Assembly (NCBI GenBank): GCA_963717465.1
Contig: OY970340.1
Coordinates: 1,088,001-1,152,000 of the forward strand
DNA from: Candidatus Bathyarchaeota archaeon
GTDB lineage: Archaea > Thermoproteota > Bathyarchaeia > Bathyarchaeales > Bathycorpusculaceae
Direction: 5' to 3'
DNA: 64,000 bases
In this document: in pieces, positions 1 to 64,000 of the stretch
How positions within the stretch are numbered: position 1 is the stretch's first letter
Layout: each line of letters begins with the position of its first letter
Program-made: the position numbers and the translations under genes
The notes under the pieces: model-generated
Told to the model about the DNA's origin: nothing
Seen by the model: only the letters and a program-made list of their open reading frames with translations
Database searches by the model: none

Positions 1-1
1 A

Positions 2-844
2 AAAGTTGTTTTTAAGGACAAATGCTTGCTGGTTGAAAACTTCATGGATATTTCTGAACGTAGGAAAATGGAGCAGAGGCTTGTTAAAGCAGAAAGGTTG
101 GTGTCCATTGGAGAATTAGCGAGACAGATTGGTCACGATCTTAGAAATCCATTGACTGGAATCAAATCTGGAGTCTACTTAATAAGAAAGAAATGGGATG
201 GCATGACCGAACTTGAAAAGGAGCGTATTCTACTTAGAATAGACAATGCTATAGATGACTCAAATAGAATAATCAATGGGCTCGTAGATTATTCGAGTGA
301 TTTACATTTACAAATTAATTCTTGCACTCCCAAGTCACTTCTAACGAAAACTTTTGGCAAAATGCACGTGCCTGATCGAATCAAAATAATAGATCACACT
401 TTAGATGAACCTCAACTTATTGTAGATTCTGAAAAAATTCAGAGGGCATTTGTAAACATCATCAGTAATTCTATTGAAGCTATTCCAACCACTGGAACTA
501 TAGAGGTCAAAAGTAGCACTCAAGAACCAAATGTCCTAATTCAATTTCATGATTCAGGCATAGGCATACCTAGAAGAGTTTTGGAAAGAATGTTTTCTCC
601 TCTAAACACTACTAAAGCTAAAGGGATGGGTCTTAGTTTAGCCATATGTAAACGAATCGTAGAAGCTCACAATGGAAAGATAACAATAGATAGCGTCGAG
701 GGTAAGGGCACTACAGTCTCACTGTTATTACCCATAAAAGGCAAGCCAGCAGAAAATGATGGCGATGATACAATGTTCGTAAACATAAAGAATGATAAAT
801 TAGTAGTAAATAAGCCTGCATCAAAGGAAAAGAATGATTCATAG
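2..844 (+). CDS. PAS-domain sensor histidine kinase, C-terminal part (5'-truncated by window edge)
   Basis: H-box GHDLRNPL, N-box NSIEA, G1 DSGIGI, G2 KGMGLSL; frame is open from position 2. Confidence 0.9.
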   Translation, partial: KVVFKDKCLLVENFMDISERRKMEQRLVKAERLVSIGELARQIGHDLRNPLTGIKSGVYLIRKKWDGMTELEKERILLRIDNAIDDSNRIINGLVDYSSDLHLQINSCTPKSLLTKTFGKMHVPDRIKIIDHTLDEPQLIVDSEKIQRAFVNIISNSIEAIPTTGTIEVKSSTQEPNVLIQFHDSGIGIPRRVLERMFSPLNTTKAKGMGLSLAICKRIVEAHNGKITIDSVEGKGTTVSLLLPIKGKPAENDGDDTMFVNIKNDKLVVNKPASKEKNDS

Positions 845-1383
845 GGTAATTTTGATTTTGAACTTGTGCATTGCTGCTAAAAAATAATGTTGTTTGAATA
901 AAAATAAACGATTGCATTTCCTGTCAGACGATTATACATGGACTACAAAATCCATGCATCCAAGCGGTTCAATTGTCAGTATTCCCTGTTTATTTACCAC
1001 AGTTTTGAAGCTGCCCTTGCAAGAGGGACAAATTACTATTTCATTTTCAGTTTCCGCGTCTGATAGAAACCAAACTAAGCACGATTTACAAATGTATTTT
1101 TTCATCTTTATCCCTATACATCAAAAAAAGGCCTTCCAGGGATATAGAAATTCTCACAATAATCTATAAAGAAGTAATTATCTATATATTTCAGTCGCGC
1201 TCCAGAATTTTGAACCTTAGTATTAATCTTTTATGTTAAAAGGACCGGTTGTCAGCTTGCTTCACCTTTGTAAAGCAAAGCTGTGTTACCATATTAGCTG
1301 ATCCTTGAGTAGTCCATGAATTCAAAAGGTTTTATTAGAGAAAGTTTATTATATAATTCATAAATGCCCAGAAAGTTTTCAAT

Positions 1384-2523
1384 ATGGAAGACTTGGAAAT
1401 ATTTGACGTTGCGATAGTAGGTGGCGGACCAGCAGGCGCATATTGTGCCTATCACTTAGCGAAAAACGGGATTAACTCAGTTATTTTTGATCCTTCTCAT
1501 CCGCGAGAAAAACCTTGTGGAGGCGGTTTGTCACCTGAAGTGTTGGATAGATACCCATTTATTCGCAATTTATCTTCAAAGCGATCTTCTGCAAGGTTAA
1601 CGATGATAGCGCCTTCAGGTGAAGAAGCAATTGTAGAAGGCAAAAGGGCATGTTCTTATGTTTCAAGATTAGAACTAGATAAACATATTTTGGATATGTC
1701 AGTTGATGCGGGTTCGATGTTATTTGCGGAAAGAGTAACTCAATTGGCAAAAGAGAAATTATGGGTTCTGTCTACAGCTAAGAGGAAAATAAAATCAAGA
1801 ATCGTCATTGGTGCAGATGGTGTCCACAGTCTTGTACGTAAGAAAATTTTGGGTCCTATACCTAAAGAGAATTTGGCAATAGCGATTGGATATATTGCAA
1901 AAGGCAAAGAAGTTGAAAGCGTGGTTATGAAGTATCTCAAGGATTTCTTTGGTTACATTTGGATATTTCCTAGAAAAGACCATTCCTCAATAGGTCTAGG
2001 CAGCCAACTAGAATATTCTAAATACCTTAAAAGAACACTTGATCAATTCATCAACTCATACTGTCCCCATATCAAAAAATTATCACCTTATGCCGCGGTT
2101 CTTCCATCCATAAAGAACCCAAACTTCTACAGTCTTCCTTGCTCAGGAGAAGACTGGATTCTAACCGGAGATGCAGCAGGACATGTTGATCCAGTCACTG
2201 GAGAAGGCATTCAATATGCTATGAAAGACGGCGAGTTCGCATCTAGGGCAGTAATGAGCAGTGACTTGAAATCATTCGATAAATTGTGGTGGAGAGAATA
2301 CGGATACGACTTCAAAGAGGGCTGCAAACTGAGAAAAATATTTTATAACCCTTTCATAAAGGAGCTATTAATTAAGCAAGCATCAAAAAGTCGAACTTCT
2401 TCTCGCCTTTTATACAACATCGCATCAAGTGAACAAGATTATACAACTTATTTGTCTAAAAATGCAGTTAACTTACCAGGAATCATACTAGAAAGCATTC
2501 TCGGTTTTAAGGTGAAGCCATAA
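1384..2523 (+). CDS. Geranylgeranyl reductase-family FAD-dependent oxidoreductase
   Basis: VGGGPAG Rossmann motif, EKPCGGG, GADG, GDAAG..P.TGEGI. Confidence 0.88.
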   Translation: MEDLEIFDVAIVGGGPAGAYCAYHLAKNGINSVIFDPSHPREKPCGGGLSPEVLDRYPFIRNLSSKRSSARLTMIAPSGEEAIVEGKRACSYVSRLELDKHILDMSVDAGSMLFAERVTQLAKEKLWVLSTAKRKIKSRIVIGADGVHSLVRKKILGPIPKENLAIAIGYIAKGKEVESVVMKYLKDFFGYIWIFPRKDHSSIGLGSQLEYSKYLKRTLDQFINSYCPHIKKLSPYAAVLPSIKNPNFYSLPCSGEDWILTGDAAGHVDPVTGEGIQYAMKDGEFASRAVMSSDLKSFDKLWWREYGYDFKEGCKLRKIFYNPFIKELLIKQASKSRTSSRLLYNIASSEQDYTTYLSKNAVNLPGIILESILGFKVKP

Positions 2524-2555
2524 GACTCCCAGCAAACCTTTTAGCAAGCCTTTTA

Positions 2556-3230
2556 TTGAGACGTACTGAAGTAGTAGCCAGCGAGGACTTTTTGGTGGAA
2601 AGCATCGACCTTGTTGCTGCGTTAGCAGATTTGAAAGAGCAAGATGCGCTAAAGATTGTTGATGAAAGACTGAATAGCGGTGGAGATCCTTTCAAAATCT
2701 TGGAAGATATCCATAGTGCCATGGAAATCGTTGGCAAACGCTTTGCAAGCAATGAATACTTCATAGCCGACCTGCTATACGCTGCTGAAATATTGGGAGT
2801 TGTCACTGAGAAGGTAAAGCCTAAGCTGGCGAAAACAAAGGAAGCTAAGCCTTTAGGAAAGGTCATAATCGGCAGCGTGGCTGGAGACATCCATGATATC
2901 GGTAAAAACATCGTAGTCTTTATGCTTGAGGCTAATGGCTTCGAAGTCTACGACTTAGGCGTAGATGTTTCACCAGAGAAATTTGTAAATAAGATTTTGG
3001 AGACGGGGTCCCATATCGTAGGTTTAAGCGGATTTCTAACCTTGGTCTTTGAATCGATGAAAAACACTGTGGAAGCAATAGAAAAAGCTGGCTTAAGGGA
3101 GAAGGTTAAAATTATGATAGGCGGAGGCCCAATAAATGAAGAGGTAAGAAGGCATACAGGTGCCGATGCCTACGGCAACGATGCTGTAGCCGCTGTGGCG
3201 CTTTCTAAAAAATGGGTTGCAGCTACATAA
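2556..3230 (+). CDS. Corrinoid (B12-binding) methyltransferase protein, MtaC/MtbC-like; true start probably near 2592-2595
   Basis: GDIHDIGKNIV B12-binding motif, SG.L, MIGG. Confidence 0.92.
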   Translation: MRRTEVVASEDFLVESIDLVAALADLKEQDALKIVDERLNSGGDPFKILEDIHSAMEIVGKRFASNEYFIADLLYAAEILGVVTEKVKPKLAKTKEAKPLGKVIIGSVAGDIHDIGKNIVVFMLEANGFEVYDLGVDVSPEKFVNKILETGSHIVGLSGFLTLVFESMKNTVEAIEKAGLREKVKIMIGGGPINEEVRRHTGADAYGNDAVAAVALSKKWVAAT

Positions 3231-3244
3231 GGAGGAAATGGCAT

Positions 3245-4561
3245 ATGGAAGAAAAGCAAGAAGAATTATTCAATCGTTGGCTTTCACCGCAAGTCGAATT
3301 TGTAGATGAAAGAGCCGAGATGGCTTATAAAGCAAGAGTAGCCAGATTAAAAGACGCTATTCAGCAAAAGAAGACGCCTGATAGGGTGCCTGTTTTTGCA
3401 ATTTTAGGGTTTTTTCCAGCCTACTATGCTGGGCTAACGCCGTATGATTTAATGTATGATTATAGCAAACTCGAAATGGCATACGGAAAATATGTTTCGA
3501 ACTTTGAACCTGACGCGCATACTGGCACCATCGCAGCAGGTCCTGGTAAATTCTTTGAAATTCTCGACTACAAACTTTATGCCTGGCCTGGTCATGGCGT
3601 GGCAACTCAACATTCTTACCAGTGTCTCGAAAAAGAATACATGAAAGCCGACGAATATGACGCCCTAATTCGGGACCCAACTTACTTCTTCTTGTCTACT
3701 TACTTTCCACGAATATTCGCCACCTTAGAACCACTCAAGGATCTATCACCATTCACTAACGTACTTGAAATGTACGGAGGATTCACACCTGCCAGTTTCG
3801 TACCATTCGGCAAAACAGGCATCCAAACTGCTCTCAAATCATTGATTGAGGCTGGAAACGAATCTCTAAAGTGGATTCAATACGTAGCGGCAGCAGACAG
3901 GAAAATTGCTGCTGATGGATTCCCAGACATCTTTGGTGGAGGAACTAAGGCGCCTTTTGACACGATAGGAGATACCCTTCGGGGAACTAAGGGCATAATG
4001 CTGGACATGTATAGGCAACGTTACAAGCTTCTCCAAGCTATGGAGACCTTTACTCCCCTGATGATTAAAATGGGAGCATCTAAGGCAAAGGCAAACGGGA
4101 ACCCGATAGTATTCATGCCGCTGCATAAAGGCGCTGACGGTTTTATGTCAGGCAAACAATTCGAAGAATTTTATTGGCCCACTCTTAAGAAAGTTATTTT
4201 GGGTTTAATCAACGAAGGATGTGTACCATTTCTATACGCCGAAGGAAGCTACAATTCACGTCTAGAACTGATAAAAAATGATCTGCCAAAAGGCAAAACG
4301 CTATGGGGCTTTGACCAAACAGATATGGCTAAAGCAAAGGAAATTATCGGCGATTCTGCATGCATCTGCGGCAATATTCCAACGTCACTCCTCACTATGG
4401 GAACTCCGCAGGACGTAAAAGATTACGCAAAAAAACTCATCGAGACATGTAGCGGAGGGGGCGGCTTCATACTGATGAATGGAGCAGTCCTCGACGAAGC
4501 GAAACCTGAAAATGTCAAGGCGATGATTGAGGCTACAAAAGAATTAGGCGCATACAAATAA
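3245..4561 (+). CDS. Uroporphyrinogen decarboxylase-family (MtaA/CmuA-like) methyltransferase
   Basis: PDRVP N-terminus, PLHKG..GFMS, YWP.LKK, CICGNIP, GGGFIL; GGAGG upstream of ATG 3245; directly follows corrinoid gene. Confidence 0.85.
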   Translation: MEEKQEELFNRWLSPQVEFVDERAEMAYKARVARLKDAIQQKKTPDRVPVFAILGFFPAYYAGLTPYDLMYDYSKLEMAYGKYVSNFEPDAHTGTIAAGPGKFFEILDYKLYAWPGHGVATQHSYQCLEKEYMKADEYDALIRDPTYFFLSTYFPRIFATLEPLKDLSPFTNVLEMYGGFTPASFVPFGKTGIQTALKSLIEAGNESLKWIQYVAAADRKIAADGFPDIFGGGTKAPFDTIGDTLRGTKGIMLDMYRQRYKLLQAMETFTPLMIKMGASKAKANGNPIVFMPLHKGADGFMSGKQFEEFYWPTLKKVILGLINEGCVPFLYAEGSYNSRLELIKNDLPKGKTLWGFDQTDMAKAKEIIGDSACICGNIPTSLLTMGTPQDVKDYAKKLIETCSGGGGFILMNGAVLDEAKPENVKAMIEATKELGAYK

Positions 4562-4610
4562 CAGCCCCTAACCCAGGCATTCGCTTATTCATCTATCGCT
4601 TCTTCAATTT

Positions 4611-4650
4611 TAAATCGATGGCGAAGTGGACTGTGAAGATTCGAACCCCC
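4611..4650 (+). repeat. tRNA-T-arm-core repeat, partial copy (left arm plus core)
   Basis: AAATCGATGGCGAAGTGGACTGTGAAGATTCGAACCCC. Confidence 0.55.
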
Positions 4651-4795
4651 TCTTTCAAGGATATTTAATCAATAACATTTCTTTCTCTTCTCAGGCTCAT
4701 TTTGCCTCTTTCTGAAATCTGATTATGAATTCTGAATAAACAAAGCTTAACTCTCTTCTGCGCAGAAGCTAACTCGGAAAAAAGGCGAGCTTTAC

Positions 4796-5602
4796 ATGCA
4801 GAAAGAGTCTATTTTCGATTCTAAGCCGCTAATTGAGACGCATGAACTTACAAAGAATTTTGGATCTGTTCAGGCTTTGGTCGATTTGAATTTGCGTATT
4901 ATGCCTGGAGAAATTTACGGGTTGCTTGGTCCGAATGGCGCTGGTAAAACCACGACTATTAAGACCGTCTTGGGTTTGCTGGAGCCCACGTCAGGATGGA
5001 TAAAGGTTGCTGGATATGACCCAATTAAGGATTCTTTGGAGGCTAAGTCGAAAATCGGTTATGTATCCGAGAATCCGATAGTTTACGATTCGCTTTCTCC
5101 CCGAGATTTCTTGCAGTTTGTCACGTCAATCAGGAAGCTTGATCAACGAGATACGAATGAGATGATTACTTATTTGGCTAATGCTTTTGGTATGTCGCAG
5201 TATTTTGATTCGCCCATAGCAACGTTATCGTTGGGGATGAAGCAAAAGGTTGCTTTGATAGCTTCACTTATTCATCGTCCAAGCGTTTTGCTGCTCGATG
5301 AACCGCTTAATTGCCTTGACGCAAAAAGCAGTCGCATCGTCAAGGATTTGGTTTCATTTCATGCTCAAAAAAATGGTGCTGTGCTGTTCTCCACGCACGT
5401 TTTGGAGGTTGCCGAGAAAATCTGCACGAGAATCGGTATAATAGATCAAGGCAAAGTTATAGCTGAGGGAACGCTGGATGAGCTGAAAAGTATGACTGGA
5501 GGGGTTGCTAAGACGCTTGAAGAGGTCTTTCTAAAGTTGACTCATGAAGACTTTGAAATCGCTGACACCAAGCGGATGCTGACGGAGGCATTCTTCAAGT
5601 AA
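4796..5602 (+). CDS. ABC transporter ATP-binding protein
   Basis: Walker A GPNGAGKT, LSLGMKQK signature, LLLDEP, H-loop STH. Confidence 0.93.
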   Translation: MQKESIFDSKPLIETHELTKNFGSVQALVDLNLRIMPGEIYGLLGPNGAGKTTTIKTVLGLLEPTSGWIKVAGYDPIKDSLEAKSKIGYVSENPIVYDSLSPRDFLQFVTSIRKLDQRDTNEMITYLANAFGMSQYFDSPIATLSLGMKQKVALIASLIHRPSVLLLDEPLNCLDAKSSRIVKDLVSFHAQKNGAVLFSTHVLEVAEKICTRIGIIDQGKVIAEGTLDELKSMTGGVAKTLEEVFLKLTHEDFEIADTKRMLTEAFFK

Positions 5603-7224
5603 TGAAGTTGGCTGAAGCTTGGCGATTGAGCCAGTTGCCTTACCGGGAAGAGGTCTATCAGTCTTTGGCTGAAGAGAAAGGGCGAATGTGGTGGGGCGCT
5701 TTCGGTCGGCATCAATCAGGCATGGAAAACCAAAACGACTTTGAATTAGCCACCAGAGTTCTTAGAATCGCAAAATTTGACAAAATCCTAGTTTCAGTTT
5801 TTAACGTGATGGTTGCAGCTTTGCCTTTTGTGATGTTACTGTTTGGGACACAAGTTTTCGGTTTAGCTGATTCGGTCGCGTTGAGTTTGGCAGTTACCTT
5901 GGGCTTCACTGCCCTGTATGCAATCCAAACTCTTTCATCGTTTGTAAGCGCTGACTCTTCAGTTTTATTGTTAATTTTACCCTTAGCGCGCAATGATTTT
6001 TCTCTGATATCGATTTTCTCTTTCATCCGATCGGTTGATTATATGGTCGTAGGCTCAGTGGCTAGTCAAGTTGTACTAGTTGCCCTCGTGACTCATTCTC
6101 CTCTTGCAGCCTTAATTATGCTTGTGACTGCAGTGATGAATCAAGTGTTTGCAGTTACGATTGCACTTTGGTTTTCAACAGTTTTCCAAAGAAACCTGAT
6201 GCGTGGCAGGAGATCAAAGGTTGATACATTTTTGCGTTTAATTTTCATTTTAATGTGGGGTTTATTGCTTGTTGGTGTAGGCTTCATGTTTGTCGTACCC
6301 TTGTATACTATGCCAGGTCAAGGCAGTCTACTGTTAGGGTTTGGCAATGTTTCAAGCGTGCTATTTGCTCTTTTGTATCCTTTCTCTACTGGCAATCTTA
6401 TAGCAGGGATAACTTTTTCCAATGTTGCAACCTTAACTATGTTAGTGTCATCCTTAACCTTGACAGGATATGCAGTGCTGACACTTGTTGCGGGAAAATG
6501 GACATTTGAAACTGTTAAACGAATATCTTTAGGCGCTGGGAAAAAAAATATCCGAGTGGCTGCAAAAGATTTTTCAGTTAAAATCCACAGCCCACTGTTT
6601 GGCTACGTCCTTAAGGACTTAAAAGTTGCCTCCAAAAATCCAGCAACCGCCTTATTCTTCGCCCTTCCGGCTTTGGAAACAGTTATGACTATTCTGCTTG
6701 TTTCGAATCTATCTACACTAAGAACTGTGTTTCTGCTTGACGCCACATTAATGGGTGCAATCTTTGCCTTACTCATACCCCTTGCATTACTAACTGCAGA
6801 AGGAAGGGGCTTTGAATATTCAAAGACCTTGCCAATCAGTTCCCGAAGAATAGTTGTCTCCAAAACTCTTGTGTCCACTGCAACGTACATTCTTGTGCCG
6901 ATAGCTTTGATCGGTTTATCCATCGTCAAACCTTTAACTTCGCCTTCCATCATTCTCATTCCATTGCTAACCACATTATCAGTTGCATCTGCAAGCATTT
7001 TTGAAATTATACTCTTCTTAAGATCGGCTGCAAAAAACAAAATCAACGCAATTGTAAACGACTTGGAAAAACTAATTGTCGGAGGTCTCGTCATACTTTT
7101 CCCGTTGGTGATGTATTCAATTGTTTTTCTTCTATCCTTCAACCATATCTTATCTATCTTAGTTATGGGACTTGTTGCCCTTTCTGAATTGACAGGGGCT
7201 ATGTATTTGCTCAGGCGCTCTTGA
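5602..7224 (+). CDS. ABC-2-type permease (multi-pass membrane protein)
   Basis: Many hydrophobic helices; TAATG stop/start overlap with the ATPase gene. Confidence 0.75.
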   Translation: MKLAEAWRLSQLPYREEVYQSLAEEKGRMWWGAFGRHQSGMENQNDFELATRVLRIAKFDKILVSVFNVMVAALPFVMLLFGTQVFGLADSVALSLAVTLGFTALYAIQTLSSFVSADSSVLLLILPLARNDFSLISIFSFIRSVDYMVVGSVASQVVLVALVTHSPLAALIMLVTAVMNQVFAVTIALWFSTVFQRNLMRGRRSKVDTFLRLIFILMWGLLLVGVGFMFVVPLYTMPGQGSLLLGFGNVSSVLFALLYPFSTGNLIAGITFSNVATLTMLVSSLTLTGYAVLTLVAGKWTFETVKRISLGAGKKNIRVAAKDFSVKIHSPLFGYVLKDLKVASKNPATALFFALPALETVMTILLVSNLSTLRTVFLLDATLMGAIFALLIPLALLTAEGRGFEYSKTLPISSRRIVVSKTLVSTATYILVPIALIGLSIVKPLTSPSIILIPLLTTLSVASASIFEIILFLRSAAKNKINAIVNDLEKLIVGGLVILFPLVMYSIVFLLSFNHILSILVMGLVALSELTGAMYLLRRS

Positions 7225-7391
7225 AATCGAATTCCGTAAATGATAATTAACACTATGCAGCCTGCTTTTTTTTGAGCGATTTAAAATCTGTATTCTGTTT
7301 TCACATTTTATATATTCAAATTTAAAAAATATTGGGCGTAGATGTTCAAATCTTTAAGCTTGTGGAGTTTAGCTAAGACCTAAATTACTGG

Positions 7392-9164
7392 ATGGAGGAA
7401 AAACGTTTACTTAGTATCTTTGGCATCCTTGGCTTCTCTGCCAGCGTCATATGTGTCTGCTTAGGCGCAATTGTTTTTTTCCTTAATCGGAAGTCTTCTC
7501 TGAACTTTCTTTTTGCTTTAGCAGCTCTTTTTGCTTCTTATTGGACGTTTACTGAAGCGATGACGGTACAAGCAAGCAATGCTGCGAATGCTGTTTGGTG
7601 GGATAAGGCAAATTGTTTGTGGCCGTTTTTTATCGTCCTTGCAGTTCATTTTTTAATGGTTTTTACTAATACCAAGTTGGCTAAGCCTAAATTATTTTAT
7701 TCAGCTCTTTACTTGCCTGCGATATGTATTTCCTTAATCGGTTTAATAATTGATCCAATTTATTCAGTTGCCGTTGAAACGTATTGGGGATACATTGTTA
7801 CTTACACTGACACATGGTCTACTGTCTTATGTACAGTTTGGGCGACAGGGTTGGCTCTTTTTGGAATTTTTTTGATTATAAAATATTATCTTAAGGTGGC
7901 AGATGAAACAAAAAAGTTACAGGCTAAATACGTTACAGTAGGGTTCTGTGTGCCTGCCTTTACCTACATGATAACAAATATATTTTTTCCAGCATTTGGA
8001 ATAGCGACTCCAGATTTGGTTGGTATTTCCACCGGTATTTTGGGTTGCTTGGTTGCCTACGCAATTTGGAAATACGAGTTATTCAACTTGAACCCAGTTT
8101 TAGTCGCGGAAAATATTATTTCTACCATGCCTGATTCCTTAATTCTTGCTGATTCTCAGAATCGAATTCTTAGAGTAAACAAAGCAATCTTTAATTCTTT
8201 AGGCTATGCCGAATCAGAGCTTGTCGGTAAATCAGTCTCTGACTTGTTTTTAGACAAAAAGCAAGGCTCGCAGGTCATAGAGCAATTGTTCAGCAAACGT
8301 GAAATTAACAGTTTAGAAACAAAAATTAAAACCAAATCCGGTGAAGAAAAAACAGTTTTATTTTCAGGATCTGTGGTCAAGAATAAGAGAGGTCAAGACA
8401 TTGGAATAACCTGCATTATTCATGACATAACTGATCGTAAATTGATGGAAGAAAAACTTGTCAAAGCGGAGCGGTTTGCCTCTATCGGCGAGTTGGCAGG
8501 CATGATTGGACATGATTTGCGCAACCCGTTAACAAGTATCCGTGCCGCAACTTATTACTTAAAGAACAAGTATCCTACCAAGATGACTGATACTGAAAAA
8601 GAAATGTTTCGCGCACTTGAGAGTGCCATTGCGTATTCGGATAAAATTATTGTTGATTTATTGGATTACTCAAGAAATATAGTACTGGAATTAAAACTTG
8701 TTAATCTGGAAATGTTGATATCAAATGTGTTTAAAAACATTCAGACACCGCAGAACATAGAGGTCAAGAATTTAATTGAAAAGACTCTGGAAGTAAATGT
8801 TGATGTAGTTAAAATGAATCGCGTTTTTGAAAATATTATTAAGAATGCTTTTGACGCTATGCCAAAAGGTGGGACCCTGACAATTTCAAGCCAAATAATC
8901 GACGAAAATTTGAGCTTGCAATTCAGTGATTCAGGTGAAGGCATGTCGGAGGATACTTTACATAAGATATGGGTTCCACTGTTTACTACCAAAGCTAAGG
9001 GGATAGGGTTTGGTTTATCCATTTGCAAGCGTATTGTTGAGGCTCATGGAGGTAGAATCTTTGCTGAAAGTACAATTGGGAAAGGAACAACAATCACAGT
9101 TGCGCTTCCCTCAAGTGCTCAACCATTCACAGAGAAAGAAAAACTTATGTTGACTGAATCTTAA
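7392..9164 (+). CDS. Membrane (7TM-type) PAS sensor histidine kinase
   Basis: N-terminal TM helices, PAS domain (MPDS...DITDRK), GHDLRNPL, DSGEG, KGIGFGL. Confidence 0.9.
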   Translation: MEEKRLLSIFGILGFSASVICVCLGAIVFFLNRKSSLNFLFALAALFASYWTFTEAMTVQASNAANAVWWDKANCLWPFFIVLAVHFLMVFTNTKLAKPKLFYSALYLPAICISLIGLIIDPIYSVAVETYWGYIVTYTDTWSTVLCTVWATGLALFGIFLIIKYYLKVADETKKLQAKYVTVGFCVPAFTYMITNIFFPAFGIATPDLVGISTGILGCLVAYAIWKYELFNLNPVLVAENIISTMPDSLILADSQNRILRVNKAIFNSLGYAESELVGKSVSDLFLDKKQGSQVIEQLFSKREINSLETKIKTKSGEEKTVLFSGSVVKNKRGQDIGITCIIHDITDRKLMEEKLVKAERFASIGELAGMIGHDLRNPLTSIRAATYYLKNKYPTKMTDTEKEMFRALESAIAYSDKIIVDLLDYSRNIVLELKLVNLEMLISNVFKNIQTPQNIEVKNLIEKTLEVNVDVVKMNRVFENIIKNAFDAMPKGGTLTISSQIIDENLSLQFSDSGEGMSEDTLHKIWVPLFTTKAKGIGFGLSICKRIVEAHGGRIFAESTIGKGTTITVALPSSAQPFTEKEKLMLTES

Positions 9165-9466
9165 TCATTTTTGCTTTGAAAAAAAGCAGTGATGATCTAT
9201 TCGGTTCAAAGGGCTCCAAAGAATAGCAGGGTCTTAGCGGCATCTTCTAATATTTGATGCCAAAAACATTATGCTTCATTATGCAACTTTACGGCTTAAT
9301 TATTTTCGCTTTTTAGTCGCTTCCATTGGGAAAAGGTTAAATTTTTGATTTATGATTGTGCACAACCGAAGTTAAATAGAAACAGGCTATTTCAATGTCT
9401 AAGTTAAAAAGAGAAAATCATAGTTCTCAAACATATCAATTCAAGAATAATTATACATTAACAAAC

Positions 9467-10204
9467 ATGCTTTCCAAGATCAGATTCATTTCAGTAATGC
9501 TTGTTTCTGCAATTATTTTTTCTTGCGTCAGTATTCCTTTTGTTTTTGCTGACACGTCTACTCCTGATTACGCGTTTAATGGTGCAAATTTGACGTATCA
9601 GATTTCTGGGACATACGTATTTTCATACATTGGCAATGTTTCCTATGTAGTTAGCAATGTGAACTCGACTGCACAAACATTTCTCGTCACAGTCAACTAC
9701 GGGGGCAACTTATCCGAAGTTTACAGTTCAGGTAGCAGTGTCGTTACATTTCAAGACCCTTCTCCCCTGCCTGCAGTCCCCCCGTCAGTTCTTCAAGAGT
9801 TACTTACAGGTCAAGGCAGTGGACCGTACGCTTATTACACGATAACTACTGGGGTTATAGTATCCGTACCTGCTGGTACATTCACTGCAGTTGAGTTGCA
9901 ATATGGCGACACTAGCATGTGGGTTGATCAGAATACTGGTATAATTCTAAAATATACTGGGTCATCTAGTAGTCTCTCGTCCGTAGATGAGGAGCTGCAA
10001 AGCACAAATATTGCAGGGGCCTCAGCTTTTCCAACAGTCTTGGTTGCAGTAATTATTGCAGTGGTAGTTGTCGCATGTGTAATTATTTTTTTGCTTTTTA
10101 GAAGAAGATCAAGACAGAAGCTAATTGACAGCAATCTAAATCAATCAACCAACCAATGTGCCATCTCCTCCGCCACTGCCTTAAACTACAAGCGTAATGC
10201 GTAA
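9467..10204 (+). CDS. Exported, C-terminally anchored surface protein, paralog 1 (tail apparently frameshifted near 10150; the paralog-like PSPPPLP tail ends at 10184)
   Basis: Signal peptide, S/T-rich body with VSVPAGTF motif, TM helix plus RRR; strongly similar to 10478..11209. Confidence 0.75.
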   Translation: MLSKIRFISVMLVSAIIFSCVSIPFVFADTSTPDYAFNGANLTYQISGTYVFSYIGNVSYVVSNVNSTAQTFLVTVNYGGNLSEVYSSGSSVVTFQDPSPLPAVPPSVLQELLTGQGSGPYAYYTITTGVIVSVPAGTFTAVELQYGDTSMWVDQNTGIILKYTGSSSSLSSVDEELQSTNIAGASAFPTVLVAVIIAVVVVACVIIFLLFRRRSRQKLIDSNLNQSTNQCAISSATALNYKRNA

Positions 10205-10226
10205 TGATATTGTGTGTACTGGACTT

Positions 10227-10269
10227 AGCAAAATTGATGTTGAAGTTGACCAAAGGGATTTGAACCCTT
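10227..10269 (+). repeat. tRNA-T-arm-core repeat, partial copy (left arm plus core)
   Basis: AGCAAAATTGATGTTGAAGTTGACCAAAGGGATTTGAACCCTT. Confidence 0.7.
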
Positions 10270-10477
10270 GCTAAATGCAACTATGCCGTTTTGTCATAGT
10301 CCTGTTCCCCAAAAGCTTCCTTTTTGAGAAAGGTTAAATTATGCTTGCTTGTTTTATCATTTTCCGCAGCCGAGTTAAATAAGGAATAGGTGAAAGGCTA
10401 TTTCAGTGTTTAATCTAAAAGAAATAGGCTTAAGTTTAGACAGAGATTGCTTCGAACATAATTATAAATTAACAAGT

Positions 10478-11209
10478 ATGTTTTCGAAAACTATATTCTT
10501 TTCAGTTATGCTTGTTTCTGCAATTATTTTTTCTTGTGTCAGTATTCCTTCTGTTTTTGCTGACACGTCTACTCCTGCTTACGCATTTAATGGTGCAAAT
10601 GTAACATATCAGATTTCTGAAACAACTGGTGGCTCAACGTATAGCGGCACTATTTCTTATACGGTTAGCAATGTTGACACGACAGCGCAGACTTTTACTG
10701 TAACTACAAGTTATACTGGAAATTTGGCAACACTTGAGGGTTCAGGAGGCAGTGTTTCTACTTCATTTGATAGCTCTGGATTTGCAGTATCCCCGTCTGA
10801 CCTTCAAGAGTTAAATAAAGGTCAAGCCACTGCTACATATGCTGATTATACTGTAACCGATGGAGTTTCAGTGACAGTACCCGCCGGCACATTTACCGCA
10901 GTAGAATTACAATCTAGCGATACTAGCATTTGGTTTGATCAGAACACGGGTATACTGCTAAAAATAACTGGTTCATACGGAGATCTTTCTTCAGCAAATG
11001 CACAACTTCAAAGCACAAATGTTCCAGGAACCTCAGCTTTTCCAACACTCTTAGTAGTAGTAATTATTGTTGCTGTCGCAGTTGTGTGCATAATCATTTT
11101 CCTAATGTTTAGAAGAAGAAAATCAAGACAAAAGCTGATAGATAGTAATTCAAATCAATCAACCAACCTTCCTCCTCCTCCGCCTCCTCCACCACCACCG
11201 CCGCCTTAA
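10478..11209 (+). CDS. Exported, C-terminally anchored surface protein, paralog 2, with poly-Pro tail
   Basis: Signal peptide, VTVPAGTF, TM helix plus RRRK, terminal poly-Pro run. Confidence 0.8.
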   Translation: MFSKTIFFSVMLVSAIIFSCVSIPSVFADTSTPAYAFNGANVTYQISETTGGSTYSGTISYTVSNVDTTAQTFTVTTSYTGNLATLEGSGGSVSTSFDSSGFAVSPSDLQELNKGQATATYADYTVTDGVSVTVPAGTFTAVELQSSDTSIWFDQNTGILLKITGSYGDLSSANAQLQSTNVPGTSAFPTLLVVVIIVAVAVVCIIIFLMFRRRKSRQKLIDSNSNQSTNLPPPPPPPPPPPP

Positions 11210-11254
11210 CCAATAAGCACAATGTGTAATGATATCGAATGTACATTGGGAATT

Positions 11255-11284
11255 AGCAAAATGATGTTGAAGTTGACCGGCGAG
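11255..11284 (+). repeat. tRNA-T-arm-core repeat, left arm only
   Basis: AGCAAAATGATGTTGAAGTTGACCGGCGAG. Confidence 0.6.
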
Positions 11285-11525
11285 GTAGCCCAAAGAAGAT
11301 TTCATGCTAAAACCACTTTTTGCCATCGAATAATTGCTTGAGTCGTTGAGACTGCGCCTGTCCAGCAGAAATCATCAGTGCATTTTGCGTAAGGGGTCAC
11401 TCGCCAATTAACCTCAATTATATCTGAAACCCCGTTCTTAACCTCGTTGTTATCAACTTGAAGAGTTGTTTAATCTAGCAAGCAAACGTTAGCTGATCGT
11501 TGAAAAATTTGTGGAATGGAATGCC

Positions 11526-12290
11526 TTAATATGCACTCCAGCCTTTATCGACTGAAAGAATTACACCGGTTATGAACGAAGAATCATCGCTTGCTAAGAA
11601 TAATGCAGCCTTTGCAATTTCCTCGGGCTGGCCCATTTCAGTCATCGCTGCTCCATAATTGACATCGTCTTTAGCCATGCCCGCTTTACTAATATCTATT
11701 TCGAAGTTCATAGTTGTTTGAAAAGCACCAGGAGCTATTCCATTGCATCGTATACCTAAATTACGGTATAAGAATCCTGTATTTTTTGTTAACCCAACTA
11801 GAGCCCACTTACTTGAGGTATATGCAGCTCCAGCTTCACCTCCACCTAAGCCTCCTCTTGAACAAATGTTAACAATAACGCCAGCTCCCTTTGGCAGGAA
11901 CACATTTTTGATAGCGTACCGCATTGACCTAAATGGGCCCTCAAAATTAACCCCCATTACTTTTTTCCACAGTCCATCATCAACTTCATGCACCAGACCG
12001 AAATTATCCATAACGCCAGCATTATTTACCAAAATATCCAATGTTCCATACGTGTTAACTGCTACGTTAATCATGTTTTGTACATCTTCTTCTTTTGTAA
12101 CATTTGAAAGAAGAGTTGTTACTTGTCCACCCATCTGCTCAATTTCAGATTTAGTTTCATCAAGCCTAGTCTGAATGATATCAGTAGCTATAACTTTGCT
12201 ACCTTCTGCAACAAACAATTTTGCAATTTCTTTTCCCATTCCAGAGCCTGCGCCAGTTACGATGGTTACTTTATTCTCCAATTTTTTCAT
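11526..12290 (-). CDS. Short-chain dehydrogenase/reductase (classical SDR)
   Basis: TGAGSGMG, NNAG, YTSSK; GGAGGTG upstream of ATG 12290. Confidence 0.92.
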   Translation of the reverse strand: MKKLENKVTIVTGAGSGMGKEIAKLFVAEGSKVIATDIIQTRLDETKSEIEQMGGQVTTLLSNVTKEEDVQNMINVAVNTYGTLDILVNNAGVMDNFGLVHEVDDGLWKKVMGVNFEGPFRSMRYAIKNVFLPKGAGVIVNICSRGGLGGGEAGAAYTSSKWALVGLTKNTGFLYRNLGIRCNGIAPGAFQTTMNFEIDISKAGMAKDDVNYGAAMTEMGQPEEIAKAALFLASDDSSFITGVILSVDKGWSAY

Positions 12291-12351
12291 TGTACTCTTC
12301 ACCTCCTGCAAACGTGCCTATAACTAGATGTTTTAAAGGGAAAATTGTACA

Positions 12352-12849
12352 TTATTCGAGGCCCATCATACTTTCTAACTCGTTCCGACGTTCTTTAAAA
12401 CGCCATTTACCATCTTCGCACTTGACAAATTTGTCAAAGTACCGGCCGAAGCACAGAACGAAAGGTCCACTCTCTCCACCATTGTCGAGTCGCACAAAAT
12501 ATGTTACTGCCGATGCCTTGTCGTTGCCCTCCAACTTGATTACTGGCTCAATGATGAGATGTTTATGATAAGCCTCGGGAGCATGGTCATGCATGTGGAT
12601 ATAATCACTCAAGTCTTTTCCGCTGTATCCATCTTCGGGTTGTGGTATGCCGAAAAGTTCAGGCATTTTAACTCCACGGATACCTGACCAGTAATGTGCA
12701 TCCTTAGTAAAGAGATCAAGCCATTCTTCGGCCAAGCCATAGTCGATTGCATGGGCATACGCGTTCATTGTTTGCTGTATGTCTCGTTCCGCCTCTAATG
12801 CTTCTAAACGTTGCTCCAAAGCTTTTACACGCTTTTCCATTTCACTCAT
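12352..12849 (-). CDS. SnoaL/NTF2-like protein (BaiE/LinA-like fold)
   Basis: LEAERDI...YAHAID, H..I.P.I, GRY.D.FVK..DG.WRF..R pattern. Confidence 0.8.
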   Translation of the reverse strand: MSEMEKRVKALEQRLEALEAERDIQQTMNAYAHAIDYGLAEEWLDLFTKDAHYWSGIRGVKMPELFGIPQPEDGYSGKDLSDYIHMHDHAPEAYHKHLIIEPVIKLEGNDKASAVTYFVRLDNGGESGPFVLCFGRYFDKFVKCEDGKWRFKERRNELESMMGLE

Positions 12850-12881
12850 AACTATTTCCTTCTAAATTTCCCATTCATTTT

Positions 12882-13664
12882 CTATCCGAAAATATTATCG
12901 TCATGCATGATGTATTGTCCTGTTCGGTCATCAATTTTTCCCGCTGCCATGAATAGAATCCGTTTGATAATTGCCTCAGGGCTTTGTGCATCCGCGTTAT
13001 ACACATCTTTGAACCAAGGCATCCATTTTTCATTTTTCTCCGTTAAGCAGTTATCATTTAAAGTTGTATTCTTCACAACTCCAGGTTCGGTGGCAAAGAC
13101 GCTTATTCCGTGCTCTTGTAACTCAACAGCGAGGGTCTCAGTAAGTTTTGTAAGTGCAATCTTGCTAACCATGTAAGCGGACAAGTAAGGTAATGTCACA
13201 GAATATGCTCCACTGGTAATGTTAACAATACGTCCACGTCCACGCTTAATCATTCCAGGCAAAACAGCTCGGATAAGAAGAACTGGTCCCCGCAAATTGA
13301 TGTTTTGGCATTGCCACCAGTCATCAGGGTCCACTTCCCAAAGAGGCCCAACTGGATCATTGGTTGCAGCACTGTTTACCAACAAATCAACGGGACCTAA
13401 TTCCTTTTCAATCTGTTTTATCGCGCGCTCGACCGCAGGGCGATCAGTAACGTTCAGCGGTAAAGCGTATCCACGTCCTCCTTTTGCCTTAATAAGATCA
13501 ACTGTTTTAGCTAAATGCTCAGCTGAACGGGAGATAACTGCTACAGTTGCTCCTGCCTCAGCGAGGGCTATAGCTAATGCCTGTCCTATTCCGGTTCCTC
13601 CGCCGGTAACAATCGCTACTTGATTTTTAAGATTTATAGATTCTTTTTGATCATTTTTACTCAT
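12882..13664 (-). CDS. Short-chain dehydrogenase/reductase
   Basis: TGGGTGIG, YMVSK catalytic motif. Confidence 0.9.
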   Translation of the reverse strand: MSKNDQKESINLKNQVAIVTGGGTGIGQALAIALAEAGATVAVISRSAEHLAKTVDLIKAKGGRGYALPLNVTDRPAVERAIKQIEKELGPVDLLVNSAATNDPVGPLWEVDPDDWWQCQNINLRGPVLLIRAVLPGMIKRGRGRIVNITSGAYSVTLPYLSAYMVSKIALTKLTETLAVELQEHGISVFATEPGVVKNTTLNDNCLTEKNEKWMPWFKDVYNADAQSPEAIIKRILFMAAGKIDDRTGQYIMHDDNIFG

Positions 13665-13694
13665 AATTTTTTTCTCCACTTGTTTTTTCAACTA

Positions 13695-15425
13695 TTATTC
13701 TTTAACGATTTCTTTTCCCGCTATGTAAGCCATGGTGAGTGCGGGTCCTATTGTAGATCCACCGCCAGGATAACCCCAGCCTAAAACGCATCCCGAGTTG
13801 TTTCCGGCTGCATATAGGCCTGGTATTGGTTTGTCATTCCAGTCGAGTGCTTGGCCATATTTGTTTATCGCTATGCCTCCTGCGGTGCCAAGAGCTCCGG
13901 GGAGAACTTGGATTGCGTAGTACGGTGGCTTCTCAATGGTTCCTAGGGTTGAATTCTTGTAGATTCCTCGTTTTTCGCCTATTTTGTCTCCGTAGAACCA
14001 GTCATAGTAGCTTTCGCCTCGATGGAATTCTGGGTCTTTGCCTTCTTTTGCATATTTGTTAAAGTTCTTCACTGTTTCCTCTAAGCCAGCGGGATCCATG
14101 CCGCATTTCTCAGCCAGTTCTTTTAGAGTATTTCCTTTTTTAACTGGTGGGTCTGGTAGGTCTTGGTCCATTGGAATCTGAGCGATTAAATGGGTTTTGT
14201 GGCAAAACTCGTCAAAAATCATCCAGGAGGGATGATTTGTCCATTCATGTTTTATTGCATCGTATTGTTGTAATGTTCTCATTACGCTTCTGTAGTTTTG
14301 GCCTTCGTCTGTGAATCGTTTTCCGTATTTGTTGACCCATATTGTTCCTGGGGCAACTTTATCGTACATGATGGTTCTGTAAGATGGTTGGCCTTCGTAT
14401 GTATCTCCGGGGAAGTAGCATGTTGGGAAATACCATGCGTCTTGCATCTGTGACAGTTGTGCTCCAGCTTCCATTCCTATGCGTTGTCCATCGCCAGTGT
14501 TGTGTGGTCCGGGCATTGGTCCAATTAGTGGTCCTCTTGTAAAGGCTTTGATGAATTTTGGGTTCCATTCAAATCCGCCAGCGCACATGATTACTCCTTT
14601 TTTAGCGTGGATTGCTATTTCTTTGCCGTCTTTTTCTGCGATTAAGCCGACAACTTGGCCATTTTCTGTGACTAAGTGTTTAGCAGGTGTTTTAGTCATG
14701 ATGTCGATTTTATTATCGTAGCATGTCCATGCGAGTAGTGCTATTAAAGAAAGTCCCATGGAAATAATGTTGTTATTTCCTCTTTCAAGTACGATTCCAA
14801 AGTCCCATGCGCCTTCAGTTCCAATCGTGTTGAGTCCGCCCCACTTGTCGTTTTCATCAATCACTACTGGAAAGCCCTGTGGCATAATGCGAAGTTTCTC
14901 AACTAGTTCAGGCGGCATTGTTTTGGTGTCAAAGGCTATTGGTTCTATGGTTCTGCCTGCTTTAACTGCGCCGTCCCAGTCTGGATAATATTCAGGCATT
15001 AGTCTACAATGTGTCCATTTTACATGTGTGTGGTCTTCAAGATAGTCAGCCATCTTCCATGCATTATCTATGTATGTTTCTATGAGTTCATCGGTTGAAT
15101 ATCCAAGTGAGCATCTTTTTGCATACCTTTTGGCCATCTGTTGGCCTTCTTCGTTATCGATCCGCTTCCAATTCCAAACTTTCTTTATTGGATCCCAGAC
15201 TTCGACTTTGTAGCCCATTCTGAGGAATTTATTGTTAGGTACCCAAGCGCCGCCTCCAGAATAAGTTGTTGCTCCACCGATCATTTCGGTCTTCTCCAGC
15301 ACAACAACTTTCTTTGCGCCTTCAAGAGATGCAACGTTAGCTGCGCATAAACCAGAAGCCCCAGAACCTACGACAACAACGTCGGTTTCAATATCCCATT
15401 TTCCAGAATCATTTTTAAGTTCCAT
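13695..15425 (-). CDS. FAD-binding oxidoreductase, 3-ketosteroid-delta1-dehydrogenase/flavocytochrome c flavin-subunit family
   Basis: VVVGSGASG, GGAT.YSGG, AGGFE, NTGDG, GKRF.DE, IPGLYAAGN, YPGGGSTIG. Confidence 0.85.
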   Translation of the reverse strand: MELKNDSGKWDIETDVVVVGSGASGLCAANVASLEGAKKVVVLEKTEMIGGATTYSGGGAWVPNNKFLRMGYKVEVWDPIKKVWNWKRIDNEEGQQMAKRYAKRCSLGYSTDELIETYIDNAWKMADYLEDHTHVKWTHCRLMPEYYPDWDGAVKAGRTIEPIAFDTKTMPPELVEKLRIMPQGFPVVIDENDKWGGLNTIGTEGAWDFGIVLERGNNNIISMGLSLIALLAWTCYDNKIDIMTKTPAKHLVTENGQVVGLIAEKDGKEIAIHAKKGVIMCAGGFEWNPKFIKAFTRGPLIGPMPGPHNTGDGQRIGMEAGAQLSQMQDAWYFPTCYFPGDTYEGQPSYRTIMYDKVAPGTIWVNKYGKRFTDEGQNYRSVMRTLQQYDAIKHEWTNHPSWMIFDEFCHKTHLIAQIPMDQDLPDPPVKKGNTLKELAEKCGMDPAGLEETVKNFNKYAKEGKDPEFHRGESYYDWFYGDKIGEKRGIYKNSTLGTIEKPPYYAIQVLPGALGTAGGIAINKYGQALDWNDKPIPGLYAAGNNSGCVLGWGYPGGGSTIGPALTMAYIAGKEIVKE

Positions 15426-15457
15426 ATCCTATCACGATAATTTGAATTGTGTTGATA

Positions 15458-15582
15458 AATATTTAAAAAGAATCATAGGCAACTGTCAGTTTTCTGCCAC
15501 AAAATTAGCCTACATATTTAAATTTCTTACTTGCTTGTTTCCATTGTTGCATCAAAACAATAATCTTTGATACAATGGCAAT
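15458..15582 (-). promoter_or_regulatory. Conserved upstream block (TATA-like TTAAATA plus TGCAA boxes), divergent copy
   Basis: Aligns by eye with 47213..47330 and 49487..49605. Confidence 0.5.
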
Positions 15583-15753
15583 CACCAATAGACGGAAAAT
15601 TCAACTTTTATTCTAAACTGTATTTTTAGCGAGCCTTCGAAGGAAAAAAACAGCAAGTAGGCTAATATGCATATGTTAATCTCTTCAGTGCATGCCAATT
15701 TATGTGTTATTGGGTAATTTGTGTTGAATGCTTCAATTGTTAACGGGCTATTG

Positions 15754-16386
15754 TTATTCTGTAGGTTCGAAGAATTTTCCAAAATTTCGCAGTGAAAACG
15801 GTTTTGGAAACTCTCTTCCAGTGCGAAACACGAAGGAGTTTACTTTTACGTTTTGAAGTATATTCTTCATCAATATTGCGTCTTTCTGTAATTTCTTAAA
15901 TAACTCAACATATTCTTCATAATTTCTGTGCATTGATACAATAACAAAATTTGTTGCGCCTAAGCCTTCATCCTGTAGAAAACATAATATTGCAGGATAT
16001 TTTTCCGCCCATACATGAAATTCACCAGGGGCTGGTGTAACCGCATCAGCACTTGAAACAAATGTAAACACGAGGATATCGATTCCTAATTTGTGCAAGT
16101 TCGGTATTGCGGTGTATTCTTGTATGTAGCCTTCTTGCTCCAGCTTTCTTATTCTTCTTGACAATGTTGTGTGAGTTATTCCTAAATCTTTAGAGATAGC
16201 TCTTTCGCTTTTATTACCTTGCGCCATTAGAGTAAACAAGACTTTGAGGATTTCCTGTTTCTCCTGTGTTTTCCTATCCACCATTTTCTTTTTCACAACT
16301 TTATCCATAGCATCAAAATATTCGCTACAAGTTTTAAATTTTTGTTTTTTATCGAATATTAATGTCAGTAAATGCGATTTAGACAT
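15754..16386 (-). CDS. Lrp/AsnC-type winged-helix transcriptional regulator (start uncertain, possibly near 16283)
   Basis: SERAISKDLGI...LSRRIRKLEQEGYI.EY; paralog of 49798..50388. Confidence 0.8.
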   Translation of the reverse strand: MSKSHLLTLIFDKKQKFKTCSEYFDAMDKVVKKKMVDRKTQEKQEILKVLFTLMAQGNKSERAISKDLGITHTTLSRRIRKLEQEGYIQEYTAIPNLHKLGIDILVFTFVSSADAVTPAPGEFHVWAEKYPAILCFLQDEGLGATNFVIVSMHRNYEEYVELFKKLQKDAILMKNILQNVKVNSFVFRTGREFPKPFSLRNFGKFFEPTE

Positions 16387-16561
16387 TTTTGGATTAATTG
16401 TCTCTCATTGGGTGGTCGGTAACTTTTAGGTTCATTTTCGCGCTCTGTTGTTAGAAGACACTATAGAGCATCAGCTATTAATGCTGGAAAATTGTGGTTG
16501 TCTTGCAAATTGTAATTTGAATCGAGCATTTCAACTTTGAATATTGCAACGAGTTAAAGGG

Positions 16562-18010
16562 TTAAGTTTTCTCCTCAGCAGGATTTACTAAGAGAAACAT
16601 GTTTTCCATGCCCACAACGATGACTGCTTCGCCCTTCTTTATCGATCTGCCTTTGGTGATGGCGCGCCAGAATTCGCCTTCTACTCGAACTTCTCCTTTA
16701 GGAATTAAGTCCGCAGTAGCGATGCCTTTCTTGCCTACCATGGTTTCCAAACCTGTGAGTTTTAAGCGTCGTCTTAGTGGCTTGATTATCCATCTGATGT
16801 ATAAGCCAATGATAACTCCAAAAATCACAAGTGCCACAAGCTCAATATCTGTTATCGCCGTTATCGGTGAAGGTGAATACTGCACGCCGTACGAAAGGAA
16901 GTAGATTCCGATCGCACCAAGGATTACTCCAGCCATAAGCGCAAACCCGTGCCCCAGTTTAAGCTCCAAAATAATTAGTGCAGCCGCTGCTACGAGTATA
17001 ACTATGCCCAGCCATGAGGCGCCAATTATCTCTGTTCCTACTAAGCCGGCAACTATTGCGATGACGCCTAAAATGGTTAGCCAAATGGTTGGGTGAAAAA
17101 AGTCTATCACAATTGCGACAATGCCTAATAGAATTAGGATGCCATCCAAAGTGGAATCGCTTAAGACGCTGAGCGTTTGCTCGTAGAAGCTTTCACTAAG
17201 CGTCACTTGGGGGTTTGCAGATAAACCCAGCTGATTCAGCGCGTCAGACAGCGAGTCTGCTGTCCCATCAGCAACATGGTTTGCCACTGCATCCTGCGCT
17301 GAAAATGCTTCGTCAGATTGAACCATATAATAAACTGCAGTTGTGTTGCGTCCCCAGTTCGATGCAAGGCTTGTCAAGTAATTCAGCATTGCCGCCTGCG
17401 TATGATTCTGTTCAAGGTCTGTTCCACCGACAACGATGGGTGTGCTGGGCCCAATTTCTGACCCTGGAGCCATAAGAATCTTGTTTGTTGCCATGGCTAT
17501 GTAGCTGCCTGCAGAAGCGCCCAAGCCGTTAGGCACTATGAAAGTGTATGTTGGGATGCCTGATTGGTTAGCCGTTGTAATAGATGATACGATGGACATC
17601 ATGTCACTCAAGGTTCCCCCAGGCGTATTCATCTCAATAACAATCGCAGATGCATTATCACTCTGAGCTGTCGTAACGACTCGGGCCATAAAAGCAGACG
17701 AACCTGGATCTACAGGAACATCAAAGTCCGCTATGATAACAGTGTTTCCCGACCCTGATGCAACTGGCTGCACTGACTCAGCAGCGGAAGAAGCCACAAA
17801 AACGCTTAACACAAACAGAAGCAATACTAAACCTAACAAGCCTACTATCAAAGAAGCACGAAAACGCTTCACTTTTAATTTACCCAATTTTCTTCTATTC
17901 TCGGCTACTAGCAAGTTACCTATAAGCTTTGGCATGCCACCTTGCCAAGTCTCTTCCAAACAAACTCGCATCAACACACTAGGAAAAAGTTTGCGGTTTA
18001 CATAAAACAA
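16562..18010 (-). CDS. nfeD: NfeD-family membrane-bound serine protease (ClpP class); true start probably downstream of 18010
   Basis: MNTPGG, ASAGSYI, MAPGSEIG, TM region, C-terminal GEVRVEGEFWRA OB-fold. Confidence 0.88.
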   Translation of the reverse strand: MFYVNRKLFPSVLMRVCLEETWQGGMPKLIGNLLVAENRRKLGKLKVKRFRASLIVGLLGLVLLLFVLSVFVASSAAESVQPVASGSGNTVIIADFDVPVDPGSSAFMARVVTTAQSDNASAIVIEMNTPGGTLSDMMSIVSSITTANQSGIPTYTFIVPNGLGASAGSYIAMATNKILMAPGSEIGPSTPIVVGGTDLEQNHTQAAMLNYLTSLASNWGRNTTAVYYMVQSDEAFSAQDAVANHVADGTADSLSDALNQLGLSANPQVTLSESFYEQTLSVLSDSTLDGILILLGIVAIVIDFFHPTIWLTILGVIAIVAGLVGTEIIGASWLGIVILVAAAALIILELKLGHGFALMAGVILGAIGIYFLSYGVQYSPSPITAITDIELVALVIFGVIIGLYIRWIIKPLRRRLKLTGLETMVGKKGIATADLIPKGEVRVEGEFWRAITKGRSIKKGEAVIVVGMENMFLLVNPAEEKT

Positions 18011-18132
18011 TTATGGCAGTCACAGTATAGTTCAGGTATTGTTCGGAATAGCCACGCTTCACCAAAGAGAAAGTGTAGGTACGTCCACTTTTTCCTTTTT
18101 TATACTGAGACACATAGGGGCGCCAATGTCAC

Positions 18133-18399
18133 TTATTTGTGGAGTCTTTGTTTAATCGAGCTCCAGTATCGTGACAATAGCTGCTTTCCAACTAAGAACA
18201 CGCCGAGATAGAATGTTCCTTCCATCAGGGCGAAAAAAACTGTGCCCAATGTTGCCTTCAGAGCAAGAGATATTCCCATGAAAGGCACGACAAAAATGCA
18301 GGCAAACCAAACTCCTGCAAGGAACACTAATGTAAGTCCGATCCATTTTTTCCACGGGTTTACGGGTTTTGCAGTGTGTTCTTGATTTTGTGTGGTCAA
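18133..18399 (-). CDS. Small two-TM protein (transporter-suffix-domain-like)
   Basis: Two hydrophobic helices, E.TFYLG.FL.GK pattern. Confidence 0.65.
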   Translation of the reverse strand: MTTQNQEHTAKPVNPWKKWIGLTLVFLAGVWFACIFVVPFMGISLALKATLGTVFFALMEGTFYLGVFLVGKQLLSRYWSSIKQRLHK

Positions 18400-18437
18400 T
18401 TGTTTTTACCTATTCTGAAGTTATTTTGCTTCTTTTC

Positions 18438-19829
18438 TTACTTGATTGCTTTGAGTTTTAGGCTTTCAAGGGGGATACCGTTGTATTGGGTTTTGCTTAT
18501 TTCTTTATCTTCTGAGAGAATTTTAAAGTGGAACCCTGCAGATTCAATTTTATCAATATAATCCTGTTTTAACAATGCGCCTGCAACACAACCGCAAAGG
18601 AGTTTTTCATCTTTCTTTTGCTCCGAAGATAGTTCTTTTAGCAAGACTATGTCTGAAATGTACATTTTGCCGCCTTTTTTTAGAACACGATAGGCTTCTT
18701 TGAAAACTTTGGATTTGTTCGGGGCCAGATTAATCACGCAGTTGCTTATAATTACATCAACTGAATCGTCTTCAACCGGTAAGGCTTCAATATCACCAAG
18801 CCTGAAACCTACGTTGGTGTCATATCCATATTTTTCCGCAAGAGCTTTGGCCTTTTCAATCATTTCCTCTGTCATATCGACACCGATAACTTTGCCTGTT
18901 TTGCCCACTTTTTTTACTGCCAAGAAACTGTCAAAGCCTGCCCCACTACCTAAATCCAGAACGGTGTCGCCTTCTTTTATTTCTGCGAGAGCCGTCGGGT
19001 TACCACAGCCTAATCCCAAGTTAGCTTCTGGAACCGCATTCATTTCCTCATCAGAGTAACCGATGCTTTTAGATAGTTTTCTTGCGCCTTCAGGATCAAT
19101 TCCTCCGCAACCACAAGAACAACAAGAATTGTCACCACTAGCAATCTTGGAATAAGCATCATGAACAATTTGCTTAACTTCATTTTGGTCAGCAGACGCT
19201 GAAGTTTTACGCTTATCTTGAGTTTTAGATTTTTTCTTGGTATGCATCCACGGGCACTCCTCCTTTTGAACGCAGTTTATGCATGCAATTCTCTTAGATA
19301 CTTCAGGAGCCACTATATAGGAGTTTATTGCAAACACTACTATTAAGACTAAGACTGAATAATTAAAGTTGAACAAAAAAGAAATTACCCCTACAATAAC
19401 TGGAATTGCATATATTGGAATAATCACTGGCATATTCTTTTTGAATTCTTTAGCAAAAAGTTGAATGTCCTTCTGTTTTTTAAAATATGCTGAAATTTGA
19501 CCATGCCCACTGGGACATGTAATTCCAAAATTGGCACAATACGGACAAACAAATGAAGCCATCCAAAATACACCAATGATTCCGTAAGCAATGTATGCTG
19601 CTGCAGAGAGCCAAGCAATCTGAGAAAAATTAAATATGAACAGAAAAATGAATGCACCAAGTAAAATCATTATTATGTATGGCAGATTTTCAAGAAATAT
19701 CGTAGAAAGCTTGGGTGCCTCTTTTGGCCTAATGATGACGTTACTTTTTACATCTTCCTGCAATCGGGTGACATTTGACATGGAAAAGTTTGCTTTCTTC
19801 TCTTCTGCATTTAGAGCCATGTTACTCAC
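18438..19829 (-). CDS. arsM: Arsenite methyltransferase fused to an N-terminal Cys-containing membrane domain
   Basis: [41 protein letters not shown]; the N-terminal ~200 aa have TM helices and CxxC motifs. Confidence 0.85.
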
Positions 19830-19858
19830 TAATTCTTAATTCTCAATTGTTGTCGCAA

Positions 19859-21121
19859 TTAAGTTCGATTTATCTGTGCAGCAGGCTTTTTGCGATTTTC
19901 ATTAATTATATCTGTTCTATGAATCCAACTGTCTCTGCACATGCAAACGTTAAAGCCATAACCTGCAGGCGGTTCAACTCCGTATTTCACGTAAATTTCA
20001 GCCAGCTTTTCTTTTGCCTTGCGGTAGTAATCTAAGTCAGGGGCTTTCATTTTGCCCATTACAGGTCTCCCAAAAGGTATCCATACTGATGCTATAGGCG
20101 CGATACCTTGGGAAGCAAAGTATTCAGCGCCTTTTAGAAAGCTCTCTAACGGTTCAAGGCCTGCAATGAGAACACTGCAAGCCTTGCTATGACCATACTC
20201 CTTTGCAATGTATTTAAGACAATCAAGATGACGTTGCCTTCCAGTGAACTTTGATTTTCCTGGCGTAATAGCTTTTGCTAATTCTTCATTCCAGACTTCA
20301 AGACTGCATATTACCCTATCTGCTCCAGCATCAAATACTTGATCAACTTCTTTTGGATCATTAGGCGGCGTTGTGTATACGAGAACTTCGCCCTGAATAT
20401 TTTTTAGCCCAGCAATTGAATCAATCTCATCAAGAAGATTCTTGATGATTTTACATTCTGCTTGAGTGTTAAACGTTGAGCCTCCAGTTAATTGAACATG
20501 TTTTGCTACTTTTTCCTTGTTTACTGCGTAATCAGTGATTTCAGCAACATCCTTAACGGTGGGAATCTGAGGTGTTGGCTTTTTTTTCCGAGCCAGTTCT
20601 TGAGTTACTCCACCTGAATAACAGAATTGGCAGGCATAACCCGCTTTAGCATATTCACATGGCCATAAACATTGAAATGATAGAACATCAAAACCTTGCA
20701 ATACGGCATTGCCAATGTAAGGCAGTCCACTTGAGGTTTTTTGTTCATAGAAATAAGATTTTGGGGGAAAATCAACCGATGTTACTTTCTCCCCATCAAA
20801 TAGCAGGGCAGGTTCACCTGTATCGGATAAGTCTAGTTTGAAAGGAGTGTTCATCTGAGACATGTATTTGAGTTGTTTCATGTTCGACCAAGAGATTGCC
20901 GATTTTACATAATTCATATGAAACGCTATATCTGTTAATTGAACGATTGTCTTGTCTGGCAGAATGATGCAGTTGCAAGTTAGAGGATTAGGATTTATTC
21001 GGCATTTTTCTCTGAATTTTTTATAAACTTTACTGTTAACTTTAACGCCTCTTGAAACAATTAAGGCTTTTAAATCTATTGAATCCAGCTCTTCTCCGTT
21101 TAACTTATATTTGCTAAACAT
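19859..21121 (-). CDS. Radical SAM protein
   Basis: C...C......CQFC cluster motif, LTGG, SLEVWN, GLEP.ES. Confidence 0.8.
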   Translation of the reverse strand: MFSKYKLNGEELDSIDLKALIVSRGVKVNSKVYKKFREKCRINPNPLTCNCIILPDKTIVQLTDIAFHMNYVKSAISWSNMKQLKYMSQMNTPFKLDLSDTGEPALLFDGEKVTSVDFPPKSYFYEQKTSSGLPYIGNAVLQGFDVLSFQCLWPCEYAKAGYACQFCYSGGVTQELARKKKPTPQIPTVKDVAEITDYAVNKEKVAKHVQLTGGSTFNTQAECKIIKNLLDEIDSIAGLKNIQGEVLVYTTPPNDPKEVDQVFDAGADRVICSLEVWNEELAKAITPGKSKFTGRQRHLDCLKYIAKEYGHSKACSVLIAGLEPLESFLKGAEYFASQGIAPIASVWIPFGRPVMGKMKAPDLDYYRKAKEKLAEIYVKYGVEPPAGYGFNVCMCRDSWIHRTDIINENRKKPAAQINRT

Positions 21122-21566
21122 GTTAACGCTTCCCGCAAACAGGTATGTGTTTATGCAGCACTTGATTTTTTTAAACCTAATGTTTCTTTACAGATTATTT
21201 ATTAAACAATATTTATCTCTTTTGTTTAATAAAATCACACCATATTATTGTGCGCGTGTTCAAATGAAATACTTGATTGTTTTCTAAAATAAGCGTAATT
21301 GTAATCTACCCAGTTCGTATATTATATAAACAAAAAATTTATTAGTTATTTAGTAATTAAACTACAGCTTGCCTAAAACACATACAGTGGCTGGTGCGCT
21401 TATCTAACGGCGCAAGCGAGCTGTTAAGGCAAGCGTTCCAGTCACAACTCCATCAACATGCCAATACTTGATGGCACCAGGAAAATTAGAAAGAAACGTT
21501 TCGCATAAGATAACTAATTTTTTAAACATTTTTGGGCCAATCCCAACAAATTTCAATACTTCTACA

Positions 21567-21628
21567 GAGACCGCGAGCATTCGAACCCATAAGCAAGTGG
21601 AGACTTCACTCGCAATTTCCATTTCTTT
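21567..21628 (+). repeat. tRNA-T-arm-core repeat (core plus right arm)
   Basis: GAGACCGCGAGCATTCGAACCCATAAGCAAGTGGAGACTTCACTCGCAATTTCC. Confidence 0.75.
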
Positions 21629-21711
21629 GTAAAATATTTTTTTCTTATTCTCGTTGTTTCGGATTAATGTTTAATGGTGTTCTAAAAAAAGTGCGTAAAA
21701 TGATGGCTATC

Positions 21712-24432
21712 TTAAGTTGTACGGTTTTTTATGCGTTCGAGTCTTGACTTTTTAGCAGCAGTTTTGTGGAAAATAGCTATGACTGCCGTTGAGCAAGCGC
21801 TGACTAGAATCCATTGGGCTATGTTGAAATTGAGTTGTGGCAACGCAAAACTGTTGGTTGGGTCGACTTGGGTATAGCTTGCGTAGATTCTTGTTCCGTT
21901 TTGCCAGCCATTGTCCAATTCGACATCGTAATACATGGTTCCATTATAGAAGTTGCTTGCCGCCGTCGAGCCATAGTAGGCATTGTGTATGTCAAATGTT
22001 TCATATATACTCCAGGTTTGGCCGTTATCGATGCTCATCCAGATTCCAGCCACCCAAGTTGTTGGGTTTTCTCCGCCTACGAAGCTTACGTAGATGTAGC
22101 CGTTGAGGCTGTTGGTTCTTATCCAGTAGCCGTACGCCTGGTCTCCTGTATCAAAGACTAAATCGAAGTTGATGTCATCAGTGGTTCGGTAAATTTGCCC
22201 ATCATCTAAGTCAGTAGCGAAAATCCGCGCCAACGGAATAAGCGTACCGTTCGAGGCGTATGTATCTATGCAGTCGATTGCAATCATCTGTGGTGAAGTT
22301 AAGATTTGTGTCCAAGTTTTACCGTCATCTGTTGAGCGGATTACATATGCTGTCCAGCTAGGTGAAACCCTGACGTCGCCCACGGACGCGTAGATATAGT
22401 TGTCCGCTTTATCGACCGCTATATCATGGATATGTCTAGCGCCGGAATCATAGTAGACAATGGTCCAATTGGCTCCGCCATCTGTGCTTTCGCATACACT
22501 TGCATTAGCCGTGGAGAGTCCTGTTGTATAGATGCCTGCAAACAGGTTTCCGTATGTATCTTCAGCCATAGGCCAAATAGTGCAATTTGGTAGCAGCTGC
22601 AAAACTTTTGTCCAGGTTTGTCCGCCGTCTGTGCTTCGCCATAACCCCAATTCATCGGCTGCTGCATTTGTATCCGGCGAGGTGAAGACGTAGTTTTTAC
22701 TGTTAACGTAGACGCTCGATATTGTTGGGTTTGTTCCGTTGAAAGTTAAAAGCGGCTGCCATGTGACCCCTTGATCAAGGCTTTTGTAGAGAGTCTGGTT
22801 AACGCCTGCATACACTGTTCCGTTGCCATCTATCCAGCTTGCCTGTATAGGCATTGTGACATTTGCTTCCATGCACACTGGCGTCGGCGTTGACGACGGA
22901 GATGTTCCCGTTCCAATATATGATTGGGAAACCGCAACATCATCAAAGTAGACGTTTAATGAGTTGCTGCCTTTTTCATCATCTACGCCTAATGAGAAGT
23001 ACCGAACCGAACTTCCGAGGCCAGTGTTAGATAATCCTGTTTCTGCCAGCAACTGTGCACCGTTAACATAGAGGTCGGTTACTCCTGAGCCGCTTCCAAT
23101 AATCAGCTCGAATTCCACGCAGTACCAAGCGCCGACTATGATTGAGCCGACTGTGGCAGATTGCCACCCGTTATTGTAGTAGTTAACTCTCCACTGGACT
23201 GTGCCATTTTCATTTATGATATCAACTCTGGTTCCGACCGCATTAGGAAGCCAACCATCAGTTGAGAATCCAAAGATTTCAAGAGTGCTTCCAACTGCTG
23301 GCTTAGCAGTTAACTCTATGAAAACTCGGGCATCTAAACTTGAATAGCTGCTGCCTAAATTCTTGGATTCGCACGCGCCACTTTCACCGGCTGGGTCAGC
23401 TACTGCAACTTTCATAGCGTAGGTTCCATCGTATGCGACGCCTTTTTGCACTGACTCTATAACGCCTGACCCTACAGAGTTCGCAGTTGTCCATGCATTG
23501 AAGCTTCCACTCTCAAAGCCATCACTGAACAGATAAGTCGGCGTTGGAGTAGGGGTCGGTGTGGGAGAGGCTGTTGGTGTAGGCGTGGCTGTTGGAGTTG
23601 GCGTCGCCGTGGGAGTCGATGTTGGGGTTGCTGTTGGAGTCGGACTTGTGGTCGGCGAAGGGGATGGAGACGGTTCAGGTCCAATGTATGTGCTGGATAT
23701 GGATATGTCGTCAAAGTACTTGTTTAAGGTGTTGCTGCCAAGTTCGTCATCAACGCCCAAAGAGAAGTACCTAACAGTTGAGCCGGAGCCAGTGTTGCTA
23801 AGTCCTGTCTCGCTTGCAATTTCCGAGCCGTTAACATAGAGGTCGGTTTCTCCTGAACCACTGCCGATAATTAACTTTGCCTCTACGGAATACCAGACGC
23901 CTGGGGTAATTGACCCAGCGTATGCACTTTTCCAGCTGCTGTTGTAATAGTTCAGTCGCCACTGAACTGTACCATTAATGTTTACGATGTCGACTCGTGT
24001 TCCAACAGCGTTGGGTAACCAGCCGTCGCTTGAAAATCCGAAAATTTCTAGCACGCTACCCACTGCTGGAGAAGCGCTTAACTGCACATAAACTCTGGCG
24101 TCGATTGTACTGTAAGTGGTGCCTAAGTCTTTGTATTGGCATGCGCCATTCTCTCCGGCGCCGTCAGAAACAGTTGTCTTCATAGCGTAGGTTCCATCAA
24201 AAGTAGTTGTCGTTTGTACGCTTGATGTGACGCCAGATCCTGTTCCTCTGGATCCTGTCCATGCGCTAAAGTTTCCGCTTTCAAAGCCGTCACTGAAGAT
24301 AATGGAGGATTGAGCGTTAACGTAGTTTTGTGATATGAAAACAAGCAAAACGGACGAAACAAGAATGGTAATTATTACCGTTACTAAAAGTTCTGCCTTT
24401 TTGAGTTTCGATAAAAATGGTCTCCTCAGCAA
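21712..24432 (-). CDS. Large exported surface protein: two tandem beta-sandwich (LamG/lyase-like) domains, PT linker, BNR/Asp-box propeller, C-terminal TM anchor
   Basis: Duplicated FSDGFESG...FSLGVDDE domain, PT-rich linker, repeated S.DGG.TW Asp-boxes. Confidence 0.8.
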   Translation of the reverse strand: MLRRPFLSKLKKAELLVTVIITILVSSVLLVFISQNYVNAQSSIIFSDGFESGNFSAWTGSRGTGSGVTSSVQTTTTFDGTYAMKTTVSDGAGENGACQYKDLGTTYSTIDARVYVQLSASPAVGSVLEIFGFSSDGWLPNAVGTRVDIVNINGTVQWRLNYYNSSWKSAYAGSITPGVWYSVEAKLIIGSGSGETDLYVNGSEIASETGLSNTGSGSTVRYFSLGVDDELGSNTLNKYFDDISISSTYIGPEPSPSPSPTTSPTPTATPTSTPTATPTPTATPTPTASPTPTPTPTPTYLFSDGFESGSFNAWTTANSVGSGVIESVQKGVAYDGTYAMKVAVADPAGESGACESKNLGSSYSSLDARVFIELTAKPAVGSTLEIFGFSTDGWLPNAVGTRVDIINENGTVQWRVNYYNNGWQSATVGSIIVGAWYCVEFELIIGSGSGVTDLYVNGAQLLAETGLSNTGLGSSVRYFSLGVDDEKGSNSLNVYFDDVAVSQSYIGTGTSPSSTPTPVCMEANVTMPIQASWIDGNGTVYAGVNQTLYKSLDQGVTWQPLLTFNGTNPTISSVYVNSKNYVFTSPDTNAAADELGLWRSTDGGQTWTKVLQLLPNCTIWPMAEDTYGNLFAGIYTTGLSTANASVCESTDGGANWTIVYYDSGARHIHDIAVDKADNYIYASVGDVRVSPSWTAYVIRSTDDGKTWTQILTSPQMIAIDCIDTYASNGTLIPLARIFATDLDDGQIYRTTDDINFDLVFDTGDQAYGYWIRTNSLNGYIYVSFVGGENPTTWVAGIWMSIDNGQTWSIYETFDIHNAYYGSTAASNFYNGTMYYDVELDNGWQNGTRIYASYTQVDPTNSFALPQLNFNIAQWILVSACSTAVIAIFHKTAAKKSRLERIKNRTT

Positions 24433-24695
24433 ATAGATTACCTTTAAAAAAAGAGAATCTCTGTCTAGAAGTGAACTGTTTGTTCTTTATAGGTCTTATG
24501 GCTAATTTCTCAACGAAAAAAGAGCTTGATTAATTTAATGCGTAAATGCTGCTAATTTTTGCTTTGCGAGTTTAATGTCAACTATCTAGAATTTTGCTCG
24601 ACTTGTTGCCCGCTGTTAAATCTCTTAGTGTAAGTGAATAGTACGCACGGGTTATGATTGTAATAGTCTATGCCTAATCACATATTTTCATAAGT

Positions 24696-25106
24696 TTGGA
24701 AATTAAAGCCTCAAAAGGTAAGCTAATGGATGAAGAAGAAATAGATGCTGGAAGAATTCTGCGTTCTGTTCCTTATGAAGTGGGTTTTCACTTTACAGAG
24801 AATGGCGTTTATTCTGGAGTTACCGCAGTTAGCTTGTCAGATTTTTCAATGAAGTTAAGGGTTGTTCCTCTCAGTTCAATTCTGTTTCATTATGCGCGAA
24901 GTGATTTTCAAAATTGGGTTTCCAGTACGCTTGGAGATGAAGAATTAGCTAATCGATTGTCATCGATTAAATCAGGGCTTTCGGGCAAAAGTTTGAAAAT
25001 GAACATTATAAAGATTGTAAGAAATCGCTTGAATGAACTTGAAGTTCTAAAAACTCAAAAATATCTTAAATACATGGCACACGTGCACGCAAGAGAAACA
25101 AAATAA
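24696..25106 (+). CDS. DUF5752-like protein (start probably ATG 24727)
   Basis: ILRSVP...GFHF, A.SL.DF, SI.FH..R.DF.NW...LGD.ELA pattern. Confidence 0.7.
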   Translation: MEIKASKGKLMDEEEIDAGRILRSVPYEVGFHFTENGVYSGVTAVSLSDFSMKLRVVPLSSILFHYARSDFQNWVSSTLGDEELANRLSSIKSGLSGKSLKMNIIKIVRNRLNELEVLKTQKYLKYMAHVHARETK

Positions 25107-25144
25107 AAAGGAATAGCTAGTTAAAGACTTATGCTGGTATTTCT

Positions 25145-25639
25145 TCAAGTTTGAGGTTTAATCGGATAAATTTCTAGAGTCTTAGTGTAGTCGGCAACTT
25201 CAATTTCTAAGCTTTCCCTTTTTTCTAACCATTTAGCATTTTTTTGATGCGTTTTGGATTCTGATGTTTTAATGAGTGAAATTGCGTCAAGAAGTAACTT
25301 GTCCAATTTAATTATGTTATGTAAGAAGTCCATATCACGTTGAAGGTAGCCTTTTTTTTGTGCGTCTAAAAAACTCTTCAATAATTCTCCAAAAAACCTC
25401 AATCGATGTTCAGAAGTTGCTTTTTCTATACTGCATAGATCGTCGGCTCTTCTGATTAACTCGTACAGTTCGCGAAAATCCATGTCTTCTGATGTTTCAT
25501 TTTTTTCTTCACTTTTTAGAGTTTCTCTAATACTGATGTTGGCTTTTAGTTTGGCTTCTTTAATTTTTGCTCGACGATATCGCATGTAGTTACGTTGATA
25601 TTTTGTTTTATCGAATTTTGTTTTATCTGTAGACTCCAC
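25145..25639 (-). CDS. Hypothetical protein (basic N-terminus, coiled-coil)
   Basis: 164-aa ORF with GGAGGTG upstream of the GTG start. Confidence 0.6.
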   Translation of the reverse strand: MESTDKTKFDKTKYQRNYMRYRRAKIKEAKLKANISIRETLKSEEKNETSEDMDFRELYELIRRADDLCSIEKATSEHRLRFFGELLKSFLDAQKKGYLQRDMDFLHNIIKLDKLLLDAISLIKTSESKTHQKNAKWLEKRESLEIEVADYTKTLEIYPIKPQT

Positions 25640-25805
25640 TTGTCTAACAACACCTCCTAGTTAGATAGATTAATAATCTAGTCAAATAAAAACTTATCCA
25701 AAATTATTGACGGCTAAAAGGATTTGAACCTAACATTTGAAATTTCGTTCGCAACAAGTTTTTAAGAAAATAAAAATGGCAACAGGGGCAAAGATGCCGG
25801 CAATC

Positions 25806-25880
25806 CGCGAAATCTGTTGAAGTGGGTCCGTGCGGATTTGAACCACCACCAAGTGGATATTTCAATACAAATTCCATATC
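25806..25880 (+). repeat. tRNA-T-arm-core repeat, full copy (a degenerate copy precedes it at 25708..25755)
   Basis: CGCGAAATCTGTTGAAGTGGGTCCGTGCGGATTTGAACCACCACCAAGTGGATATTTCAATACAAATTCC. Confidence 0.75.
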
Positions 25881-26034
25881 TACATTTTTTCAAAAGCAAA
25901 TATTGATTCTTTGAAGTTACATAACCCGCACGCTGTAGCTCACATGCAGAGGTCAACTTGTGGTTGTGCTGTCCTTCCAGCATTGCTTTTTATGCCCCGA
26001 TTCCTTTCTTGTAAAATGATACTGAGGATTTCTT

Positions 26035-26463
26035 ATGAGCAAATCGACGCCCACTACACAGGAAAAGAAGCCTCTAGGCACCATAATAGCTGCTGTGGTC
26101 TTGGCTGTTGTTTCGATTTGGTGGCTCGCGCTTGGATTTTTGTATTTCTTCGGCTCATGGTATTGGCTGTTCTATGCAGGTATTCCTTTTGTCTGGGTTT
26201 GGGGAATACTTTACGGTTTCATGGGATTTATTGGTCTAATTATAGCCGGAGGACTTTATACCGGAGTTCGACAAGCTTGGACTATAACATTAATTATAGC
26301 AATATTAGACATTCTATTTAGCATACCAGCGCTATTCAACGGCTATGGAATAACCGGTGCAGTATTGTCTGCAGTGGTTATTATCGTTCTATTGATTCCA
26401 GGTACGAGGGCATACTATAAACGCGAAACCCCTCCAGCAAATGCTTCTAATCCAAAGAACTAA
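26035..26463 (+). CDS. Small 4-TM membrane protein
   Basis: Hydrophobic helices, C-terminal P.TRAYY motif. Confidence 0.7.
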   Translation: MSKSTPTTQEKKPLGTIIAAVVLAVVSIWWLALGFLYFFGSWYWLFYAGIPFVWVWGILYGFMGFIGLIIAGGLYTGVRQAWTITLIIAILDILFSIPALFNGYGITGAVLSAVVIIVLLIPGTRAYYKRETPPANASNPKN

Positions 26464-26585
26464 GTAAGAGCATCTGCGTTTGATAACAATGTAATTTCTT
26501 GCAAGGATAAGCTATTGTATTTTCTAAGAAACTACGCTAAGCAGATTGGGCATGTACTGTTAATTTTTTCTTCAGAATTGCAAGG

Positions 26586-27680
26586 TTAGCCTCCATAGTC
26601 CCACCCATAGTAGCCATCCCCGCTTGGATTTTTGTTTTCGGAAGCTGAAGCTGTTTTGCCGGTGTGGCATGTGCCAACAATAGGTATTTTTGTTCCGCAC
26701 TTAGGGCAAGTGTATTTCGAAGTCAAGTTGTAAGTGACAGCGTACTGAAAAGTGTAAAAGTTCGAGGTACTTCTTTTAATTAGCTGTTCGCCGCATTCTG
26801 GGCAATTCGTGTTTTTTTCATAGTCGCTGTACACATATTTAAGCCCTAAATTTCTAAGACGATTGGATAGTTCCATTACGTGACCGCTTTCTACAGGCTT
26901 ATTGTCAATCAAACATCCATACATAAAGGATAGTAAATGTAAAGGTGTTTCTGGACCTAAATTATCCAGTACCCATTTGCCAAGTTTAATTTGCTCCTGA
27001 TCTGAATCGCCGTGTTCAAGCATAACTATATTTGATATTTCAACGTGAACTTTTTTTTCTTTAAACAATTTTGCGCATTCAAATATGGGCTGTACATTAT
27101 GTACGTCGCATATTTCCTTGTAAAATTTGCTATTTCCTGAACCCTTGAAATCTATTGTTACCGCATCGATGTATGGCGCAATCATTTCTACAGCTTCAGG
27201 AGTCATGTATCCGTTAGTGATTAATACTGTGTTCAAATTAGACTTTTTAGCTAGCTTGGCAGTGTCGTATGCATATTCAAAAAAGATTGTTGGTTCATTA
27301 AAAGTGAAACTTACTCCTTGGCAGCCGGTTTTTATGGCCGCTTCTACAATTTCTGATGGCCAAACCTTTGCCACAGGTTTGAACTCTTTTTCACTGCTTA
27401 ATTCGAAGTTTATGCAGAATTTGCATCTGAAATTGCAGCTTGTTGTGCCAAACGAATATGTTGCAGAACCAGGATTAAAATGAAACTGCAACTTTTTTTC
27501 TATATCATCAATATAGCGTATACTTAGTGCGCCATAAATATCCGTTAGTAAATTGCCTTCAAAATTTCTTCGTACGTTGCAAAATCCAACTTTGCCTTCA
27601 GGAATAACACATCGTCTAGCGCAAAGATCACACCGCACGCCTGAAGAAACTGGTGTATACAACTTCGCTAGCATTGACAT
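26586..27680 (-). CDS. amrS: AmmeMemoRadiSam-type radical SAM enzyme
   Basis: CDLCARRC...GFCNVR, CNFRCKFC, TFNEP, TNGY, C-terminal CPECG/CPKCG. Confidence 0.85.
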   Translation of the reverse strand: MSMLAKLYTPVSSGVRCDLCARRCVIPEGKVGFCNVRRNFEGNLLTDIYGALSIRYIDDIEKKLQFHFNPGSATYSFGTTSCNFRCKFCINFELSSEKEFKPVAKVWPSEIVEAAIKTGCQGVSFTFNEPTIFFEYAYDTAKLAKKSNLNTVLITNGYMTPEAVEMIAPYIDAVTIDFKGSGNSKFYKEICDVHNVQPIFECAKLFKEKKVHVEISNIVMLEHGDSDQEQIKLGKWVLDNLGPETPLHLLSFMYGCLIDNKPVESGHVMELSNRLRNLGLKYVYSDYEKNTNCPECGEQLIKRSTSNFYTFQYAVTYNLTSKYTCPKCGTKIPIVGTCHTGKTASASENKNPSGDGYYGWDYGG

Positions 27681-27794
27681 AATTCATTGTCAACTCAGAA
27701 TATCAATCTAGAAACGTACTATAAATCTATTAGTCTGAAATATAAATTACTTTCAAGAAACGAAAAAAGCACTTGTCCACTAGTATCGGTTTTC

Positions 27795-27876
27795 AGCAAA
27801 ATCCGATGTCGTAAGAACCGGTAGGGATTTGAACCGCATGAATGTGGAGATTTCACCCGCAAATTCCTCGTCTTTT
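27795..27876 (+). repeat. tRNA-T-arm-core repeat, full copy
   Basis: AGCAAAATCCGATGTCGTAAGAACCGGTAGGGATTTGAACCGCATGAATGTGGAGATTTCACCCGCAAATTCC. Confidence 0.8.
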
Positions 27877-28163
27877 TTCTTAGGTTCGGTTTGGTAACGA
27901 AACAACGGAAATTTTAAGGGATAAGCTTTGAAAAGTTTACCATCGGTCGACTAACTTAAATAGTGACCTGAGAGGAGAGAAAATGAAGAAAAAGAAAAGC
28001 GTTACCGAAAAACCAAGCATATACATAAGTTGATTTTTTCCGCAACCTTTTTTCCGCAACCTTAATACATTAAAAAATAACCAAATACTAGAGCAATCAA
28101 ATGCTAAGTTATGCCAAATTACGTCAATGCTTGAATTGATAGAAGGCATAGAAGGAAGGCAAC

Positions 28164-28739
28164 TTGAAAAAAGAAATTATTCATAATCAAACTGCTGAAC
28201 GAAAAACTTTGGAGGAAAGCGTCAAGCCAAAGAAATCAAAGTCAGCGCCTATCCTAGATGATGTTGACAGGCACATTCTGCAGATAATTCAGGATGATTT
28301 TCCCCTTGTTCAAAAACCGTGGCAGGAGATAAGTTCCAGACTTAGCATCAGTGAAAGCGAAGTAATGGCTAGGTTGCGGCGACTCAGCGAAGAAGGTGTA
28401 ATTCGTAAAATAGGTCCAATCATCGAGAACTCAAAGATCGGCTTAAACGCTTCCACCTTAGTCGCGGTAAAAGTTCAGAAAGATCGAGTTGACCAAGTTT
28501 CCTGCATCATTAACCAGTTTGATAATGTTTCTCATAATTACGAGCGGGAAGATGAGTACAATGTTTGGTTCACTCTTGTTGCTTCAAGCAAAAGCAGATT
28601 GACTGAAATTCTGGATGAGATTAAGAGGAAAACTGGCGTTGAAGAACAGGATATGCTTAGTCTTCCGACTGTTCGGCGCTTCAAAATAAACGTGTGTTTT
28701 CAACTGACTGAACAAACTTCAGGTGAAAAGAATGGATGA
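28164..28739 (+). CDS. ahbA: Siroheme decarboxylase subunit alpha
   Basis: Lrp-like fold, Q.DFPL..KPW, VSHNYERE..YNVWFT; first gene of the ahb cluster. Confidence 0.88.
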   Translation: MKKEIIHNQTAERKTLEESVKPKKSKSAPILDDVDRHILQIIQDDFPLVQKPWQEISSRLSISESEVMARLRRLSEEGVIRKIGPIIENSKIGLNASTLVAVKVQKDRVDQVSCIINQFDNVSHNYEREDEYNVWFTLVASSKSRLTEILDEIKRKTGVEEQDMLSLPTVRRFKINVCFQLTEQTSGEKNG

Positions 28740-29208
28740 AGTTGACCGAAACCTCCTTTCTGCATTAAAGAAAGGGATTCCTTTAACAGTTGAACCCTTC
28801 AACGAAGTCGCTAAGCAGTTGGGAATTAGTCCTCAAGAAGTTGTCTCCAGACTAATTGCATTTCAGAAGGATGGCGTAATTAGAAGGTTTGGCGCATTCG
28901 TGAAACCTAACAGCGTGGGTTTTCCAGCAAATGCTCTTGTAGCTTGGAAAGTACCTCAAGAAAGCATTTGTAAAGTCGGAAGTTATCTGTCAAAACTCAG
29001 GGAAGTCTCACATTGTTACGAGCGAGAAGTAGTCGCTGGGAAATGGAAATATAACCTCTACTTAGTGATTCATGCGAAAAATCGTGAGGATATTCAGCGG
29101 CTGGCCAAAGATATTTCAATGGAGCTGGCAATCAACGAGTATAAAATACTCTACAGCATAAGGAACCTAAGAGAAACAGTTCCTGTTTCATCAACACCGA
29201 AACTTTGA
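28723..29208 (+). CDS. ahbB: Siroheme decarboxylase subunit beta
   Basis: IRRFGA, NALVAW.V, VSHCYER, W.YNLY..IH. Confidence 0.88.
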   Translation: MKRMDEVDRNLLSALKKGIPLTVEPFNEVAKQLGISPQEVVSRLIAFQKDGVIRRFGAFVKPNSVGFPANALVAWKVPQESICKVGSYLSKLREVSHCYEREVVAGKWKYNLYLVIHAKNREDIQRLAKDISMELAINEYKILYSIRNLRETVPVSSTPKL

Positions 29209-29247
29209 AAAGCTAACTGAATATGGAGACGTAGAAGGTAACTTGCT

Positions 29248-30396
29248 TTGATTAACATTTCTAAGCTTTGGTCAGGAACCCCTGGTTCAATGGATCACTT
29301 ACGATACGGCAACAAAACTCATCAAAAACCTGTGGTTGTTTGGAATGCCACCCAGAGATGCAACCTTAACTGCGTCCACTGCTATTCAGAGTCCAAGAAC
29401 AGAATTTACCCGAGCGAATTAACGACCGAGGAAGCGCAGGCTTTTGTAAAGGATTTGGCCGAGTTCGGGGTAAGTGTCCTGCTGTTTTCTGGCGGTGAAC
29501 CCTTGCTTCGACATGACATCTTTGAAGTGGCGAGTTTAGCTTCTGATATGGGCATCAAGACAGTTTTGTCCACGAACGGCACCCTCATCACAGAAAACAA
29601 GGCGAAGATGCTTAAGAAGAAGGGTTTTTCGTACGTCGGCGTCAGTTTAGACGGCGTAGGCGAAACAAACAATAAGTTTAGAGGCAAAGAAAAAGCCTTC
29701 GAGCTGGCAGTTGAGGGAATAAGAAACTGTCTTAAGGCAGATGTTAAGCCAGGGTTGCGTTTTACGATTACAGCCTACAATTATAAGGATGTACCAGAAA
29801 TCTTCAATTTTGTCGAAGCTGAACATGTTCCGAGGGTCTGCTTCTATCATCTGGCTTACGTTGGACGCGGGACAAACATTGCCTGCAGTGATCTGACGCA
29901 TGCCCAGTCAAGAGCGTTTATGGATTACCTCTTAGAAAAAACTGAAGCCTTATACAAGAAGGGTTTAAACACTGAAATACTGACGGTGGATAACCATGCC
30001 GACGCAGCGTACTTGTACCTCAAGCTGAAGGAAAAAGATCCACAAAAAGCGGAGGAAACATTGAAACTTCTAAAGATTAATGGCGGCAACAGTTCAGGCT
30101 CGGGAATTGCGTGCGTTGATTCCACGGGTCTTGTGCATGCTGACCAATTTTGGAGACATTATTCAGTTGGCAACATCCGTACAAGGAAATTCAGTGAAAT
30201 CTGGAATGATAACTCAGAGCCCCTTCTCCATGCTTTACGAAACAGAAAAGCATACTTGACTGGAAAATGTGTAGCATGCCGATTCCTCGGTATATGCAAC
30301 GGTAACTTGAGGGTAAGAGCGGAAGCAGTTTACCGTGACATGTGGGCACCTGACCCAGCTTGCTATTTGACAAAAGCAGAAGTAAAAATGGATTGA
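29248..30396 (+). CDS. ahbC: Radical SAM Fe-coproporphyrin synthase (NirJ1)
   Basis: KPVVVWN.T.RCNL.C.HCY, LTVDNHAD, GGNSSG, HADQFW, APDPACY. Confidence 0.9.
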   Translation: MINISKLWSGTPGSMDHLRYGNKTHQKPVVVWNATQRCNLNCVHCYSESKNRIYPSELTTEEAQAFVKDLAEFGVSVLLFSGGEPLLRHDIFEVASLASDMGIKTVLSTNGTLITENKAKMLKKKGFSYVGVSLDGVGETNNKFRGKEKAFELAVEGIRNCLKADVKPGLRFTITAYNYKDVPEIFNFVEAEHVPRVCFYHLAYVGRGTNIACSDLTHAQSRAFMDYLLEKTEALYKKGLNTEILTVDNHADAAYLYLKLKEKDPQKAEETLKLLKINGGNSSGSGIACVDSTGLVHADQFWRHYSVGNIRTRKFSEIWNDNSEPLLHALRNRKAYLTGKCVACRFLGICNGNLRVRAEAVYRDMWAPDPACYLTKAEVKMD

Positions 30397-30406
30397 AGGC
30401 AATGAT

Positions 30407-31483
30407 ATGAACGCAACAGAGCCGCATTCTGTTAAAAGGCAGGAGTTGGCGCCTAGAGTTTTAGCTTGGGAATCAACACGTGCCTGCAACTTTGCCTGTG
30501 TCCATTGCCGAGCCAAAGCCCAAAGGAAAGCTAACCCAAAGCAGCTTACCACTCAAGAAACATTAGACATGATTGATCAAATTGCCGCGTTCTGCAAACC
30601 CGTTTTTATCATAAGCGGTGGCGACCCTTTCCTTAGAGCAGACATATTCCAAGTTGCCTCGCATGCATGTAGCCAAGGCTTTCGGGTGGTTATGTCTCCA
30701 AGTGGCAGTAATATTACCTCAAAAACTTTCCAAGAAATGAAGAATGCAGGGGTGAAAATGATTTCCCTGAGCCTAGACGGGTCTACTTCAAAAATTCATG
30801 ACAATTTTAGGCAAGTTCCAGGTGCATTCAACATGGCACTGGAGAACATGGCGTTGGCGCGTGAAAGCAACTTTCCGTTCCGCGTGAACACAACCGTCAC
30901 CCAGCATAATCTCGGCGACCTTTCAAACATTCTTAAGCTGGCGACAGAAATAGGTGCCATAGAATGGGATGTCTTCATGCTGGTTCCAACGGGACGCGGA
31001 AAAGTCCAGATGGAAATAACGCCTCAACAGTACGAAGAAACCCTCCAATTCATCTACACAGCCAGCCTCAACGCGCCGATTCCCATCAAAATGACCTGCG
31101 CTCCCCACTACACGCGAGTTACCGCAGAACACCGAAAAAAAGCGAGTCAAAATGCTGATAATAGTAGACCTCAAACGGGTGGCAGAGGATGCATGGCGGG
31201 CAATGGGTTCTGCTTCATTTCCCACATTGGAGAAGTCTTCGGATGCGGTTTCCTTCCAGTCGCAGCGGGCAACATTAGGCAACAGAGCTTTAGGCAAATC
31301 TATCAGCAGTCGCCACTGTTTATTGAACTCCGTAATCATCAATTGTTAAAGGGCAAATGTGGAACCTGCGAGTACAAAGTGATGTGCGGAGGATGTAGAG
31401 CCAGAGCCTTGTCTATCAACAAAAATATTCAAGGAGAAGAACCATACTGCGTCTACGAACCTAAAAGATTGGGTATCGTTTAA
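30407..31483 (+). CDS. ahbD: Radical SAM heme b synthase (NirJ2)
   Basis: WESTRACNFACVHCRA, FMLVPTGRG, TCAPHY, RGCMAG, CGGCRAR. Confidence 0.9.
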   Translation: MNATEPHSVKRQELAPRVLAWESTRACNFACVHCRAKAQRKANPKQLTTQETLDMIDQIAAFCKPVFIISGGDPFLRADIFQVASHACSQGFRVVMSPSGSNITSKTFQEMKNAGVKMISLSLDGSTSKIHDNFRQVPGAFNMALENMALARESNFPFRVNTTVTQHNLGDLSNILKLATEIGAIEWDVFMLVPTGRGKVQMEITPQQYEETLQFIYTASLNAPIPIKMTCAPHYTRVTAEHRKKASQNADNSRPQTGGRGCMAGNGFCFISHIGEVFGCGFLPVAAGNIRQQSFRQIYQQSPLFIELRNHQLLKGKCGTCEYKVMCGGCRARALSINKNIQGEEPYCVYEPKRLGIV

Positions 31484-31621
31484 AGTTGCATTTTGAAAAA
31501 TCGATTTCCCTGTTTGCTTCAGCCAATGTTGCTAAGGCTGATAGTGCCTTTTCAAACTGTTTCTCAAGCATAATTTTAGCTTAGCTTCTATTCAATTTTA
31601 GTTTGATTTTTGAATTGAGTT

Positions 31622-32257
31622 CTAAATGGTTTCTAAAGCTTTTTGCTTCGCATCATCAAACTTGCCCTTCTTGAGCAGCTCCTTGACAGTCGAGTCCTCG
31701 ATTATCCTGTTAAGGATTGCTTTTCTGGTTTTTTGGTCGGCAACCGTTTGCTTGAGTTCTTTACGCAGCTGTTCCTGCAATTCTATCTGCAGCAAATCCT
31801 CAGGCGTGATCATTTTCTCCACTCTCTTTCTCAGAATGCTAGCCATAGCTGGGCTTTTTCCACTGGTTGAAACAGCTATTTTAACGTCTCCGACCTTTGC
31901 AACAGCTGGAAGAACAATATCACTTATAGAGGGGTTGTCTGGCGAGTAGACAAGGCATCCCTCAGACTTGGCTGACTCGAAAAGTTGAGCATTAAACTCA
32001 TGATTATTCGTAACTGCGACTACCACGAACGGTTTTAGGTCTAGGCTTTTTATAAAGGCGTTGGCGTCATTGATTTTTTCATTTCGTAGGCAAATTTTCT
32101 GTCTTTTACTCAACGCCAATATGTCGCTTGAAAAGGAACTGCTTACTACAAATATTTTGGCGCCTGCATCTAGAAAATCGATAGTTTTCCTGTAGGCTTC
32201 TTCGCCGCCGCCGACTACAACAACAAATTTGCCTTCAAGCTTCAGGTCTACAAGCAT
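31622..32257 (-). CDS. sirC: Precorrin-2 dehydrogenase/sirohydrochlorin ferrochelatase (CysG N-terminal/SirC)
   Basis: VVVVGGG, IAVSTSGKSPAMA; adjacent to ahb genes. Confidence 0.85.
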   Translation of the reverse strand: MLVDLKLEGKFVVVVGGGEEAYRKTIDFLDAGAKIFVVSSSFSSDILALSKRQKICLRNEKINDANAFIKSLDLKPFVVVAVTNNHEFNAQLFESAKSEGCLVYSPDNPSISDIVLPAVAKVGDVKIAVSTSGKSPAMASILRKRVEKMITPEDLLQIELQEQLRKELKQTVADQKTRKAILNRIIEDSTVKELLKKGKFDDAKQKALETI

Positions 32258-32446
32258 TCCTTATCATTCACCCTTAAAATGCTTCGAGCGTCAACACTAA
32301 AATCTTAAGTGCCCCGATTTGAATTTTTCTACCATAACAGCGTAATCCTTAATCCTACTCTATGCGATGCTATGTGGTTCGCTGCTTATGGTGATTTCAA
32401 GAGTAAAACTGCCGTTTGAGCAACGAACACAATGCTTGTAATTTAA

Positions 32447-32526
32447 AGCAAAGGCATGTTGAACTGGATCGGTGGGAATTTGAACCCCAAGCAAAGTGGA
32501 GATGCCACCCGCAAATCCCATCTTTT
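32447..32526 (+). repeat. tRNA-T-arm-core repeat, full copy
   Basis: AGCAAAGGCATGTTGAACTGGATCGGTGGGAATTTGAACCCCAAGCAAAGTGGAGATGCCACCCGCAAATCCC. Confidence 0.8.
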
Positions 32527-33392
32527 CTTTCTCTTTTGGAAAGAGCATGATTACTAATTATTTCTGAAGTTTCTGAAGTTCAGCGTTTTCTTTTTCGATT
32601 CTCTGATAACATTCCCAACAAACATAGCGTGCACGGCCTTTTTTTTGAATGGTAATGAGTGAAAGCATTTCACTAAATTGTTTACATACTTGACATATAC
32701 CCAAACCTATCGCCTATACCCTGCTCTCAATTCCATTTTCAATATAGACTTTTCAATAGTTATTAAACATTAATCCCACTTCAATCGTTACTTCGCACGC
32801 TAAAAAAAGGATTAACGAAAAAGTGTTAGTGGACTTAACTGGAATATCCCTCGAATGGTTTGTGCACTAAGTGCGCGCGAGGCAGCAGTCCAAAAGATAA
32901 GGTTAAAGATAAAAATAAGATGGGAGGGTTGAAAACGATCAGTTGTGTAGTATTCAAGAATAAGGTGGCAAGTGTAGCCGCTAGTAGGCCAATCGCAGGG
33001 TTTAAAGCAAGTTTCGATATGCTCACTAGCGTGCCTTCAGAGTTTTAGATGTATAGCATTAGTGCGATTTTTATGATTTTCGGTTCTGTCATTTAATTGG
33101 TAATTGGGAGCAGCCAATCGCAAAAAAGCAAACTTTCAAAGGCACCCCTAATTTGATAGCTGTTTAAGACTAGAGGAGGACTTAAAAAGAACATCTGGCA
33201 TAGTTCTTCGTGTAGCACGCATGCTTGTTCCGAAAATGGTTAAAAATGGTCAAAGGTCCATTTTTCGCGTTTTGACTGCACATTAAAGCATGACCCCGAA
33301 TAGAAGTAGCAAGAGAGTTACACGACAAAAAGGTGAATTATAACCGTTTTTGACCAATTTAGAAACAGCCATGAGTACGCTAAAAATAAAAA

Positions 33393-34982
33393 ATGGAGTG
33401 TATAAAATTGAGAGAAGGAACATACATACCTAAAAGATTTTGCCCGCCTATAGCGACAAAAGAGGAACTAATGATAATACACCAAGCAGCAGTGTATTTG
33501 TTAGAAAAAGTTGGGGTTGGAGGCCTTACACCTAAGCTACAGAAAATCTATAAACAGTTAGGTTGCACGGTTGCTGATGAGAAAAAGGGAATCGTAAAGA
33601 TTCCTGAAAGACTTGCAGTGGAAGGCATAGACTCAGTGGCGAGCAGTTTCATTCTGCCAGCGAGGGTACCTAAGGAAGATATCTTTATGCAAGCTGGAAG
33701 CAACCATACCTTTGTTGGAGGTTTTGGCATAATGGCTCTATACTCTACGTGGAATCCAGCAACACGGAAATTTGAATTTCGAGATGGTGTAGATGCTGAC
33801 AACTGGAGAGAACAGAAGGTCGTTGAGTATTTCCCCGAGTATGACATGACTAGCCCCATATACTTACCTATGGATTTGGCTGAGGCTGGTTTGCCAGTGG
33901 ATACTCATGATCTCAACAGTACTATTCAATGCAATACCAAGCACATTTGGCATATTGACGCAATTGATCATATTGAATGTTACACTGAGTTAGCTGCTGA
34001 GGTTCTTGGAGGATTCGAAGAGCTTGCGAAGAGACCATTCATAACTAACCATGGAGATACACCAGGCTTAGTTTACGGCCAAAAAACTAGTGATAGAATG
34101 AGTGGAACTTTGGAAGGCTGGGAAAAGGGCAGACCTCTGCTTATTGATTACACGGATGTTTGTATACCTGGTTTTCAAGGACCCGCCAGCATAACAGGAG
34201 CATATGCAGTGACAGTTGCAACAGCTTTATCGATGACTGTGGGTTTAGGTTTGGGAAACAATGGAGTAGGAAGAGGGCGAATCCCTAACATGACCTATGA
34301 CCTAGTCATGCCTATGGACCCCTACACTCAACAATTAGCAACTACCGAAGAAATATTTAGCAAAGCTTTATCCCTTCATGTGAACTTTTGGCATCGCAAC
34401 TACAGTTGACCAAAAACTACAATGTGGCCCGGACAAGGCATAGGCGGTTGCTCAGGTGGTTCTGACACACAAAATGGTCTAGGAGCTTGGTGGCTGTTTA
34501 ATGCATTCGCAAACGGTACTGATCAGACAGGAGAATGGTCAACAACCGCTGGGCCAAACGGAATCAACATGTGGGGCTATGCTGTATGCGCTGAAATGAT
34601 TAAAATATTTAAGTATTATTTCAAAGATTTCGACTTCTCACCTGCGAGTTTCGATCCTGAAGGGTGGCTTACGAAAGGTCCCAGAGGAGACTTCATGAAA
34701 GAAAAAGAAACTGTGAAAAAAATGGTGGACTTGATGTTTGCGCCGATGCGTCATGGCTATGGCTTATATGAAATAAGGCAATATCTGCGATGGATTGAGG
34801 ATAAACTTACCATGGATGATCGTGCAAACGCTTTAACCCAGAAGATCATTAAAGAGTTCCCTGCTCCACTGCCTCCAAAAGACGTATCTGATAGAATGAA
34901 TGCAATCATAGCCAAATACGACAAGATGTACCAGATCGGCGGCTACACCGTAGACAAATCAGGTACAGGTGCAAGATTCTAA
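33393..34982 (+). CDS. MttB (trimethylamine methyltransferase) superfamily protein with in-frame TGA at 34407-34409 (recoded or nonsense)
   Basis: IHQAA..LLEKVGV, NTKH, GPASITG, C-terminal ...IIAKYD; ORFs 33393..34409 and 34422..34982 are in frame, separated by TGA plus 4 sense codons; followed by a corrinoid gene. Confidence 0.7.
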
Positions 34983-35661
34983 GGAGACAAAAAAGAAGGA
35001 ATTCTCTATGGTAACTAAGGCTGAAGTACTTGAGCACCTCGCTAAAGCAATTATTGATTATGATGAGGATAAGGCTGTTGTAGCGGCTAAAGAGGCTGTT
35101 GAGAATAAGCTGGAGATTATGGACGCTATCGAGAAAGGCCTATCAGTTGGCATCAAAGAGGTTGGTGACCGATTCGGTCGCTTCGAATATCCTCTACCAT
35201 ACGTAATCATGGCGGCAAACGCGATGACTGCTGCAGTTAACTACCTCAAAGAAAAGTATCCCAAAGACAAGCTGCCAAAGGCAAAAGGCATAGTTGTCAT
35301 CGGAACAGCTTTCGGTGACATCCACAGCATTGGCAAAAACCTTATTGCTGACATGTTGCGAACTGATGGCTTTGACGTTTATGACTTAGGTGAAGAAATT
35401 CCAACCGAGGACTATGTCAAGAAGGCTGAAGAGGTTCATGCAGACATTGTTGCAATGGGTGCGTTGATGACCAGCAGCATGTCCTATCAGAGAGCACTCG
35501 TTGATACGCTTGTTGAGCGTGGTCTTCGTAAGAAGTATAAGGTGCTTGTTGGCGGTACTCCGATGACTGATGATTTCTGCAAGCGGATTAAGGCTGATAC
35601 TTGGGGTGCAGACTGCGGAGACGCAATCAAGAAAGCACGTATGCTCGTAGGCAAAACCTAA
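34969..35661 (+). CDS. Corrinoid protein (MttC/MtbC-like); start probably ATG 35008
   Basis: GDIHSIGKNL, MGALMT, LVGG. Confidence 0.92.
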   Translation: MQDSKETKKKEFSMVTKAEVLEHLAKAIIDYDEDKAVVAAKEAVENKLEIMDAIEKGLSVGIKEVGDRFGRFEYPLPYVIMAANAMTAAVNYLKEKYPKDKLPKAKGIVVIGTAFGDIHSIGKNLIADMLRTDGFDVYDLGEEIPTEDYVKKAEEVHADIVAMGALMTSSMSYQRALVDTLVERGLRKKYKVLVGGTPMTDDFCKRIKADTWGADCGDAIKKARMLVGKT

Positions 35662-35942
35662 AAACAAAAAACTCTATTTTTTTTATATTTTTAGAATTAA
35701 TTTCTTTGCTGATCTTATAGCCTGCGCTTCTTTTATTACTCACATCTTACTTTTAGTAAGAATAATGGTTTTACTAAAACTGTGCATTTATGAATTATTT
35801 TAGTCTAGTCTACGCTGCCCGAGCTTTTAATTCGAGTTTTTAGCTGGCAGATCGATCTGTTACTTTTGCAATTTACTACTCTCTATAAGTGACTATTTAC
35901 CCTCTTATTTTAATTTCAAAAATCTAAACCGAGAGTGAATTA

Positions 35943-36404
35943 ATGTCTATCGAGGAGTTTTTCGGTTACAAGTTTCGTACTAACCTATATTATAACGAGC
36001 ATGTTTGGGCCAAACTAGAACCTGATGGAAATGTACGGGTGGGGTTCGACGATATTGTGGCTAGAGGTGCTGTCAAGATCTTTATGGTGAAACTAATGCC
36101 TCTTGGATCAGTTGTCGTGCAGAAAAAGAAGATAGGCATATTGGAATCAATAAAATATACTGGACCAATTGTTGCACCGCTTTCTGGGACGATTGTTTCT
36201 GTAAACGAGAATGTTCGCAAACTTGGTGCTAACGCATTCAAGGATGATCCATACGGCGAGGGTTGGCTATCTGTCATTAAACCATCAGATCTCGAGAATG
36301 AGTTGAAGAATATACTTTATGGTGAAGCTGCTGTAGAATGGTTTAAGAAAGAAGCTGAAAAGTCAAAGGATGACATAGCAGGTGGAGAGTATAAAGGCCT
36401 GTAA
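35943..36404 (+). CDS. gcvH: Glycine cleavage H-protein-like lipoyl carrier
   Basis: H.W, VRVG, LESIK (lipoyl Lys), APLSG..V.VN, DPYGEGW. Confidence 0.8.
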   Translation: MSIEEFFGYKFRTNLYYNEHVWAKLEPDGNVRVGFDDIVARGAVKIFMVKLMPLGSVVVQKKKIGILESIKYTGPIVAPLSGTIVSVNENVRKLGANAFKDDPYGEGWLSVIKPSDLENELKNILYGEAAVEWFKKEAEKSKDDIAGGEYKGL

Positions 36405-36559
36405 TCATCAATTTTGTTCTCTGAGAATAGAACACTAAGCCCGTTCAACATTGTTGATTTACAATTAGATTAACTCTATGATAGAAAAAAAGAAGACTTT
36501 ATTTTTGATATTTAATATAAAGCTTGCCTGCTAGTAGGTTCAGCGCCTACAATATGCTC

Positions 36560-36910
36560 TTACATAAATGCTGATTGGAGTTTCATCACGACTTCCATTG
36601 GGCCATCAACTTTTATTGCTCCACTCATCATTGCGCCCATGCCGTCAATAAGGCCGCTATATATCGCATCTACTGTGTCGGTTGTAGTGATGATTGTGGC
36701 TTGTGCTCCTTTCTTCTTCAACACTTTAAGATATCCTTTTTCAACTTTCTCAACTTTGCCATCCACACCGAATTTCAAATAGTAAACCTCTTCTGCATTT
36801 GTAAAATTAATGATAATAGCTCCACCCCAATTTTTAGATCCTTCCGGCTTAGCAGCTACTCTTTCAGTTAGACCCTTTATCAATTCATCTGCTTTTTCTT
36901 GAGCTGACAT
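36560..36910 (-). CDS. SCP2 sterol/lipid-carrier domain protein
   Basis: G.ID...AMMSG.IKVDG.M...MKL pattern. Confidence 0.75.
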   Translation of the reverse strand: MSAQEKADELIKGLTERVAAKPEGSKNWGGAIIINFTNAEEVYYLKFGVDGKVEKVEKGYLKVLKKKGAQATIITTTDTVDAIYSGLIDGMGAMMSGAIKVDGPMEVVMKLQSAFM

Positions 36911-37037
36911 TTTTTCAAACCCCTTTTTGATTAAGTTGTCTATTGCCATTATGCTTTTAAGAAGTAACTAGCTAGTTTTGTTACAACCCAAAAAAACATT
37001 AATTATGACTGGTAAGAGTCCGTATTAAGCTCATAGT

Positions 37038-37946
37038 TTATGATTTTATTCGTGCTTGCACGAGTCCTATTTCCGAGATTTCTGATTCATTCCAAACTCT
37101 TTCAAAGAATTGAATGATGACATTAATTAGTTCTTTGTTATTCGTGACCATTATTTTCTTAAAGTAACCGTAATCGTCTTTTTCGAGTGACATTACCAGT
37201 TCTTTCCCATCTCTCTCAAAAAAGCATGGAAAGGTACCGTTGATTGTTTTGTTATATCTATTTTCAAAATTATCGGAGACCTTCCCTTTCTCTTCCTTCA
37301 TCAGTTTTTTAGTGTATTCTCTATTTATCTTATTATCTTTACCAATACATCTGTATTTAACTCCGCGGATGATATTGGCTTTTGTTATTCGGTGACTTTC
37401 CTCAAAATTTGGCGTTTCTTTGTATGCATTGTCTATCATTATCAATATTTCCTTTTGAGTTTTCCTAAAGAACTCCATGAGTATAGCATAAATCGTGTTT
37501 TCATTTTCGACGACAGTAAATTTGTCGATTTCGTCTGGTTCTTTCTGTTCTGACAATTTTAGGGTTGCAAGTAGTGTCTCCTTGTTGCTTCTGAGCAGCA
37601 TTGCCTCAGTGCTCTTAGATTCCGCCATAAAATCTATTACCTTGTCAAACGGTGTTGCAGAAAAATATGCTGGGCATCCAAGCGAAGATGCAACAAAATT
37701 TCTGTTTTGCAGACTCCTAAGATGGCGATAAACTTGGACTTTATTAATTTTTAACGTTCTCGCTATGTCCATTACTTTATGGGTTCCAGTTTTTGCCAAA
37801 AAAATGTATATGCGTGCTTCCTGTTCAGTAAACCCCAATTCAATTAGCTTAGCCAATATTAAATTCTGGTCCAATCTAGCTTCCTTCTCTCTGGAGCGTA
37901 ACTCTATTTCTAGTATAGAAATTGTGAAGTATTTATACTGAATCAA
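37038..37946 (-). CDS. TrmB-family transcriptional regulator
   Basis: LGFTEQEARIY.FL, QVYRHLRSLQ.R.FV, P..F.A.P; C-terminal effector domain ending FERVWN. Confidence 0.85.
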   Translation of the reverse strand: MIQYKYFTISILEIELRSREKEARLDQNLILAKLIELGFTEQEARIYIFLAKTGTHKVMDIARTLKINKVQVYRHLRSLQNRNFVASSLGCPAYFSATPFDKVIDFMAESKSTEAMLLRSNKETLLATLKLSEQKEPDEIDKFTVVENENTIYAILMEFFRKTQKEILIMIDNAYKETPNFEESHRITKANIIRGVKYRCIGKDNKINREYTKKLMKEEKGKVSDNFENRYNKTINGTFPCFFERDGKELVMSLEKDDYGYFKKIMVTNNKELINVIIQFFERVWNESEISEIGLVQARIKS

Positions 37947-38059
37947 AATTTGCGATATAGGTGCTTGAATTATTTTTGAGGAGTTGTTACTTTTGAAACT
38001 TATTAGAGCTTAATAGGTTTTCGGATATTAAGCTCTTTCAATAAACTGAAGGTAGGCAA

Positions 38060-38773
38060 ATGGAATCGTTATATAGTGAACTAAAAGAAACTCTGAAGGC
38101 AGAAGATCCAAACAAGTTTGGGGAATTAACCCAAAAAGCTTTGGATGCCGGCGCTGACCCTTATGATTTGTTGAATAAAATCGTAGGTTACGCTAAAGAG
38201 CTTACATCGAAAAGCTGGTGGGCTGGAGGAACAGAAGGAGCGAGCAATGTTTCCGAAAAAGATGCTCTGCTACTATCAGATCTTATTGTGATAGGCGAAT
38301 GCCTCATAAAAAGTACTGGCATTATAAAACCTCATTTGTTAGCAAGCGGAAGGAAAGCGGAACTTCCAGGAAAAATCGTTCTGGGAACTATCGAAGGGGA
38401 TGTACATGATATTGGGAAAAGCCTAGTTAAAACGATGTATGAATCAGCTGGGTACCAAGTTAATGATATTGGCCAAGATATTCCAGTCAAGAACTTTGTA
38501 ATGGAGACAAAAAGAACAAAGGCCGATGTAGTTGGCATCAGTTGTTCCATGTCTATGTGCAAAACAGCAATTCCTAAAGTTGTAAAAGAACTACAAAGAA
38601 TGGGAATTCGAGACAACGTCAAAGTAATTGCAGGTGGGCAATCAACCTTCGAAAGTGATGTGCCACTATATGGCTTGGATGCTTGGGGAGCAGACATGGT
38701 TGATGCAGTTAAAAAAACTGATGAATTAATACGAATACTTAAAGAAGAGAAATTGAAGAAGGGGGTGAAATGA
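38060..38773 (+). CDS. Corrinoid (B12-binding) protein
   Basis: EGDVHDIGK, GISC, IAGG. Confidence 0.9.
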   Translation: MESLYSELKETLKAEDPNKFGELTQKALDAGADPYDLLNKIVGYAKELTSKSWWAGGTEGASNVSEKDALLLSDLIVIGECLIKSTGIIKPHLLASGRKAELPGKIVLGTIEGDVHDIGKSLVKTMYESAGYQVNDIGQDIPVKNFVMETKRTKADVVGISCSMSMCKTAIPKVVKELQRMGIRDNVKVIAGGQSTFESDVPLYGLDAWGADMVDAVKKTDELIRILKEEKLKKGVK

Positions 38774-40045
38774 TGAATATAGAATGGAATTCTGAAGAAA
38801 TTAATCGTGACTATCCCTTGTGGTGGAATAAAGGGCCATTCAGTTACCAATTCACCGCTACGGAAGAGGTTATACTAGAGAAGGCGCGAGCAAAGTGGCT
38901 TGAACGCAAGAAAGATGAACCCATGATGCCTCGTGAACGATGGGCTAAAGCCCTATTTACTGATGAATCAATAGATCGGTTACCTTGTCACAACACAGGT
39001 ATGCACCAGACTGTATGTCGAATATTCGATGGTTTCTGTGATCCACCATCAATCGTATCCATGAAAGATATGATAAATAACCCCAACTTAGATGCAATAG
39101 GACAACTATTATGGTATGCAAAATTTGCAAGCACTTGCGACATGATGTGGCCATACAACTATGGCTTTGGAGAAGAACTGGTGACTAGGAAATTCAGATT
39201 CATCGAAAATGGTCCACCACTGGCTGTGGAGCCTTTTGTCAGGACCAAAGAAGATGCTCTATTCTTCTTAGACAATGTTCCGGAGCCTGCCTTGAGAGCT
39301 GGAACTTGGCCTATATATTTCTGGGAAACTAAAACACTCATGAAACTATGTTCCAGAGATGCCAATAGTAGGATCCACTTGTGGCGGTCCAGTAACCATG
39401 GCTGGCTTCCTGAGGGGAATCAAGGATTTTGTATTGGATATTCGAAATAATATTGAGCTTGCCGAGCTATGTCTCAAGGGTACAACTGCTCTCTTGAAGA
39501 AGAAGATTGACAAACAGACAGAGATACTTGGTCAGCAAATAGATGACACCGGAGAGGGTAATTGGATAACTTGGTGTGACTCAACTAGCTACTTGTCGGG
39601 GGAGGAATTCGCAAAGGTATTTGACATAACCTACGTTGATGCGGTGAAATACTGTGCAAAGAAAGGATGGCAGCCTGAAGTTATCCCTGAAGGGCCAATG
39701 GTTGCTCACGTGCCAATCGCAAAGTGTCTCAGTGAAAACGGTGGTGGTGGAATGTTAGCTTTCAGTGAACATCCAAGCATTGAGGAATGGTATGATAACA
39801 CACGAAAATATGATAATGTGTGGGCTCATGATGCATTTGATAATGTAATGATGTTTTCTCCTGATTATCAAAAAGCTATCCGAGAAGATCTGGCACGTCA
39901 CGCAAAAATATTTGTAAAGTATCCGACAAAAGGACATAGAACCTATTTATCAGTGCCTACCGGAGATCCGACGATACCTCTTTCAGCTATTGAATTTGCA
40001 AGCAAGGCAATACTTGAAACCTTCAAATATCCACTTCAAATTTAA
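38770..40045 (+). CDS. URO-D/MtaA-family methyltransferase-like protein with a one-base frameshift near 39351 (error or pseudogene)
   Basis: M.PRER...DRLP N-terminus, GGP.T.A..LRG, CD; removing one T joins KLC to PEMPIVG; ATGA overlap with corrinoid gene. Confidence 0.65.
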
Positions 40046-40051
40046 CTACAG

Positions 40052-40080
40052 TGCGATTCTAAAAAATCGCAATTTTTTTT
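40052..40080 (+). terminator. Hairpin plus T-tract terminator
   Basis: TGCGATT/AATCGCA stem followed by a T run, just after the stop at 40045. Confidence 0.55.
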
Positions 40081-40267
40081 AATTAATTACGTCATGGGGC
40101 TGTTGCAGGGTTGGCATGTTGTCGTGTGTTTGCCGAGCGGAGATTGTTTCAAACGACTAAGCGGTTTTTCAGCAAACGCTAAAATAGGTGCTAACCCGTA
40201 GCGCTTATATGTTGCTATAGGCGTGATATTAAGTACGAAATGAACAATGCAGTAGAATTTAGGGAGA

Positions 40268-40651
40268 TTGGCTATCATTGACGTGACTAACCGACTATCG
40301 AAAGCCAAATATATTAACCTTGAAACATACAAAAGAAACGGCGAAGCAGTCAGGACTCCCGTTTGGTTTGTAGAGAAAAATGGCTTGGTTTACTTTCATT
40401 CAATGGCAAAATCTTGGAAAGTAAAGAGGCTTAAAAGAAATCCTATGGTTCGTCTGGCACCTTGTTCAATGTCAGGTAAAATAAAGGGAGACTGGCTCAA
40501 GGGAAAAGTTACACTAATCGATGGAGAAGAAGGCAAAAGAATAGTCAAGCTGGTAAACTCCTCACAGTCAGGTATGGATAAAATTATTAGCTTTTTTGAG
40601 AAGAGGCGCGAGCGCGGTAGTGTTGCTTTCTCAATCAAATTGGAAGCCTGA
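40268..40651 (+). CDS. PPOX-class (F420/FMN-binding) oxidoreductase
   Basis: YINLETYKRNG..V.TPVWF, KVKRL.RNP.V..APC...G. Confidence 0.88.
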   Translation: MAIIDVTNRLSKAKYINLETYKRNGEAVRTPVWFVEKNGLVYFHSMAKSWKVKRLKRNPMVRLAPCSMSGKIKGDWLKGKVTLIDGEEGKRIVKLVNSSQSGMDKIISFFEKRRERGSVAFSIKLEA

Positions 40652-40915
40652 CCAAAATATCCTCATTTTTAGCTTTCACCTGGTAAGATGTAGCCTGCGA
40701 CGCCTAAGAGGGCAGACGGTGTCGATTGTGGCATTAGATAGCCTTCATACGTGCCGCTATGCTCATACTTGTCATAACCTTTTTGCGAGCACAAAGCAAA
40801 GTTTATGTATTGAATACGTAAGCTAACGCGGGCGCGTACGTCAGATAAATTTTTTCCTTTTTAGCAGGAAAATTTTAGTTAGGTTAGAAAAATTTTCAGA
40901 ACTGTTATTGCTGGT

Positions 40916-40982
40916 CGCCAATGTTAAAAATAATTTTCTAGATATAGGTACAGGAACTAGTAGTAGTTGTTCATTGGAACTA
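40916..40982 (+). repeat. ~65-bp direct repeat, copy 1
   Basis: CGCCAATGTTAAAA(A)TAATTTTC..GATATAGG...GGAACTAG also at 43090..43152. Confidence 0.75.
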
Positions 40983-41185
40983 GGAGTAGTTTACTTAGGT
41001 TATAGGCAAAGATGCGTGCAAGGGATTAGAAAAACTCACTAATCATGCAGATAATATCGGGACAAGGCGAGGCGCCACCCAAGTTTTGGTCTACTGTTTA
41101 GCCGTGAAAACACGTTAGAGCGCTTATTGCAAAGTCTTTAATAGTTCTTCTTCTCCTCAAAAGGGCTGAACGGTGGTTTATTCAC

Positions 41186-42772
41186 ATGAAGGGGTTACGT
41201 GTTTTAGCAGCATTGGTTTGCGCACTTTTTGTTTTCAGTTTAGTTTTGATTCCGTTAACGAATGCTGACTGGATAATGTTTCGCGGAGACCTGTCTCGCA
41301 ATGGTGTAGGAACAGGTAATCCGGCGCTTACGCCCACGCTACTCTGGAATTATACCACCGGCGGCATTGTTTTTTCGTCTCCTGCTGTTATAGATGGTGT
41401 AGTCTATGTGGGTTCACTGGACGGTAACGTTTATGCTTTAAACGCTGCTAGCGGCATCCAACTTTGGAATTATACTACCGGCAACTATGTTGAGTCATCT
41501 TACACTGTTTTAGGTATTAGCACGCTTGCAGACTCCCATGGGGGTCCTAGTGAATCGGTTTATTCGTCTCCTGCTGTTGTTGGTGGTGTGGTCTATGTGG
41601 GTTCACAGGATGGTAATGTTTATGCTTTGAACGATACTAGCGGCATCCGAGTTTGGAATTATACTACCGGCGGAGGGATTTGGTCATCTCCTGCGGTTGT
41701 CAACAACGTGGTCTACGTGGGCTCCGGTGACGACAATGTTTATGCTTTGAACTCTACCAACGGTGCCCAACTTTGGAATTACACAACTGGCAATTTTGTT
41801 GATTCGTCTCCTGCTGTTGTCAACGGCGCAGTCTACATAGGCTCCGATGACGGTAACGTTTATGCTTTGAACTCTACCAACGGTGCCCAACTTTGGAATT
41901 ACACAACCGGCGACTATGTTAGGTCGTCTCCTGCTGTTGTTGGTGGTGTGGTCTATGTGGGTTCATACGACGATAAAGTTTATGCTTTGAACGCTACTAC
42001 CGGCACCCAACTCTGGAATTACAGCACCGGCAGCGCGGTTTATTCGTCTCCTGCTGTCGACGATGGAGTCATCTACATAGGCTCAGAAGATGGTAATTTT
42101 TATGCTTTGAATGCTACCATTGGTAGCCAACTTTGGAATTACACCACCGAGGGCGGGATTGAGTCGTCTCCTGCGGTTGTCAACAACGTGGTCTACGTCG
42201 GCTCCGATGACGGTAACGTTTATGCTTTAAACGTTGCTACCGGCGCTAAACTTTGGAATTACACCACCACCGCCGATGTTGAGTCGTCTCCTGCGGTTGT
42301 CAACAACGTGGTCTACGTCGGCTCCGATGACGGTAACGTTTATGCTTTGGGTAGTTCTTCAACGCCAACTCCAACGCCCACTCCAACTTTGTCGCCGGCA
42401 GGTACAGCAGCATTTGTTTTCAGTCCACTCGACTGGGCCATAGTTGTAGTTGTCATCGCTATCATAATGTTACTTTTAATATTCCTTCTATTGTTCAGAC
42501 GCGGCTGCAAGCTTACGGTGACGGTGCAAGATGCGGAAACGCTCTCGCCGATTTCAGGAGCAACGGTTTCAGCTAGTGGTCCGAAATCTTTGGCAGGTAC
42601 TACTGGAAGCAATGGACAAGCTGTTTTTAGTAACGTGAAAAAAGGCGATTATTCAATCATAGCCAGCGCCACAGGATACAACACTTCAATGCCAGCATCC
42701 GTTTCAGTGAAAAATAAAACTGATTACGTAATTAAGCTGAGCCAAATGGTGCCCAAGACCAAAGAAACCTAA
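41186..42772 (+). CDS. PQQ-like beta-propeller repeat surface protein (8 blades), TM helix, C-terminal carboxypeptidase-regulatory-like domain
   Basis: Eight LWNY[TS]T....SSPAV..GVVY.GS.D..VYAL repeats, PT linker, TM helix. Confidence 0.9.
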   Translation: MKGLRVLAALVCALFVFSLVLIPLTNADWIMFRGDLSRNGVGTGNPALTPTLLWNYTTGGIVFSSPAVIDGVVYVGSLDGNVYALNAASGIQLWNYTTGNYVESSYTVLGISTLADSHGGPSESVYSSPAVVGGVVYVGSQDGNVYALNDTSGIRVWNYTTGGGIWSSPAVVNNVVYVGSGDDNVYALNSTNGAQLWNYTTGNFVDSSPAVVNGAVYIGSDDGNVYALNSTNGAQLWNYTTGDYVRSSPAVVGGVVYVGSYDDKVYALNATTGTQLWNYSTGSAVYSSPAVDDGVIYIGSEDGNFYALNATIGSQLWNYTTEGGIESSPAVVNNVVYVGSDDGNVYALNVATGAKLWNYTTTADVESSPAVVNNVVYVGSDDGNVYALGSSSTPTPTPTPTLSPAGTAAFVFSPLDWAIVVVVIAIIMLLLIFLLLFRRGCKLTVTVQDAETLSPISGATVSASGPKSLAGTTGSNGQAVFSNVKKGDYSIIASATGYNTSMPASVSVKNKTDYVIKLSQMVPKTKET

Positions 42773-43089
42773 ACAAAGTGAAAGCATACAATCTCCCTTT
42801 TTTAAGTGTCTTTAAAGGCACTGAACTGACTTGTAAACTAATTTCGGTGTTTTGCTCAAGCCGCTGATATTGATGTTTTTGTGTATTTTGTTGTGACTAA
42901 TTGCTTGATCAACAGCGCGTGCGGAGGAGAAGTGCATAGTCCGAATATGTTTCTAAAAAGGAACAAGAAAATTCGGAGACACTATGTTTTAACAAAACCT
43001 ATAATGCCTAAAAATAGCGAGATAAGGCCTGGTTTTTTTACTAAATGTAAGGCGTACTAAGCGGAAAAAACGTGATAAACCTAAACAAA

Positions 43090-43152
43090 CGCCAATGTTA
43101 AAATAATTTTCACGATATAGGAGGAACTAGTTGTGGTTGTTTAGTAGAACTA
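43090..43152 (+). repeat. ~65-bp direct repeat, copy 2
   Basis: Matches 40916..40982. Confidence 0.75.
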
Positions 43153-43176
43153 TTTAATTTTCTTGTTCGCTGTTAT

Positions 43177-43208
43177 GATCCCGGGTTCAAATCCCGGCGA
43201 CCGCACCA
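43177..43208 (+). mobile_element. tRNA 3'-half fragment (likely Gly-type), att-site relic
   Basis: GATCCCGGGTTCAAATCCCGGCGACCGCACCA: perfect T-arm, 3' acceptor strand and CCA; no 5' half upstream. Confidence 0.75.
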
Positions 43209-43326
43209 CACTCACCACACACTGTATGACGAACAACTAAACGTGTGACAAACAGCTAAACGACTACTAAAAATGAAATTTAGTTCAAATTTACTTACCC
43301 TCACCAACCTATCCACACACAGTCAA

Positions 43327-43402
43327 ATATGGAGTTACCAGACTGGTAGCGCGGTATTTTCTTCTTCCTGCTGTTGCAAACGGTGTTGTATAAGTAGGTT
43401 CA
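43327..43402 (+). pseudogene. Degraded single PQQ-repeat remnant
   Basis: Translates as IWSYQTGSAVFSS/PAVANGVV*VGS with a frameshift and a stop. Confidence 0.6.
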
Positions 43403-43643
43403 TGGCGCACGCGCGTCTAATCCCATAAAGACCTAAACTAGTTAAAGCTTTGGATCTACTAATCATTCTCATTTTTGCATCTATTTTTGCTGCAAAATTC
43501 ATTAATAACCTCAGTCTTGCCTCTTTATTTCATGAAATTCGTTAAAATCTTTTTCTTCTTCATTCATAAGCTGTAAAGTTAAGGTTTTACTACAGTGCGG
43601 ACATTTTAACTCTAAATCAGTTATAATTTTTTCTTCTTAATCG

Positions 43644-43666
43644 AAAAAAACCGACCGTCAGGTCGG
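43644..43666 (-). terminator. GC hairpin plus U-tract after the Mo-enzyme operon
   Basis: CCGACC-TGAC-GGTCGG followed by T7 on the minus strand. Confidence 0.6.
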
Positions 43667-43690
43667 GAGGTCAATCTTAGCAAAAGGACT

Positions 43691-44797
43691 TTATTCCATT
43701 GCACTCATTGGGTGCACGGATAGCTTAGGCATCTCTGCGAGAGCGCCTGGTGGCATGATGTTTGGATATGGTTTCCAGCATCGGATCGAGGTTGATCCCA
43801 GTCCGTTAGTTAGCTTCTTTTTTCTGCCGTCTTTGTAAGTAAAGGTACCTTCGAGCTTATCCCAGTCCAATGCTAAAACTGGAGTATCTGGCACTTGTCC
43901 AGTGCTGCCTGCCAACATACCGCCAGTTACATTTGTGTCAAACTCTAAAACTCCAGTGTCACATTCTGCGACTATTTTGTAATGCGTTGGAACGAAAATT
44001 CCAGCTTGGCGAAGATATGCCCATTCACTGTGTATTATGTCAAATTTAACAACTGGGAAGTACTGTTTCTCATCGACTAAGTAAAGTGACATGTCTTTGT
44101 GGTTGCCGTACTTGAATTCGTACATGCTACCGAAGACTTCATCAAAGTGGAACCACATCCAGTCCTCCCATCCTCCTATTTCCGCGGGGCTTGTATCTAA
44201 TGCGATATATCGTTCTCGGACGCCTTTGCCTTTAAAGTTCACCTTTTTCCCTTTGAGAGTAAATGTGCCTTCAATGGTTCCTGCCCAAAAGTATCCATAG
44301 GCAATGCTGTGAGTTGTAAGCACAGATGGCTTCTCATTTGGTCTCCCGTACCAAGTTGGATATCCTGCACCTTTGTGAATAAAGTCAACTTTCAGCTCGC
44401 TTTTCTTGTCCTCCACATTGTAGTGCCATGTGTGGTCGTCTTTGCATTTGAGATGAAAATCTCCACAATCAATTGCGACCTCATTGGCTGACTTCTTAAT
44501 CGTGAGAGTGCCTCCCGGATAAATAGTCCGGGCTATCGGCGATGTTGGAAAGTCGGCAACCTTGTATATTGATCCAGGTAATTGAGCAACCGTTCCTTTG
44601 TCCGAGGTAACTCTTAGCATGAACATGTCTATCTTCTCCAACTTTAAGGACATCGGTGTTACTCCAAGCCGATACTGTTTGCCATCTTCTCCGAAGACAA
44701 CTGCATCAATCATCCAATCCAAAAAACCTGCCTGGGCGCCCTCAGGAATTCCTGCTCCTTCTACATCTAATGTAACTTCCGGATTTGATACTTTCAC
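43691..44797 (-). CDS. Hypothetical protein, possibly AttH/tocopherol-cyclase-like beta-barrel
   Basis: LDW, GTIEG..TLKGK.V.F.GKG..ER, W.DW.WF; GGAGG upstream of GTG 44797. Confidence 0.6.
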   Translation of the reverse strand: MKVSNPEVTLDVEGAGIPEGAQAGFLDWMIDAVVFGEDGKQYRLGVTPMSLKLEKIDMFMLRVTSDKGTVAQLPGSIYKVADFPTSPIARTIYPGGTLTIKKSANEVAIDCGDFHLKCKDDHTWHYNVEDKKSELKVDFIHKGAGYPTWYGRPNEKPSVLTTHSIAYGYFWAGTIEGTFTLKGKKVNFKGKGVRERYIALDTSPAEIGGWEDWMWFHFDEVFGSMYEFKYGNHKDMSLYLVDEKQYFPVVKFDIIHSEWAYLRQAGIFVPTHYKIVAECDTGVLEFDTNVTGGMLAGSTGQVPDTPVLALDWDKLEGTFTYKDGRKKKLTNGLGSTSIRCWKPYPNIMPPGALAEMPKLSVHPMSAME

Positions 44798-44847
44798 CGT
44801 ATTCACCTCCTTTGAAAATTAAAAAAAAGAGAACTAAAAAAAGGACC

Positions 44848-47157
44848 TTATGGTCCTGCGTGTCCTGTGTTTGTTGGGTATACTTTAGCGAGAAGGGATT
44901 TGAAGTTACAGGCTCCTAGTTCTGGGCTAAGCTGTTCCGGGTCGTCTGGCACTGTGGCATTGATGTTCCAGTCTGTCCATCCATACAGTGTTGGTTCCTC
45001 AGCTGGTAGCTCTGGACGCCACCAACCGTGTTCAGGAGAAACAATCTTTGGATTAACACCGAAATCATACCGTACCTGCTGCATGCATCTGCCAACAGGA
45101 GTCTCAATCCAGACCCATTCGCCATCTCCAATGCCCATGTTGCGGGCGGTCAATGGATGCATCTTAACTCGCGGGAATGGACGTAGATGTCTCATTAAGC
45201 TGAGATGTCGATGCTCGCCATGTTGAGCTTCTTGGAATCTTGCTCCACTGCACATAATCAACGGATAGTCCTTAGCAATATCAGGCGCCGCAATCGGCGT
45301 CCAAGGATTCTCAGTGTAATACGGCAATGGATCATATCTTAGCTTTTCTAGAATGGTTGAGTAGAGCGCGACTTTGCCTTCAGGTGTTCCAAATCTTCTC
45401 ATCAATCCAGTCCCTGGATCAATTTCCTCGTACTTCTTGTATCTTGGCTCGTATGGTGGTACACCTTTCCATTGCTTTATGACTTTTTCACGAGTCCAGC
45501 CTGATCCCTCATAGAACATGTCCTGAAGTTCTTCTAGAGTCTTCCATGGCCAAGCGGTTTTGAGTTTTTCCTCGCCGACTACACCTACAGCAAGATGTCG
45601 GTATATTATGCTGTCATCCTCTAGATCCCACAGGCCAGGTATTTTCATTGGTAACGCGCGGTCACCTGCAATTTCAAACTCGACTTGTCCCTGAGTTGAA
45701 ACAGATCCGTAACCTGATGGTCTCTCAAATTGGCTGGTGCCTGGTAACACGTAGTCTGCCAGCATTCCTTCAGGAGTCATCTGAGCACATTCAATGTAAA
45801 CGAAGAGTTCAAGCTTCTTTAGAGCCTCATACACTTTTTTGATGTTGGGGTAGCATCTCATCGGGCCAATTTCACCAGAAATCATTGCCTTGATCGGATA
45901 GGGTTTTCCTGTTATAATTGCTTCCATTGTAGCTGGAAAATTAGGACCCCTTGTTCCACCAGATGTGCTCTGTCTCCAATATCCTTTGTCTGCACTTGCC
46001 CCTAACAGATGAGGCGTAATATTGGCGTTTTCAGCTCTATAATTCTGGATTCCTAACTGTTTTGCCATTTGTTCACGGTTGGCAATCTTTGCTAATGAAG
46101 CTGTTAATTGAACAGCAGTGTTGAAGTTTGGTTTTGCATGTAGGTATTCTCCGCCTTCTACGTCGATGTTTCCTGTTAAAGCAGGTAGCATGTATTTGGA
46201 TCGGACGTTGCTCATAGAGTTTCTGCCTCCATTTTCTATGGCGTAACCGTATGGGAACGTGCAGGGATTGTTTTTAACTATCCACCTGGCTGCTTCTCTG
46301 ATTTTTTCGGCTGGAATCCATGTGATTTCTGCAGCTTTCTCAGGTGTATACTGCTTAACGCGTTCTTTGAGCTTATCAAATCCAAAACACCATTTCTCCA
46401 CAAACTCGTGATCGTATAGGTCCTCTTCAATGAGAACGTTCATTATTGCCATAATCAGCGCAGTGTCAGTTCCTGGTCTAATCGCCAACCACATTTCTGA
46501 GTTCCTAGTAGTCTCTGTGAACCTTGGGTCGACGTTAAGCATTTTCGCGCCACCTTCCACTCCTGAAACAAATCCCGGCCATGAATACGTCCAGGATTCA
46601 CTTGGGTTTGTGCCGATCGTAAAGATGCCTTTGGTCTTGCCTGGAATTATGTTCGCATATGTTAATCCCACGCCATAGCCTAACCCTAAGGCTACAAACG
46701 TGGGGCCTGCTCAAAACTGAGCTGCAGCAGAGCCAAAGTTGGGGCTACCTATTGCCACATGGAAAGCGGCCAGTCCGATACCTAAGCCACAAGATCGGCC
46801 GGTGCCATGGAAACCACATACTGTTTCATAGCCATATTTTTCCCCTAATTCCTTTACCTTGGAGGATATTTCGCTGTATGCTTGCTCCCAGGATATTTTC
46901 TGCCATTTGCCTTCGCCGCGTTTGCCAATGCGCTTCGTTGGGTACATTGGCCTGTCCTTGTGGTAAATGTACTCTACAGAATACTTCCATTTCTGACAGT
47001 ACGGCCCAGGATTAAATGGGCTTTCCCAGTCAGGTTCAACTTTAACGATTTTACCGTTCTCAACAAATTCAAGCAACTGACAAGAACCAGTACTGCAAAA
47101 ACCGCAAATGCACCTGTGCACTCCATCGTAGCTTTTTGGGTCTTCAATTTCACTCAT
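44848..47157 (-). CDS. Molybdopterin/tungstopterin oxidoreductase (DMSO-reductase family, acetylene-hydratase-like clade) with in-frame TGA at 46711-46713; candidate selenoprotein
   Basis: CGFC....C...C 4Fe-4S motif, KR.GKRGEGKW..ISWEQA, VDPR, IRPGTD.A, ADYVLP, C-terminal HGWW; the two ORFs are in frame: SAAAQF-TGA-AGPTFVALGLGYGVGLTYAN. Confidence 0.8.
46667..46704 (-). promoter_or_regulatory. Candidate bacterial-type SECIS hairpin
   Basis: CCCACG-TTT-GTAGCCT-TAGGGTT-AGGCTAT-GG-CGTGGG, starting 6 nt after the TGA, with a G-rich apical loop. Confidence 0.45.
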
Positions 47158-47212
47158 CAATTTTATCTCCTATTTTTATATGCTTTACACCATGAAAGCC
47201 AATTACTCGACT

Positions 47213-47330
47213 GATATTTAAGACGGAATAAAGGCTAGTTTACTCTTTTGAGACAAAACAAGATAGTTATCAGCAAAGATGCTGGCACTGTTGCATTTCA
47301 AATGTGTTTTTGACATTAATATTGCAATGC
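47213..47330 (-). promoter_or_regulatory. Conserved ~120-bp promoter/operator block upstream of the Mo enzyme
   Basis: Strong similarity to 49487..49605. Confidence 0.7.
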
Positions 47331-47427
47331 GTTTTTTGAACGAATAAATTAGTACTGCAAATCTTTTAAAAAAGGGCATTCTTAAAAAAATAAGCTTAAT
47401 TGCTAAAAAAGGAAATGGGGGAAGAAA

Positions 47428-49419
47428 TTAAATTTCTCTTCCCAATTTGTGACCAAAATACACAGCGTCGCAAATGTTGTGTGGACTGTTAGCATCTCCG
47501 AGACGGAAGAGGTTGCTGTTTTCCTTCCATCCTTGCTCTCTCAATTGCCAGAACAGCGTGTCGTTTGGCTGTTTTGATGTACAGAGTACAAATGTATCAG
47601 CTTCTACTTCAAACATTTCATGGTTAAAGCCGTTCATGAAACCGCCCTTATTCCCATTAATATATGTAAGCAGTGACATTGGACTGAACTTTACTCCTTT
47701 TGACATAGGACGCTCGTACATTTGAGCAAATTGCAAAGTCATGAACGTATCATTGCCGCCAATAAAGTGCCCCGCTGCCCTGATGTCAACAGTTTTTCCT
47801 GCATCAGCCAACATTTCAGCAAGACCTAAACCTTCATCATAACCAATTTGATCATAAAGTATTATTCTGGGACCAAGTTTGTTCATATCAACTTTGCCTG
47901 AGAGTATGTCTTCCCCGTTTACTACGTTTGGTTGATCCCAACCCTCTATGGCACAATATACGCCTGCATTGTCACCATCACGTTTAGGCTCTGCTCCAGT
48001 AGCAACTACCATCACATCAGGATTTATGCTTTTAACAAGTTCAAGTGTAACTTCCTTATTGAGGACAATCTTAACTCCTAACTTGTCACACTGTAACTTT
48101 AGCCATCTCTTGAAGCCATCATATTCCTGTCGTACAGGCAGTTTCATTGCTAAATTAATGGCCCCGCCGACGTCATTTGACTTTTCGTAAATAGTAACCT
48201 CATGACCCCTTGTTGTTGCGATTCTTGCGAATTCCATGCCACACGGACCAGCACCGGCAACCAAAATGTTCTTTCTCTTTGCAGCAGGCATAAGCGTTCC
48301 TATTCCCCAGTATTTCTCTTCGCCGACCGTTGGATTTACAGTGCACATCCTGGCACCAGTTTTCATGCAGCCTTCATTTTCATAAATGCATGGCCTTATG
48401 TCATCTAATCTTCCTGCCTTGGCTTTATTTGCAAATTCAGGATCAGCTATTTGACCCCTGCAAACGCCGATCCAGTCAGCTTTGCCTTCAGCTAAGATTT
48501 TTTCAGCGAATACTGGATCGTTAATTCTCCCTATGCAGCCTATAGGTATTTTCTTTACAACTTCTTTTACAGCTTCAACTCCGTACAGTTGGTAGCCAGG
48601 CTCCATGTACAGTGGAGCAACTATTACGTTTAGCCCTGAGGGTTCGATTGCTATGTCTATGTCCAAAGCATCAACCTTGTCTTCCAGTTTCTTTGAAATT
48701 TCTGCTCCATCCATAGGTCCTATCCCACCAGGAATAAATTCATCAACACACAGCCTGGTAATGACTGCCATGTCACTGTTAACGCCTTCCCTGCATCTTT
48801 TAATTGCTTCGTAAAGATACCTTAATCGATTATCTAAGCTTCCACCCCACTTGTCTTTTCGCCTATTCGTTAAGGGAGACATGAAATTGTGCACCATGCC
48901 CCCATGATCATGAATTTCGATGCCATCAAACCCTGCTTTCGCAGCGTTCTGTGAAACCAATCTGAAACCGTCAAGTGTCGATTCAATTTGCTCATCAGTC
49001 ATCATTGCATTTGAGACCCTGGGATCTTCTGGGTCTACAGTTCTTGAAGGACCCCATCTACCCATCCAAACCCCACTAAGTCCTATTTGGGCGAAAATTT
49101 TTGTACCAGTGCCTGCATCGTGAACCATATCAACTATTCTTTTCAGTGCTGGAACTATTTCTGGCAATGTCCCGCGTGGATATGCAGCAAAACGAGAGGT
49201 GCTGGGACGCCCGTTTTCAAATGGATAACATGAAATGAATCCATAACATATCAGCCCACAGCCACCTTTCGCTCTTTCAGCCTGATAGTACGCCAAATGT
49301 TCTGTTGGTATGCCGTCTTGTATATGTGCATTTGCGTGGCCGGATAACATAATTCTATTAGGAATTGTTACGGGCCCCATTTTCAGCGGAGAAAAAAGAT
49401 ACTTAAATTTTACACTCAA
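47428..49419 (-). CDS. NADH:flavin oxidoreductase (Old Yellow Enzyme family with FAD/Fe-S domain; TMADH/BaiCD/2,4-dienoyl-CoA reductase-like)
   Basis: LFSPL..G.V...NRI, RAKGG.G, AGFDGIE.H, N.R.D.WGGS..NR, IRPCI....C, AGAGP.G. Confidence 0.9.
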   Translation of the reverse strand: MSVKFKYLFSPLKMGPVTIPNRIMLSGHANAHIQDGIPTEHLAYYQAERAKGGCGLICYGFISCYPFENGRPSTSRFAAYPRGTLPEIVPALKRIVDMVHDAGTGTKIFAQIGLSGVWMGRWGPSRTVDPEDPRVSNAMMTDEQIESTLDGFRLVSQNAAKAGFDGIEIHDHGGMVHNFMSPLTNRRKDKWGGSLDNRLRYLYEAIKRCREGVNSDMAVITRLCVDEFIPGGIGPMDGAEISKKLEDKVDALDIDIAIEPSGLNVIVAPLYMEPGYQLYGVEAVKEVVKKIPIGCIGRINDPVFAEKILAEGKADWIGVCRGQIADPEFANKAKAGRLDDIRPCIYENEGCMKTGARMCTVNPTVGEEKYWGIGTLMPAAKRKNILVAGAGPCGMEFARIATTRGHEVTIYEKSNDVGGAINLAMKLPVRQEYDGFKRWLKLQCDKLGVKIVLNKEVTLELVKSINPDVMVVATGAEPKRDGDNAGVYCAIEGWDQPNVVNGEDILSGKVDMNKLGPRIILYDQIGYDEGLGLAEMLADAGKTVDIRAAGHFIGGNDTFMTLQFAQMYERPMSKGVKFSPMSLLTYINGNKGGFMNGFNHEMFEVEADTFVLCTSKQPNDTLFWQLREQGWKENSNLFRLGDANSPHNICDAVYFGHKLGREI

Positions 49420-49486
49420 CTCGCATCAAACTCCCATTTTTACTTAATCTTTTTTATTTTCAGTGTTTCGACACAAAGGACCGACC

Positions 49487-49605
49487 GATATTTAAGATCG
49501 AATGTAGGCAAGTTTCAGATCCTGCGACAAAGACAAAACATGCGTTAGGTGAGTTGCTGGCGTTGTTGCATCGTAGATGTTTTTTTGACATTAACATTGC
49601 AATGC
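49487..49605 (-). promoter_or_regulatory. Conserved ~120-bp promoter/operator block upstream of the OYE gene
   Basis: Strong similarity to 47213..47330. Confidence 0.7.
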
Positions 49606-49797
49606 ACTCTGCTTCACCCTAAGTGATAAGAATGCAAACCCTTGATTGATAAGAACAGAGAATTGCAATTGCAAGCAAGAACAGCATTCAACTTGCAGTT
49701 CGAGTTTTTATGCTTGAACAGAGATACTCAAAAATAGAATGATTGCAATTATGCGTCCTGTAGAGTATTGGCCAACTAATCTAAGTATTAGTAGGAG

Positions 49798-50388
49798 TTA
49801 TTTTTCGGTCAGCTGTCTCTTACTAGGAGGATGCAATGGTTTTTTAGGCTGAAGTAGTATGGACTCCAAGTTTCGCAATGAGAACGGTGTCGGAAATTTG
49901 GTGCTCGTATGAAAAATGAAGCTACTCATGTCAATAGATGGATGAGATGGAAATTCTTCTTTGGATTTCTTAGCTAGTTCCAAGTAGTCATCATAACTCT
50001 TATGTGCAGATATAACAACCCAATTTACTCCCCACGCATCTTGCTCTTGCAAGATACCCAGTATTTCTGGGTGCCTCTGAGATAATTCTTTAACTTCTTC
50101 GGCTTGCTTTTGTGTTATCACTTCAGTAGTTTTGGCAAAAGAAAATATGATTAATTCTATTCCTATTTTATGGAGGTCAGGTATTAACGTGTACTCTTTT
50201 ATATAACCCTCGTGCTCTATCTTTCTTTTTCTTCTAGATATTGTTGAGTTGCTTATACCCAAATTCTTAGCAATCACTCTATCGCTTCTACAACCCAACT
50301 TCATCAGAGCAAACAGAATTCTTAAGTCCATTTGCTCACTTTTATCTTGCTTACCCATAAACCCCACAATAATAGGGGGAGTACTCAA
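49798..50388 (-). CDS. Lrp/AsnC-type winged-helix regulator (start probably ATG 50361)
   Basis: RSDR.IAK.LGIS..TISRR..K.E.EGYIKEY; shares FP.PFSLRN C-terminus with 15754..16386. Confidence 0.8.
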   Translation of the reverse strand: MSTPPIIVGFMGKQDKSEQMDLRILFALMKLGCRSDRVIAKNLGISNSTISRRKRKIEHEGYIKEYTLIPDLHKIGIELIIFSFAKTTEVITQKQAEEVKELSQRHPEILGILQEQDAWGVNWVVISAHKSYDDYLELAKKSKEEFPSHPSIDMSSFIFHTSTKFPTPFSLRNLESILLQPKKPLHPPSKRQLTEK

Positions 50389-51065
50389 ATGTTTTAAGGT
50401 TTTCGCGTGAGAGTTTTATTGCAGTTATATTTTAATTTTTGCAACAATGATCGCAGCATTTAGAAGCAAAATGGTTTTTCAGTAGCAAAATACAAAAAAT
50501 ATAAGTAATCAACTTTAAAAGATGAAAACAACTTCCTTTTGCAAGGATAGCTAGAGGGGGGCTGCTTGTCACTCACTTCAGATGATTCTAATCTCCTAAA
50601 GTTCCTCTGGCTATCCAAAAAAGCCGGTAGCGCGTGCGAGTTGCGTCTCACCGGTTCGTTCCATACATGGGAGGCCTGCGACTGAACATACTGAACTATA
50701 CACGGCTCGTTTCTCGAAAACTTGCTCCAATTGATCAAACGCTGCTAATCCGCGAGACTTTTTACTTTTTCTTTTCATTTTTTAAACTCCTTTTTATGTG
50801 CGTTATTTTAAAATATAATACGCTGTACTTCAACCATGTCAACATTGCCAAGAGTAGCAATGGCTGGCACGCGTACTATTGAGAAATATAAAGAATACCT
50901 CGAAATATTTACTTCAACAAATTATTTGGCGATTAAAAGGGGCATAGGGGCGTAAAATAAATATCAATCTATTCTTACGAGCGCGCTTCTTTGTAACTGT
51001 ATGTAATTGTAATTGTGTTAGTAGGGGAGTATGTATAAGTGAAGAATTAGCAGGGTTTGGATTTG

Positions 51066-51090
51066 GGATTAAATTTTAATCTTTCTCTCT
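51066..51090 (+). repeat. Near-palindromic GGATTAAATTTTAATC(C) site plus CT tract, copy 1
   Basis: Same site at 55640..55656 and 63289..63305. Confidence 0.6.
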
Positions 51091-51209
51091 TTCTCTCTCT
51101 GATTCTAACAAACTAACTCTCAGCCACACCGACACACGCTAACCACGACTGACTTTAAACCTCAACCGCTAACTGTCTCTTCTTATCACTCTTTCCCACG
51201 CATTATTTC

Positions 51210-51278
51210 GTTAGGTCGTTAGCTCGTTCGTTCCAGTTAGTTCCAGTTAGCTCGCTCAATAACTCGTTAGCTCGTTCG
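51210..51278 (+). repeat. Short tandem GTTAGCTCGTTCG / TTCCAGTTAG repeats
   Basis: Directly visible reiterated units. Confidence 0.6.
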
Positions 51279-51399
51279 CCCGCGTGCCTAATGTCTTTCA
51301 GTCAGACTGTTTGTCACCGTCAGTCGGTCTGTCACACACACAAAGGTACTTGAAAAGATAGATAAGTCTTTTAAGCTATAATCTTGTGAAAGATAATCA

Positions 51400-54351
51400 A
51401 TGAGCTCAACCTCAGGACATTTAAGCGAGAATTCATGGAACTCTCGCCTTGCTAATTCTTTGCAAACGAAAGGCTTTCCGACAGCAGATTTTGAAAGAAT
51501 TTTGCCAACATTACGAGGAATAAGAAAACCTGATATACCATTTCAAAGTCCAGATGGTCTTTGTTTTGTTAGTGCTAAAATTGGTGCAAACAAAGAGGTT
51601 GATGCTGTAGCAAGTGCCTATGAATACCTTCAAAGCATAGGTGAAGTAAGCACGGTATCAGAAGCGTTTGCCTTAACTTATCCATCAGCAAACGAAAAAG
51701 AATTTCATCTTAGAGTTCTTGCTAACAATAAACACATGACTTTATCATGGATTTTCTCAAATTTTGAACAAGTAGTTGAAAAAATTTCAGTGGTAGTCAA
51801 AAACGATTGGGAAACCGCCCAAATTGGGAAAGAATCAACTATCACTTCTGCAATTCGTGTACTGAGAAATGGAGTAATCGGTTTATCATCAGCATTTACT
51901 AACACTTCACCTGAAGAATTTGAAGCTCTTTTTGGTGGAAAAGCTTTCTTCGAAAATGTACTTGGCTATGAAACAATAAAGAAAAATCAAGAGACAGATT
52001 TGAAATCGGCAGCAGCCTATCTCTTTGTAAACCAAATACTGTTTTACGAAATATTAAGCAGAGAAGCAGGTTTTGTCCCAATTGCAAAACAAGACCTAAC
52101 AAGACCTGCTTTTCTAAAACCAATATATTTTGATAAAGTTCTAAAGATCGACTACAAACCAATTTTCAATTTTGACATCGCCTCAAAAATTAGCGGAAAT
52201 GAAGCGGGGGATTCATGCAAACAAATTATCCTTGCAATTCGTACATTATTCCCTGCAAGAATAGACCATGATATTATTGGCAAAGTCTTTCATAATGTTA
52301 TTCCGTTGGAGATTCGTAAAGTTGTAGCTGCCTACTTTACAAATAACGCTGCAGGAGATTTACTTGCAAAATTGGCAGTTAAGTCTAAAGATGATAAAGT
52401 TTTTGACCCTGCATGCGGAAGCGGTACACTGCTTGTATCAGCTTATAAAAGAAAACTGGAATTAAGCCATAGCAAAATTACAAAAGAAATTCATGAAAAG
52501 TTCGTTGAACGTGAATTAACAGGAATAGACATAATGCCTTTTTCAGCTCATCTCGCTGCAGTAAATTTGGCTTTGCTGGGGCTACCAAATAATACTGATA
52601 ATCTTAGAATTGCGATTGATGATTCTACAAAACACAAAGTAGGCGATGAGATACCCCCAGCTCGAGAAGTTCTAAAAGATGCGTTTAAGTCAAGTCGAAT
52701 TTCAGATTATTTTCCTGATGTACCGACAGAAACGAGTCCCAATTCCACTACAAAAATGGGTGCGTTAGCACTTCAAGAAAAAGATGCCACGTCAATATTA
52801 CTTGAGAGCGTAGACTTGGTAATAATGAACCCTCCTTTCACAAGCAGTGACAACTTGCGTGGAGAATACAAGAATGAGTTAAGAAGGCGGTTCGCCTCAC
52901 CTTCCACCTATGCTAAATGTCTAACAGGAAAACTGAGTTTTCAAGCATACTTCATATTGTTAGCTGACAAGTTCCTTAAGAAAGATGGACGAATAGCATG
53001 TGTATTGCCTTTCAGCACTTTCGTAGGAAAAGCTTTCCATAAGATAGATGAATTTTTGGTTAGGAACTTTACAATTGAGTGCATAATATTTGGTTTAGGA
53101 CGATCAGCATTTTCAGACAACACTAATCTTTCTGAAGTGTTGTTTGTCGCAAAAAAAGCTAAACCACTTGAAAACAGGTTTGTGGTGATGGCTACAAAAA
53201 CTCCGCCTACCGAATGGTCAGATGAAAACGTGGTTTCAATACAAGAACAGATAGAAGAAAGTCAAAGTATAACTAAGATAAAAGAAACCAAACTTGCCTT
53301 GAGTCTTTCATTTAAACAGTCAGACTTGATTGGAAGAAAAGGCGGTTTGAATCAGCTTTCACTTGAATTTGATAGGCATTTCTCAGAAGCATTATCTTTT
53401 CTTCATGATTCTTACTCAAAAAGTGGCAAAGTCAGACAGTTTCATAATGTCGCAAAATCAGCTAAGTTTGAGCTATTTGCATATGAACTAAGAATTAAAG
53501 GCGGGAAGTACTATGGATTTTCAGCCTTGTCAATTTCTGCATCAGAAAGTAGAATGAAAAAGAACACAGATGTATTATTATATTTAGAGCAAAATGAAAG
53601 AAACATTAAAGCTAAGAACCGTTTTACGAATGAAATATACACGTATCCAAAGGCAGCAGTAGTTAAACAAGTTAGGAGAATTTCTGATATAGACCGCGTG
53701 AACATCTCAGAAGATAATGAATTTGTAGTAAGCAAATATTTTGATGATTTACCAAACATTCTAAAGTCAATTTACTCTGAGGAAAAGGCAAAAGATTTTG
53801 AGTATAAGATAAGACGTGAATGGAGAAAGAAAGTAGCTCATGGAATGTCAAGGTTTATTTTCACAAGGAAAATAGACCTTGCCGCCCGTGGAACATTTCT
53901 GCTCAGTTTGTATTCTGAAGAGCCTCGTTTTCTCTCCGCCGATAGTTGGGGAATTAGAAACATATCCGCTGATGATTCTAAGATACTGACATTATGGTTT
54001 AACAGCACTTTGTTTTTGGCTGAAATAATATCTAAGCGTACACAAACAAGAGGTAGCTGGGGCAGAATTGACGAGCATTACGTTTTTGAAATGAATTGTA
54101 TTGACCCTCTCAGAATAAGCGAGAAACAACGTATAATCCTATTAGAACTATTTGATACAATTGGCGATAAGACGTTTCCTTCATTGATAGAACAACTTAA
54201 AGATGGTTTTGAAACGAGAAGAAAACTTGATGCGGCATTTCTAACTATACTTGAAGTTAATGAAGAAAACCAAAAGAAGTTCCTTGACAGCCTTTATGAA
54301 ACAATGTATAACCGTTTAAGTGCTATGAAAGAAACAATGCAAGGCGATTAA
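51400..54351 (+). CDS. N6-adenine DNA methyltransferase, probably a fused type IIG restriction-modification enzyme
   Basis: Motif I FDPACGSG before motif IV MNPPF (gamma order); N-terminal PD...S.K putative nuclease segment; C-terminal TRD-like region. Confidence 0.8.
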   Translation: MSSTSGHLSENSWNSRLANSLQTKGFPTADFERILPTLRGIRKPDIPFQSPDGLCFVSAKIGANKEVDAVASAYEYLQSIGEVSTVSEAFALTYPSANEKEFHLRVLANNKHMTLSWIFSNFEQVVEKISVVVKNDWETAQIGKESTITSAIRVLRNGVIGLSSAFTNTSPEEFEALFGGKAFFENVLGYETIKKNQETDLKSAAAYLFVNQILFYEILSREAGFVPIAKQDLTRPAFLKPIYFDKVLKIDYKPIFNFDIASKISGNEAGDSCKQIILAIRTLFPARIDHDIIGKVFHNVIPLEIRKVVAAYFTNNAAGDLLAKLAVKSKDDKVFDPACGSGTLLVSAYKRKLELSHSKITKEIHEKFVERELTGIDIMPFSAHLAAVNLALLGLPNNTDNLRIAIDDSTKHKVGDEIPPAREVLKDAFKSSRISDYFPDVPTETSPNSTTKMGALALQEKDATSILLESVDLVIMNPPFTSSDNLRGEYKNELRRRFASPSTYAKCLTGKLSFQAYFILLADKFLKKDGRIACVLPFSTFVGKAFHKIDEFLVRNFTIECIIFGLGRSAFSDNTNLSEVLFVAKKAKPLENRFVVMATKTPPTEWSDENVVSIQEQIEESQSITKIKETKLALSLSFKQSDLIGRKGGLNQLSLEFDRHFSEALSFLHDSYSKSGKVRQFHNVAKSAKFELFAYELRIKGGKYYGFSALSISASESRMKKNTDVLLYLEQNERNIKAKNRFTNEIYTYPKAAVVKQVRRISDIDRVNISEDNEFVVSKYFDDLPNILKSIYSEEKAKDFEYKIRREWRKKVAHGMSRFIFTRKIDLAARGTFLLSLYSEEPRFLSADSWGIRNISADDSKILTLWFNSTLFLAEIISKRTQTRGSWGRIDEHYVFEMNCIDPLRISEKQRIILLELFDTIGDKTFPSLIEQLKDGFETRRKLDAAFLTILEVNEENQKKFLDSLYETMYNRLSAMKETMQGD

Positions 54352-54383
54352 CGTTTCTTCCTTCATATCTCGGGATTTTGCAG

Positions 54384-54563
54384 CTAATTGAGCGTAGAAA
54401 TTCTTGGATTCCAGTCCTTGCGTTCACTTCTCAGATACTTAGCAAACAGATAAGCCTCTTCACTAATCAATGTATCAATAGTTTGTCTAATGCCAACCTT
54501 GATTCTTTCAACGTTAACTGTGCGGTCAAAGAATGCGTTTAAGTCTTCAGCTAAACTGTCAGT
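54384..54563 (-). pseudogene. cas1: C-terminal remnant of a Cas1-solo-like gene
   Basis: Translates TDSLAEDLNAFFDRTVNVERIKVGIRQTIDTLISEEAYLFAKYLRSERKDWNPRISTLN*; no start, upstream in-frame TAA; family assignment is from recall of archaeal Cas1-solo C-termini. Confidence 0.55.
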
Positions 54564-54590
54564 TTATGCCTCCTCTTAACGTAGCAAGAG

Positions 54591-54645
54591 CACTCGCTGC
54601 CTGATCTTTGTGCTTCGTTTTACCTAAAACCCTTTCTCTAGAGAA
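54591..54645 (+). repeat. Direct repeat containing TTCTCTAGAGAA palindrome, copy 1
   Basis: CACTCGCTG...TTTTACCTAAAACC..TTCTCTAGAGAAA also at 55128..55181. Confidence 0.7.
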
Positions 54646-54885
54646 ACTTTACCTCGCGGGCGATTTAAAGAACGACACGTAACGATCATTTTTCGTTACA
54701 TAGTGTTTTAGTCTTTTACTAGATTTAATACTAACCATTTCCAGTTTCTCTTAAACCCGATAATCTTTTTTCCTTAATTTTTTCTGGATTAGCTCGAGCG
54801 AAAGTATTTCTTAGGACGCACAAATTGTTATACTGAATTCGCATCATCTATTGAAATCGAAACAGATAGACTGGGATTGTAAGAG

Positions 54886-55086
54886 TTGTTGTCAAGAGAT
54901 TGTGATGGTTGCTCACAGCACAAGGCGTGTAGTCGGCGCTACAGAAAAGTGCAGAGTGGCGAAAAAGTCTACTGCCCAGACGGATCAGTGCATCTAGTGG
55001 ATAACGCGTCTGAAATCCAAACAATTGAATTGCAAATTGCAGATTTATTAGAAAAGTATCCGCAAGCGCGTTTTAAAGTGCCATGA
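54886..55086 (+). CDS. Small Cys-rich hypothetical protein
   Basis: CDGC....C...G.KVYCPDG..HL; lies between direct repeats. Confidence 0.5.
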   Translation: MLSRDCDGCSQHKACSRRYRKVQSGEKVYCPDGSVHLVDNASEIQTIELQIADLLEKYPQARFKVP

Positions 55087-55127
55087 CGCGTTATTCTTCT
55101 TAGTGGGTGCTCTCTTACTGTTGCAAA

Positions 55128-55181
55128 CACTCGCTGTGTGAGTTATGCCCAGTTTTACCTAAAACCTCTTCTCTAGAGAAA
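55128..55181 (+). repeat. Direct repeat containing TTCTCTAGAGAA palindrome, copy 2
   Basis: Matches 54591..54645. Confidence 0.7.
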
Positions 55182-55630
55182 ATTCCTTTGTTTGCTTCCT
55201 CCGTAGCGAGCACACACAGTTTTAAGCGTAGTGAATGGACGGAAATATGCTAGCGGAAGACTATTCGATATGTTAAAAAATCGGACAATGGTTCATTGTT
55301 TTTTCTGATTCCGAGCCTAGATTTCTATTGGCATTTTAAAAAAAACAAAGGAATTGCCTTGATTTTTTGATTCTGTTTGTTTTTCAAAGACTTCGGAACA
55401 AAGTTGCTCGAAGCTCTACAAGCTACATTGTTCCGATTGCACGGGTATATGCCTTATATCTGCTGCTGCATCTTGTCTATGACCGGGATGCAACACTAGT
55501 TTTAACCTTTTTCCGGACGTACGGGAAAATCTGACCTGTGTGCACCCATTCCCCTATGTCCTTCTGTCCTCCCTTCCTGTGCCTCTATCTCTGTTTGTTC
55601 ATATGTGCGTCATAGTTTCGACTCGGACGG

Positions 55631-55656
55631 CGAGAGAGAGGATTAAATTTTAATCC
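55631..55656 (-). repeat. GGATTAAATTTTAATCC site plus CT tract, inverted copy
   Basis: Reverse complement GGATTAAAATTTAATCCTCTCTCTC matches the 51066 copy. Confidence 0.6.
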
Positions 55657-55703
55657 TACGTGTATTAATTTTTTGTCCGAAAAAGTTTAACACACCTCTT
55701 GTA

Positions 55704-56096
55704 TCAATTCTTTAAAATGCTATTTTCATCAATAATCGCGATTGATATTCTCTTTCCTTTCTCTCTTCTAGCGTAATCGAATGCGAAATTCATCAGCTCT
55801 TTTCCGTGACCTTTGTGTCTATGTTCAGGGAGAACGGCTAATCTCTCCATATAGTAAAGTGCATCACTTGCTTTTTCTATGGCCACAAAACCAATTTGCT
55901 TGTTATTTTGAAAAAGCCCAAAAAGCTTTACTCCTTTTTCTTTTGATGCTTTTAGTTTCTCAAAAGTGATAAAAGCGGGATTCGTAGAGCAATTTTCTTC
56001 GTTGATATTGAACTCTTTTGCTACTGTGATAAAGGAGCCTTTTATAACCTTTATACTATCTTCCATTTCACTGTCATTGGTGATTTCTTTAATCAT
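55704..56096 (-). pseudogene. GNAT acetyltransferase, C-terminally truncated
   Basis: ERLAVLPEHRHKGHG; ends LKN-TGA-YKR where LKNWY..GF is expected, then similarity is lost. Confidence 0.7.
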
Positions 56097-56260
56097 GTTT
56101 ATTTCGTCCGTGATATCTAAAACTTAAATGCAAATCAACGGATACAGTTGCGGAACCTTCGTTCATTTCAAATGTATTTATTCAATCGAAAAAAGGATGT
56201 ATATAAAACTCGTCATTACGTAGTGAAAACACTGTCGAAGCGCGCCGTGCAAGACAGGAG

Positions 56261-57329
56261 TCAACTTCCTGATCGGAACAGGACAATCTCATGTAGAGCT
56301 GTTCCATTTTCCTTGTTGGTAATCCCGTTGCGAGTCACATCTATCTCGAAATTCGATTCGAGCCTGAAATATCCCGGATGTAGACGCAACAAGTGTCTTG
56401 CTATGAACCTGAGCGGCATACTGAAGTTTTCGAGCATATCCTGGCTCTCAAGAATCTTTCTCACATCGAGGCTCATCTCAAGCTCGCTCGGGACCGAGAT
56501 TGTTATCCTCCTAGGATAGCTGTGCTTAGCCCTTGGGTTATACTCATAGTTCTCCTTTCCGAATTCGAACTCCCCTGTGCTGAGCACCACATCTCTCCCG
56601 TCGGCCATCATTAAGACCTTAACCGCATGGTTGCCCACCTTGCCATTGCACTGAATGAAAGCATAGGACACGGTGTAATGCTGCGAATAGATCCGTCCCC
56701 ACATCCAATAGTCGATGATGCTCTGGAAGGGGAAATCTAACCAGTTGTGATCGTGATAACCAACGCCCTTGACCTGAAAAACACGATCCCCATCGGCGAT
56801 TGTTCCTTCAACTGAAGCTCTTGCAAAGGGGACCACCCAGGCAAAAGTGCCCATCTTCCCGAACTGAGAAACACCAGTTCCAGGTTTCCAACCGTTCACC
56901 TCGGCCTTGAAAGTCAGATGGCAACCTATGTCCTGTTCCTTCACATGAACCTCGTAGATGGGCAGCTCCCCCTGTGATTGCTTGGCTTTCAGATAATTCT
57001 CTCCAATCTTGACATCTGCCCCTGCACTGGAGGCGGCAAAGTCCGATTTACTGCATGGCACGAACCTTTGGGTCTTCCTGCCATCCGGTCTTAGGAGAAC
57101 GATCTCGACGCCGGGCTTTCCTCCTGCCCCTGGATTGGGGTTCGCTGCGTAGAAGAATACTACGATAGTTTCGCCAGTTTCCATATGCGCGTCGAAGTAC
57201 CACCACTCATACATTCCCTTTCCTATGCATGTCTATGTGGATGCCGTCTTCTTCAGGTGCGAGCGGTCTTACGACTGCATCACGTCTGCCAGGTCCGGTC
57301 CACCCTTCTTTGACCAAAGGTCCACTCAT
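56261..57329 (-). CDS. AttH/lipocalin-like (hydroxyneurosporene synthase-like) protein; one-base frameshift near 57216
   Basis: EWWYFD, GYHDHNW, W.WGR; upstream frame from ATG 57329 (...PEEDG.H) joins after removing one G. Confidence 0.7.
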
Positions 57330-57330
57330 G

Positions 57331-59039
57331 CTATCGACCCTCCTCAGGTTCAGAATAGAAGAAGGGATCCGACGCGGTGTTTGGATCCAACGCCTTCTTT
57401 ATCTTGCTCATGTACTTGGGATAGTCTCGGCAAGCTGGGCCGAAACGCTTGTTCATTTCACAACCGAACCCAGCGATCGGGATCCCCATGGCCTCCTCGA
57501 CTGCCGCTTTGCATCCATCCTCGATGATCTCCCCGGAAGCCCTTACCGCCTCGGGATTTCCAGAAGCGTACATGAAGATGCCTTCAATATATCCAAGGTG
57601 AGAGTTCTCGAAGGTGCCTCCGCATCCCAAGTCACCGCCATCGTCAAGGAAAGTCCCCTTTTCGATATACTTCTTCTTCGCCAAGCTATCCATTCCCCTT
57701 GCTTGATACCCAGATCCCAAGTATCGAACGAGCCCAACATCGTCGACATCCCTTGGGAGGGACGAAAGGTCGCTTGCGTGTTGACCGCATTTCTGATCAT
57801 CAGCCAGAATAACCGGGATTCTATCTGCAACTTCTGACGCCTTCCTACCGGAATGCTGTGAATTAGGTCCTGCAGGCGAGGGAGGCGACGAAGGACAGTA
57901 AACGGGTCCCCGACGTGTTTCAGTATGGGCTTCATGATTCGGAACATTCGAGGGGTCATCTTGATGTTCATGGGCACCTTCACCCCGCCCGTCTCCCTCA
58001 TGATCTGCTTCATCGCGGCCGTTTTCCACTTGAATTCGCCATCCGAGTAGCCAATGACTGCATTGACCAGCACGTGGTGCATCGCTTTGTCAAAGAAACC
58101 GCTTTCCATAGCAACCTTAAGCTCTTCATTGTTCTCGGTCATTCCCAGAGCTGAGAGGAACAGTGGCGTACGGAAGCAGGCGTATTCTATCTCAGCCTCG
58201 CCGAGCTTGTAGCCAGCATCTGCCATGGCCTCCGCATTTGGGAATGCATGCACGTTCAGCGACATTCTTTCAGGTAATTCATCAAGAATGTAGACGGGCG
58301 ATTTTCCGTGGAGCTTCCATTGCGCGGGTCCATTCCACTTGTAGAGTTTCACCGCGCACTTTGTGAACACGCCGAGCCCTCCGAAAGTCCCCTGAAAGCC
58401 ACGCATGATGCCGCGCAGCGAGGGGCCAGGACCGTCGGCTGTGAACCAGCCTGTGCCGACGCCTCCGCTGCCAAGGGTCAGGACCTCGCCGGTGGGCAGC
58501 ACCCATTCCACACCGAGCAGATTACGACCGCTGTAACTGGTCGCAGGTCCGCTCATGCCGTATCCCCAGGCGGCCGCAGTGGACGCCAGAATGGAATGAT
58601 TGGAACCTGCGGAGACCGTGTGAACCGTCAGCCCCAGCTTGAAGATCTCCGTCTGCAGGTCGATTGCACGGACGTAGGGTTCCACAATCGCGATTTGGTT
58701 CTTAGCATCGATATCAATGATTCTGTTCATACGCTTGAGATCGAGGATTATCACCCGGTCCCTTGAGGCAGCGCATACTGCGTGGAACCCTGTCGAAAGC
58801 GGCTTTGCCATGAGGTGGTTCTTGTTGCAGAACCGCATGATCCCTTGGATTTCTTGTGTGCTCTTGGGTAGCGCAACGGCGACTGGACGAGGGAGCCATT
58901 TCGACCCGTCCTTCACGACGGTCTCTGGATTCATATAGAACGAGTACGTGTCCAGCATGCAGGGGGAGGTCGATACCCACTCCCGACCGACGATGCCCTG
59001 AAGTTCTTTAGTCTCTTCCTCGGTGATCGAAGACAGCAC
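57331..59039 (-). CDS. FAD-binding oxidoreductase (VAO/GlcD family); frameshift near 57685
   Basis: P.AVALP, LDLKRMN, VEP, LLGVEWVLPTG, GGLGVFTK; C-terminus KIKKALDPN lies in another frame. Confidence 0.78.
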
Positions 59040-59074
59040 CTTCCTAGTAGTTCGAATCTGCGTAGTTGATCATC

Positions 59075-60550
59075 TCATAGCCCCCACTTGCCTCGGTTCA
59101 ACACCCTGTTAGGATCGAATATTTCCTTCATCTTCTTTAGCACCTCATAGCTTAGCGGATTTTGACCGAACACCACGTCGCCGGCTGATCCGTATGGCCT
59201 GCTGAAGAATGCCCCCTTCCGAGCTAGTTTGGTCACCGCTTCCTTCTCGAGCCCGCGCATCAGCTCAACGTCGTTTGGCTTTGCGGGGTCGAAAGGGCAC
59301 ATGAGTTCCACGTGGCAGGCATGATTCTGAATGATGGGTTGTATGTATACTCCAACTGACTCCTTAAAGGCGTTTGCGCCCGCTAGGTCGATGAAGATAT
59401 CTACGAGTTCAGGCGCTCTATCGAGGGTCGTCAGGAAGAACAGGGAAAGGCAATGGCCTTTCAGTCGGTAACGCCAGTCAGTTTCGCCGCACGGACGCGT
59501 AGCCATATCCAGCAGAACCTCTGCTTGAATACTTCCCTGAGATGTCGTCATGATGAACTTGTTCTCATTGGCGATGGATTCTATGTCCCTACACTGGTAG
59601 TCGACCCTTGACTTGGGCATCCTTTCAAATCCCGCGACGTTCACCAGGCAGACATGACTGGGAAGTGAGTTTCGTATCGATTCGAATTGTCCTCCGCCCT
59701 GCGCGCTTACGAGCATAGCCGCTGCGGTGCGGTTAAGAACAAAGGAATGCTCCCCCAACCATTGCCTTTGCACGTCGTAGATGAAGGGGATCAACGCCTG
59801 GAGGGAATCGGCACCGAGGAGGAAAGGATGCTCAAGGGTCGGTTTAAGCTCCGTGCGCATCGTAATCCATGTCACTACGCCCATGGTGCCTTGGGAACCT
59901 TGGATAACACGGTGAAAGTCCGTTTGGGATGGGCCTTGAGAGGATTTCTGGGCACCACCCATAGCACGCTGCTGCTCGAGAGTCCCGGGACCTCCTGCCG
60001 CGCCAGTGCGGAAAATCTCTCCGTTTCCGAAAATGAACTCCGTGCTGCCTACTGGGTCGCTGATGTCCCATTGTCTATTTGGCCATGTGGTGGGTTCTCT
60101 GTCCATCACTGATGCGACGACGCTCTTGCTGGTACGAGGTGCGAGGGGCATTGGGATGGTCATTCCATGGGGCTCAAGGGCTTTTAGCAATTCTCCGTAG
60201 GTTACGCCTGGCTCAATCTGGCAGACACGGTTTCGCCTGCTGATCCAAGGGATCTGCTTCCAATTGGACAGGTCTATCAAGATGTTTTCTTCCTTTGCCG
60301 CGAAGCCGCCCTTGCCATGGGCGCCCGTTGATGAGGACACTGTTAGATTTAGGCCGATTTGGTTGGCAAGCCGCATTAAACCCTGCAATTCGTCTACTGT
60401 GGAAGGGCGGAGCACATGGGAAGGCTTCACTGTCGAGTCTATGATAGGATTCGATTGGCTAAAAGCGCCGATGTCCGCGGGGTCACTGCTGACGGTTCCC
60501 TGATGCATAACCAAGCGCAGTCGCTCTTCAAGTTCAATACTTGCGATCAC
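59075..60550 (-). CDS. FAD-binding oxidoreductase (VAO/GlcD family)
   Basis: IEPGVT, FRTG, GSQGTMG.VT, K..FDPN.VLN.G. Confidence 0.88.
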   Translation of the reverse strand: MIASIELEERLRLVMHQGTVSSDPADIGAFSQSNPIIDSTVKPSHVLRPSTVDELQGLMRLANQIGLNLTVSSSTGAHGKGGFAAKEENILIDLSNWKQIPWISRRNRVCQIEPGVTYGELLKALEPHGMTIPMPLAPRTSKSVVASVMDREPTTWPNRQWDISDPVGSTEFIFGNGEIFRTGAAGGPGTLEQQRAMGGAQKSSQGPSQTDFHRVIQGSQGTMGVVTWITMRTELKPTLEHPFLLGADSLQALIPFIYDVQRQWLGEHSFVLNRTAAAMLVSAQGGGQFESIRNSLPSHVCLVNVAGFERMPKSRVDYQCRDIESIANENKFIMTTSQGSIQAEVLLDMATRPCGETDWRYRLKGHCLSLFFLTTLDRAPELVDIFIDLAGANAFKESVGVYIQPIIQNHACHVELMCPFDPAKPNDVELMRGLEKEAVTKLARKGAFFSRPYGSAGDVVFGQNPLSYEVLKKMKEIFDPNRVLNRGKWGL

Positions 60551-61867
60551 ATTCGCTCACCTCGATCAGTTTCCGCGGCCTCGTAAACAAGATCGACAAT
60601 GTCGACAACTGGAAGTAGTGGTTTTTCTAAGGATTGTTGGCTCTTGGACAGGTTTCGCTCTGCAGTGATGACACGCTGTAACCAGACACTCAGCTCCCAC
60701 ATCCACTGCTTCTTCTAGTCGGTCAAGAGCTGTTGAGCGCGCTAGGTCCGGATATGCCGATGGGACCCCGCCGCCTCCTCCGCAACAATACGAGTACTCA
60801 CGGATGCGATGCATCTCGATGAAATCGATTCCTTTGATCGCACGCAGAATCTGACGCGGTGGTTCATAGACGCCATTCACTCCTCGGTTGATTTCTTTGG
60901 GAGGTTCGGTGTAGGTCATGCAACCCCGGGTGACTTTCTGCTCACCCTTCCATCTGAGAGGCGGTTCGCTCTGACGCCCAAGGTAACATGGATCATGATA
61001 GGTTACTTTTCGTCTGATGGGGTTACGCAAGCGCAGGCGATTATCAGCTATCAATTGCGCTAAGAATTCAGTAATGTGCAGGACCTTGGCCTTTGGCGCC
61101 CTCGCGTATTCAGGATACTTGGAACGTAGGGCTCCTAGGCACGACCCAGAAAGAACAATAACCGTCTTGATTTCCATATTGTCGAGCATGTCCACCAGAT
61201 GGTTTGCTATGTTTGCAAAAACATCCCTGTGTCCTGTCCAGTAAGCCGGCAGCCCGCAGCATGTTTCATTCTCTCGCAGGATTCCGAAGTCCACTCTCGC
61301 TTGCTTCAGCAAGATAGCGCATTTTCGGGCCACTTCTGTGGCTCCTGGGTCACATTGCATGCAGCCCGTAAACAGGAGAATCGGCGCCTTTTGATCTGGT
61401 AATATCTTCAATCCCAGATCTTTTACCCAACTTAGATCTCGATTCCCTGATTTTCCCTCTGGATTTCCATATTCTTGGAGATTCTTTATCATGGACCGAT
61501 GGGCAGGCAAAGCAAATCCTTTGTCCACAATGTGCTCTCTGAGCGCCATGTTTATCGCGTGGCGTTCCGCGTCCATGATGAATTTGCAGGAAACGTCACA
61601 GAGTCCGCATGTAGTGCAGGCGAATGTGATATCAGCAAGCGCTTGATCAACCTGAATGCGACCATTGACCAACGAGAGTGCCATGATGCTCTTGCCTGAA
61701 CCAGAGTACCCATGGAAATGGTACAGGTGGCTGGCCGGGCAACCATCAGCATATTTCGGGTTCGTTACCGTTGGTAGTGGCACCATCTTGCAGAGAGAGC
61801 ATCTGAAGCACTTCTGCATCTCTGGTTCCAGATCTCTAAGTCTAGGCAAGGACATTACATTGAACAC
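60547..61867 (-). CDS. (Fe-S)-binding CCG-domain oxidoreductase (HdrD/GlpC-like); one-base frameshift near 60654
   Basis: CFRCSLC, CTTCGLC...C, CCG, YHDPCYLGR, CCGGGGG, TACHHC; corrected tail ...PVVDIVDLVYEA ends in TGA overlapping the next GTG. Confidence 0.85.
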
Positions 61868-61997
61868 TCCTCAATTAATGAGCGACTGACGCCTAAAAGG
61901 ATATTGCGTGCTGGCTTGTCCCGAAATTATAGGTTTATTTTGGAGTTCAAGCAAGGTAAGTTTGAAATGTCGCAAGTACATTCTATTGTGTCTATAA

Positions 61998-62246
61998 GTG
62001 GCGGAAGAAATGACAAAAGCCAAGTTTGAAATACGTGAGACTGAAAAACATACAATTATTGTTAATGCGAGCGCGCTTCTAAAATACATCAAGATAGGAG
62101 TGGATGGCGAAAAAGTCGTTAATGAAGCAAACTTTCAGCCATTGCCAAAGAAGTTCCAGTTGGATGTGGGAAATTCCGAAAAGATCATTTGGAAATCAGT
62201 GCTGGACCGTTCTCGCCTATCAAACTATTCGTGGACGAAAAAGTAG
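61998..62246 (+). CDS. Hypothetical protein
   Basis: 82-aa ORF with plausible composition only. Confidence 0.35.
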   Translation: MAEEMTKAKFEIRETEKHTIIVNASALLKYIKIGVDGEKVVNEANFQPLPKKFQLDVGNSEKIIWKSVLDRSRLSNYSWTKK

Positions 62247-62286
62247 CTCAAAAAAACTGAAACTGCATCGCTAGCGCGGACTAAAA

Positions 62287-63141
62287 ATGAAAGAATTTGA
62301 GAAAATTAGCCCAACTGCTAAACTTGTAGCTTATTCAAGAACGTTTACTGACATTCCTTTTGCTAAAGAGATTGCAATTAAAAGTAACGCTAAACAATCC
62401 TTCGAAGAACAGACTGGGGATATTCGAGGCTCTCCAATCTGGGAAGCACGATATAAAGTCACTGACAAAATAATCAAAGAACATGGCATAACTCAAGTTT
62501 TAGAGATTGCCGCTGGGCTTTCTCCTCGTGGTTTATCGATGACAAGAAATTCCGATGTCGTATATGTAGCAACTGATTTGCCTCAAATTCTGGAAGAAGA
62601 AAAGGAAATTGCTAAGTCAATTCTTGCTCAGTCAAATGAATTACGTCCGAATCTCCACTTTCAAGCAGTAAATGCTCTTGACATGGTGAGTTTATCGAAG
62701 GCTGTTACTTTTTTCAAAAAAGACAAATCTCTTGCCTTTATCACTGAAGGACTTTTACCGTATTTTTCAATGGAAGAAAAACAAACCTTAGCTAAAAACA
62801 TCCATAAAATATTCAGTGAATATTCTGGCTGTTGGATTACTAACGAGGTTTATAGCAAGGACGCACTAAAAAAAATTAGTCAATCAGCAGATGATTTTGC
62901 TAAAAATCGTATGAAACAGGACCAGTACAATATTTTATCTGGAAACAATGTTTTCTCCGATGAGGATGAAATAAAAAGATTTTTTGAAAAAGAAGGGTTT
63001 AAAATTGAGAAATATCCTCATTCAAAAATCTTCGGGGACTTAACGTCGGTAAAAAACTTGGGTCTTAGTGAAGAAGAGATAGTAAAAGTAAAGCAAATTC
63101 TGGATATTAAAGATACACTGATTTTAACACCATCTTACTGA
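62287..63141 (+). CDS. Class I SAM-dependent methyltransferase (leucine carboxyl methyltransferase-like)
   Basis: ISPTA, EARY, VLEIAAGLSPRG, TDLP, EGLL.Y. Confidence 0.85.
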   Translation: MKEFEKISPTAKLVAYSRTFTDIPFAKEIAIKSNAKQSFEEQTGDIRGSPIWEARYKVTDKIIKEHGITQVLEIAAGLSPRGLSMTRNSDVVYVATDLPQILEEEKEIAKSILAQSNELRPNLHFQAVNALDMVSLSKAVTFFKKDKSLAFITEGLLPYFSMEEKQTLAKNIHKIFSEYSGCWITNEVYSKDALKKISQSADDFAKNRMKQDQYNILSGNNVFSDEDEIKRFFEKEGFKIEKYPHSKIFGDLTSVKNLGLSEEEIVKVKQILDIKDTLILTPSY

Positions 63142-63288
63142 TAACTGGTGTCAAATGCTTAGTATGGTTGAAGATTTTAAGAGTAGATTTAATCCGATTG
63201 ATACCACGCACAAGATGACTCATAACATACCTAAACCGAGTAAACATCACCTACCTTCTCAAAAAATCACTATTTTTTTTGGTTGGTT

Positions 63289-63305
63289 GGGTTAAATTTT
63301 AATCC
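63289..63305 (+). repeat. GGGTTAAATTTTAATCC site, copy 3
   Basis: One mismatch to 55640..55656. Confidence 0.5.
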
Positions 63306-63667
63306 ACACACTCTAATGAATTTCGGGTCAAACCAGCGCGCTCCTTAAACTCTCTAATTTGCTTTGAAAGGAAAAGCAGTGTCTCTTGCAACCTCTATTG
63401 GCACCTAAACGAAGAATTTATCATAGGTCTTTCCACCTGTAGCGCGCAAAAGGTTACATAGTGTGTAACTCTTATGCTAAGAGTATTCTTTTGCATAAGT
63501 TTGAAGAGGTCTAACGTAACTCTCCTCTGCAAATTCCACATAAATATTTTGTTTTTTCTTACTTATTAAGAATATACGAAATTTCTAAAAGTTAGAGGCA
63601 ACAAAATAAAGAACAAAAAGATAGAAAACAAACTACGCACATATTTAACAGTCAGCTGTGATTGAGC

Positions 63668-64000
63668 GTGGCATTAAACTGTTACTTACCGGGGAAAACG
63701 ATTTTGATAGATGCTTCAGGGTGGAGTGACCTCTTGTTAGGCGTAGTGGTATGTGCGCTTAAACCTCCAGACCGCATGGTGATGGAGCGCAGAATCCCGA
63801 CATCATCCTTCCAGCCGCCAAACTTCAAGAACAAGAAATATTTGGAAGATGCTGTAAAGATTGCCAATGAAATTGTCGCTGTTATGCAGCCTGACTCAGA
63901 AACCTGCTTTAAGGTTTGTTCAGAATACGTTTTATCGAGCGTAATCGAGCACTTGCAAAGCCAAGGTTTCAAAGTTGAAAAAATCGAATCAACAGGCGAC
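63668..64000 (+). CDS. Hypothetical protein, runs off the window end
   Basis: Open frame ...KTILIDASGWSDLLLGVV...FQPPNF..KKYL...VCSEYV...; absent from the ORF track because it has no stop. Confidence 0.65.
   Translation, partial: MALNCYLPGKTILIDASGWSDLLLGVVVCALKPPDRMVMERRIPTSSFQPPNFKNKKYLEDAVKIANEIVAVMQPDSETCFKVCSEYVLSSVIEHLQSQGFKVEKIESTGD

Follow-up and report, generated by a model that had tools for sequence, protein, structure and literature searches.

Co-oriented tRNA-derived repeats in a Bathyarchaeia genome as likely junctions of an array behind tRNA-Ala

Results

Eight junctions separate gene units in the window

The window analysed is a 64,000-nucleotide stretch of a Candidatus Bathyarchaeota genome in which eight copies of a repeat with a tRNA T-arm core had been predicted in a single orientation, and all eight were recovered in place and co-oriented. 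In its complete form the repeat is a compact site of ~60 bp composed, in order, of a left flank, a tRNA 3′ end with T-arm, a spacer (mostly 9 nt), a 17-nt box and a T tract; three of the eight window copies are complete and five are decayed. The features of the array are listed below, with the strand of each junction given as the sense of the tRNA.

4611..4672, minus strand: junction with Ala-type left flank (8/10) and tRNA-Ala 3′ end/T-arm, core 17.5/24; box eroded or lost
4690..10226: 5.6-kb unit with ABC ATPase, 12-TM protein, PAS histidine kinase and 269-aa protein; no integrase
10227..10275, minus strand: junction with Ala-type left flank (10/10) and T-arm core, without box
10300..11254: 1.0-kb one-gene unit (267 aa)
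11255..11290, minus strand: vestigial junction with left flank (10/10) and acceptor strand; T-arm and box gone
11300..21566: 10.3-kb unit with SDRs, SnoaL, FAD oxidoreductase, regulator, NfeD, methyltransferase and radical SAM genes
21567..21630, minus strand: complete junction with diverged core, box (21597-21613) and T tract
25708..25754, minus strand: eroded junction, core kept and box eroded, 98 bp before the next junction
25806..25880, minus strand: junction with left flank and core 19/24; box partly eroded
25880..27794: 2.0-kb unit with small ORF(s) and the AmrS radical SAM gene
27795..27878, minus strand: complete junction with core 20/24, box (27844-27860) and T tract
27880..32446: 4.65-kb unit with the ahbABCD heme operon and sirC
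32447..32530, minus strand: complete junction with core 22/24, box (32496-32512) and T tract
32531..64000: beginning of a 39-kb stretch without detectable Ala junction
Genome 1159706, outside the window: junction closing the 39-kb stretch, core 23/24
Genome 1160584: further junction of the Ala array
Genome 1173141-1173217, minus strand: tRNA-Ala(TGC) anchor, 21 kb beyond the window
Genome 1082090 and 1076787: two older junctions of the Ala array, before the window

At 11255 the core score of 12/24 did not exceed the 99th percentile of random scores (14), and the left flank of 10/10 exceeded its random 99th percentile of 8. The 98-bp gap between the junctions at 25708 and 25806 is an emptied unit, and the one-gene unit at 10300..11254 shares 71% identity over ~980 bp with the end of the preceding unit. 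The cargo modules are functionally unrelated, as had been proposed (ABC transporter and kinase, SDR cluster, AmrS, AhbA-D with SirC), and gene orientation inside the units is mixed. No integrase was found among the window genes, in line with the original prediction, and the window yielded no Rfam family match and no intact tRNA (ARAGORN). Travel of the ahb operon as a cassette was not supported, since at 19/19 loci examined in relatives no junction lay within 1.5 kb of the operon.

The window copies belong to an array anchored at tRNA-Ala(TGC)

Within a 96-kb array that ends, as anticipated, at an intact tRNA-Ala(TGC), the window copies mark inner junctions. Core identity to the tRNA drops with distance along the Ala array (rho −0.82, p 0.001, n=12), and the copy nearest the tRNA runs on for 600 bp, at 89%, into sequence that flanks the tRNA gene on the genome, with no added CCA.

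A search of the host genome with a 20-nt box motif, allowing ≤3 mismatches, returned 12 matches, where each of 10 shuffled motifs gave 0-1, and a profile scan gave 46-50 bits compared with ≤10 bits on the reversed genome. An independent profile built from relatives only detected 21 box-bearing sites, 13 of which lie ≤15 kb 3′ of a tRNA and are co-oriented with it, where 2.3 would be expected and flipping the strands gave 2 (clustered sites not being independent). The same box stands behind about eight tRNAs of the host genome and across Bathyarchaeia, at ~20-35 copies per genome, and the eight tRNA-anchored arrays occupy ~159 kb (5%) of the host genome. Four box clusters lack a nearby tRNA, and the Glu and Tyr arrays have cores that match other tRNAs; these two observations are not explained by simple accretion.

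The box is shared across tRNA types and does not form a conserved hairpin

Both flanks of the repeat had been described as conserved, which holds for the box across tRNA types; the left flank is kept among Ala-type copies only. Near-perfect boxes with a 9-nt spacer made up 70/81 sites from many genomes and tRNA types, in a set that was picked by the box pattern and is biased accordingly. The conserved hairpin expected from an imperfect inverted repeat was not recovered: RNAalifold assigned 0 pairs across 24 copies, and single-strand DNA folding of 182 junctions gave a mean z of −0.37, with 4% below −2. The box is non-coding; a coding reading was discarded on account of spacer stops in frame, and upstream the open stretch is a median of 11-14 codons long whichever of the three frames is read. 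The exact box pattern had 0 matches in the viral contigs searched. An inverted box copy sought in the left arm of 25 integrase-adjacent tRNAs scored a median of −2.6 (shuffles −4.1, shuffle maximum −1.5), not above shuffles.

A Zn-ribbon tyrosine integrase family likely made the junctions

The likely maker of the junctions is a family of tyrosine integrases with an N-terminal Zn ribbon, which score above the cut-off for PF00589, are present in 101/121 family genomes and have their stop codon 20-150 bp from tRNA ends. A tRNA adjoins the integrase stop codon in 28 of the 30 best loci, and in 26 of these the integrase converges on the tRNA 3′ end. In intact Ala-type elements, the stretch from the integrase stop codon to the tRNA is the left flank seen in the window, and intact elements of the family have the box at their end. 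Thirty loci with the Ala left flank include 15 intact tRNA-Ala loci and 10 box junctions; of the 15, five have a long integrase upstream (in two pieces at two of them), six have remnants and four have none, leaving the newest position without a long integrase in 10/15. Box junctions end integrase-bearing stretches in L203, L198 and L207, and following 17 integrase-tRNA stretches for ≤20 kb, several of them cut by contig ends, revealed three box junctions and one direct repeat with a different arm. Beside box junctions the integrases are either intact or truncated, the truncation lying on the opposite side.

Five Ala-type integrases form a single clade (support 100/100), and the integrase tree groups the Ala and Ser rows with part of those for Cys; because 14/34 inner branches are open, no order of target switches was read from it. 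The host genome has no intact 3′-type member of the family, its nearest integrase being a 5′-type at tRNA-His with 39-41% identity. The small gene upstream of the integrase had no usable Atlas match, and no conjugation genes or transfer machinery were identified among the ORFs scanned. In one related element, in G016, the integrase is split across the tRNA end, in the sense of the tRNA.

Homology between genomes breaks at junctions

Gain and loss breakpoints between genomes had been expected to fall in the core, and homology did break at junctions in 21/21 pairs. Across 218 junctions, and after removal of 5 self-overlaps, 8 pairs were homologous on the box side only, 13 on the left side only and 0 on both. 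Spacer identity was 0.55 for box-side pairs and 0.42 for left-side pairs (random 0.36), and exchange points were spread across core, spacer and box.

Integrase-less one-gene units were found end to end in genomes where the neighbours differ on both sides, namely in L038/L104 (0.85 kb, 92-95%), L106/L117 (0.66 kb, 90%, outer cores differing in tRNA type) and L076/L080 (1.1 kb, 85%). L056 is without exactly the two units (7.8 kb) found between junctions in G003, and G016 carries one box-end-plus-gene unit in both its Ala and its Arg array (66-72%). Genes of host type (TBP, Alba, histone, ahb operon) also occur within units. The units shared end to end, as judged from sequence comparison, hint that exchange in trans may occur. 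One public read run (share 0.06, shallow, contigs sparse) showed no joint at a junction among its contigs.

Integrase remnants indicate decay

Integrase C-terminal remnants of variable length were found left of the junction in 9/77 cases in relatives and 1/28 in the host genome, and on the box side in 1/75. The host genome has remnants at its Cys array, its Glu array and one orphan array; the Ala array itself yielded none. Internally deleted integrases and emptied 50-100-bp units were also seen, and at one tRNA locus G001, G003 and G016 hold different integrase-less units of 0.6-5 kb. Variable-length remnants beside junctions argue for decay (CIME-type accretion), and it seems that the integrase-less state arose, at least in part, as integrase-bearing elements decayed.

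Discussion

The repeats are junctions between blocks behind tRNA-Ala(TGC), and we consider it likely that they arose from repeated site-specific insertions of Bathyarchaeia elements belonging to one tyrosine integrase family, with the integrase genes probably deleted later. The original prediction of attP-like junctions in a tandem array agrees with the anchor at an intact tRNA and with flanks that go back to both ends of tyrosine-integrase elements. A circular element would carry both ends around the tRNA tail as its attP; a crossover in or near the T-loop would restore the tRNA, and the next element would take the restored tRNA and shove older units outward, so that every inner junction would be attP-like. 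Internal deletions would then strip the integrase and replication genes, the cargo staying between intact ends. An integrase of the family might occasionally excise and re-insert units in trans, also at junctions of other tRNA types, and the shared box might be a putative integrase binding site that permits such exchange.

Two other readings were considered. Integrase-less units could be integron-like cassettes, mobile in their own right and shuffled in trans by family integrases rather than mainly products of decay; this is a tentative reading, consistent with the one-gene units in differing surroundings, the two units missing from L056, the unit common to Ala and Arg arrays of G016, the newest positions without a long integrase and the host-type genes within units. 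It is weakened by the signs of erosion (variable-length remnants, internally deleted integrases, emptied units), and differing neighbours can also come about when related elements insert independently or when the sequence between repeats is deleted. Nor is there any attC-like structure, and the integrases score 68-78 bits with the integron-integrase model TIGR02249, far under its cut-off of 265; the integron analogy originally drawn was not supported in its defining features. Alternatively, the junctions could be dead scars, with arrays differing only through homologous recombination or slippage between 60-bp repeats and ordinary chromosome rearrangement. The older window copies, heavily eroded in the box too, the host genome without a cognate intact integrase, and exchange points scattered over core, spacer and box would all suit dead scars, an explanation that we nonetheless regard as doubtful: near-perfect boxes with 9-nt spacers persist in many genomes and tRNA types, albeit in a box-selected set, and such repeats are rather short and divergent for homologous recombination.

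The alternatives offered with the original prediction were both rejected. A tRNA-derived SINE/MITE-like repeat or self-spreading small RNA would fit the copy number, the one common box and the clusters without tRNA, and is highly improbable for the window copies: these are polar to tRNAs and age with distance, the nearest runs into genomic flank with no added CCA, there is neither Rfam match nor fold, and homology breaks within the repeat, not around it. That the copies are relics of SSV-type split integrases, the box being coding sequence, has a counterpart in the split integrase of G016 and is extremely improbable here, given no PF16795 match in the host genome, spacer stops in frame, short upstream open stretches, a non-coding box, and junction-adjacent integrases that are whole or truncated at the opposite side.

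Bathyarchaeia are abundant in sediment and soil and are mostly known via metagenomes. The box serves as a simple marker for the limits of their accessory modules, and the cargo so marked (heme pathway, methyltransferase modules, surface proteins) is ordered by age. Class-wide integron-like exchange in Bathyarchaeia, in which integrase-less units with the universal box, host genes included, would be shuffled in trans among any junctions or tRNAs by passing integrases of one family, is possible but rather unlikely; if exchange between junctions of different tRNAs were true, it would be an integron-like gene shuffler born from ordinary att sites.

Formation of such arrays is an already known way of building gene islands. 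The traits of accretion arrays (ssrA-GI/CIME type) were found here: co-oriented 3′-end fragments downstream of an intact tDNA, related integrase-bearing elements that share site and ends, integrase-less units with att ends retained, derived by deletion (remnants at 6/15 tRNA-Ala loci, none in the Ala array), and boundary content that varies between genomes. The integrase-less state fits the published CIME/accretion model, and the system is therefore less new than originally proposed. Dehalococcoides ssrA islands, as described in the sections cited (PMC3146451), are similarly tandem within 100 kb of a tDNA, are inserted at the T-loop and bounded by a 20-bp 3′-end repeat with an adjacent conserved 15-bp motif, and include 15 islands without integration module that were read as CIMEs; they have one target, tmRNA, and a serine recombinase, whereas the family seen here consists of tyrosine integrases with many tRNA targets, among which one box is common. 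Streptococcal CIMEs likewise arise by integration, decay that keeps att sites and new insertion at the terminus of the target gene, and their chimeric inner att sites are still able to recombine; by the cited account (PMC5704250) they have known conjugative helpers and short tandems, in contrast to the ≤12 junctions per array here. In additive islands of Alteromonas (PMC4898812) and Actinomarinales (PMC7771536), cassettes are also added at tRNAs with tRNA-fragment repeats as marks, and common cassettes differ in order between genomes, but the portions cited assign no integrase family or arm motif.

Tycheposons of marine bacteria, with a tyrosine integrase, a small primase/helicase module and cargo, share tRNA-specific tyrosine integrase clades and islands growing from the tRNA end, according to the portion cited (bioRxiv 10.1101/2020.12.28.424599), a likeness of organisation and not of integrase homology. 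Thaumarchaeota cryptic elements and pNOB8-type (class II) elements have an intact integrase gene and a short att in tRNA 3′ regions, and the cited parts (PMC6563490, PMC8371274) already mention arrays formed when one site is used again; here too the att site adjoins an intact gene for a tyrosine recombinase, as a likeness of gene layout, whereas those elements number 1-8 per genome, and those parts describe neither integrase-less arrays nor a shared box. Integrons resemble the arrays in co-oriented sites between small gene units and breakpoints at those sites; unlike integrons, the arrays have no attC hairpin and no IntI, target a tRNA gene and contain units of mixed gene orientation. What is new is the cognate integrase family, one box across tRNA targets and the breakpoint evidence.

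Junctions in the window

The original prediction of att-like junctions in a tRNA-anchored array is correct, and the feature is real and of a known kind. The eight repeat copies listed in the window (C1:1088001-1152000 of a single-contig genome of 3.05 Mb and 40% GC) were all found, all co-oriented as claimed.

Repeat copies in the window
21567, 27795, 32447: complete junctions (left flank, tRNA 3′ end/T-arm core, spacer, 17-nt box, T tract)
25708, 25806: junctions with an eroded box
4611, 10227: left flank and T-arm kept
11255: left flank and acceptor strand only

Profile scores reached 46-50 bits compared with at most 10 bits on the reversed genome, a maximum low enough to exclude chance for the repeat family as a whole. 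The 64-kb window gave no tRNA or Rfam match and, as had been noted from its sequence, no integrase. Among 81 distinct copies from other genomes, chosen by box pattern and hence overstating box conservation, the spacer from T-arm to box was 9 nt in 70, the T tract ended the conserved stretch, and the left flank showed no conservation across tRNA types; the box is not coding, and the proposed inverted-repeat hairpin was not recovered as a conserved structure. The exact motif occurs in at least 123 records (77 of 80 among the matches listed being Bathyarchaeota or Bathyarchaeia), and a sequence model matched 30 of the 31 related genomes, some perhaps through plain tRNA tails alone.

Arrays are anchored at tRNA genes

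The array ends at an intact tRNA-Ala(TGC) (genome 1173141-1173217), 21 kb past the window, and the window copies match the 3′ end of this tRNA. Twelve junctions span 96 kb; the farther a junction lies from the tRNA, the lower its identity to the tRNA core (rho -0.82, p 0.001). Housekeeping genes adjoin the outermost junction. The copy at 1159706 duplicates the tRNA tail together with 600 bp of downstream flank (89% identity), and duplication beyond the tail indicates copying at the DNA level. In three relatives the Ala array is flanked by genes whose counterparts in this genome are at 2.88 Mb.

A genome-wide scan with a profile built from relatives only detected 21 box-bearing sites, including just three of the eight window copies. 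Thirteen of these were co-oriented and at most 15 kb 3′ of a tRNA, whereas random placement predicts 2.3 and flipping the strands leaves 2; the count used 49 hand-compiled tRNAs, and clustered sites in it are not independent. Eight tRNA-anchored arrays make up about 159 kb of the genome, those at Glu and Tyr containing cores of other tRNAs. Four junction clusters have no nearby tRNA; three of them have a nearly verbatim variant arm in common, and the four are possibly array pieces split off by rearrangement.

Junction clusters without a nearby tRNA (genome coordinates)
226537-235718: L011
530169-531440: L012
1501086-1501596: L013
2064882-2068739: L014

Another non-coding repeat, dispersed and roughly 350 bp long, was also seen. 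One of its strands is strongly A/C-rich, it contains a short palindrome, and its copies are 81-89% identical; two of them lie at tRNA-proximal ends of Ala units.

Copies of the 350-bp repeat
L003:600-950 and L002:7150-7500 (loci)
2162662, 832938, 2249836, 1922126, 2064693 (genome)

Other features of the window
41186-42772: surface protein of the PQQ beta-propeller type whose gene contains 120-bp repeats; further partial copy downstream at 43366
43133-43205 (+): 3′ half of a tRNA-Gly, running from the anticodon arm to CCA; it has no box, points the other way from the Ala junctions and resembles a scar left by another island within the 39-kb unit
44848-47160: molybdopterin oxidoreductase divided between ORFs of 149 and 607 aa, which may reflect a frameshift or sequencing error
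51400-54351: Eco57I/MmeI-like DNA methyltransferase, 983 aa, in the same long unit

Split ORFs occur in many conserved genes genome-wide, which suggests indel errors in the assembly, and single broken genes need care.

A cognate integrase family

An integrase fragment in genome G002, ending 50 bp from a junction, was used as the starting query and identified a family present in 101 of 121 genomes of the taxonomic family. A tRNA adjoins the integrase stop codon in 28 of the best 30 loci, and in 26 the integrase is convergent on the tRNA 3′ end (Cys, Arg, Ser, Pro, Gly, Phe). Full-length members (375-449 aa) have an N-terminal Zn ribbon and PF00589 and score far under XerA and integron-integrase cut-offs; one element includes a prim-pol gene. 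The stretch from integrase to box junction measures 12.9, 18 and 5.5 kb in loci L203, L198 and L207, respectively; the other 14 tRNA-bearing stretches mostly had no box junction within the DNA followed.

In genome G013, the window's left flank lies between the stop of an integrase and its tRNA-Ala(TGC). This flank is present in 32 of 120 genus genomes, and 30 such loci comprised 15 intact tRNA-Ala genes (five with a long integrase, six with remnants, four with none), 10 box junctions and 5 others. Five Ala integrases form one clade. With the left flank beside integrases and the box at element ends, the two conserved non-tRNA flanks originally described are the two ends of these integrase elements.

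The tyrosine recombinase sought in this genome was represented by remnants at other arrays, with no intact 3′-type member. A 16.7-kb element (L015, genome 2397348-2413976) carries an intact integrase from this family and uses the tRNA-His 5′ end, with a 29-bp repeat and a second one at 2412279; the same 5′ layout occurs at tRNA-Pro(GGG) in L176 and L179. Separately, in L034 (genome G016; 4043-4930 and 9300-9410) an integrase of the family, reading in the sense of the tRNA, is apparently split across the 3′ end of tRNA-Arg, and the far repeat bears a short N-terminal frame. At tRNA-Val, genome 909882-910783 is possibly a broken example of this layout.

Possible decay and exchange of units

Units lacking an integrase could arise by decay of complete elements or by integron-like cassette exchange in trans. 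On the left side, integrase tails that vary in length were present at 9 of 77 junctions in relatives and 1 of 28 in this genome, as opposed to 1 of 75 for the box side, and internally deleted integrases exist; these, with the remnants at other arrays, count for decay, and this genome's Ala array holds no integrase remnant. Several observations count for exchange. At the orthologous Ala locus, G001, G003 and G016 differ in their integrase-less units, one-gene units are common to genomes end to end at 85-95% identity with different neighbours, and in one genome a single unit type is present at two tRNAs. Homology also stopped at the junction in 21 of 21 non-trivial homologous pairs (218 junctions). 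Two whole units of G003 are absent from locus L056; in this comparison identity is 87% for the inner unit and 96% for the outer one, making independent insertion possible. For units between junctions the median length was about 1.3 kb (n=64), a value pulled downward by the use of 6-kb loci.

All 19 relatives' loci examined for the window's ahb operon (matches in 28 of 80 genomes) are chromosomal and lack junctions, which suggests capture of host DNA. Junction-bounded units of relatives also contain TBP, Alba and histone gene copies (L021:11354-13314; L028:13492-13716).

Proposed mechanism and known systems

Alongside the observed anatomy, polarity, age gradient, integrase layout and breakpoints, we propose that crossover would occur in or near the T-loop; identity with the tRNA extends no further than the first 3-4 bp of the T-stem's 5′ strand. 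Older units would be displaced outward, the integrase would be lost through deletion, and occasional trans recombination may be helped by the shared box. From the general behaviour of tyrosine recombinases it may be guessed that the box is an integrase arm site and the T tract the terminator of the integrase transcript in the circle.

A search of mostly open-access literature found no paper on these arrays in Bathyarchaeia, and supplementary island tables could include some of the elements; the available portions of a Bathyarchaeia virus paper (PMC10848311) do not describe them. Added here are a cognate integrase family for tRNA-anchored arrays, a box that numerous tRNA targets have in common across a whole class, and genome comparisons that hint at exchange in trans. 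In the accessible text of earlier work, precedents include the three-step model for CIMEs, integrase-less elements keeping att ends (PMC5704250), the growth of tycheposon islands (bioRxiv 10.1101/2020.12.28.424599), additive islands (PMC7771536, PMC4898812), archaeal arrays formed through site re-use (PMC6563490) and integrase classes (PMC8371274). The Dehalococcoides ssrA islands, as far as the accessible text describes them, present the same picture as the Bathyarchaeia array: tandem islands with a 20-bp repeat and 15-bp motif, insertion in the T-loop, and 15 islands without an integration module (PMC3146451).

Follow-up and report, generated by a model that had tools for sequence, protein, structure and literature searches.

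Two short open reading frames are called on the minus strand of the window, the 64,000-nucleotide stretch of bathyarchaeal DNA analysed here, one of 149 aa (46711..47160) and one of 607 aa (44848..46671), and this locus raises the question of whether they are the remains of a broken gene or a single enzyme whose internal stop is read as selenocysteine (Sec). The sequence-only reading had joined them into one frame split by a single TGA, placed this TGA at the predicted Mo/W-ligand position and proposed that it encodes Sec. Translation of the window agrees on the frame: in the DNA as assembled, 44848..47157 contains one internal TGA (46711-46713, codon 149 from ATG 47157), which lies in the translated context GSPNFGSAAAQF*AGPT, and read-through yields 769 aa. 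We put the probability at a little under 0.9 that the internal TGA is a Sec codon and that the gene encodes one cytoplasmic Mo- or W-bis-pyranopterin enzyme of this length, carrying a [4Fe-4S] cluster near its N-terminus, with Sec149 as its predicted metal ligand. This reading is supported by the ligand column, by 11 paralogues carrying the TGA, by nine fragments from other assemblies and by the Sec machinery of the genome. The two short annotated genes almost certainly together encode a single, intact selenium enzyme, of a kind new to description, in which the internal stop encodes Sec at the metal-binding residue.

Table 1. Features at the locus, in window positions
Feature	Position	Strand	Basis
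Mo/W bis-pyranopterin enzyme gene, 769 aa, acetylene-hydratase-like clade of the MopB/DMSO-reductase superfamily (TAA stop included)	44848..47157	-	One frame with one TGA; Pfam; match to 2e7z
UGA codon 149, read as Sec, predicted Mo/W ligand	46711..46713	-	Aligns with AH Cys141, FdhH Sec140 and the Cys of homologues
Codons of Cys18, Cys21, Cys26 and Cys54, N-terminal [4Fe-4S] motif	46996..47106	-	Pfam Molybdop_Fe4S4; homologue columns; AH cluster cysteines
Stem-loop in coding sequence, 6 nt past the UGA, candidate SECIS; outer stem CCCACG/CGUGGG, inner stem, 7-nt loop UAGGGUU	46667..46704	-	Folding, covariation, codon conservation
Upstream neighbour, 663-aa flavoenzyme with Old-Yellow-Enzyme FMN and pyridine-nucleotide-disulphide oxidoreductase domains, enoate/dienoyl-reductase type	47428..49419	-	PF00724 E 2.5e-42, PF07992 E 1.2e-11
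196-aa winged-helix (AsnC/HTH_24-type) regulator, upstream of the cluster	49798..50388	-	Pfam
Downstream neighbour, ~50 nt past the stop, 371-aa protein with 0 Pfam families	43691..44806	-	Language-model likeness to AttH/CrtC

Membership of the MopB superfamily is indicated by three Pfam domains, all over cut-off: Molybdop_Fe4S4 (residues 15-66; 31.5 bits, cut-off 22.7), Molybdopterin (72-483; 87 bits, cut-off 24) and Molydop_binding (646-742; 47.9 bits, cut-off 26.8). The best solved relative is acetylene hydratase (AH; 2e7z), with an E value of 7e-99 over residues 16-760 against 4-725. The columns of Cys18, Cys21, Cys26 and Cys54 are Cys in 95, 100, 93 and 108 of 110 homologues, respectively. 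Alignment to homologues, which the earlier reading had proposed as a check, places the TGA in the ligand column as predicted: this column is Cys in 110/110 full-length homologues and at 77/80 bacterial loci. A metagenome scan based on the N-terminal fragment alignment returned 80 loci at 34-51% identity, 75 of which cover the ligand column, with Cys in 68, another residue in seven and TGA in 0.

Elsewhere TGA serves as an ordinary stop, as had been noted for positions 7224, 30396 and 38773 of the window; these end ORFs of 540, 382 and 237 aa, with a second in-frame stop within 2-4 codons of the first two. Global reassignment of TGA was rejected because 253 of the 1032 stop-to-stop frames of at least 300 codons in the genome end in it. 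A chance nonsense codon is excluded because the same single TGA is the sole stop in the ligand column at 11 paralogous loci of this 3.05-Mb genome, which share 41-78% identity. The 11 Sec paralogues form one clade, which probably arose from a Cys-type ancestor through a single Cys-to-Sec change before the duplications; the tree was computed with FastTree. Beyond this assembly, N-terminal fragment proteins from other contigs and assemblies end at the TGA column in nine cases out of nine, which is in favour of the recurrence in orthologues that the sequence-only reading had suggested looking for. The closest database entries are all pieces of 560-607 aa beginning after the TGA, and the N-terminal database pieces are 143-172 aa long. 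No close copy of the gene was found in 40 other genomes among the relatives or in 11 other genomes having SepSecS; relatives among the genome contigs were only bacterial (29-38% identity), largely from Eggerthellaceae/Coriobacteriia, Peptococcaceae, Desulfosporosinus and Geobacter.

With TGA also in use as a stop, any recoding must depend on context, as had been argued from the window alone, and a concrete candidate for that context is a hairpin that starts 6 nt past the UGA within the coding sequence (MFE -22.2 kcal/mol, upper stem of 7 bp, 22 nt from UGA to loop). It is found in 11/11 paralogues, across which 93.4% of cells are paired and four of the five inner pairs change on both sides. 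The outer stem, which codes for conserved Gly-Pro-Thr and Gly-Val-Gly, is silent on covariation because it is invariant in 10 of the 11 copies. Synonymous conservation peaks at the same place, the 15-codon window from codon 151 ranking first of 742 windows in the gene. The mean shuffle z is -2.03 for the Sec genes, compared with -0.42 for 79 Cys homologues and +0.84 for the Cys paralogue of this genome, and the +6 hairpin is absent after the Cys codons of homologues. Among hairpins following 493 in-frame TGAs, 15 of the 21 strongest lie at Sec-candidate positions. The same pattern is seen in HdrA-MvhD, where the TGA forms in eight genomes carry a +6 hairpin (-20.7 to -27.4 kcal/mol), whereas four Cys homologues are without it (-4.1 to -11.2 kcal/mol). 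The 6-nt spacing between UGA and hairpin is common to three unrelated coding contexts, AH-like, HdrA and MvhD. We consider it likely that this in-gene hairpin is the recoding signal for UGA as Sec. The ribosome would then be told to read the codon as Sec by an element in the bacterial placement, and no 3'-UTR element would be used, unlike in methanogens and Asgard archaea.

Alternatively, Sec insertion could be directed by a SECIS in the 3' or 5' UTR that escaped recognition, or by no such element at all, the hairpin being a by-product of conserved codons, and we regard this as unlikely. Such a view would accommodate the invariance of the outer stem, the lack of a clear +6 hairpin at SelD's own UGA and an aSelB part without a known RNA- or SECIS-binding domain; it would also agree with the archaeal SECIS described so far, all of which lie in UTRs according to the available portions of PMC9499178, PMC13188914 and PMC11227280. 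However, the eaSECIS is a UTR element with two stems, a GAA_A bulge and three S-S pairs, and a GAA_A-type element, sought with a simple, crude pattern of our own, occurs in 0/11 3' flanks (300 nt) and 0/11 5' flanks (200 nt) of the genes, the folding of which is unremarkable. T-runs are present in the 3' flanks within ~35 nt past the stop codon. The by-product explanation is also opposed by the loss of the hairpin in Cys homologues with similar peptides, by the spacing shared among the three contexts and by the synonymous sites of the hairpin being the most conserved of the gene. No SECIS family was matched in Rfam at E up to 10, with five chance matches, and a DNA pattern of TGA plus hairpin gave 0 matches in metagenome contigs.

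The machinery required for Sec insertion is present in the genome. The sequence-only reading held that a Sec codon here implied either a Sec machinery in this lineage or a transferred selenoprotein gene, and proposed a search for tRNA-Sec, SelB, SelD and PSTK/SepSecS; all of these were recovered. There are two tRNA-Sec genes (71.8 and 61.8 bits, Rfam cut-off 47), an intact SepSecS (488.9 bits), an intact SelD (240 bits) with one in-frame TGA of its own, and two PSTK-aSelB fusions, in which the SelB part scores 272.7 bits and the PSTK part 151 bits, under its cut-off of 290.5 (Pfam KTI12, E 1e-34). The Pfam domains of the fusions are KTI12, GTP_EFTU, D2 and aSelB_III, together with a short C-terminal part, and the SelB winged-helix family was not found in them at E up to 0.1 among the best 25 of 27 and of 31 families. 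In the second fusion the GTPase motifs are changed, reading GHCKHGKT and, in place of the expected PGH, PGN. Homologues of PSTK-SelB at 69-70% identity have Ca. Bathyarchaeota or Bathyarchaeia as source names, and an Atlas search with the fusion returned only bacterial CysN/CysC-type kinase-GTPase fusions (score 0.89). The Sec machinery is a property of the lineage and did not arrive together with the gene, given that 12 of the 401 genomes in the class have a SepSecS above cut-off; of the two possibilities raised, this favours the first.

Further TGAs at known or plausible Sec positions are found in HdrA, SelD and a corrinoid-methyltransferase-like gene. The window ORF 39359-40045 was considered as kin of the two-TGA methyltransferase-like gene on a by-eye match, which BLASTP did not confirm. 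Other top in-frame-TGA hits (986218, 1984463, 1611389, 1118925, 1284627 and others) were dropped by eye, as they resemble non-coding or antisense frames.

Recoding of the UGA to something instead of, or besides, Sec is improbable. One of the two tRNA-Sec-like genes would in that case deliver Cys or a different residue, by analogy with tRNA-ReC, described for bacteria in the available text of PMC13582414 as reading UGA for Cys downstream of a SECIS. That tRNA-Sec and the PSTK-SelB fusion each occur twice, the second fusion having altered GTPase motifs, would fit this, as would the cross-talk of SepCysS with Sep-tRNA-Sec that is discussed for Bathyarchaeota in the accessible part of PMC8762117. 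However, both tRNAs score over the Rfam tRNA-Sec cut-off, SepSecS and SelD are intact, and a UGA with a hairpin would bring no evident gain if only Cys were inserted, for which TGC or TGT would suffice.

Selection bears on the integrity of the gene. In five pairwise comparisons, codons 150-769 have dN 0.16-0.22 versus dS 1.3-1.9, and the dN/dS of ~0.1 is the same as for codons 1-148; purifying selection acts on both sides of the UGA. Copies p8, p9 and p11 (3/11 paralogues) have one extra frameshift each, which may reflect decay in part of the family or indel errors in the assembly. A nonsense mutation, with translation ending at the TGA and the gene dead, would agree with these frameshifts and with the splitting of the gene by gene callers into the database pieces described above, but it is hardly credible against the same codon in the same column of 11 diverged loci, equal constraint upstream and downstream, a column that is otherwise a strictly conserved ligand Cys, and the full Sec machinery.

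An error in sequencing or assembly for TGC or TGT is scarcely more than a formal alternative. The TGA does rest on the assembly: the four DNA sequencing runs listed have a share of just 0.05-0.07 each, and among the runs listed none contains the stretch as RNA or in a high proportion. Reads of the listed runs, placed at 80% likeness, gave only relatives' contigs (80-95% likeness), with no listed piece spanning the whole stretch; one contig of run X1 covers 46611-46713 with 18 letters different. However, the identical error would be needed at the same base in 11 independent loci, fragments of other assemblies stop at the same column, and HdrA, SelD and the corrinoid-methyltransferase-like gene have TGAs of the same kind. 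Two polypeptides, with a stop at the UGA and a restart at GTG 46671 (13 codons past the TGA) to give a split enzyme of 148-aa FeS and 607-aa subunits, can be dismissed almost outright, as the ligand residue and the 13 intervening codons, among the most conserved of the gene, would be lost and 110/110 full-length homologues are single chains with Cys in the ligand column.

The surroundings of the Sec genes are partly shared. A member of the ~200-aa family to which the 196-aa regulator belongs lies within 6 kb of 9/11 Sec loci, and relatives of the 663-aa flavoenzyme are near 4/11. The 371-aa downstream protein, which was not found beside the other paralogues, resembles AttH/CrtC (hydratase / Diels-Alderase, double lipocalin) with an Atlas score of 0.98 (226/256 features), which is a lead only.

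In domain order, N-terminal [4Fe-4S] cysteines and organisation as a cytoplasmic single chain without signal peptide, the Sec enzyme resembles AH of Pelobacter (Syntrophotalea) acetylenicus. Asp13 of AH is the catalytic water-activating residue. Its column, directly after the second cluster cysteine, is Ser22 here, an invariant Ser in 10 Sec-type fragments and Asp in 0/110 homologues; the ligand column shared with Cys141, the Cys thiolate that binds W in AH, has a TGA, read as Sec; and the ligand is followed by Ala instead of the Ile of AH. E. coli FdhH (1aa6) and FwdB belong to the same superfamily and have Sec as Mo/W ligand in the column of codon 149; the match to FdhH reaches 134.8 bits, with Ala150 at FdhH His141, and the formate dehydrogenase alpha family TIGR01591 scores 239.9 bits versus a cut-off of 666.25. 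The enzyme lies in a branch of the superfamily other than that of the Sec formate dehydrogenases and FwdB, and it is neither a formate dehydrogenase nor, with Ser in place of Asp13, a true acetylene hydratase. The title of Seiffert 2007, cited in PMC10100899, describes AH as non-redox, and the Sec ligand suggests redox chemistry here, unlike in AH.

The catechol dehydroxylases of Eggerthella and Gordonibacter are bis-MGD enzymes placed beside acetylene hydratase, with homologues in aromatic-degrading anaerobes, in the available part of PMC7028382. Any kinship to them is indirect, through the Eggerthellaceae loci (31-37% identity) and the tree shown in that part of the paper, and the functional analogy is one that we infer. 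Both groups comprise many paralogues per genome, most of them beside a regulator; the dehydroxylases are bacterial and Cys-type (77/80 loci), whereas the enzyme here is archaeal and Sec-type. By this analogy we tentatively suggest that the enzymes might act reductively on aromatic or unsaturated organics, each with its own regulator, rather than in acetylene hydration or formate oxidation.

Taken together, we lean towards a wider reading in which selenium-using Bathyarchaeia would mark Sec-UGA by a +6 in-gene hairpin, in the bacterial placement but read by an archaeal-type machinery with a PSTK-aSelB fusion that lacks the bacterial RNA-binding domains, as a third Sec-decoding arrangement. In an AH/catechol-dehydroxylase-like family the ligand would have changed from Cys to Sec and the family would have expanded to eleven copies, as the first Sec-ligated Mo/W family beyond the formate and formylmethanofuran dehydrogenases, probably for reductive metabolism of aromatic or unsaturated compounds. 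Sec as a metal ligand would thereby extend to another branch of the Mo/W-pyranopterin superfamily; in the available text of the 2023 survey (PMC10100899), the Sec users are only FwdB, FdhG and cytoplasmic Fdh, and Cys is listed for AH. Modelling of an AH-type site with selenium has been started by chemists in the form of selenolate tungsten-acetylene complexes (accessible part of PMC11220754), and the present enzymes would be a parallel sulfur-to-selenium swap supplied by nature. Because every database entry of the family is a partial piece, the eleven enzymes escape annotation and go unseen when the metabolism of Bathyarchaeia is reconstructed.

A PSTK-aSelB fusion has already been published as Sec machinery for Bathyarchaeota (Mukai et al. 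2022, PMC8762117); in the available text of that paper the word 'SECIS' occurs 0 times and 'selenoprotein' once, and a Mo/W selenoprotein is not named. That system and the present one have the same fused PSTK-aSelB frame, with SelD and the fusion in one gene cluster, and the genome described here differs in its two fusion copies and two tRNA-Sec genes. The hairpin can be compared with the bacterial bSECIS as defined in the legend to Fig. 2 of PMC13188914. Both lie in coding sequence directly past the UGA, and the values found fall within the bSECIS limits for loop (7 nt; 3-9), upper stem (7 bp; 4-16), spacing (22 nt; 16-37) and MFE (-22.2; limit -7.5). The consensus expects a G in the first two loop positions, whereas the MFE loop, UAGGGUU here and UAGGAUU in most paralogues, has G at positions 3-5; agreement with N1-G-[G|U]-N-N2 requires reading it as AGGGU or AGGAU enclosed by a U.U mismatch that closes the stem. 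In the bacterial system the winged-helix domains of SelB bind the hairpin, whereas the archaeal host here has PSTK/SepSecS, and its aSelB has none of these domains. Should the hairpin within the gene prove to be the recoding signal, archaeal selenoprotein searches limited to 3' UTRs would miss a whole lineage, and the means by which an aSelB that has no known RNA-binding domain recognises a local hairpin would become a testable question on the evolution of SECIS placement between domains.

The two ORFs of 149 and 607 aa that the sequence-only reading had joined do form one frame broken once. Translation of 44848–47157 on the reverse strand is interrupted only once, where the sequence reads GSPNFGSAAAQF*AGPT (asterisk, stop), and this stop is a TGA at 46713–46711 (-), codon 149 from the ATG at 47157; read-through yields the proposed 769-aa product. 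TGA is at the same time an ordinary stop in this genome, since it terminates 253 of the 1032 frames of at least 300 codons genome-wide and the three other TGAs named by that reading end ORFs of 540, 382 and 237 aa (two of the three are followed by a further in-frame stop 2–4 codons on).

A tblastn search of the genome with the read-through protein gives 11 loci at 41–78% identity, in all of which the ligand-column codon is TGA and is the sole stop of the aligned segment covering that column. A twelfth, distant paralogue (31% identity) carries TGT in the ligand column, in the context GSPNWMSGLSMCMGNT, which resembles the motif of acetylene hydratase (AH) itself; its neighbour p10 is the most divergent Sec paralogue. 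Pairwise comparison of the window's gene with five paralogues gives a dN/dS of ∼0.1 both for codons 1–148 and for codons 150–769. A broken gene is ruled out by the TGA column shared among the 11 loci together with this ratio on both sides. Eight of the Sec loci are otherwise uninterrupted, while p8, p9 and p11 have one additional frameshift each, none of them in a long homopolymer and all with TGA and hairpin kept; these frameshifts reflect either recent decay or assembly indel errors. The closest database proteins are all 560–607-aa pieces beginning after the TGA, and the 148-aa N-terminal piece, used as a query, returned 15 proteins; nine of these come from other contigs (five NCBI, four ENA), and each of the nine terminates at the column where the window's piece does.

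The three Pfam domains of the protein are those of a Mo/W-bis-pyranopterin oxidoreductase, and no NCBIfam model exceeds its cut-off (best PhsA, 246.5 bits versus 694; Fdh-alpha, 239.9 versus 666). The best solved relative is AH (PDB 2e7z, E 7e-99, almost full length). Against AH, codon 149 lies opposite Cys141, the tungsten ligand, in agreement with the predicted Mo/W-ligand position, and it also lies opposite the X standing for Sec140 in E. coli formate dehydrogenase FdhH (1aa6). All 110 full-length homologues aligned with MAFFT have Cys in the expected Cys/Sec column. So do 77 of 80 bacterial loci (the remaining three being local misalignments or gaps) and 68 of 75 metagenome loci covering it, none of the 75 having TGA there. 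Asp13 of AH, its catalytic water-activating residue, is replaced by Ser22 in the window's protein; across the 110 homologues this column holds His (64), Lys (17) or other residues but never Asp. Directly after the ligand stands Ala, in contrast to the His of formate dehydrogenases. The window's protein therefore falls in the AH-like branch without being an acetylene hydratase in the strict sense or a formate dehydrogenase.

The Sec machinery implied by the sequence-only reading is encoded in the genome: two tRNA-SeC genes (ARAGORN; 71.8 and 61.8 bits against an Rfam cut-off of 47), SepSecS (488.9 bits) adjoining tRNA-Sec 1, SelD (240 bits), and PSTK and SelB as a single 744-aa open frame beside SelD. 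SelD, which also carries an in-frame TGA (motif HG*SCK), is itself a predicted selenoprotein. A second PSTK–SelB fusion (740 aa, 54% identical to copy 1) lies beside tRNA-Sec 2. Both fusions contain KTI12, GTP_EFTU, D2 and aSelB_III domains, and Pfam detects the bacterial SelB winged-helix domain in neither. Copy 2 has altered GTPase motifs (GHCKHGKT, and PGN in place of the PGH of copy 1) and may be a specialised or non-hydrolysing paralogue. Fusion homologues at 69–70% identity are labelled Ca. Bathyarchaeota or Bathyarchaeia by their sources, which supports the 'Bathyarchaeia-like' label given earlier. Sec use in the Bathyarchaeota lineage was already known, because the PSTK–aSelB fusion has been published for diverse members of it (accessible text of PMC8762117 and PMC9499178).

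Features of the Sec system, the window's gene and its paralogues. C1 is the single contig of the genome (3,053,889 bp), of which the window occupies 1088001-1152000; p-labels denote paralogous Sec loci.
Feature	Location	Strand	Details
SelD	C1:951636-952682	+	UGA at 951702, ∼codon 14
PSTK-aSelB fusion copy 2	C1:2827363-2829585	-	
tRNA-Sec 2	C1:2829638-2829723		
Sole Cys-type paralogue	C1:1817834-1820059		2 kb from p10
p10	C1:1822105-1824351		
p8	C1:130832-133142		frameshifted Sec paralogue
p9	C1:616645-618946		frameshifted Sec paralogue
p11	C1:2797292-2799581		frameshifted Sec paralogue
Fe4S4 domain	residues 15-66		Pfam
Molybdopterin domain	residues 72-483		Pfam
Molydop_binding domain	residues 646-742		Pfam
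Upstream neighbour		same as gene	OYE-type flavoenzyme, 663 aa
Downstream neighbour		same as gene	371 aa, no Pfam match; AttH/CrtC hydratase-like by language model (0.98, lead only)
Winged-helix regulator	farther upstream of the window's gene		
Genes directly downstream of p4	C1:116500-122800		MtmB-like 453 aa, MttB-like 529 aa, corrinoid 217 aa, MarR/HTH regulator

In a FastTree phylogeny of 117 rows (eight intact Sec genes, the Cys paralogue from the same genome and 108 homologues of 650–800 aa; the frameshifted copies p8, p9 and p11 and two homologues of other lengths were excluded), the Sec genes form one clade with SH-like support of 99, whose sister (support 100) consists of three Cys-type metagenome proteins, P0012, P0013 and P0017. 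The simplest reading of this topology would be a single Cys-to-Sec change preceding the duplications. Of 401 genomes sampled from the class, 12, this one included, have SepSecS above the cut-off, and the 11 others hold no close copy of the window's gene; two of the sampled genomes, G075 and G136, have matches at 33–40% identity with no stops. No match at E ≤1e-50 occurs in 40 other genomes sampled among relatives, including 24 of the same genus. Within the reach of these searches, the Sec family occurs only in this species, at least one other NCBI assembly and four ENA contigs.

Regulators of the same winged-helix family as that upstream of the window's gene occur near 9 of the 11 Sec loci, and OYE-like enzymes near four. 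MttB-like and MtmB-like methyltransferases with corrinoid proteins are found beside p3, p4, p7 and p8, an association that ties these Sec loci to corrinoid-dependent methyl transfer. Lignin-derived methoxylated aromatics serve Bathyarchaeia as growth substrates. The bacterial relatives belong largely to Eggerthellaceae/Coriobacteriia and to anaerobes known for aromatic metabolism, and catechol dehydroxylases of this group are described as the closest kin of acetylene hydratase (accessible text of PMC7028382). Our best guess, made with low confidence, is that the Sec enzymes constitute a substrate-specific reductive set for aromatic or unsaturated compounds, each with its own regulator.

Elsewhere in the window, at 38060–40045 (+), the final ATGA of a gene for a corrinoid (B12-binding) protein overlaps the start of the following gene, which appears as two overlapping ORFs in different frames (38770–39450 and 39359–40045, +). 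The first of these matches the N-terminal half of a two-TGA methyltransferase-like gene at C1:2822990-2824228 with 28% identity (E 8e-19); the split of 38770–40045 is a frameshift or an assembly error. A probable surface protein of 528 aa is encoded at 41186–42772 (+); it combines a signal-like segment at the N terminus with PQQ/BamB-type beta-propeller repeats, a Pro/Thr linker, a transmembrane stretch and a CarboxypepD_reg domain.

A stem-loop lies 3′ of the UGA in all 11 paralogues (46667–46704 in the window's own copy), and we consider it likely, with a probability of about 0.7, to be the recoding signal. The main stem starts 6 nt after the UGA in ten copies and 7 nt after it in p10, with an MFE over 60 nt of -16.6 to -24.5 kcal/mol. 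In the 11-sequence alignment 93.4% of cells pair, a level reached by none of 500 shuffles, and sliding the partner by 1–3 columns as a control leaves 21–50% pairing. Both sides change in four of the five inner pairs; the outer stem is invariant in 10 of 11 copies and is therefore uninformative on covariation. Codon identity, measured on amino-acid-identical, degenerate sites alone, is 0.777 in the 15-codon window from codon 151 against a mean of 0.555, ranking first of 742 windows. By mononucleotide shuffling, the 60 nt after the ligand codon have a mean z of -2.03 in the Sec paralogues versus -0.42 in 79 bacterial Cys homologues (seven of which fall below -2) and +0.84 in the Cys paralogue of this genome. 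When 493 in-frame TGAs flanked by open frame on either side are ranked by downstream hairpin, 15 of the top 21 belong to Sec-candidate codons: 11 AH-like, two in HdrA-MvhD and two in a corrinoid-methyltransferase-like gene. The SelD UGA has no clear +6 hairpin, and its recoding signal may differ; a long stem-loop begins ∼18 nt after that UGA.

The TGAs of HdrA-MvhD occupy classical Sec positions, each followed by a strong hairpin at +6. In a comparison with other genomes of the class, the TGA forms of eight genomes retain these hairpins; their MFE lies between -20.7 and -27.4 at position 212 and between -22.8 and -24.3 at position 682, whereas four Cys homologues with similar peptides have not kept them (-4.1 to -11.2 and -10.2 to -19.4, respectively). 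In one relative, G259, a Sec-type HdrA-MvhD with two TGAs and hairpins at both adjoins a Cys-type copy (67% identity) without hairpins, near SepSecS (C9:1074977-1083320), and this locus is a natural Sec/Cys pair suited to study of the hairpin.

Archaeal SECIS elements have been placed in UTRs (accessible text of PMC9499178, PMC13188914 and PMC11227280). Around the 11 genes, mononucleotide shuffles detect no unusual folding in either flank, and a crude home-made pattern for a GAA_A-type element matches 0 of 11 3′ flanks (background 0.0005) and 0 of 11 5′ flanks; the 3′ flanks have T-tracts within ∼35 nt. In the openly accessible literature surveyed, titles and opening lines of abstracts contain no description of a Sec-containing acetylene-hydratase-like enzyme or of an in-gene SECIS in archaea, and our claim of novelty is limited to this literature. 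'Bathyarchae' is absent from the text of a 2026 review. The hairpin has no match among Rfam SECIS families. It agrees with the bacterial SECIS model, as given in the accessible text of PMC13188914, in four of five constraints, namely placement, loop and stem sizes, 22-nt spacing and MFE, and it follows the fifth, the loop-G rule, under one reading of the loop only.

Follow-up and report, generated by a model that had tools for sequence, protein, structure and literature searches.

A hairpin six nucleotides after a predicted selenocysteine UGA in a bathyarchaeal Mo/W oxidoreductase gene, with counterparts in other selenoprotein genes of the lineage

The window analysed here is a stretch of 64,000 nucleotides from a Candidatus Bathyarchaeota archaeon (contig OY970340.1, positions 1,088,001 to 1,152,000). 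On its minus strand lies a long gene containing one in-frame UGA. The features of the locus are the following.

47215..47222, minus strand: TATA-like box cttaaata, about 55-62 nt upstream of the start codon; putative promoter element.
47167-47170, minus strand: GGAG, upstream of the start codon.
44848..47160, minus strand: Mo/W-bisPGD (molybdopterin) oxidoreductase gene, assigned by Pfam and by translation with TGA read as U.
46711..46713, minus strand: UGA codon, predicted to specify selenocysteine (Sec), at the Mo/W-ligand Cys position of the homologues.
43691..44806, minus strand: downstream ORF of 371 aa from the ORF list, starting 41 nt past the oxidoreductase stop.

The oxidoreductase gene comprises 770 codons from a TTG at 47160, an ATG following one codon downstream (47157), and its single in-frame UGA is codon 150. 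Three Pfam domains exceeded their cut-offs (Molybdop_Fe4S4, Molybdopterin and Molydop_binding). No NCBIfam equivalog cut-off was reached, and the top NCBIfam matches, PhsA and Fdh-alpha, scored far under theirs. Judged by these three domains, the product is a Mo/W-bisPGD oxidoreductase with Cys or Sec at the metal-ligand position. No signal peptide was noted in the protein.

Aligned with 27 full-length homologues, U150 faces an invariant Cys column. At 157 distant loci, the codon aligned with the UGA specifies Cys in 153 and is another codon in 4, TGA being found in none. The 26 rows from the same class carry Cys without the common hairpin described below (24/26), or Arg (2/26). Together with the TGA copies and the Sec machinery described below, these alignments make it very probable that codon 150 encodes selenocysteine. 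Elsewhere in the genome TGA is a normal stop and terminates 350 of 1381 long open frames. The nearest database entries of the oxidoreductase are fragments of 596-607 aa that start past the UGA.

Directly downstream of the UGA, the transcript is predicted to fold into a hairpin composed of the following elements.

46705..46710, minus strand: spacer GCAGGC, 6 nt (codons Ala-Gly), between the UGA and the hairpin base.
46667..46704, minus strand: hairpin, 38 nt, recognised by fold, covariation, synonymous-site conservation and absence from Cys homologues.
46697-46704, minus strand: 5' lower arm CCCACGUU, from the fold.
46696, minus strand: single bulged U, from the fold.
46689-46695, minus strand: 5' upper arm GUAGCCU, from the fold.
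46682-46688, minus strand: apical loop UAGGGUU, beginning 22 nt after the UGA.
46675-46681, minus strand: 3' upper arm AGGCUAU, from the fold.
46667-46674, minus strand: 3' lower arm GGCGUGGG, from the fold.

The lower stem CCCACGUU/GGCGUGGG contains two G-U pairs. A sequence-only reading of this DNA had proposed the structure, and we recovered its spacer, stems, G-U pairs, bulged U and loop 22 nt from the UGA exactly as drawn there.

The hairpin region (62 nt) has an MFE of -22.2 kcal/mol. Dinucleotide shuffles averaged -15.9 (z -2.29) and 6 of 200 were equally stable, while resampling of synonymous codons at the UGA site gave z -2.08, with 26 of 1000 as stable. The modest codon-resampling z results from complementarity carried by the encoded peptide itself (P-T-F-V-A-L-G-L-G-Y-G-V-G); codon-resampled sequences still average -14 to -15 kcal/mol. 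Across the sites examined, codon resampling with the peptide fixed gave z from -1.2 to -3.3. Compared with 1500 random in-frame positions from the genome's long ORFs (57 nt each; mean -8.2, sd 3.6, minimum -21.2), the site lay beyond all of them (-22.5 in 57 nt). A raw MFE comparison with bacterial Cys homologues was uninformative, since their low values (mean -17.8) result from a higher G+C content.

TGA occupies the oxidoreductase site in 11 copies of the gene in this genome, and the hairpin and its 6-nt spacer are kept in all 11. Three copies are frameshifted and broken, and eight are intact over about 770 codons; being paralogues, three of them broken, the copies are not independent. The loop reads UAGGAUU in most paralogues (UAGGGUU here), and one paralogue of 41% identity keeps the stem as CCCAACG/CGUUGGG. 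In the 11-sequence alignment, 89% of the cells are paired, compared with 23-47% in slid registers, and 5 pairs show changes in both partners; as many arose in 1 of 500 shuffles. Compensation is exemplified by UUA->CUA with UUA->UUG, both Leu. Of 572 windows along the gene, the one holding the hairpin codons has the fewest synonymous differences (0.23, compared with 0.44 for the 570 other codons). CCC ACG and GGC GTG are unchanged in 10 of 10 copies; CCC, ACG and GUG are rare codons, with a usage of 15-16% each. In copy p2799 the peptide TGLELNF replaces ALGLGY and the fold is kept at -20.5, with a codon-resampling z of -3.3. The hairpin is linked to Sec rather than to the protein family: it is kept in every TGA copy, with two-sided changes, and absent from the Cys rows.

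The Sec copies form a single clade in the tree. Their closest same-class Cys homologues show 42-43% identity and the best database matches 43-44%. Scans of genomes and metagenome contigs for close Sec orthologues in other organisms gave only relatives of 29-46%, and no match was found at E<=1e-50 in 40 related genomes, 24 of them from the same genus. Database matches of 65-91% identity were seen at the protein level only.

Hairpins also follow the UGAs of unrelated Sec genes, in this genome and up to seven others, and the Cys versions of these genes lack them. The two UGAs of HdrA-MvhD are separated by 1410 nt. Across 8 genomes both show the same layout, a 6-nt spacer and then a separate hairpin, with MFEs of -20.7 to -27.4 after the first UGA and -22.7 to -26.9 after the second. 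Cys rows encoding a near-identical peptide have no such hairpin (n=14, -5.6 to -15.4, and n=11, -10.8 to -20.6, respectively), and at the second site the difference between Sec and Cys forms lies mostly in synonymous codons. Sec-type SelD of G039 and G075, which belong to other families, shows the 6-nt spacer followed by a stem. Sec-type SelD of the genome under study (G000), of G247 and of G259 shares a long stem beginning 9 nt after the UGA, with GAG where four Cys forms have GAA; in G000 no 6-nt-spaced hairpin occurs within 60 nt (-9.6), the stem from 9 nt having a span of about 88 nt. A 412-aa protein has at least one UGA with its own hairpin, and its first UGA is without a convincing 6-nt-spaced one; the label 'URO-D-like' for this protein was dropped, as it has no Pfam family.

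No loop or bulge motif shared across hairpins of different gene families was seen. UAGGAU was considered as such a motif and rejected, because it occurs in the Mo and HdrA hairpins at different structural positions.

Genome-wide, a 6-nt-spaced hairpin followed 15 of 1390 open-frame TGAs (1.08%), compared with 0.12-0.21% for six other triplets. Homology supports 12 of the 15 as Sec sites; the three others (C1:1284627, 1928340 and 1049019) were rejected, since they lie in low-complexity frames of non-coding appearance. The raw rate of hairpins of this geometry after other triplets was about equal (8-12 per 10,000). A de novo selenoprotein screen by codon score returned 240 candidates, most of them neighbouring genes that share a frame. 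Only the candidates named here were verified, so that the selenoproteome may be larger.

The genome encodes two tRNA-Sec genes, SepSecS, a Sec-type SelD and two PSTK-aSelB fusions, the second divergent from the first. From this gene content, with PSTK and aSelB in one ORF, it is an archaeal Sec-decoding system of the PSTK-aSelB type. Of the other SepSecS-positive genomes tested in the class, 10 of 10 carried the fusion at full length. In the database at least 390 proteins matched it at E<=1e-20, and its named relatives there are labelled Bathyarchaeota or Bathyarchaeia. In this genome, scored 88% complete, SelA had no match at cut-off and the SelB winged-helix domain (SelB-wing_3, PF09107) gave 0 matches, with a positive E. 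coli control; the selB model matched only over its positions 2-338. No mRNA-binding domain was found in the aSelB fusions, and to our knowledge none is known for aSelB. The bacterial-type Sec decoding suggested by the sequence-only reading thus stands as to placement, within the ORF just after the UGA. It does not hold in the sense of a SECIS-binding SelB, because the machinery is archaeal.

We searched for a SECIS in the untranslated regions as well. Over the entire window, Rfam at gathering thresholds gave 0 matches. At E<=10, no SECIS family was detected in window positions 43000-47500 (4.5 kb) or in 60.6 kb of Sec loci, with an Rfam set that includes eukaryotic SECIS models and no dedicated Asgard model. 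A simplified eaSECIS pattern, GAA_A/SSS, matched the genome 8 times, always outside the interval from -400 to +1500 around 11 Sec genes. These scans agree with the earlier remark that no SECIS of archaeal type is seen after the stop; since they consist of Rfam and a single simplified pattern, they would miss any UTR element of a novel type. The 3' flanks of the paralogues have no sequence in common, and those of the HdrA-MvhD orthologues have no block in common with G000, a weak negative given rough stop-finding. The 371-aa ORF, for which no Pfam family and no paralogue in the genome were found, starts so close behind the oxidoreductase stop that almost no 3' UTR is left directly after the gene.

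A SECIS in the 5' UTR is known from M. jannaschii fdhA. The upstream block common to several paralogues was examined as a candidate and rejected: it corresponds to the TATA-like box and GGAG, not to a structure. The positions of these two elements predict a short 5' leader, leaving no room for a 5'-UTR SECIS.

Taken together, these comparisons suggest that the hairpin probably serves Bathyarchaeia-type archaea as a local signal for Sec recoding within the ORF, one whose only bacterial trait is its placement. The same arrangement after other such UGAs, in this archaeon and its relatives, makes it likely that hairpins of this kind are their reading signal, and one hairpin per Sec-UGA suggests that the signal acts locally, like a bacterial SECIS. 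As it begins after a fixed 6-nt spacer, the hairpin would still be intact while the UGA is in the A site, and would then stand where the mRNA enters the small subunit. There it could slow termination, or recruit the archaeal elongation factor for Sec, or do both. The factor of this lineage would be the PSTK-aSelB fusion carrying Sec-tRNA(Sec), and Sec would be inserted at the metal-ligand position of the Mo/W-bisPGD oxidoreductase. The hairpin may be recognised by the factor or by its PSTK module, by some other protein, or by nothing but the ribosome; as the hairpins share no loop or bulge motif, a passive structure fits better than a specific binding site.

A more far-reaching proposal, which we put forward tentatively and consider rather unlikely, is that archaea with the PSTK-aSelB fusion, Bathyarchaeia and their kin, use a third kind of SECIS: a hairpin unspecific in sequence, exactly two codons after each Sec-UGA, serving as the sole cis signal and read by the mRNA entrance of the ribosome or by the fused PSTK module. 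This module already binds an RNA helix, that of tRNA-Sec; it would double as mRNA reader and would replace the winged helices of bacterial SelB or the eukaryotic SBP2.

Other explanations have to be weighed against a local recoding signal. The hairpin could be an SRE-like accessory enhancer, with the true SECIS of an undescribed kind located in a UTR or at another point of the operon, and we regard this too as possible though doubtful. Its 6-nt spacing is that of the SEPN1 SRE and of readthrough and frameshift stimulators, hairpins of different genes have no sequence motif in common, aSelB is without a known RNA-binding domain, and the 6-nt rule has exceptions in the SelD of G000 and at one UGA of the 412-aa protein, all of which would suit an enhancer. 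So would the location of characterised archaeal SECIS elements, all in UTRs according to the accounts in PMC13188914 and PMC11227280. However, neither Rfam, nor the eaSECIS pattern, nor flank conservation provided a UTR candidate, and the hairpin is present at nearly every Sec-UGA examined instead of a subset. Each UGA moreover has its own, even the two of HdrA-MvhD, whereas UTR SECIS elements can serve several, as described in PMC11227280.

It is improbable that the hairpin is a by-product of a Gly/Pro-rich peptide or serves another use such as mRNA stability, without any recoding, the UGA copies being pseudogenes or otherwise read through. The stability retained after codon resampling and the three frameshifted copies are consistent with this; yet the synonymous sites of the hairpin are the most conserved of the gene, compensatory changes are present, and unrelated Sec genes have unrelated hairpins at equal spacing which their Cys twins lack. 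The eight copies intact over their whole length and the complete Sec machinery also argue against it. Least credible is that a bacterial selenoprotein gene was imported along with its own bacterial SECIS and relies on a bacterial-type system for decoding. The family is found widely among bacteria, and most constraints of the bacterial SECIS model hold for the hairpin. Nevertheless, TGA was found at none of the 157 distant loci, mostly bacterial, the Sec copies form one clade, and neither SelA nor the winged-helix domain of SelB was found in this genome, scored 88% complete. Same-class Cys homologues are as near as the best database matches, and core archaeal genes (HdrA-MvhD, SelD) obey the same hairpin rule in several related genomes. 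The import offered as an option by the sequence-only reading is thus not supported.

Reviews from 2022-2026 distinguish two kinds of system, a bacterial one with in-ORF SECIS and SelB and an archaeal/eukaryotic one with UTR SECIS, the archaeal reader being unknown, and in the literature searched we found no description of an in-ORF hairpin signal after an archaeal Sec-UGA. An archaeal lineage in which PSTK/SepSecS/aSelB chemistry goes together with a local hairpin for every UGA would break this division and would bear on the evolution of SECIS placement. It would also explain how a switch from Cys to Sec can reach 11 paralogues with no need for a UTR element. In practice, the rule UGA-6 nt-hairpin would help to find selenoproteins truncated by annotation, and would offer a compact, portable archaeal Sec cassette. 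If the hairpin were indeed the sole cis signal, local in-ORF signalling would be common to bacteria and one archaeal lineage, and the question of the ancestral placement would be reopened. A Mo/W oxidoreductase family would be added to the archaeal selenoproteome; an Asgard survey names seven families, this one not among them.

Among known systems, the bacterial SECIS is closest in placement: there too each Sec-UGA is immediately followed, within the ORF, by an element of its own, which constrains the downstream peptide. In its prototype, E. coli fdhF, the lower stem starts at the UGA, whereas here the whole hairpin follows the 6-nt spacer. The bacterial reader is SelB with C-terminal winged helices, together with synthesis by SelA; PSTK and SepSecS are present here, and neither of the bacterial components was found. 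The bacterial model, as outlined in PMC13188914, has an apical loop of 3-9 nt, an upper stem of 4-16 bp, 16-37 nt from UGA to apical loop and an MFE <= -7.5 kcal/mol. The present hairpin, with a 7-nt loop, a 7-bp upper stem, 22 nt between UGA and loop and an MFE of -22.2, falls within these limits. It differs from the model in that neither of the first two loop positions is a G in the MFE form (UAGGGUU); a G there would hold only with an A-U closing a GGG/GGA triloop across a U-U mismatch, which is not the MFE form.

The eukaryotic SRE, found in SEPN1 and similar genes, is an in-ORF stem-loop about 6 nt after the UGA. Such elements act alongside a 3'-UTR SECIS and occur in few genes only. Position and 6-nt spacing are alike, as is the likely action at the ribosomal mRNA entrance; in contrast, the hairpin described here accompanies nearly every Sec-UGA, and our scans found no partner SECIS in the UTRs.

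Characterised archaeal SECIS elements, as presented in PMC13188914 and PMC11227280, all reside in UTRs: both the eaSECIS of Methanococcus type and the Asgard eSECIS-like elements are found in the 3' UTR and only rarely in the 5' UTR. The former have a GAA_A bulge and three S-S pairs below the apical loop, and the latter an AUGA...GA non-Watson-Crick quartet and an AAR apical loop (same accounts). A single UTR SECIS can serve several UGAs, according to the account in PMC11227280. These systems share archaeal Sec synthesis (PSTK, SepSecS, aSelB) with the present genome, in which the hairpin is instead in the ORF and is devoid of both the GAA_A bulge and the AUGA/GA quartet.

PSTK-aSelB fusions were described from Bathyarchaeota and one Archaeoglobus by Mukai et al. 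2022 (PMC8762117), where the fusion is discussed as a guard against SepCysS crosstalk; the word SECIS is absent from the main text of that paper. The fusion found here is like theirs, and to it are added a candidate cis signal, a second, divergent fusion and a second tRNA-Sec.

The Mo/W-bisPGD oxidoreductase is encoded by an open frame starting at a TTG at 47160, with an ATG one codon downstream; a TATA-like box and a GGAG upstream imply a short leader. Its product contains the Pfam domains Molybdop_Fe4S4, Molybdopterin and Molydop_binding, while the top NCBIfam models, PhsA and Fdh-alpha, are both far under their cut-offs. The features are:

47160 to 44848, minus strand: oxidoreductase frame of 770 codons, the TGA being its sole interruption
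46713-46711, minus strand: in-frame TGA (codon 150, U150), from open-frame translation
Between the UGA and the hairpin, minus strand: 6-nt spacer GCAGGC, from the sequence
46704-46667, minus strand: 38-nt hairpin, predicted fold
43691-44806, minus strand: ORF of 371 aa directly behind the oxidoreductase

The hairpin is composed of a lower stem CCCACGUU/GGCGUGGG including two G-U pairs, a bulged U, an upper stem GUAGCCU/AGGCUAU and the loop UAGGGUU, which starts 22 nt past the UGA codon. Spacing, stems, bulge, loop and distance match exactly those proposed in the sequence-only reading. The 371-aa ORF begins 41 nt after the oxidoreductase stop. It matches no Pfam family, and a whole-genome search gave no paralogue; the other ten oxidoreductase copies are therefore without such a partner.

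The 62-nt stretch folds with an MFE of -22.2 kcal/mol, equalled by 6 of 200 dinucleotide shuffles (z -2.29). Over 57 nt, the site (-22.5) is more stable than all 1500 random in-frame long-ORF positions of this genome of 40% G+C (mean -8.2, sd 3.6, minimum -21.2 over 57 nt). The codon-shuffled control suggested in the sequence-only reading was favorable in part: with the peptide fixed and codons resampled by genome usage, the hairpin is more stable than average (z -2.08; -1.2 to -3.3 across paralogues), but 26/1000 controls are as good. This modest score arises because the peptide GPT..ALGLGYGVG encodes complementary codons by itself. Single-sequence statistics are thus moderate and the case for the hairpin stands on comparison.

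The source genome, a single 3.05-Mb contig (G000:C1), carries 11 oxidoreductase copies with TGA at the same site, including that of the window. At the protein level, ten are 70-78% identical and one 41%; frameshifts or extra stops disrupt three, located around 132, 617 and 2799 kb. A Cys paralogue (31% identity) is also present. No oxidoreductase match at E<=1e-50 was obtained in 24 same-genus genomes. The other members on G000:C1 are:

122780-125092, 130832-133145, 478740-481025, 616633-618946, 1211175-1213487: TGA copies 1-5
1822105-1824351, 2054732-2057047, 2376589-2378886, 2494131-2496443, 2797292-2799584: TGA copies 6-10
1076150-1076551: C-terminal fragment of the oxidoreductase

A 6-nt spacer followed by a hairpin was found in 11/11 TGA copies (-17.1 to -24.5 kcal/mol, 63 nt); in the Cys paralogue the hairpin is not formed (-9.1). 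In the 11-sequence alignment, 89% of cells are paired, compared with 23-47% for slid 3' partners. Two-sided changes affect five pairs, a number reached by 1/500 shuffles, and the covariation score of 0.187 versus 0.120 is reached by none of 500; since the copies are paralogues, these changes and the conservation counts are not independent events. One covarying example is synonymous (UUA to CUA with UUA to UUG, in two copies). The 41%-identical copy forms CCCAACG/CGUUGGG in its own register, and copy p2799 has an altered peptide yet retains a 10-bp lower stem. Among the ten close copies, hairpin codons differ synonymously at 0.23 versus 0.44 for 570 other codons, the lowest value among 572 windows in the gene, and three codons that each make up about 15% of their family, CCC, ACG and GUG, are invariant in 10/10. 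The hairpin is a real and conserved feature. Several paralogues also share an upstream block, ttttg-tNNcaaaa then cttaaata (window 47215-47260, minus strand), which may be a common operator and TATA box for the whole family.

The U150 column is an invariant Cys among 27 full-length homologues. In a same-class sample of 400 genomes, 17 have homologues (35-43% identity), with TGC or TGT at the aligned site in 24/26 rows and CGT in 2/26 (two rows being repeats from overlapping loci); these 26 rows share no hairpin there. Across genome and metagenome collections, 157 distant loci have TGC (126), TGT (27) or another codon (4) at the aligned position, and never TGA. The comparison of UGA with Cys forms called for by the sequence-only reading supports the hairpin: all TGA copies fold, and the same-class Cys rows have no shared hairpin. 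The closest database proteins (65-91% identity) are 560-607 aa long and annotated from just behind the UGA, except for a 442-aa fragment encoded in this genome. TGA is otherwise an ordinary stop here, ending 350/1381 long open frames.

The same arrangement occurs in other genes. In the HdrA-MvhD fusion gene, UGA occurs twice (motifs DCSIU and CNWU); each time a 6-nt spacer and a separate, unrelated hairpin follow (-25.8 and -23.0). Within two genera, 8 genomes have TGA plus hairpin at both sites (-20.7 to -27.4 and -22.7 to -26.9); Cys rows of nearly the same peptide are without it (-5.6 to -15.4, n=14; -10.8 to -20.6, n=11), the difference at the second site being mostly in synonymous codons. 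Sec-type HdrA-MvhD adjoins a Cys-type paralogue at L148/L151 (G259:C9) and L146/L152 (G247:C23), two pairs of loci in related genomes; these paralogues, 67-75% identical to the query and without stops, recall the pairing of Sec and Cys isoenzymes in Methanococcus. Two genomes from other families of the class, G039 and G075, have a Sec-type SelD whose UGA is followed by a 6-nt spacer and a stem. In SelD of the source genome, G247 and G259, the start of a long stem lies 9 nt past the UGA, with GAG where 4/4 Cys forms have GAA. A 412-aa protein (locus L116), without a Pfam family, has two UGAs, the second followed by a hairpin (-19.4) and the first by no convincing one. No shared motif was seen among hairpins of different genes.

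Genome-wide, a 6-nt-spaced hairpin follows 15/1390 open-frame TGA triplets (1.08%) versus 0.12-0.21% for six other triplets; in raw terms, such hairpins are about equally frequent whatever the triplet (8-12 per 10,000). Twelve of the 15 are Sec sites described above and three look non-coding.

Further observations in the window concern three features:

33393-34982, plus strand: MttB-superfamily gene with in-frame TGA at 34407-34409 (codon 339)
38770-40045, plus strand: split gene in two overlapping frames (38770-39450 and 39359-40045), paralogue of the 412-aa protein
43133-43205, plus strand: tRNA-like Rfam match of 26.9 bits (gathering score 29), without an ARAGORN call in the whole-genome run

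The MttB-superfamily TGA (…HRNYSU PKTTMWPG…) has no 6-nt-spaced hairpin (57-nt MFE -10.9), and the corresponding residue of a paralogue elsewhere in the genome is Thr rather than Cys; a pseudogene and a readthrough site are among the possible explanations. The split gene follows a gene for a B12-binding corrinoid protein (38060-38773). It has Cys (…GSTCGGP…) at the site of the first UGA of the 412-aa protein; a frameshift, misassembly or decay to a pseudogene could account for the split.

The genome encodes two tRNA-Sec (71.8 and 61.8 bits, 97% identical), a SepSecS adjoining tRNA-Sec 1, a SelD with UGA at codon 14, and two ORFs, 54% identical to each other, fusing a PSTK-like kinase to archaeal SelB (KTI12/PSTK, GTP_EFTU, D2 and aSelB_III domains). 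Database relatives of the fusion that carry an organism name come under Candidatus Bathyarchaeota or Bathyarchaeia, and the available text of PMC8762117 and PMC9499178 already describes it for Bathyarchaeota and one Archaeoglobus. SepSecS is above cut-off in 12/401 genomes of the class, and a full-length fusion was found in 10/10 other SepSecS-positive genomes tested. The second set is located as follows:

G000:C1:2826283-2830227 (L009 1081-3273, minus strand) and L002 1501-1588: second PSTK-aSelB fusion and second tRNA-Sec

These two genes are adjacent. The second tRNA-Sec has a compensatory acceptor-stem change, and the GTPase motifs of the second fusion look degenerate (DLPGH to EMPGN, NKID to SKID, switch-I Thr lost). 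A second full copy occurs in 0/10 related Sec-using genomes; in genome G401, a C-terminal fragment with 54% identity lies at a contig end.

The sequence-only reading had offered two explanations, bacterial-type decoding or a bacterial import. Placement inside the ORF after the UGA agrees with the former, but a genome search gave no SelA match up to the cut-off, no SelB winged-helix domain was found (E. coli control positive) and the Sec proteins are archaeal. Import is rejected: none of the 157 distant loci has TGA, the Sec copies form one clade (FastTree, midpoint root, branch support not considered), and HdrA-MvhD and SelD share the hairpin rule. As for an element in the UTR, Rfam detected no SECIS family in the window, nor in the Sec loci (60.6 kb, E<=10); of the 8 genomic hits to a simplified GAA_A/SSS pattern, none lies near any of 11 Sec genes, and the 3' flanks of the paralogues have nothing in common. 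These searches reach described element types, and one of a new type could escape them.

What is observed is a UGA at a Cys/Sec ligand position followed, at a fixed 6 nt, by a conserved and covarying hairpin, one per UGA, in a genome whose Sec proteins are of archaeal type. The hairpin is probably a local, cis-acting Sec-recoding signal of Bathyarchaeia-type archaea. While the UGA occupies the A site, the hairpin would be positioned at the mRNA entrance, a geometry known from frameshift stimulators and the bacterial SelB-ribosome structure. There it might hinder termination or hold the PSTK-aSelB-Sec-tRNA complex.

Among known elements, the eukaryotic SRE has a spacing from the UGA like that of the hairpin, but no partner SECIS was found here. 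The hairpin is not a euryarchaeal SECIS and probably not an Asgard-type one. Archaeal SECIS elements are placed in 3' UTRs in the relevant passages of PMC11227280 and PMC13188914, and the word SECIS is absent from the available text of PMC8762117 on the PSTK-aSelB fusion. Full-text literature searches turned up no description of an archaeal SECIS or helper hairpin inside an ORF; the supplements of PMC8762117 and PMC11227280 may hold relevant material. The hairpin agrees with the bacterial SECIS model (PMC13188914) in location, loop size, upper stem, distance (22 nt) and MFE, but neither of its first two loop nucleotides is a G, and the reader proper to that element, the SelB winged helix, was not found in this genome. 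It is therefore bacterial SECIS-like in placement rather than a member of that family.
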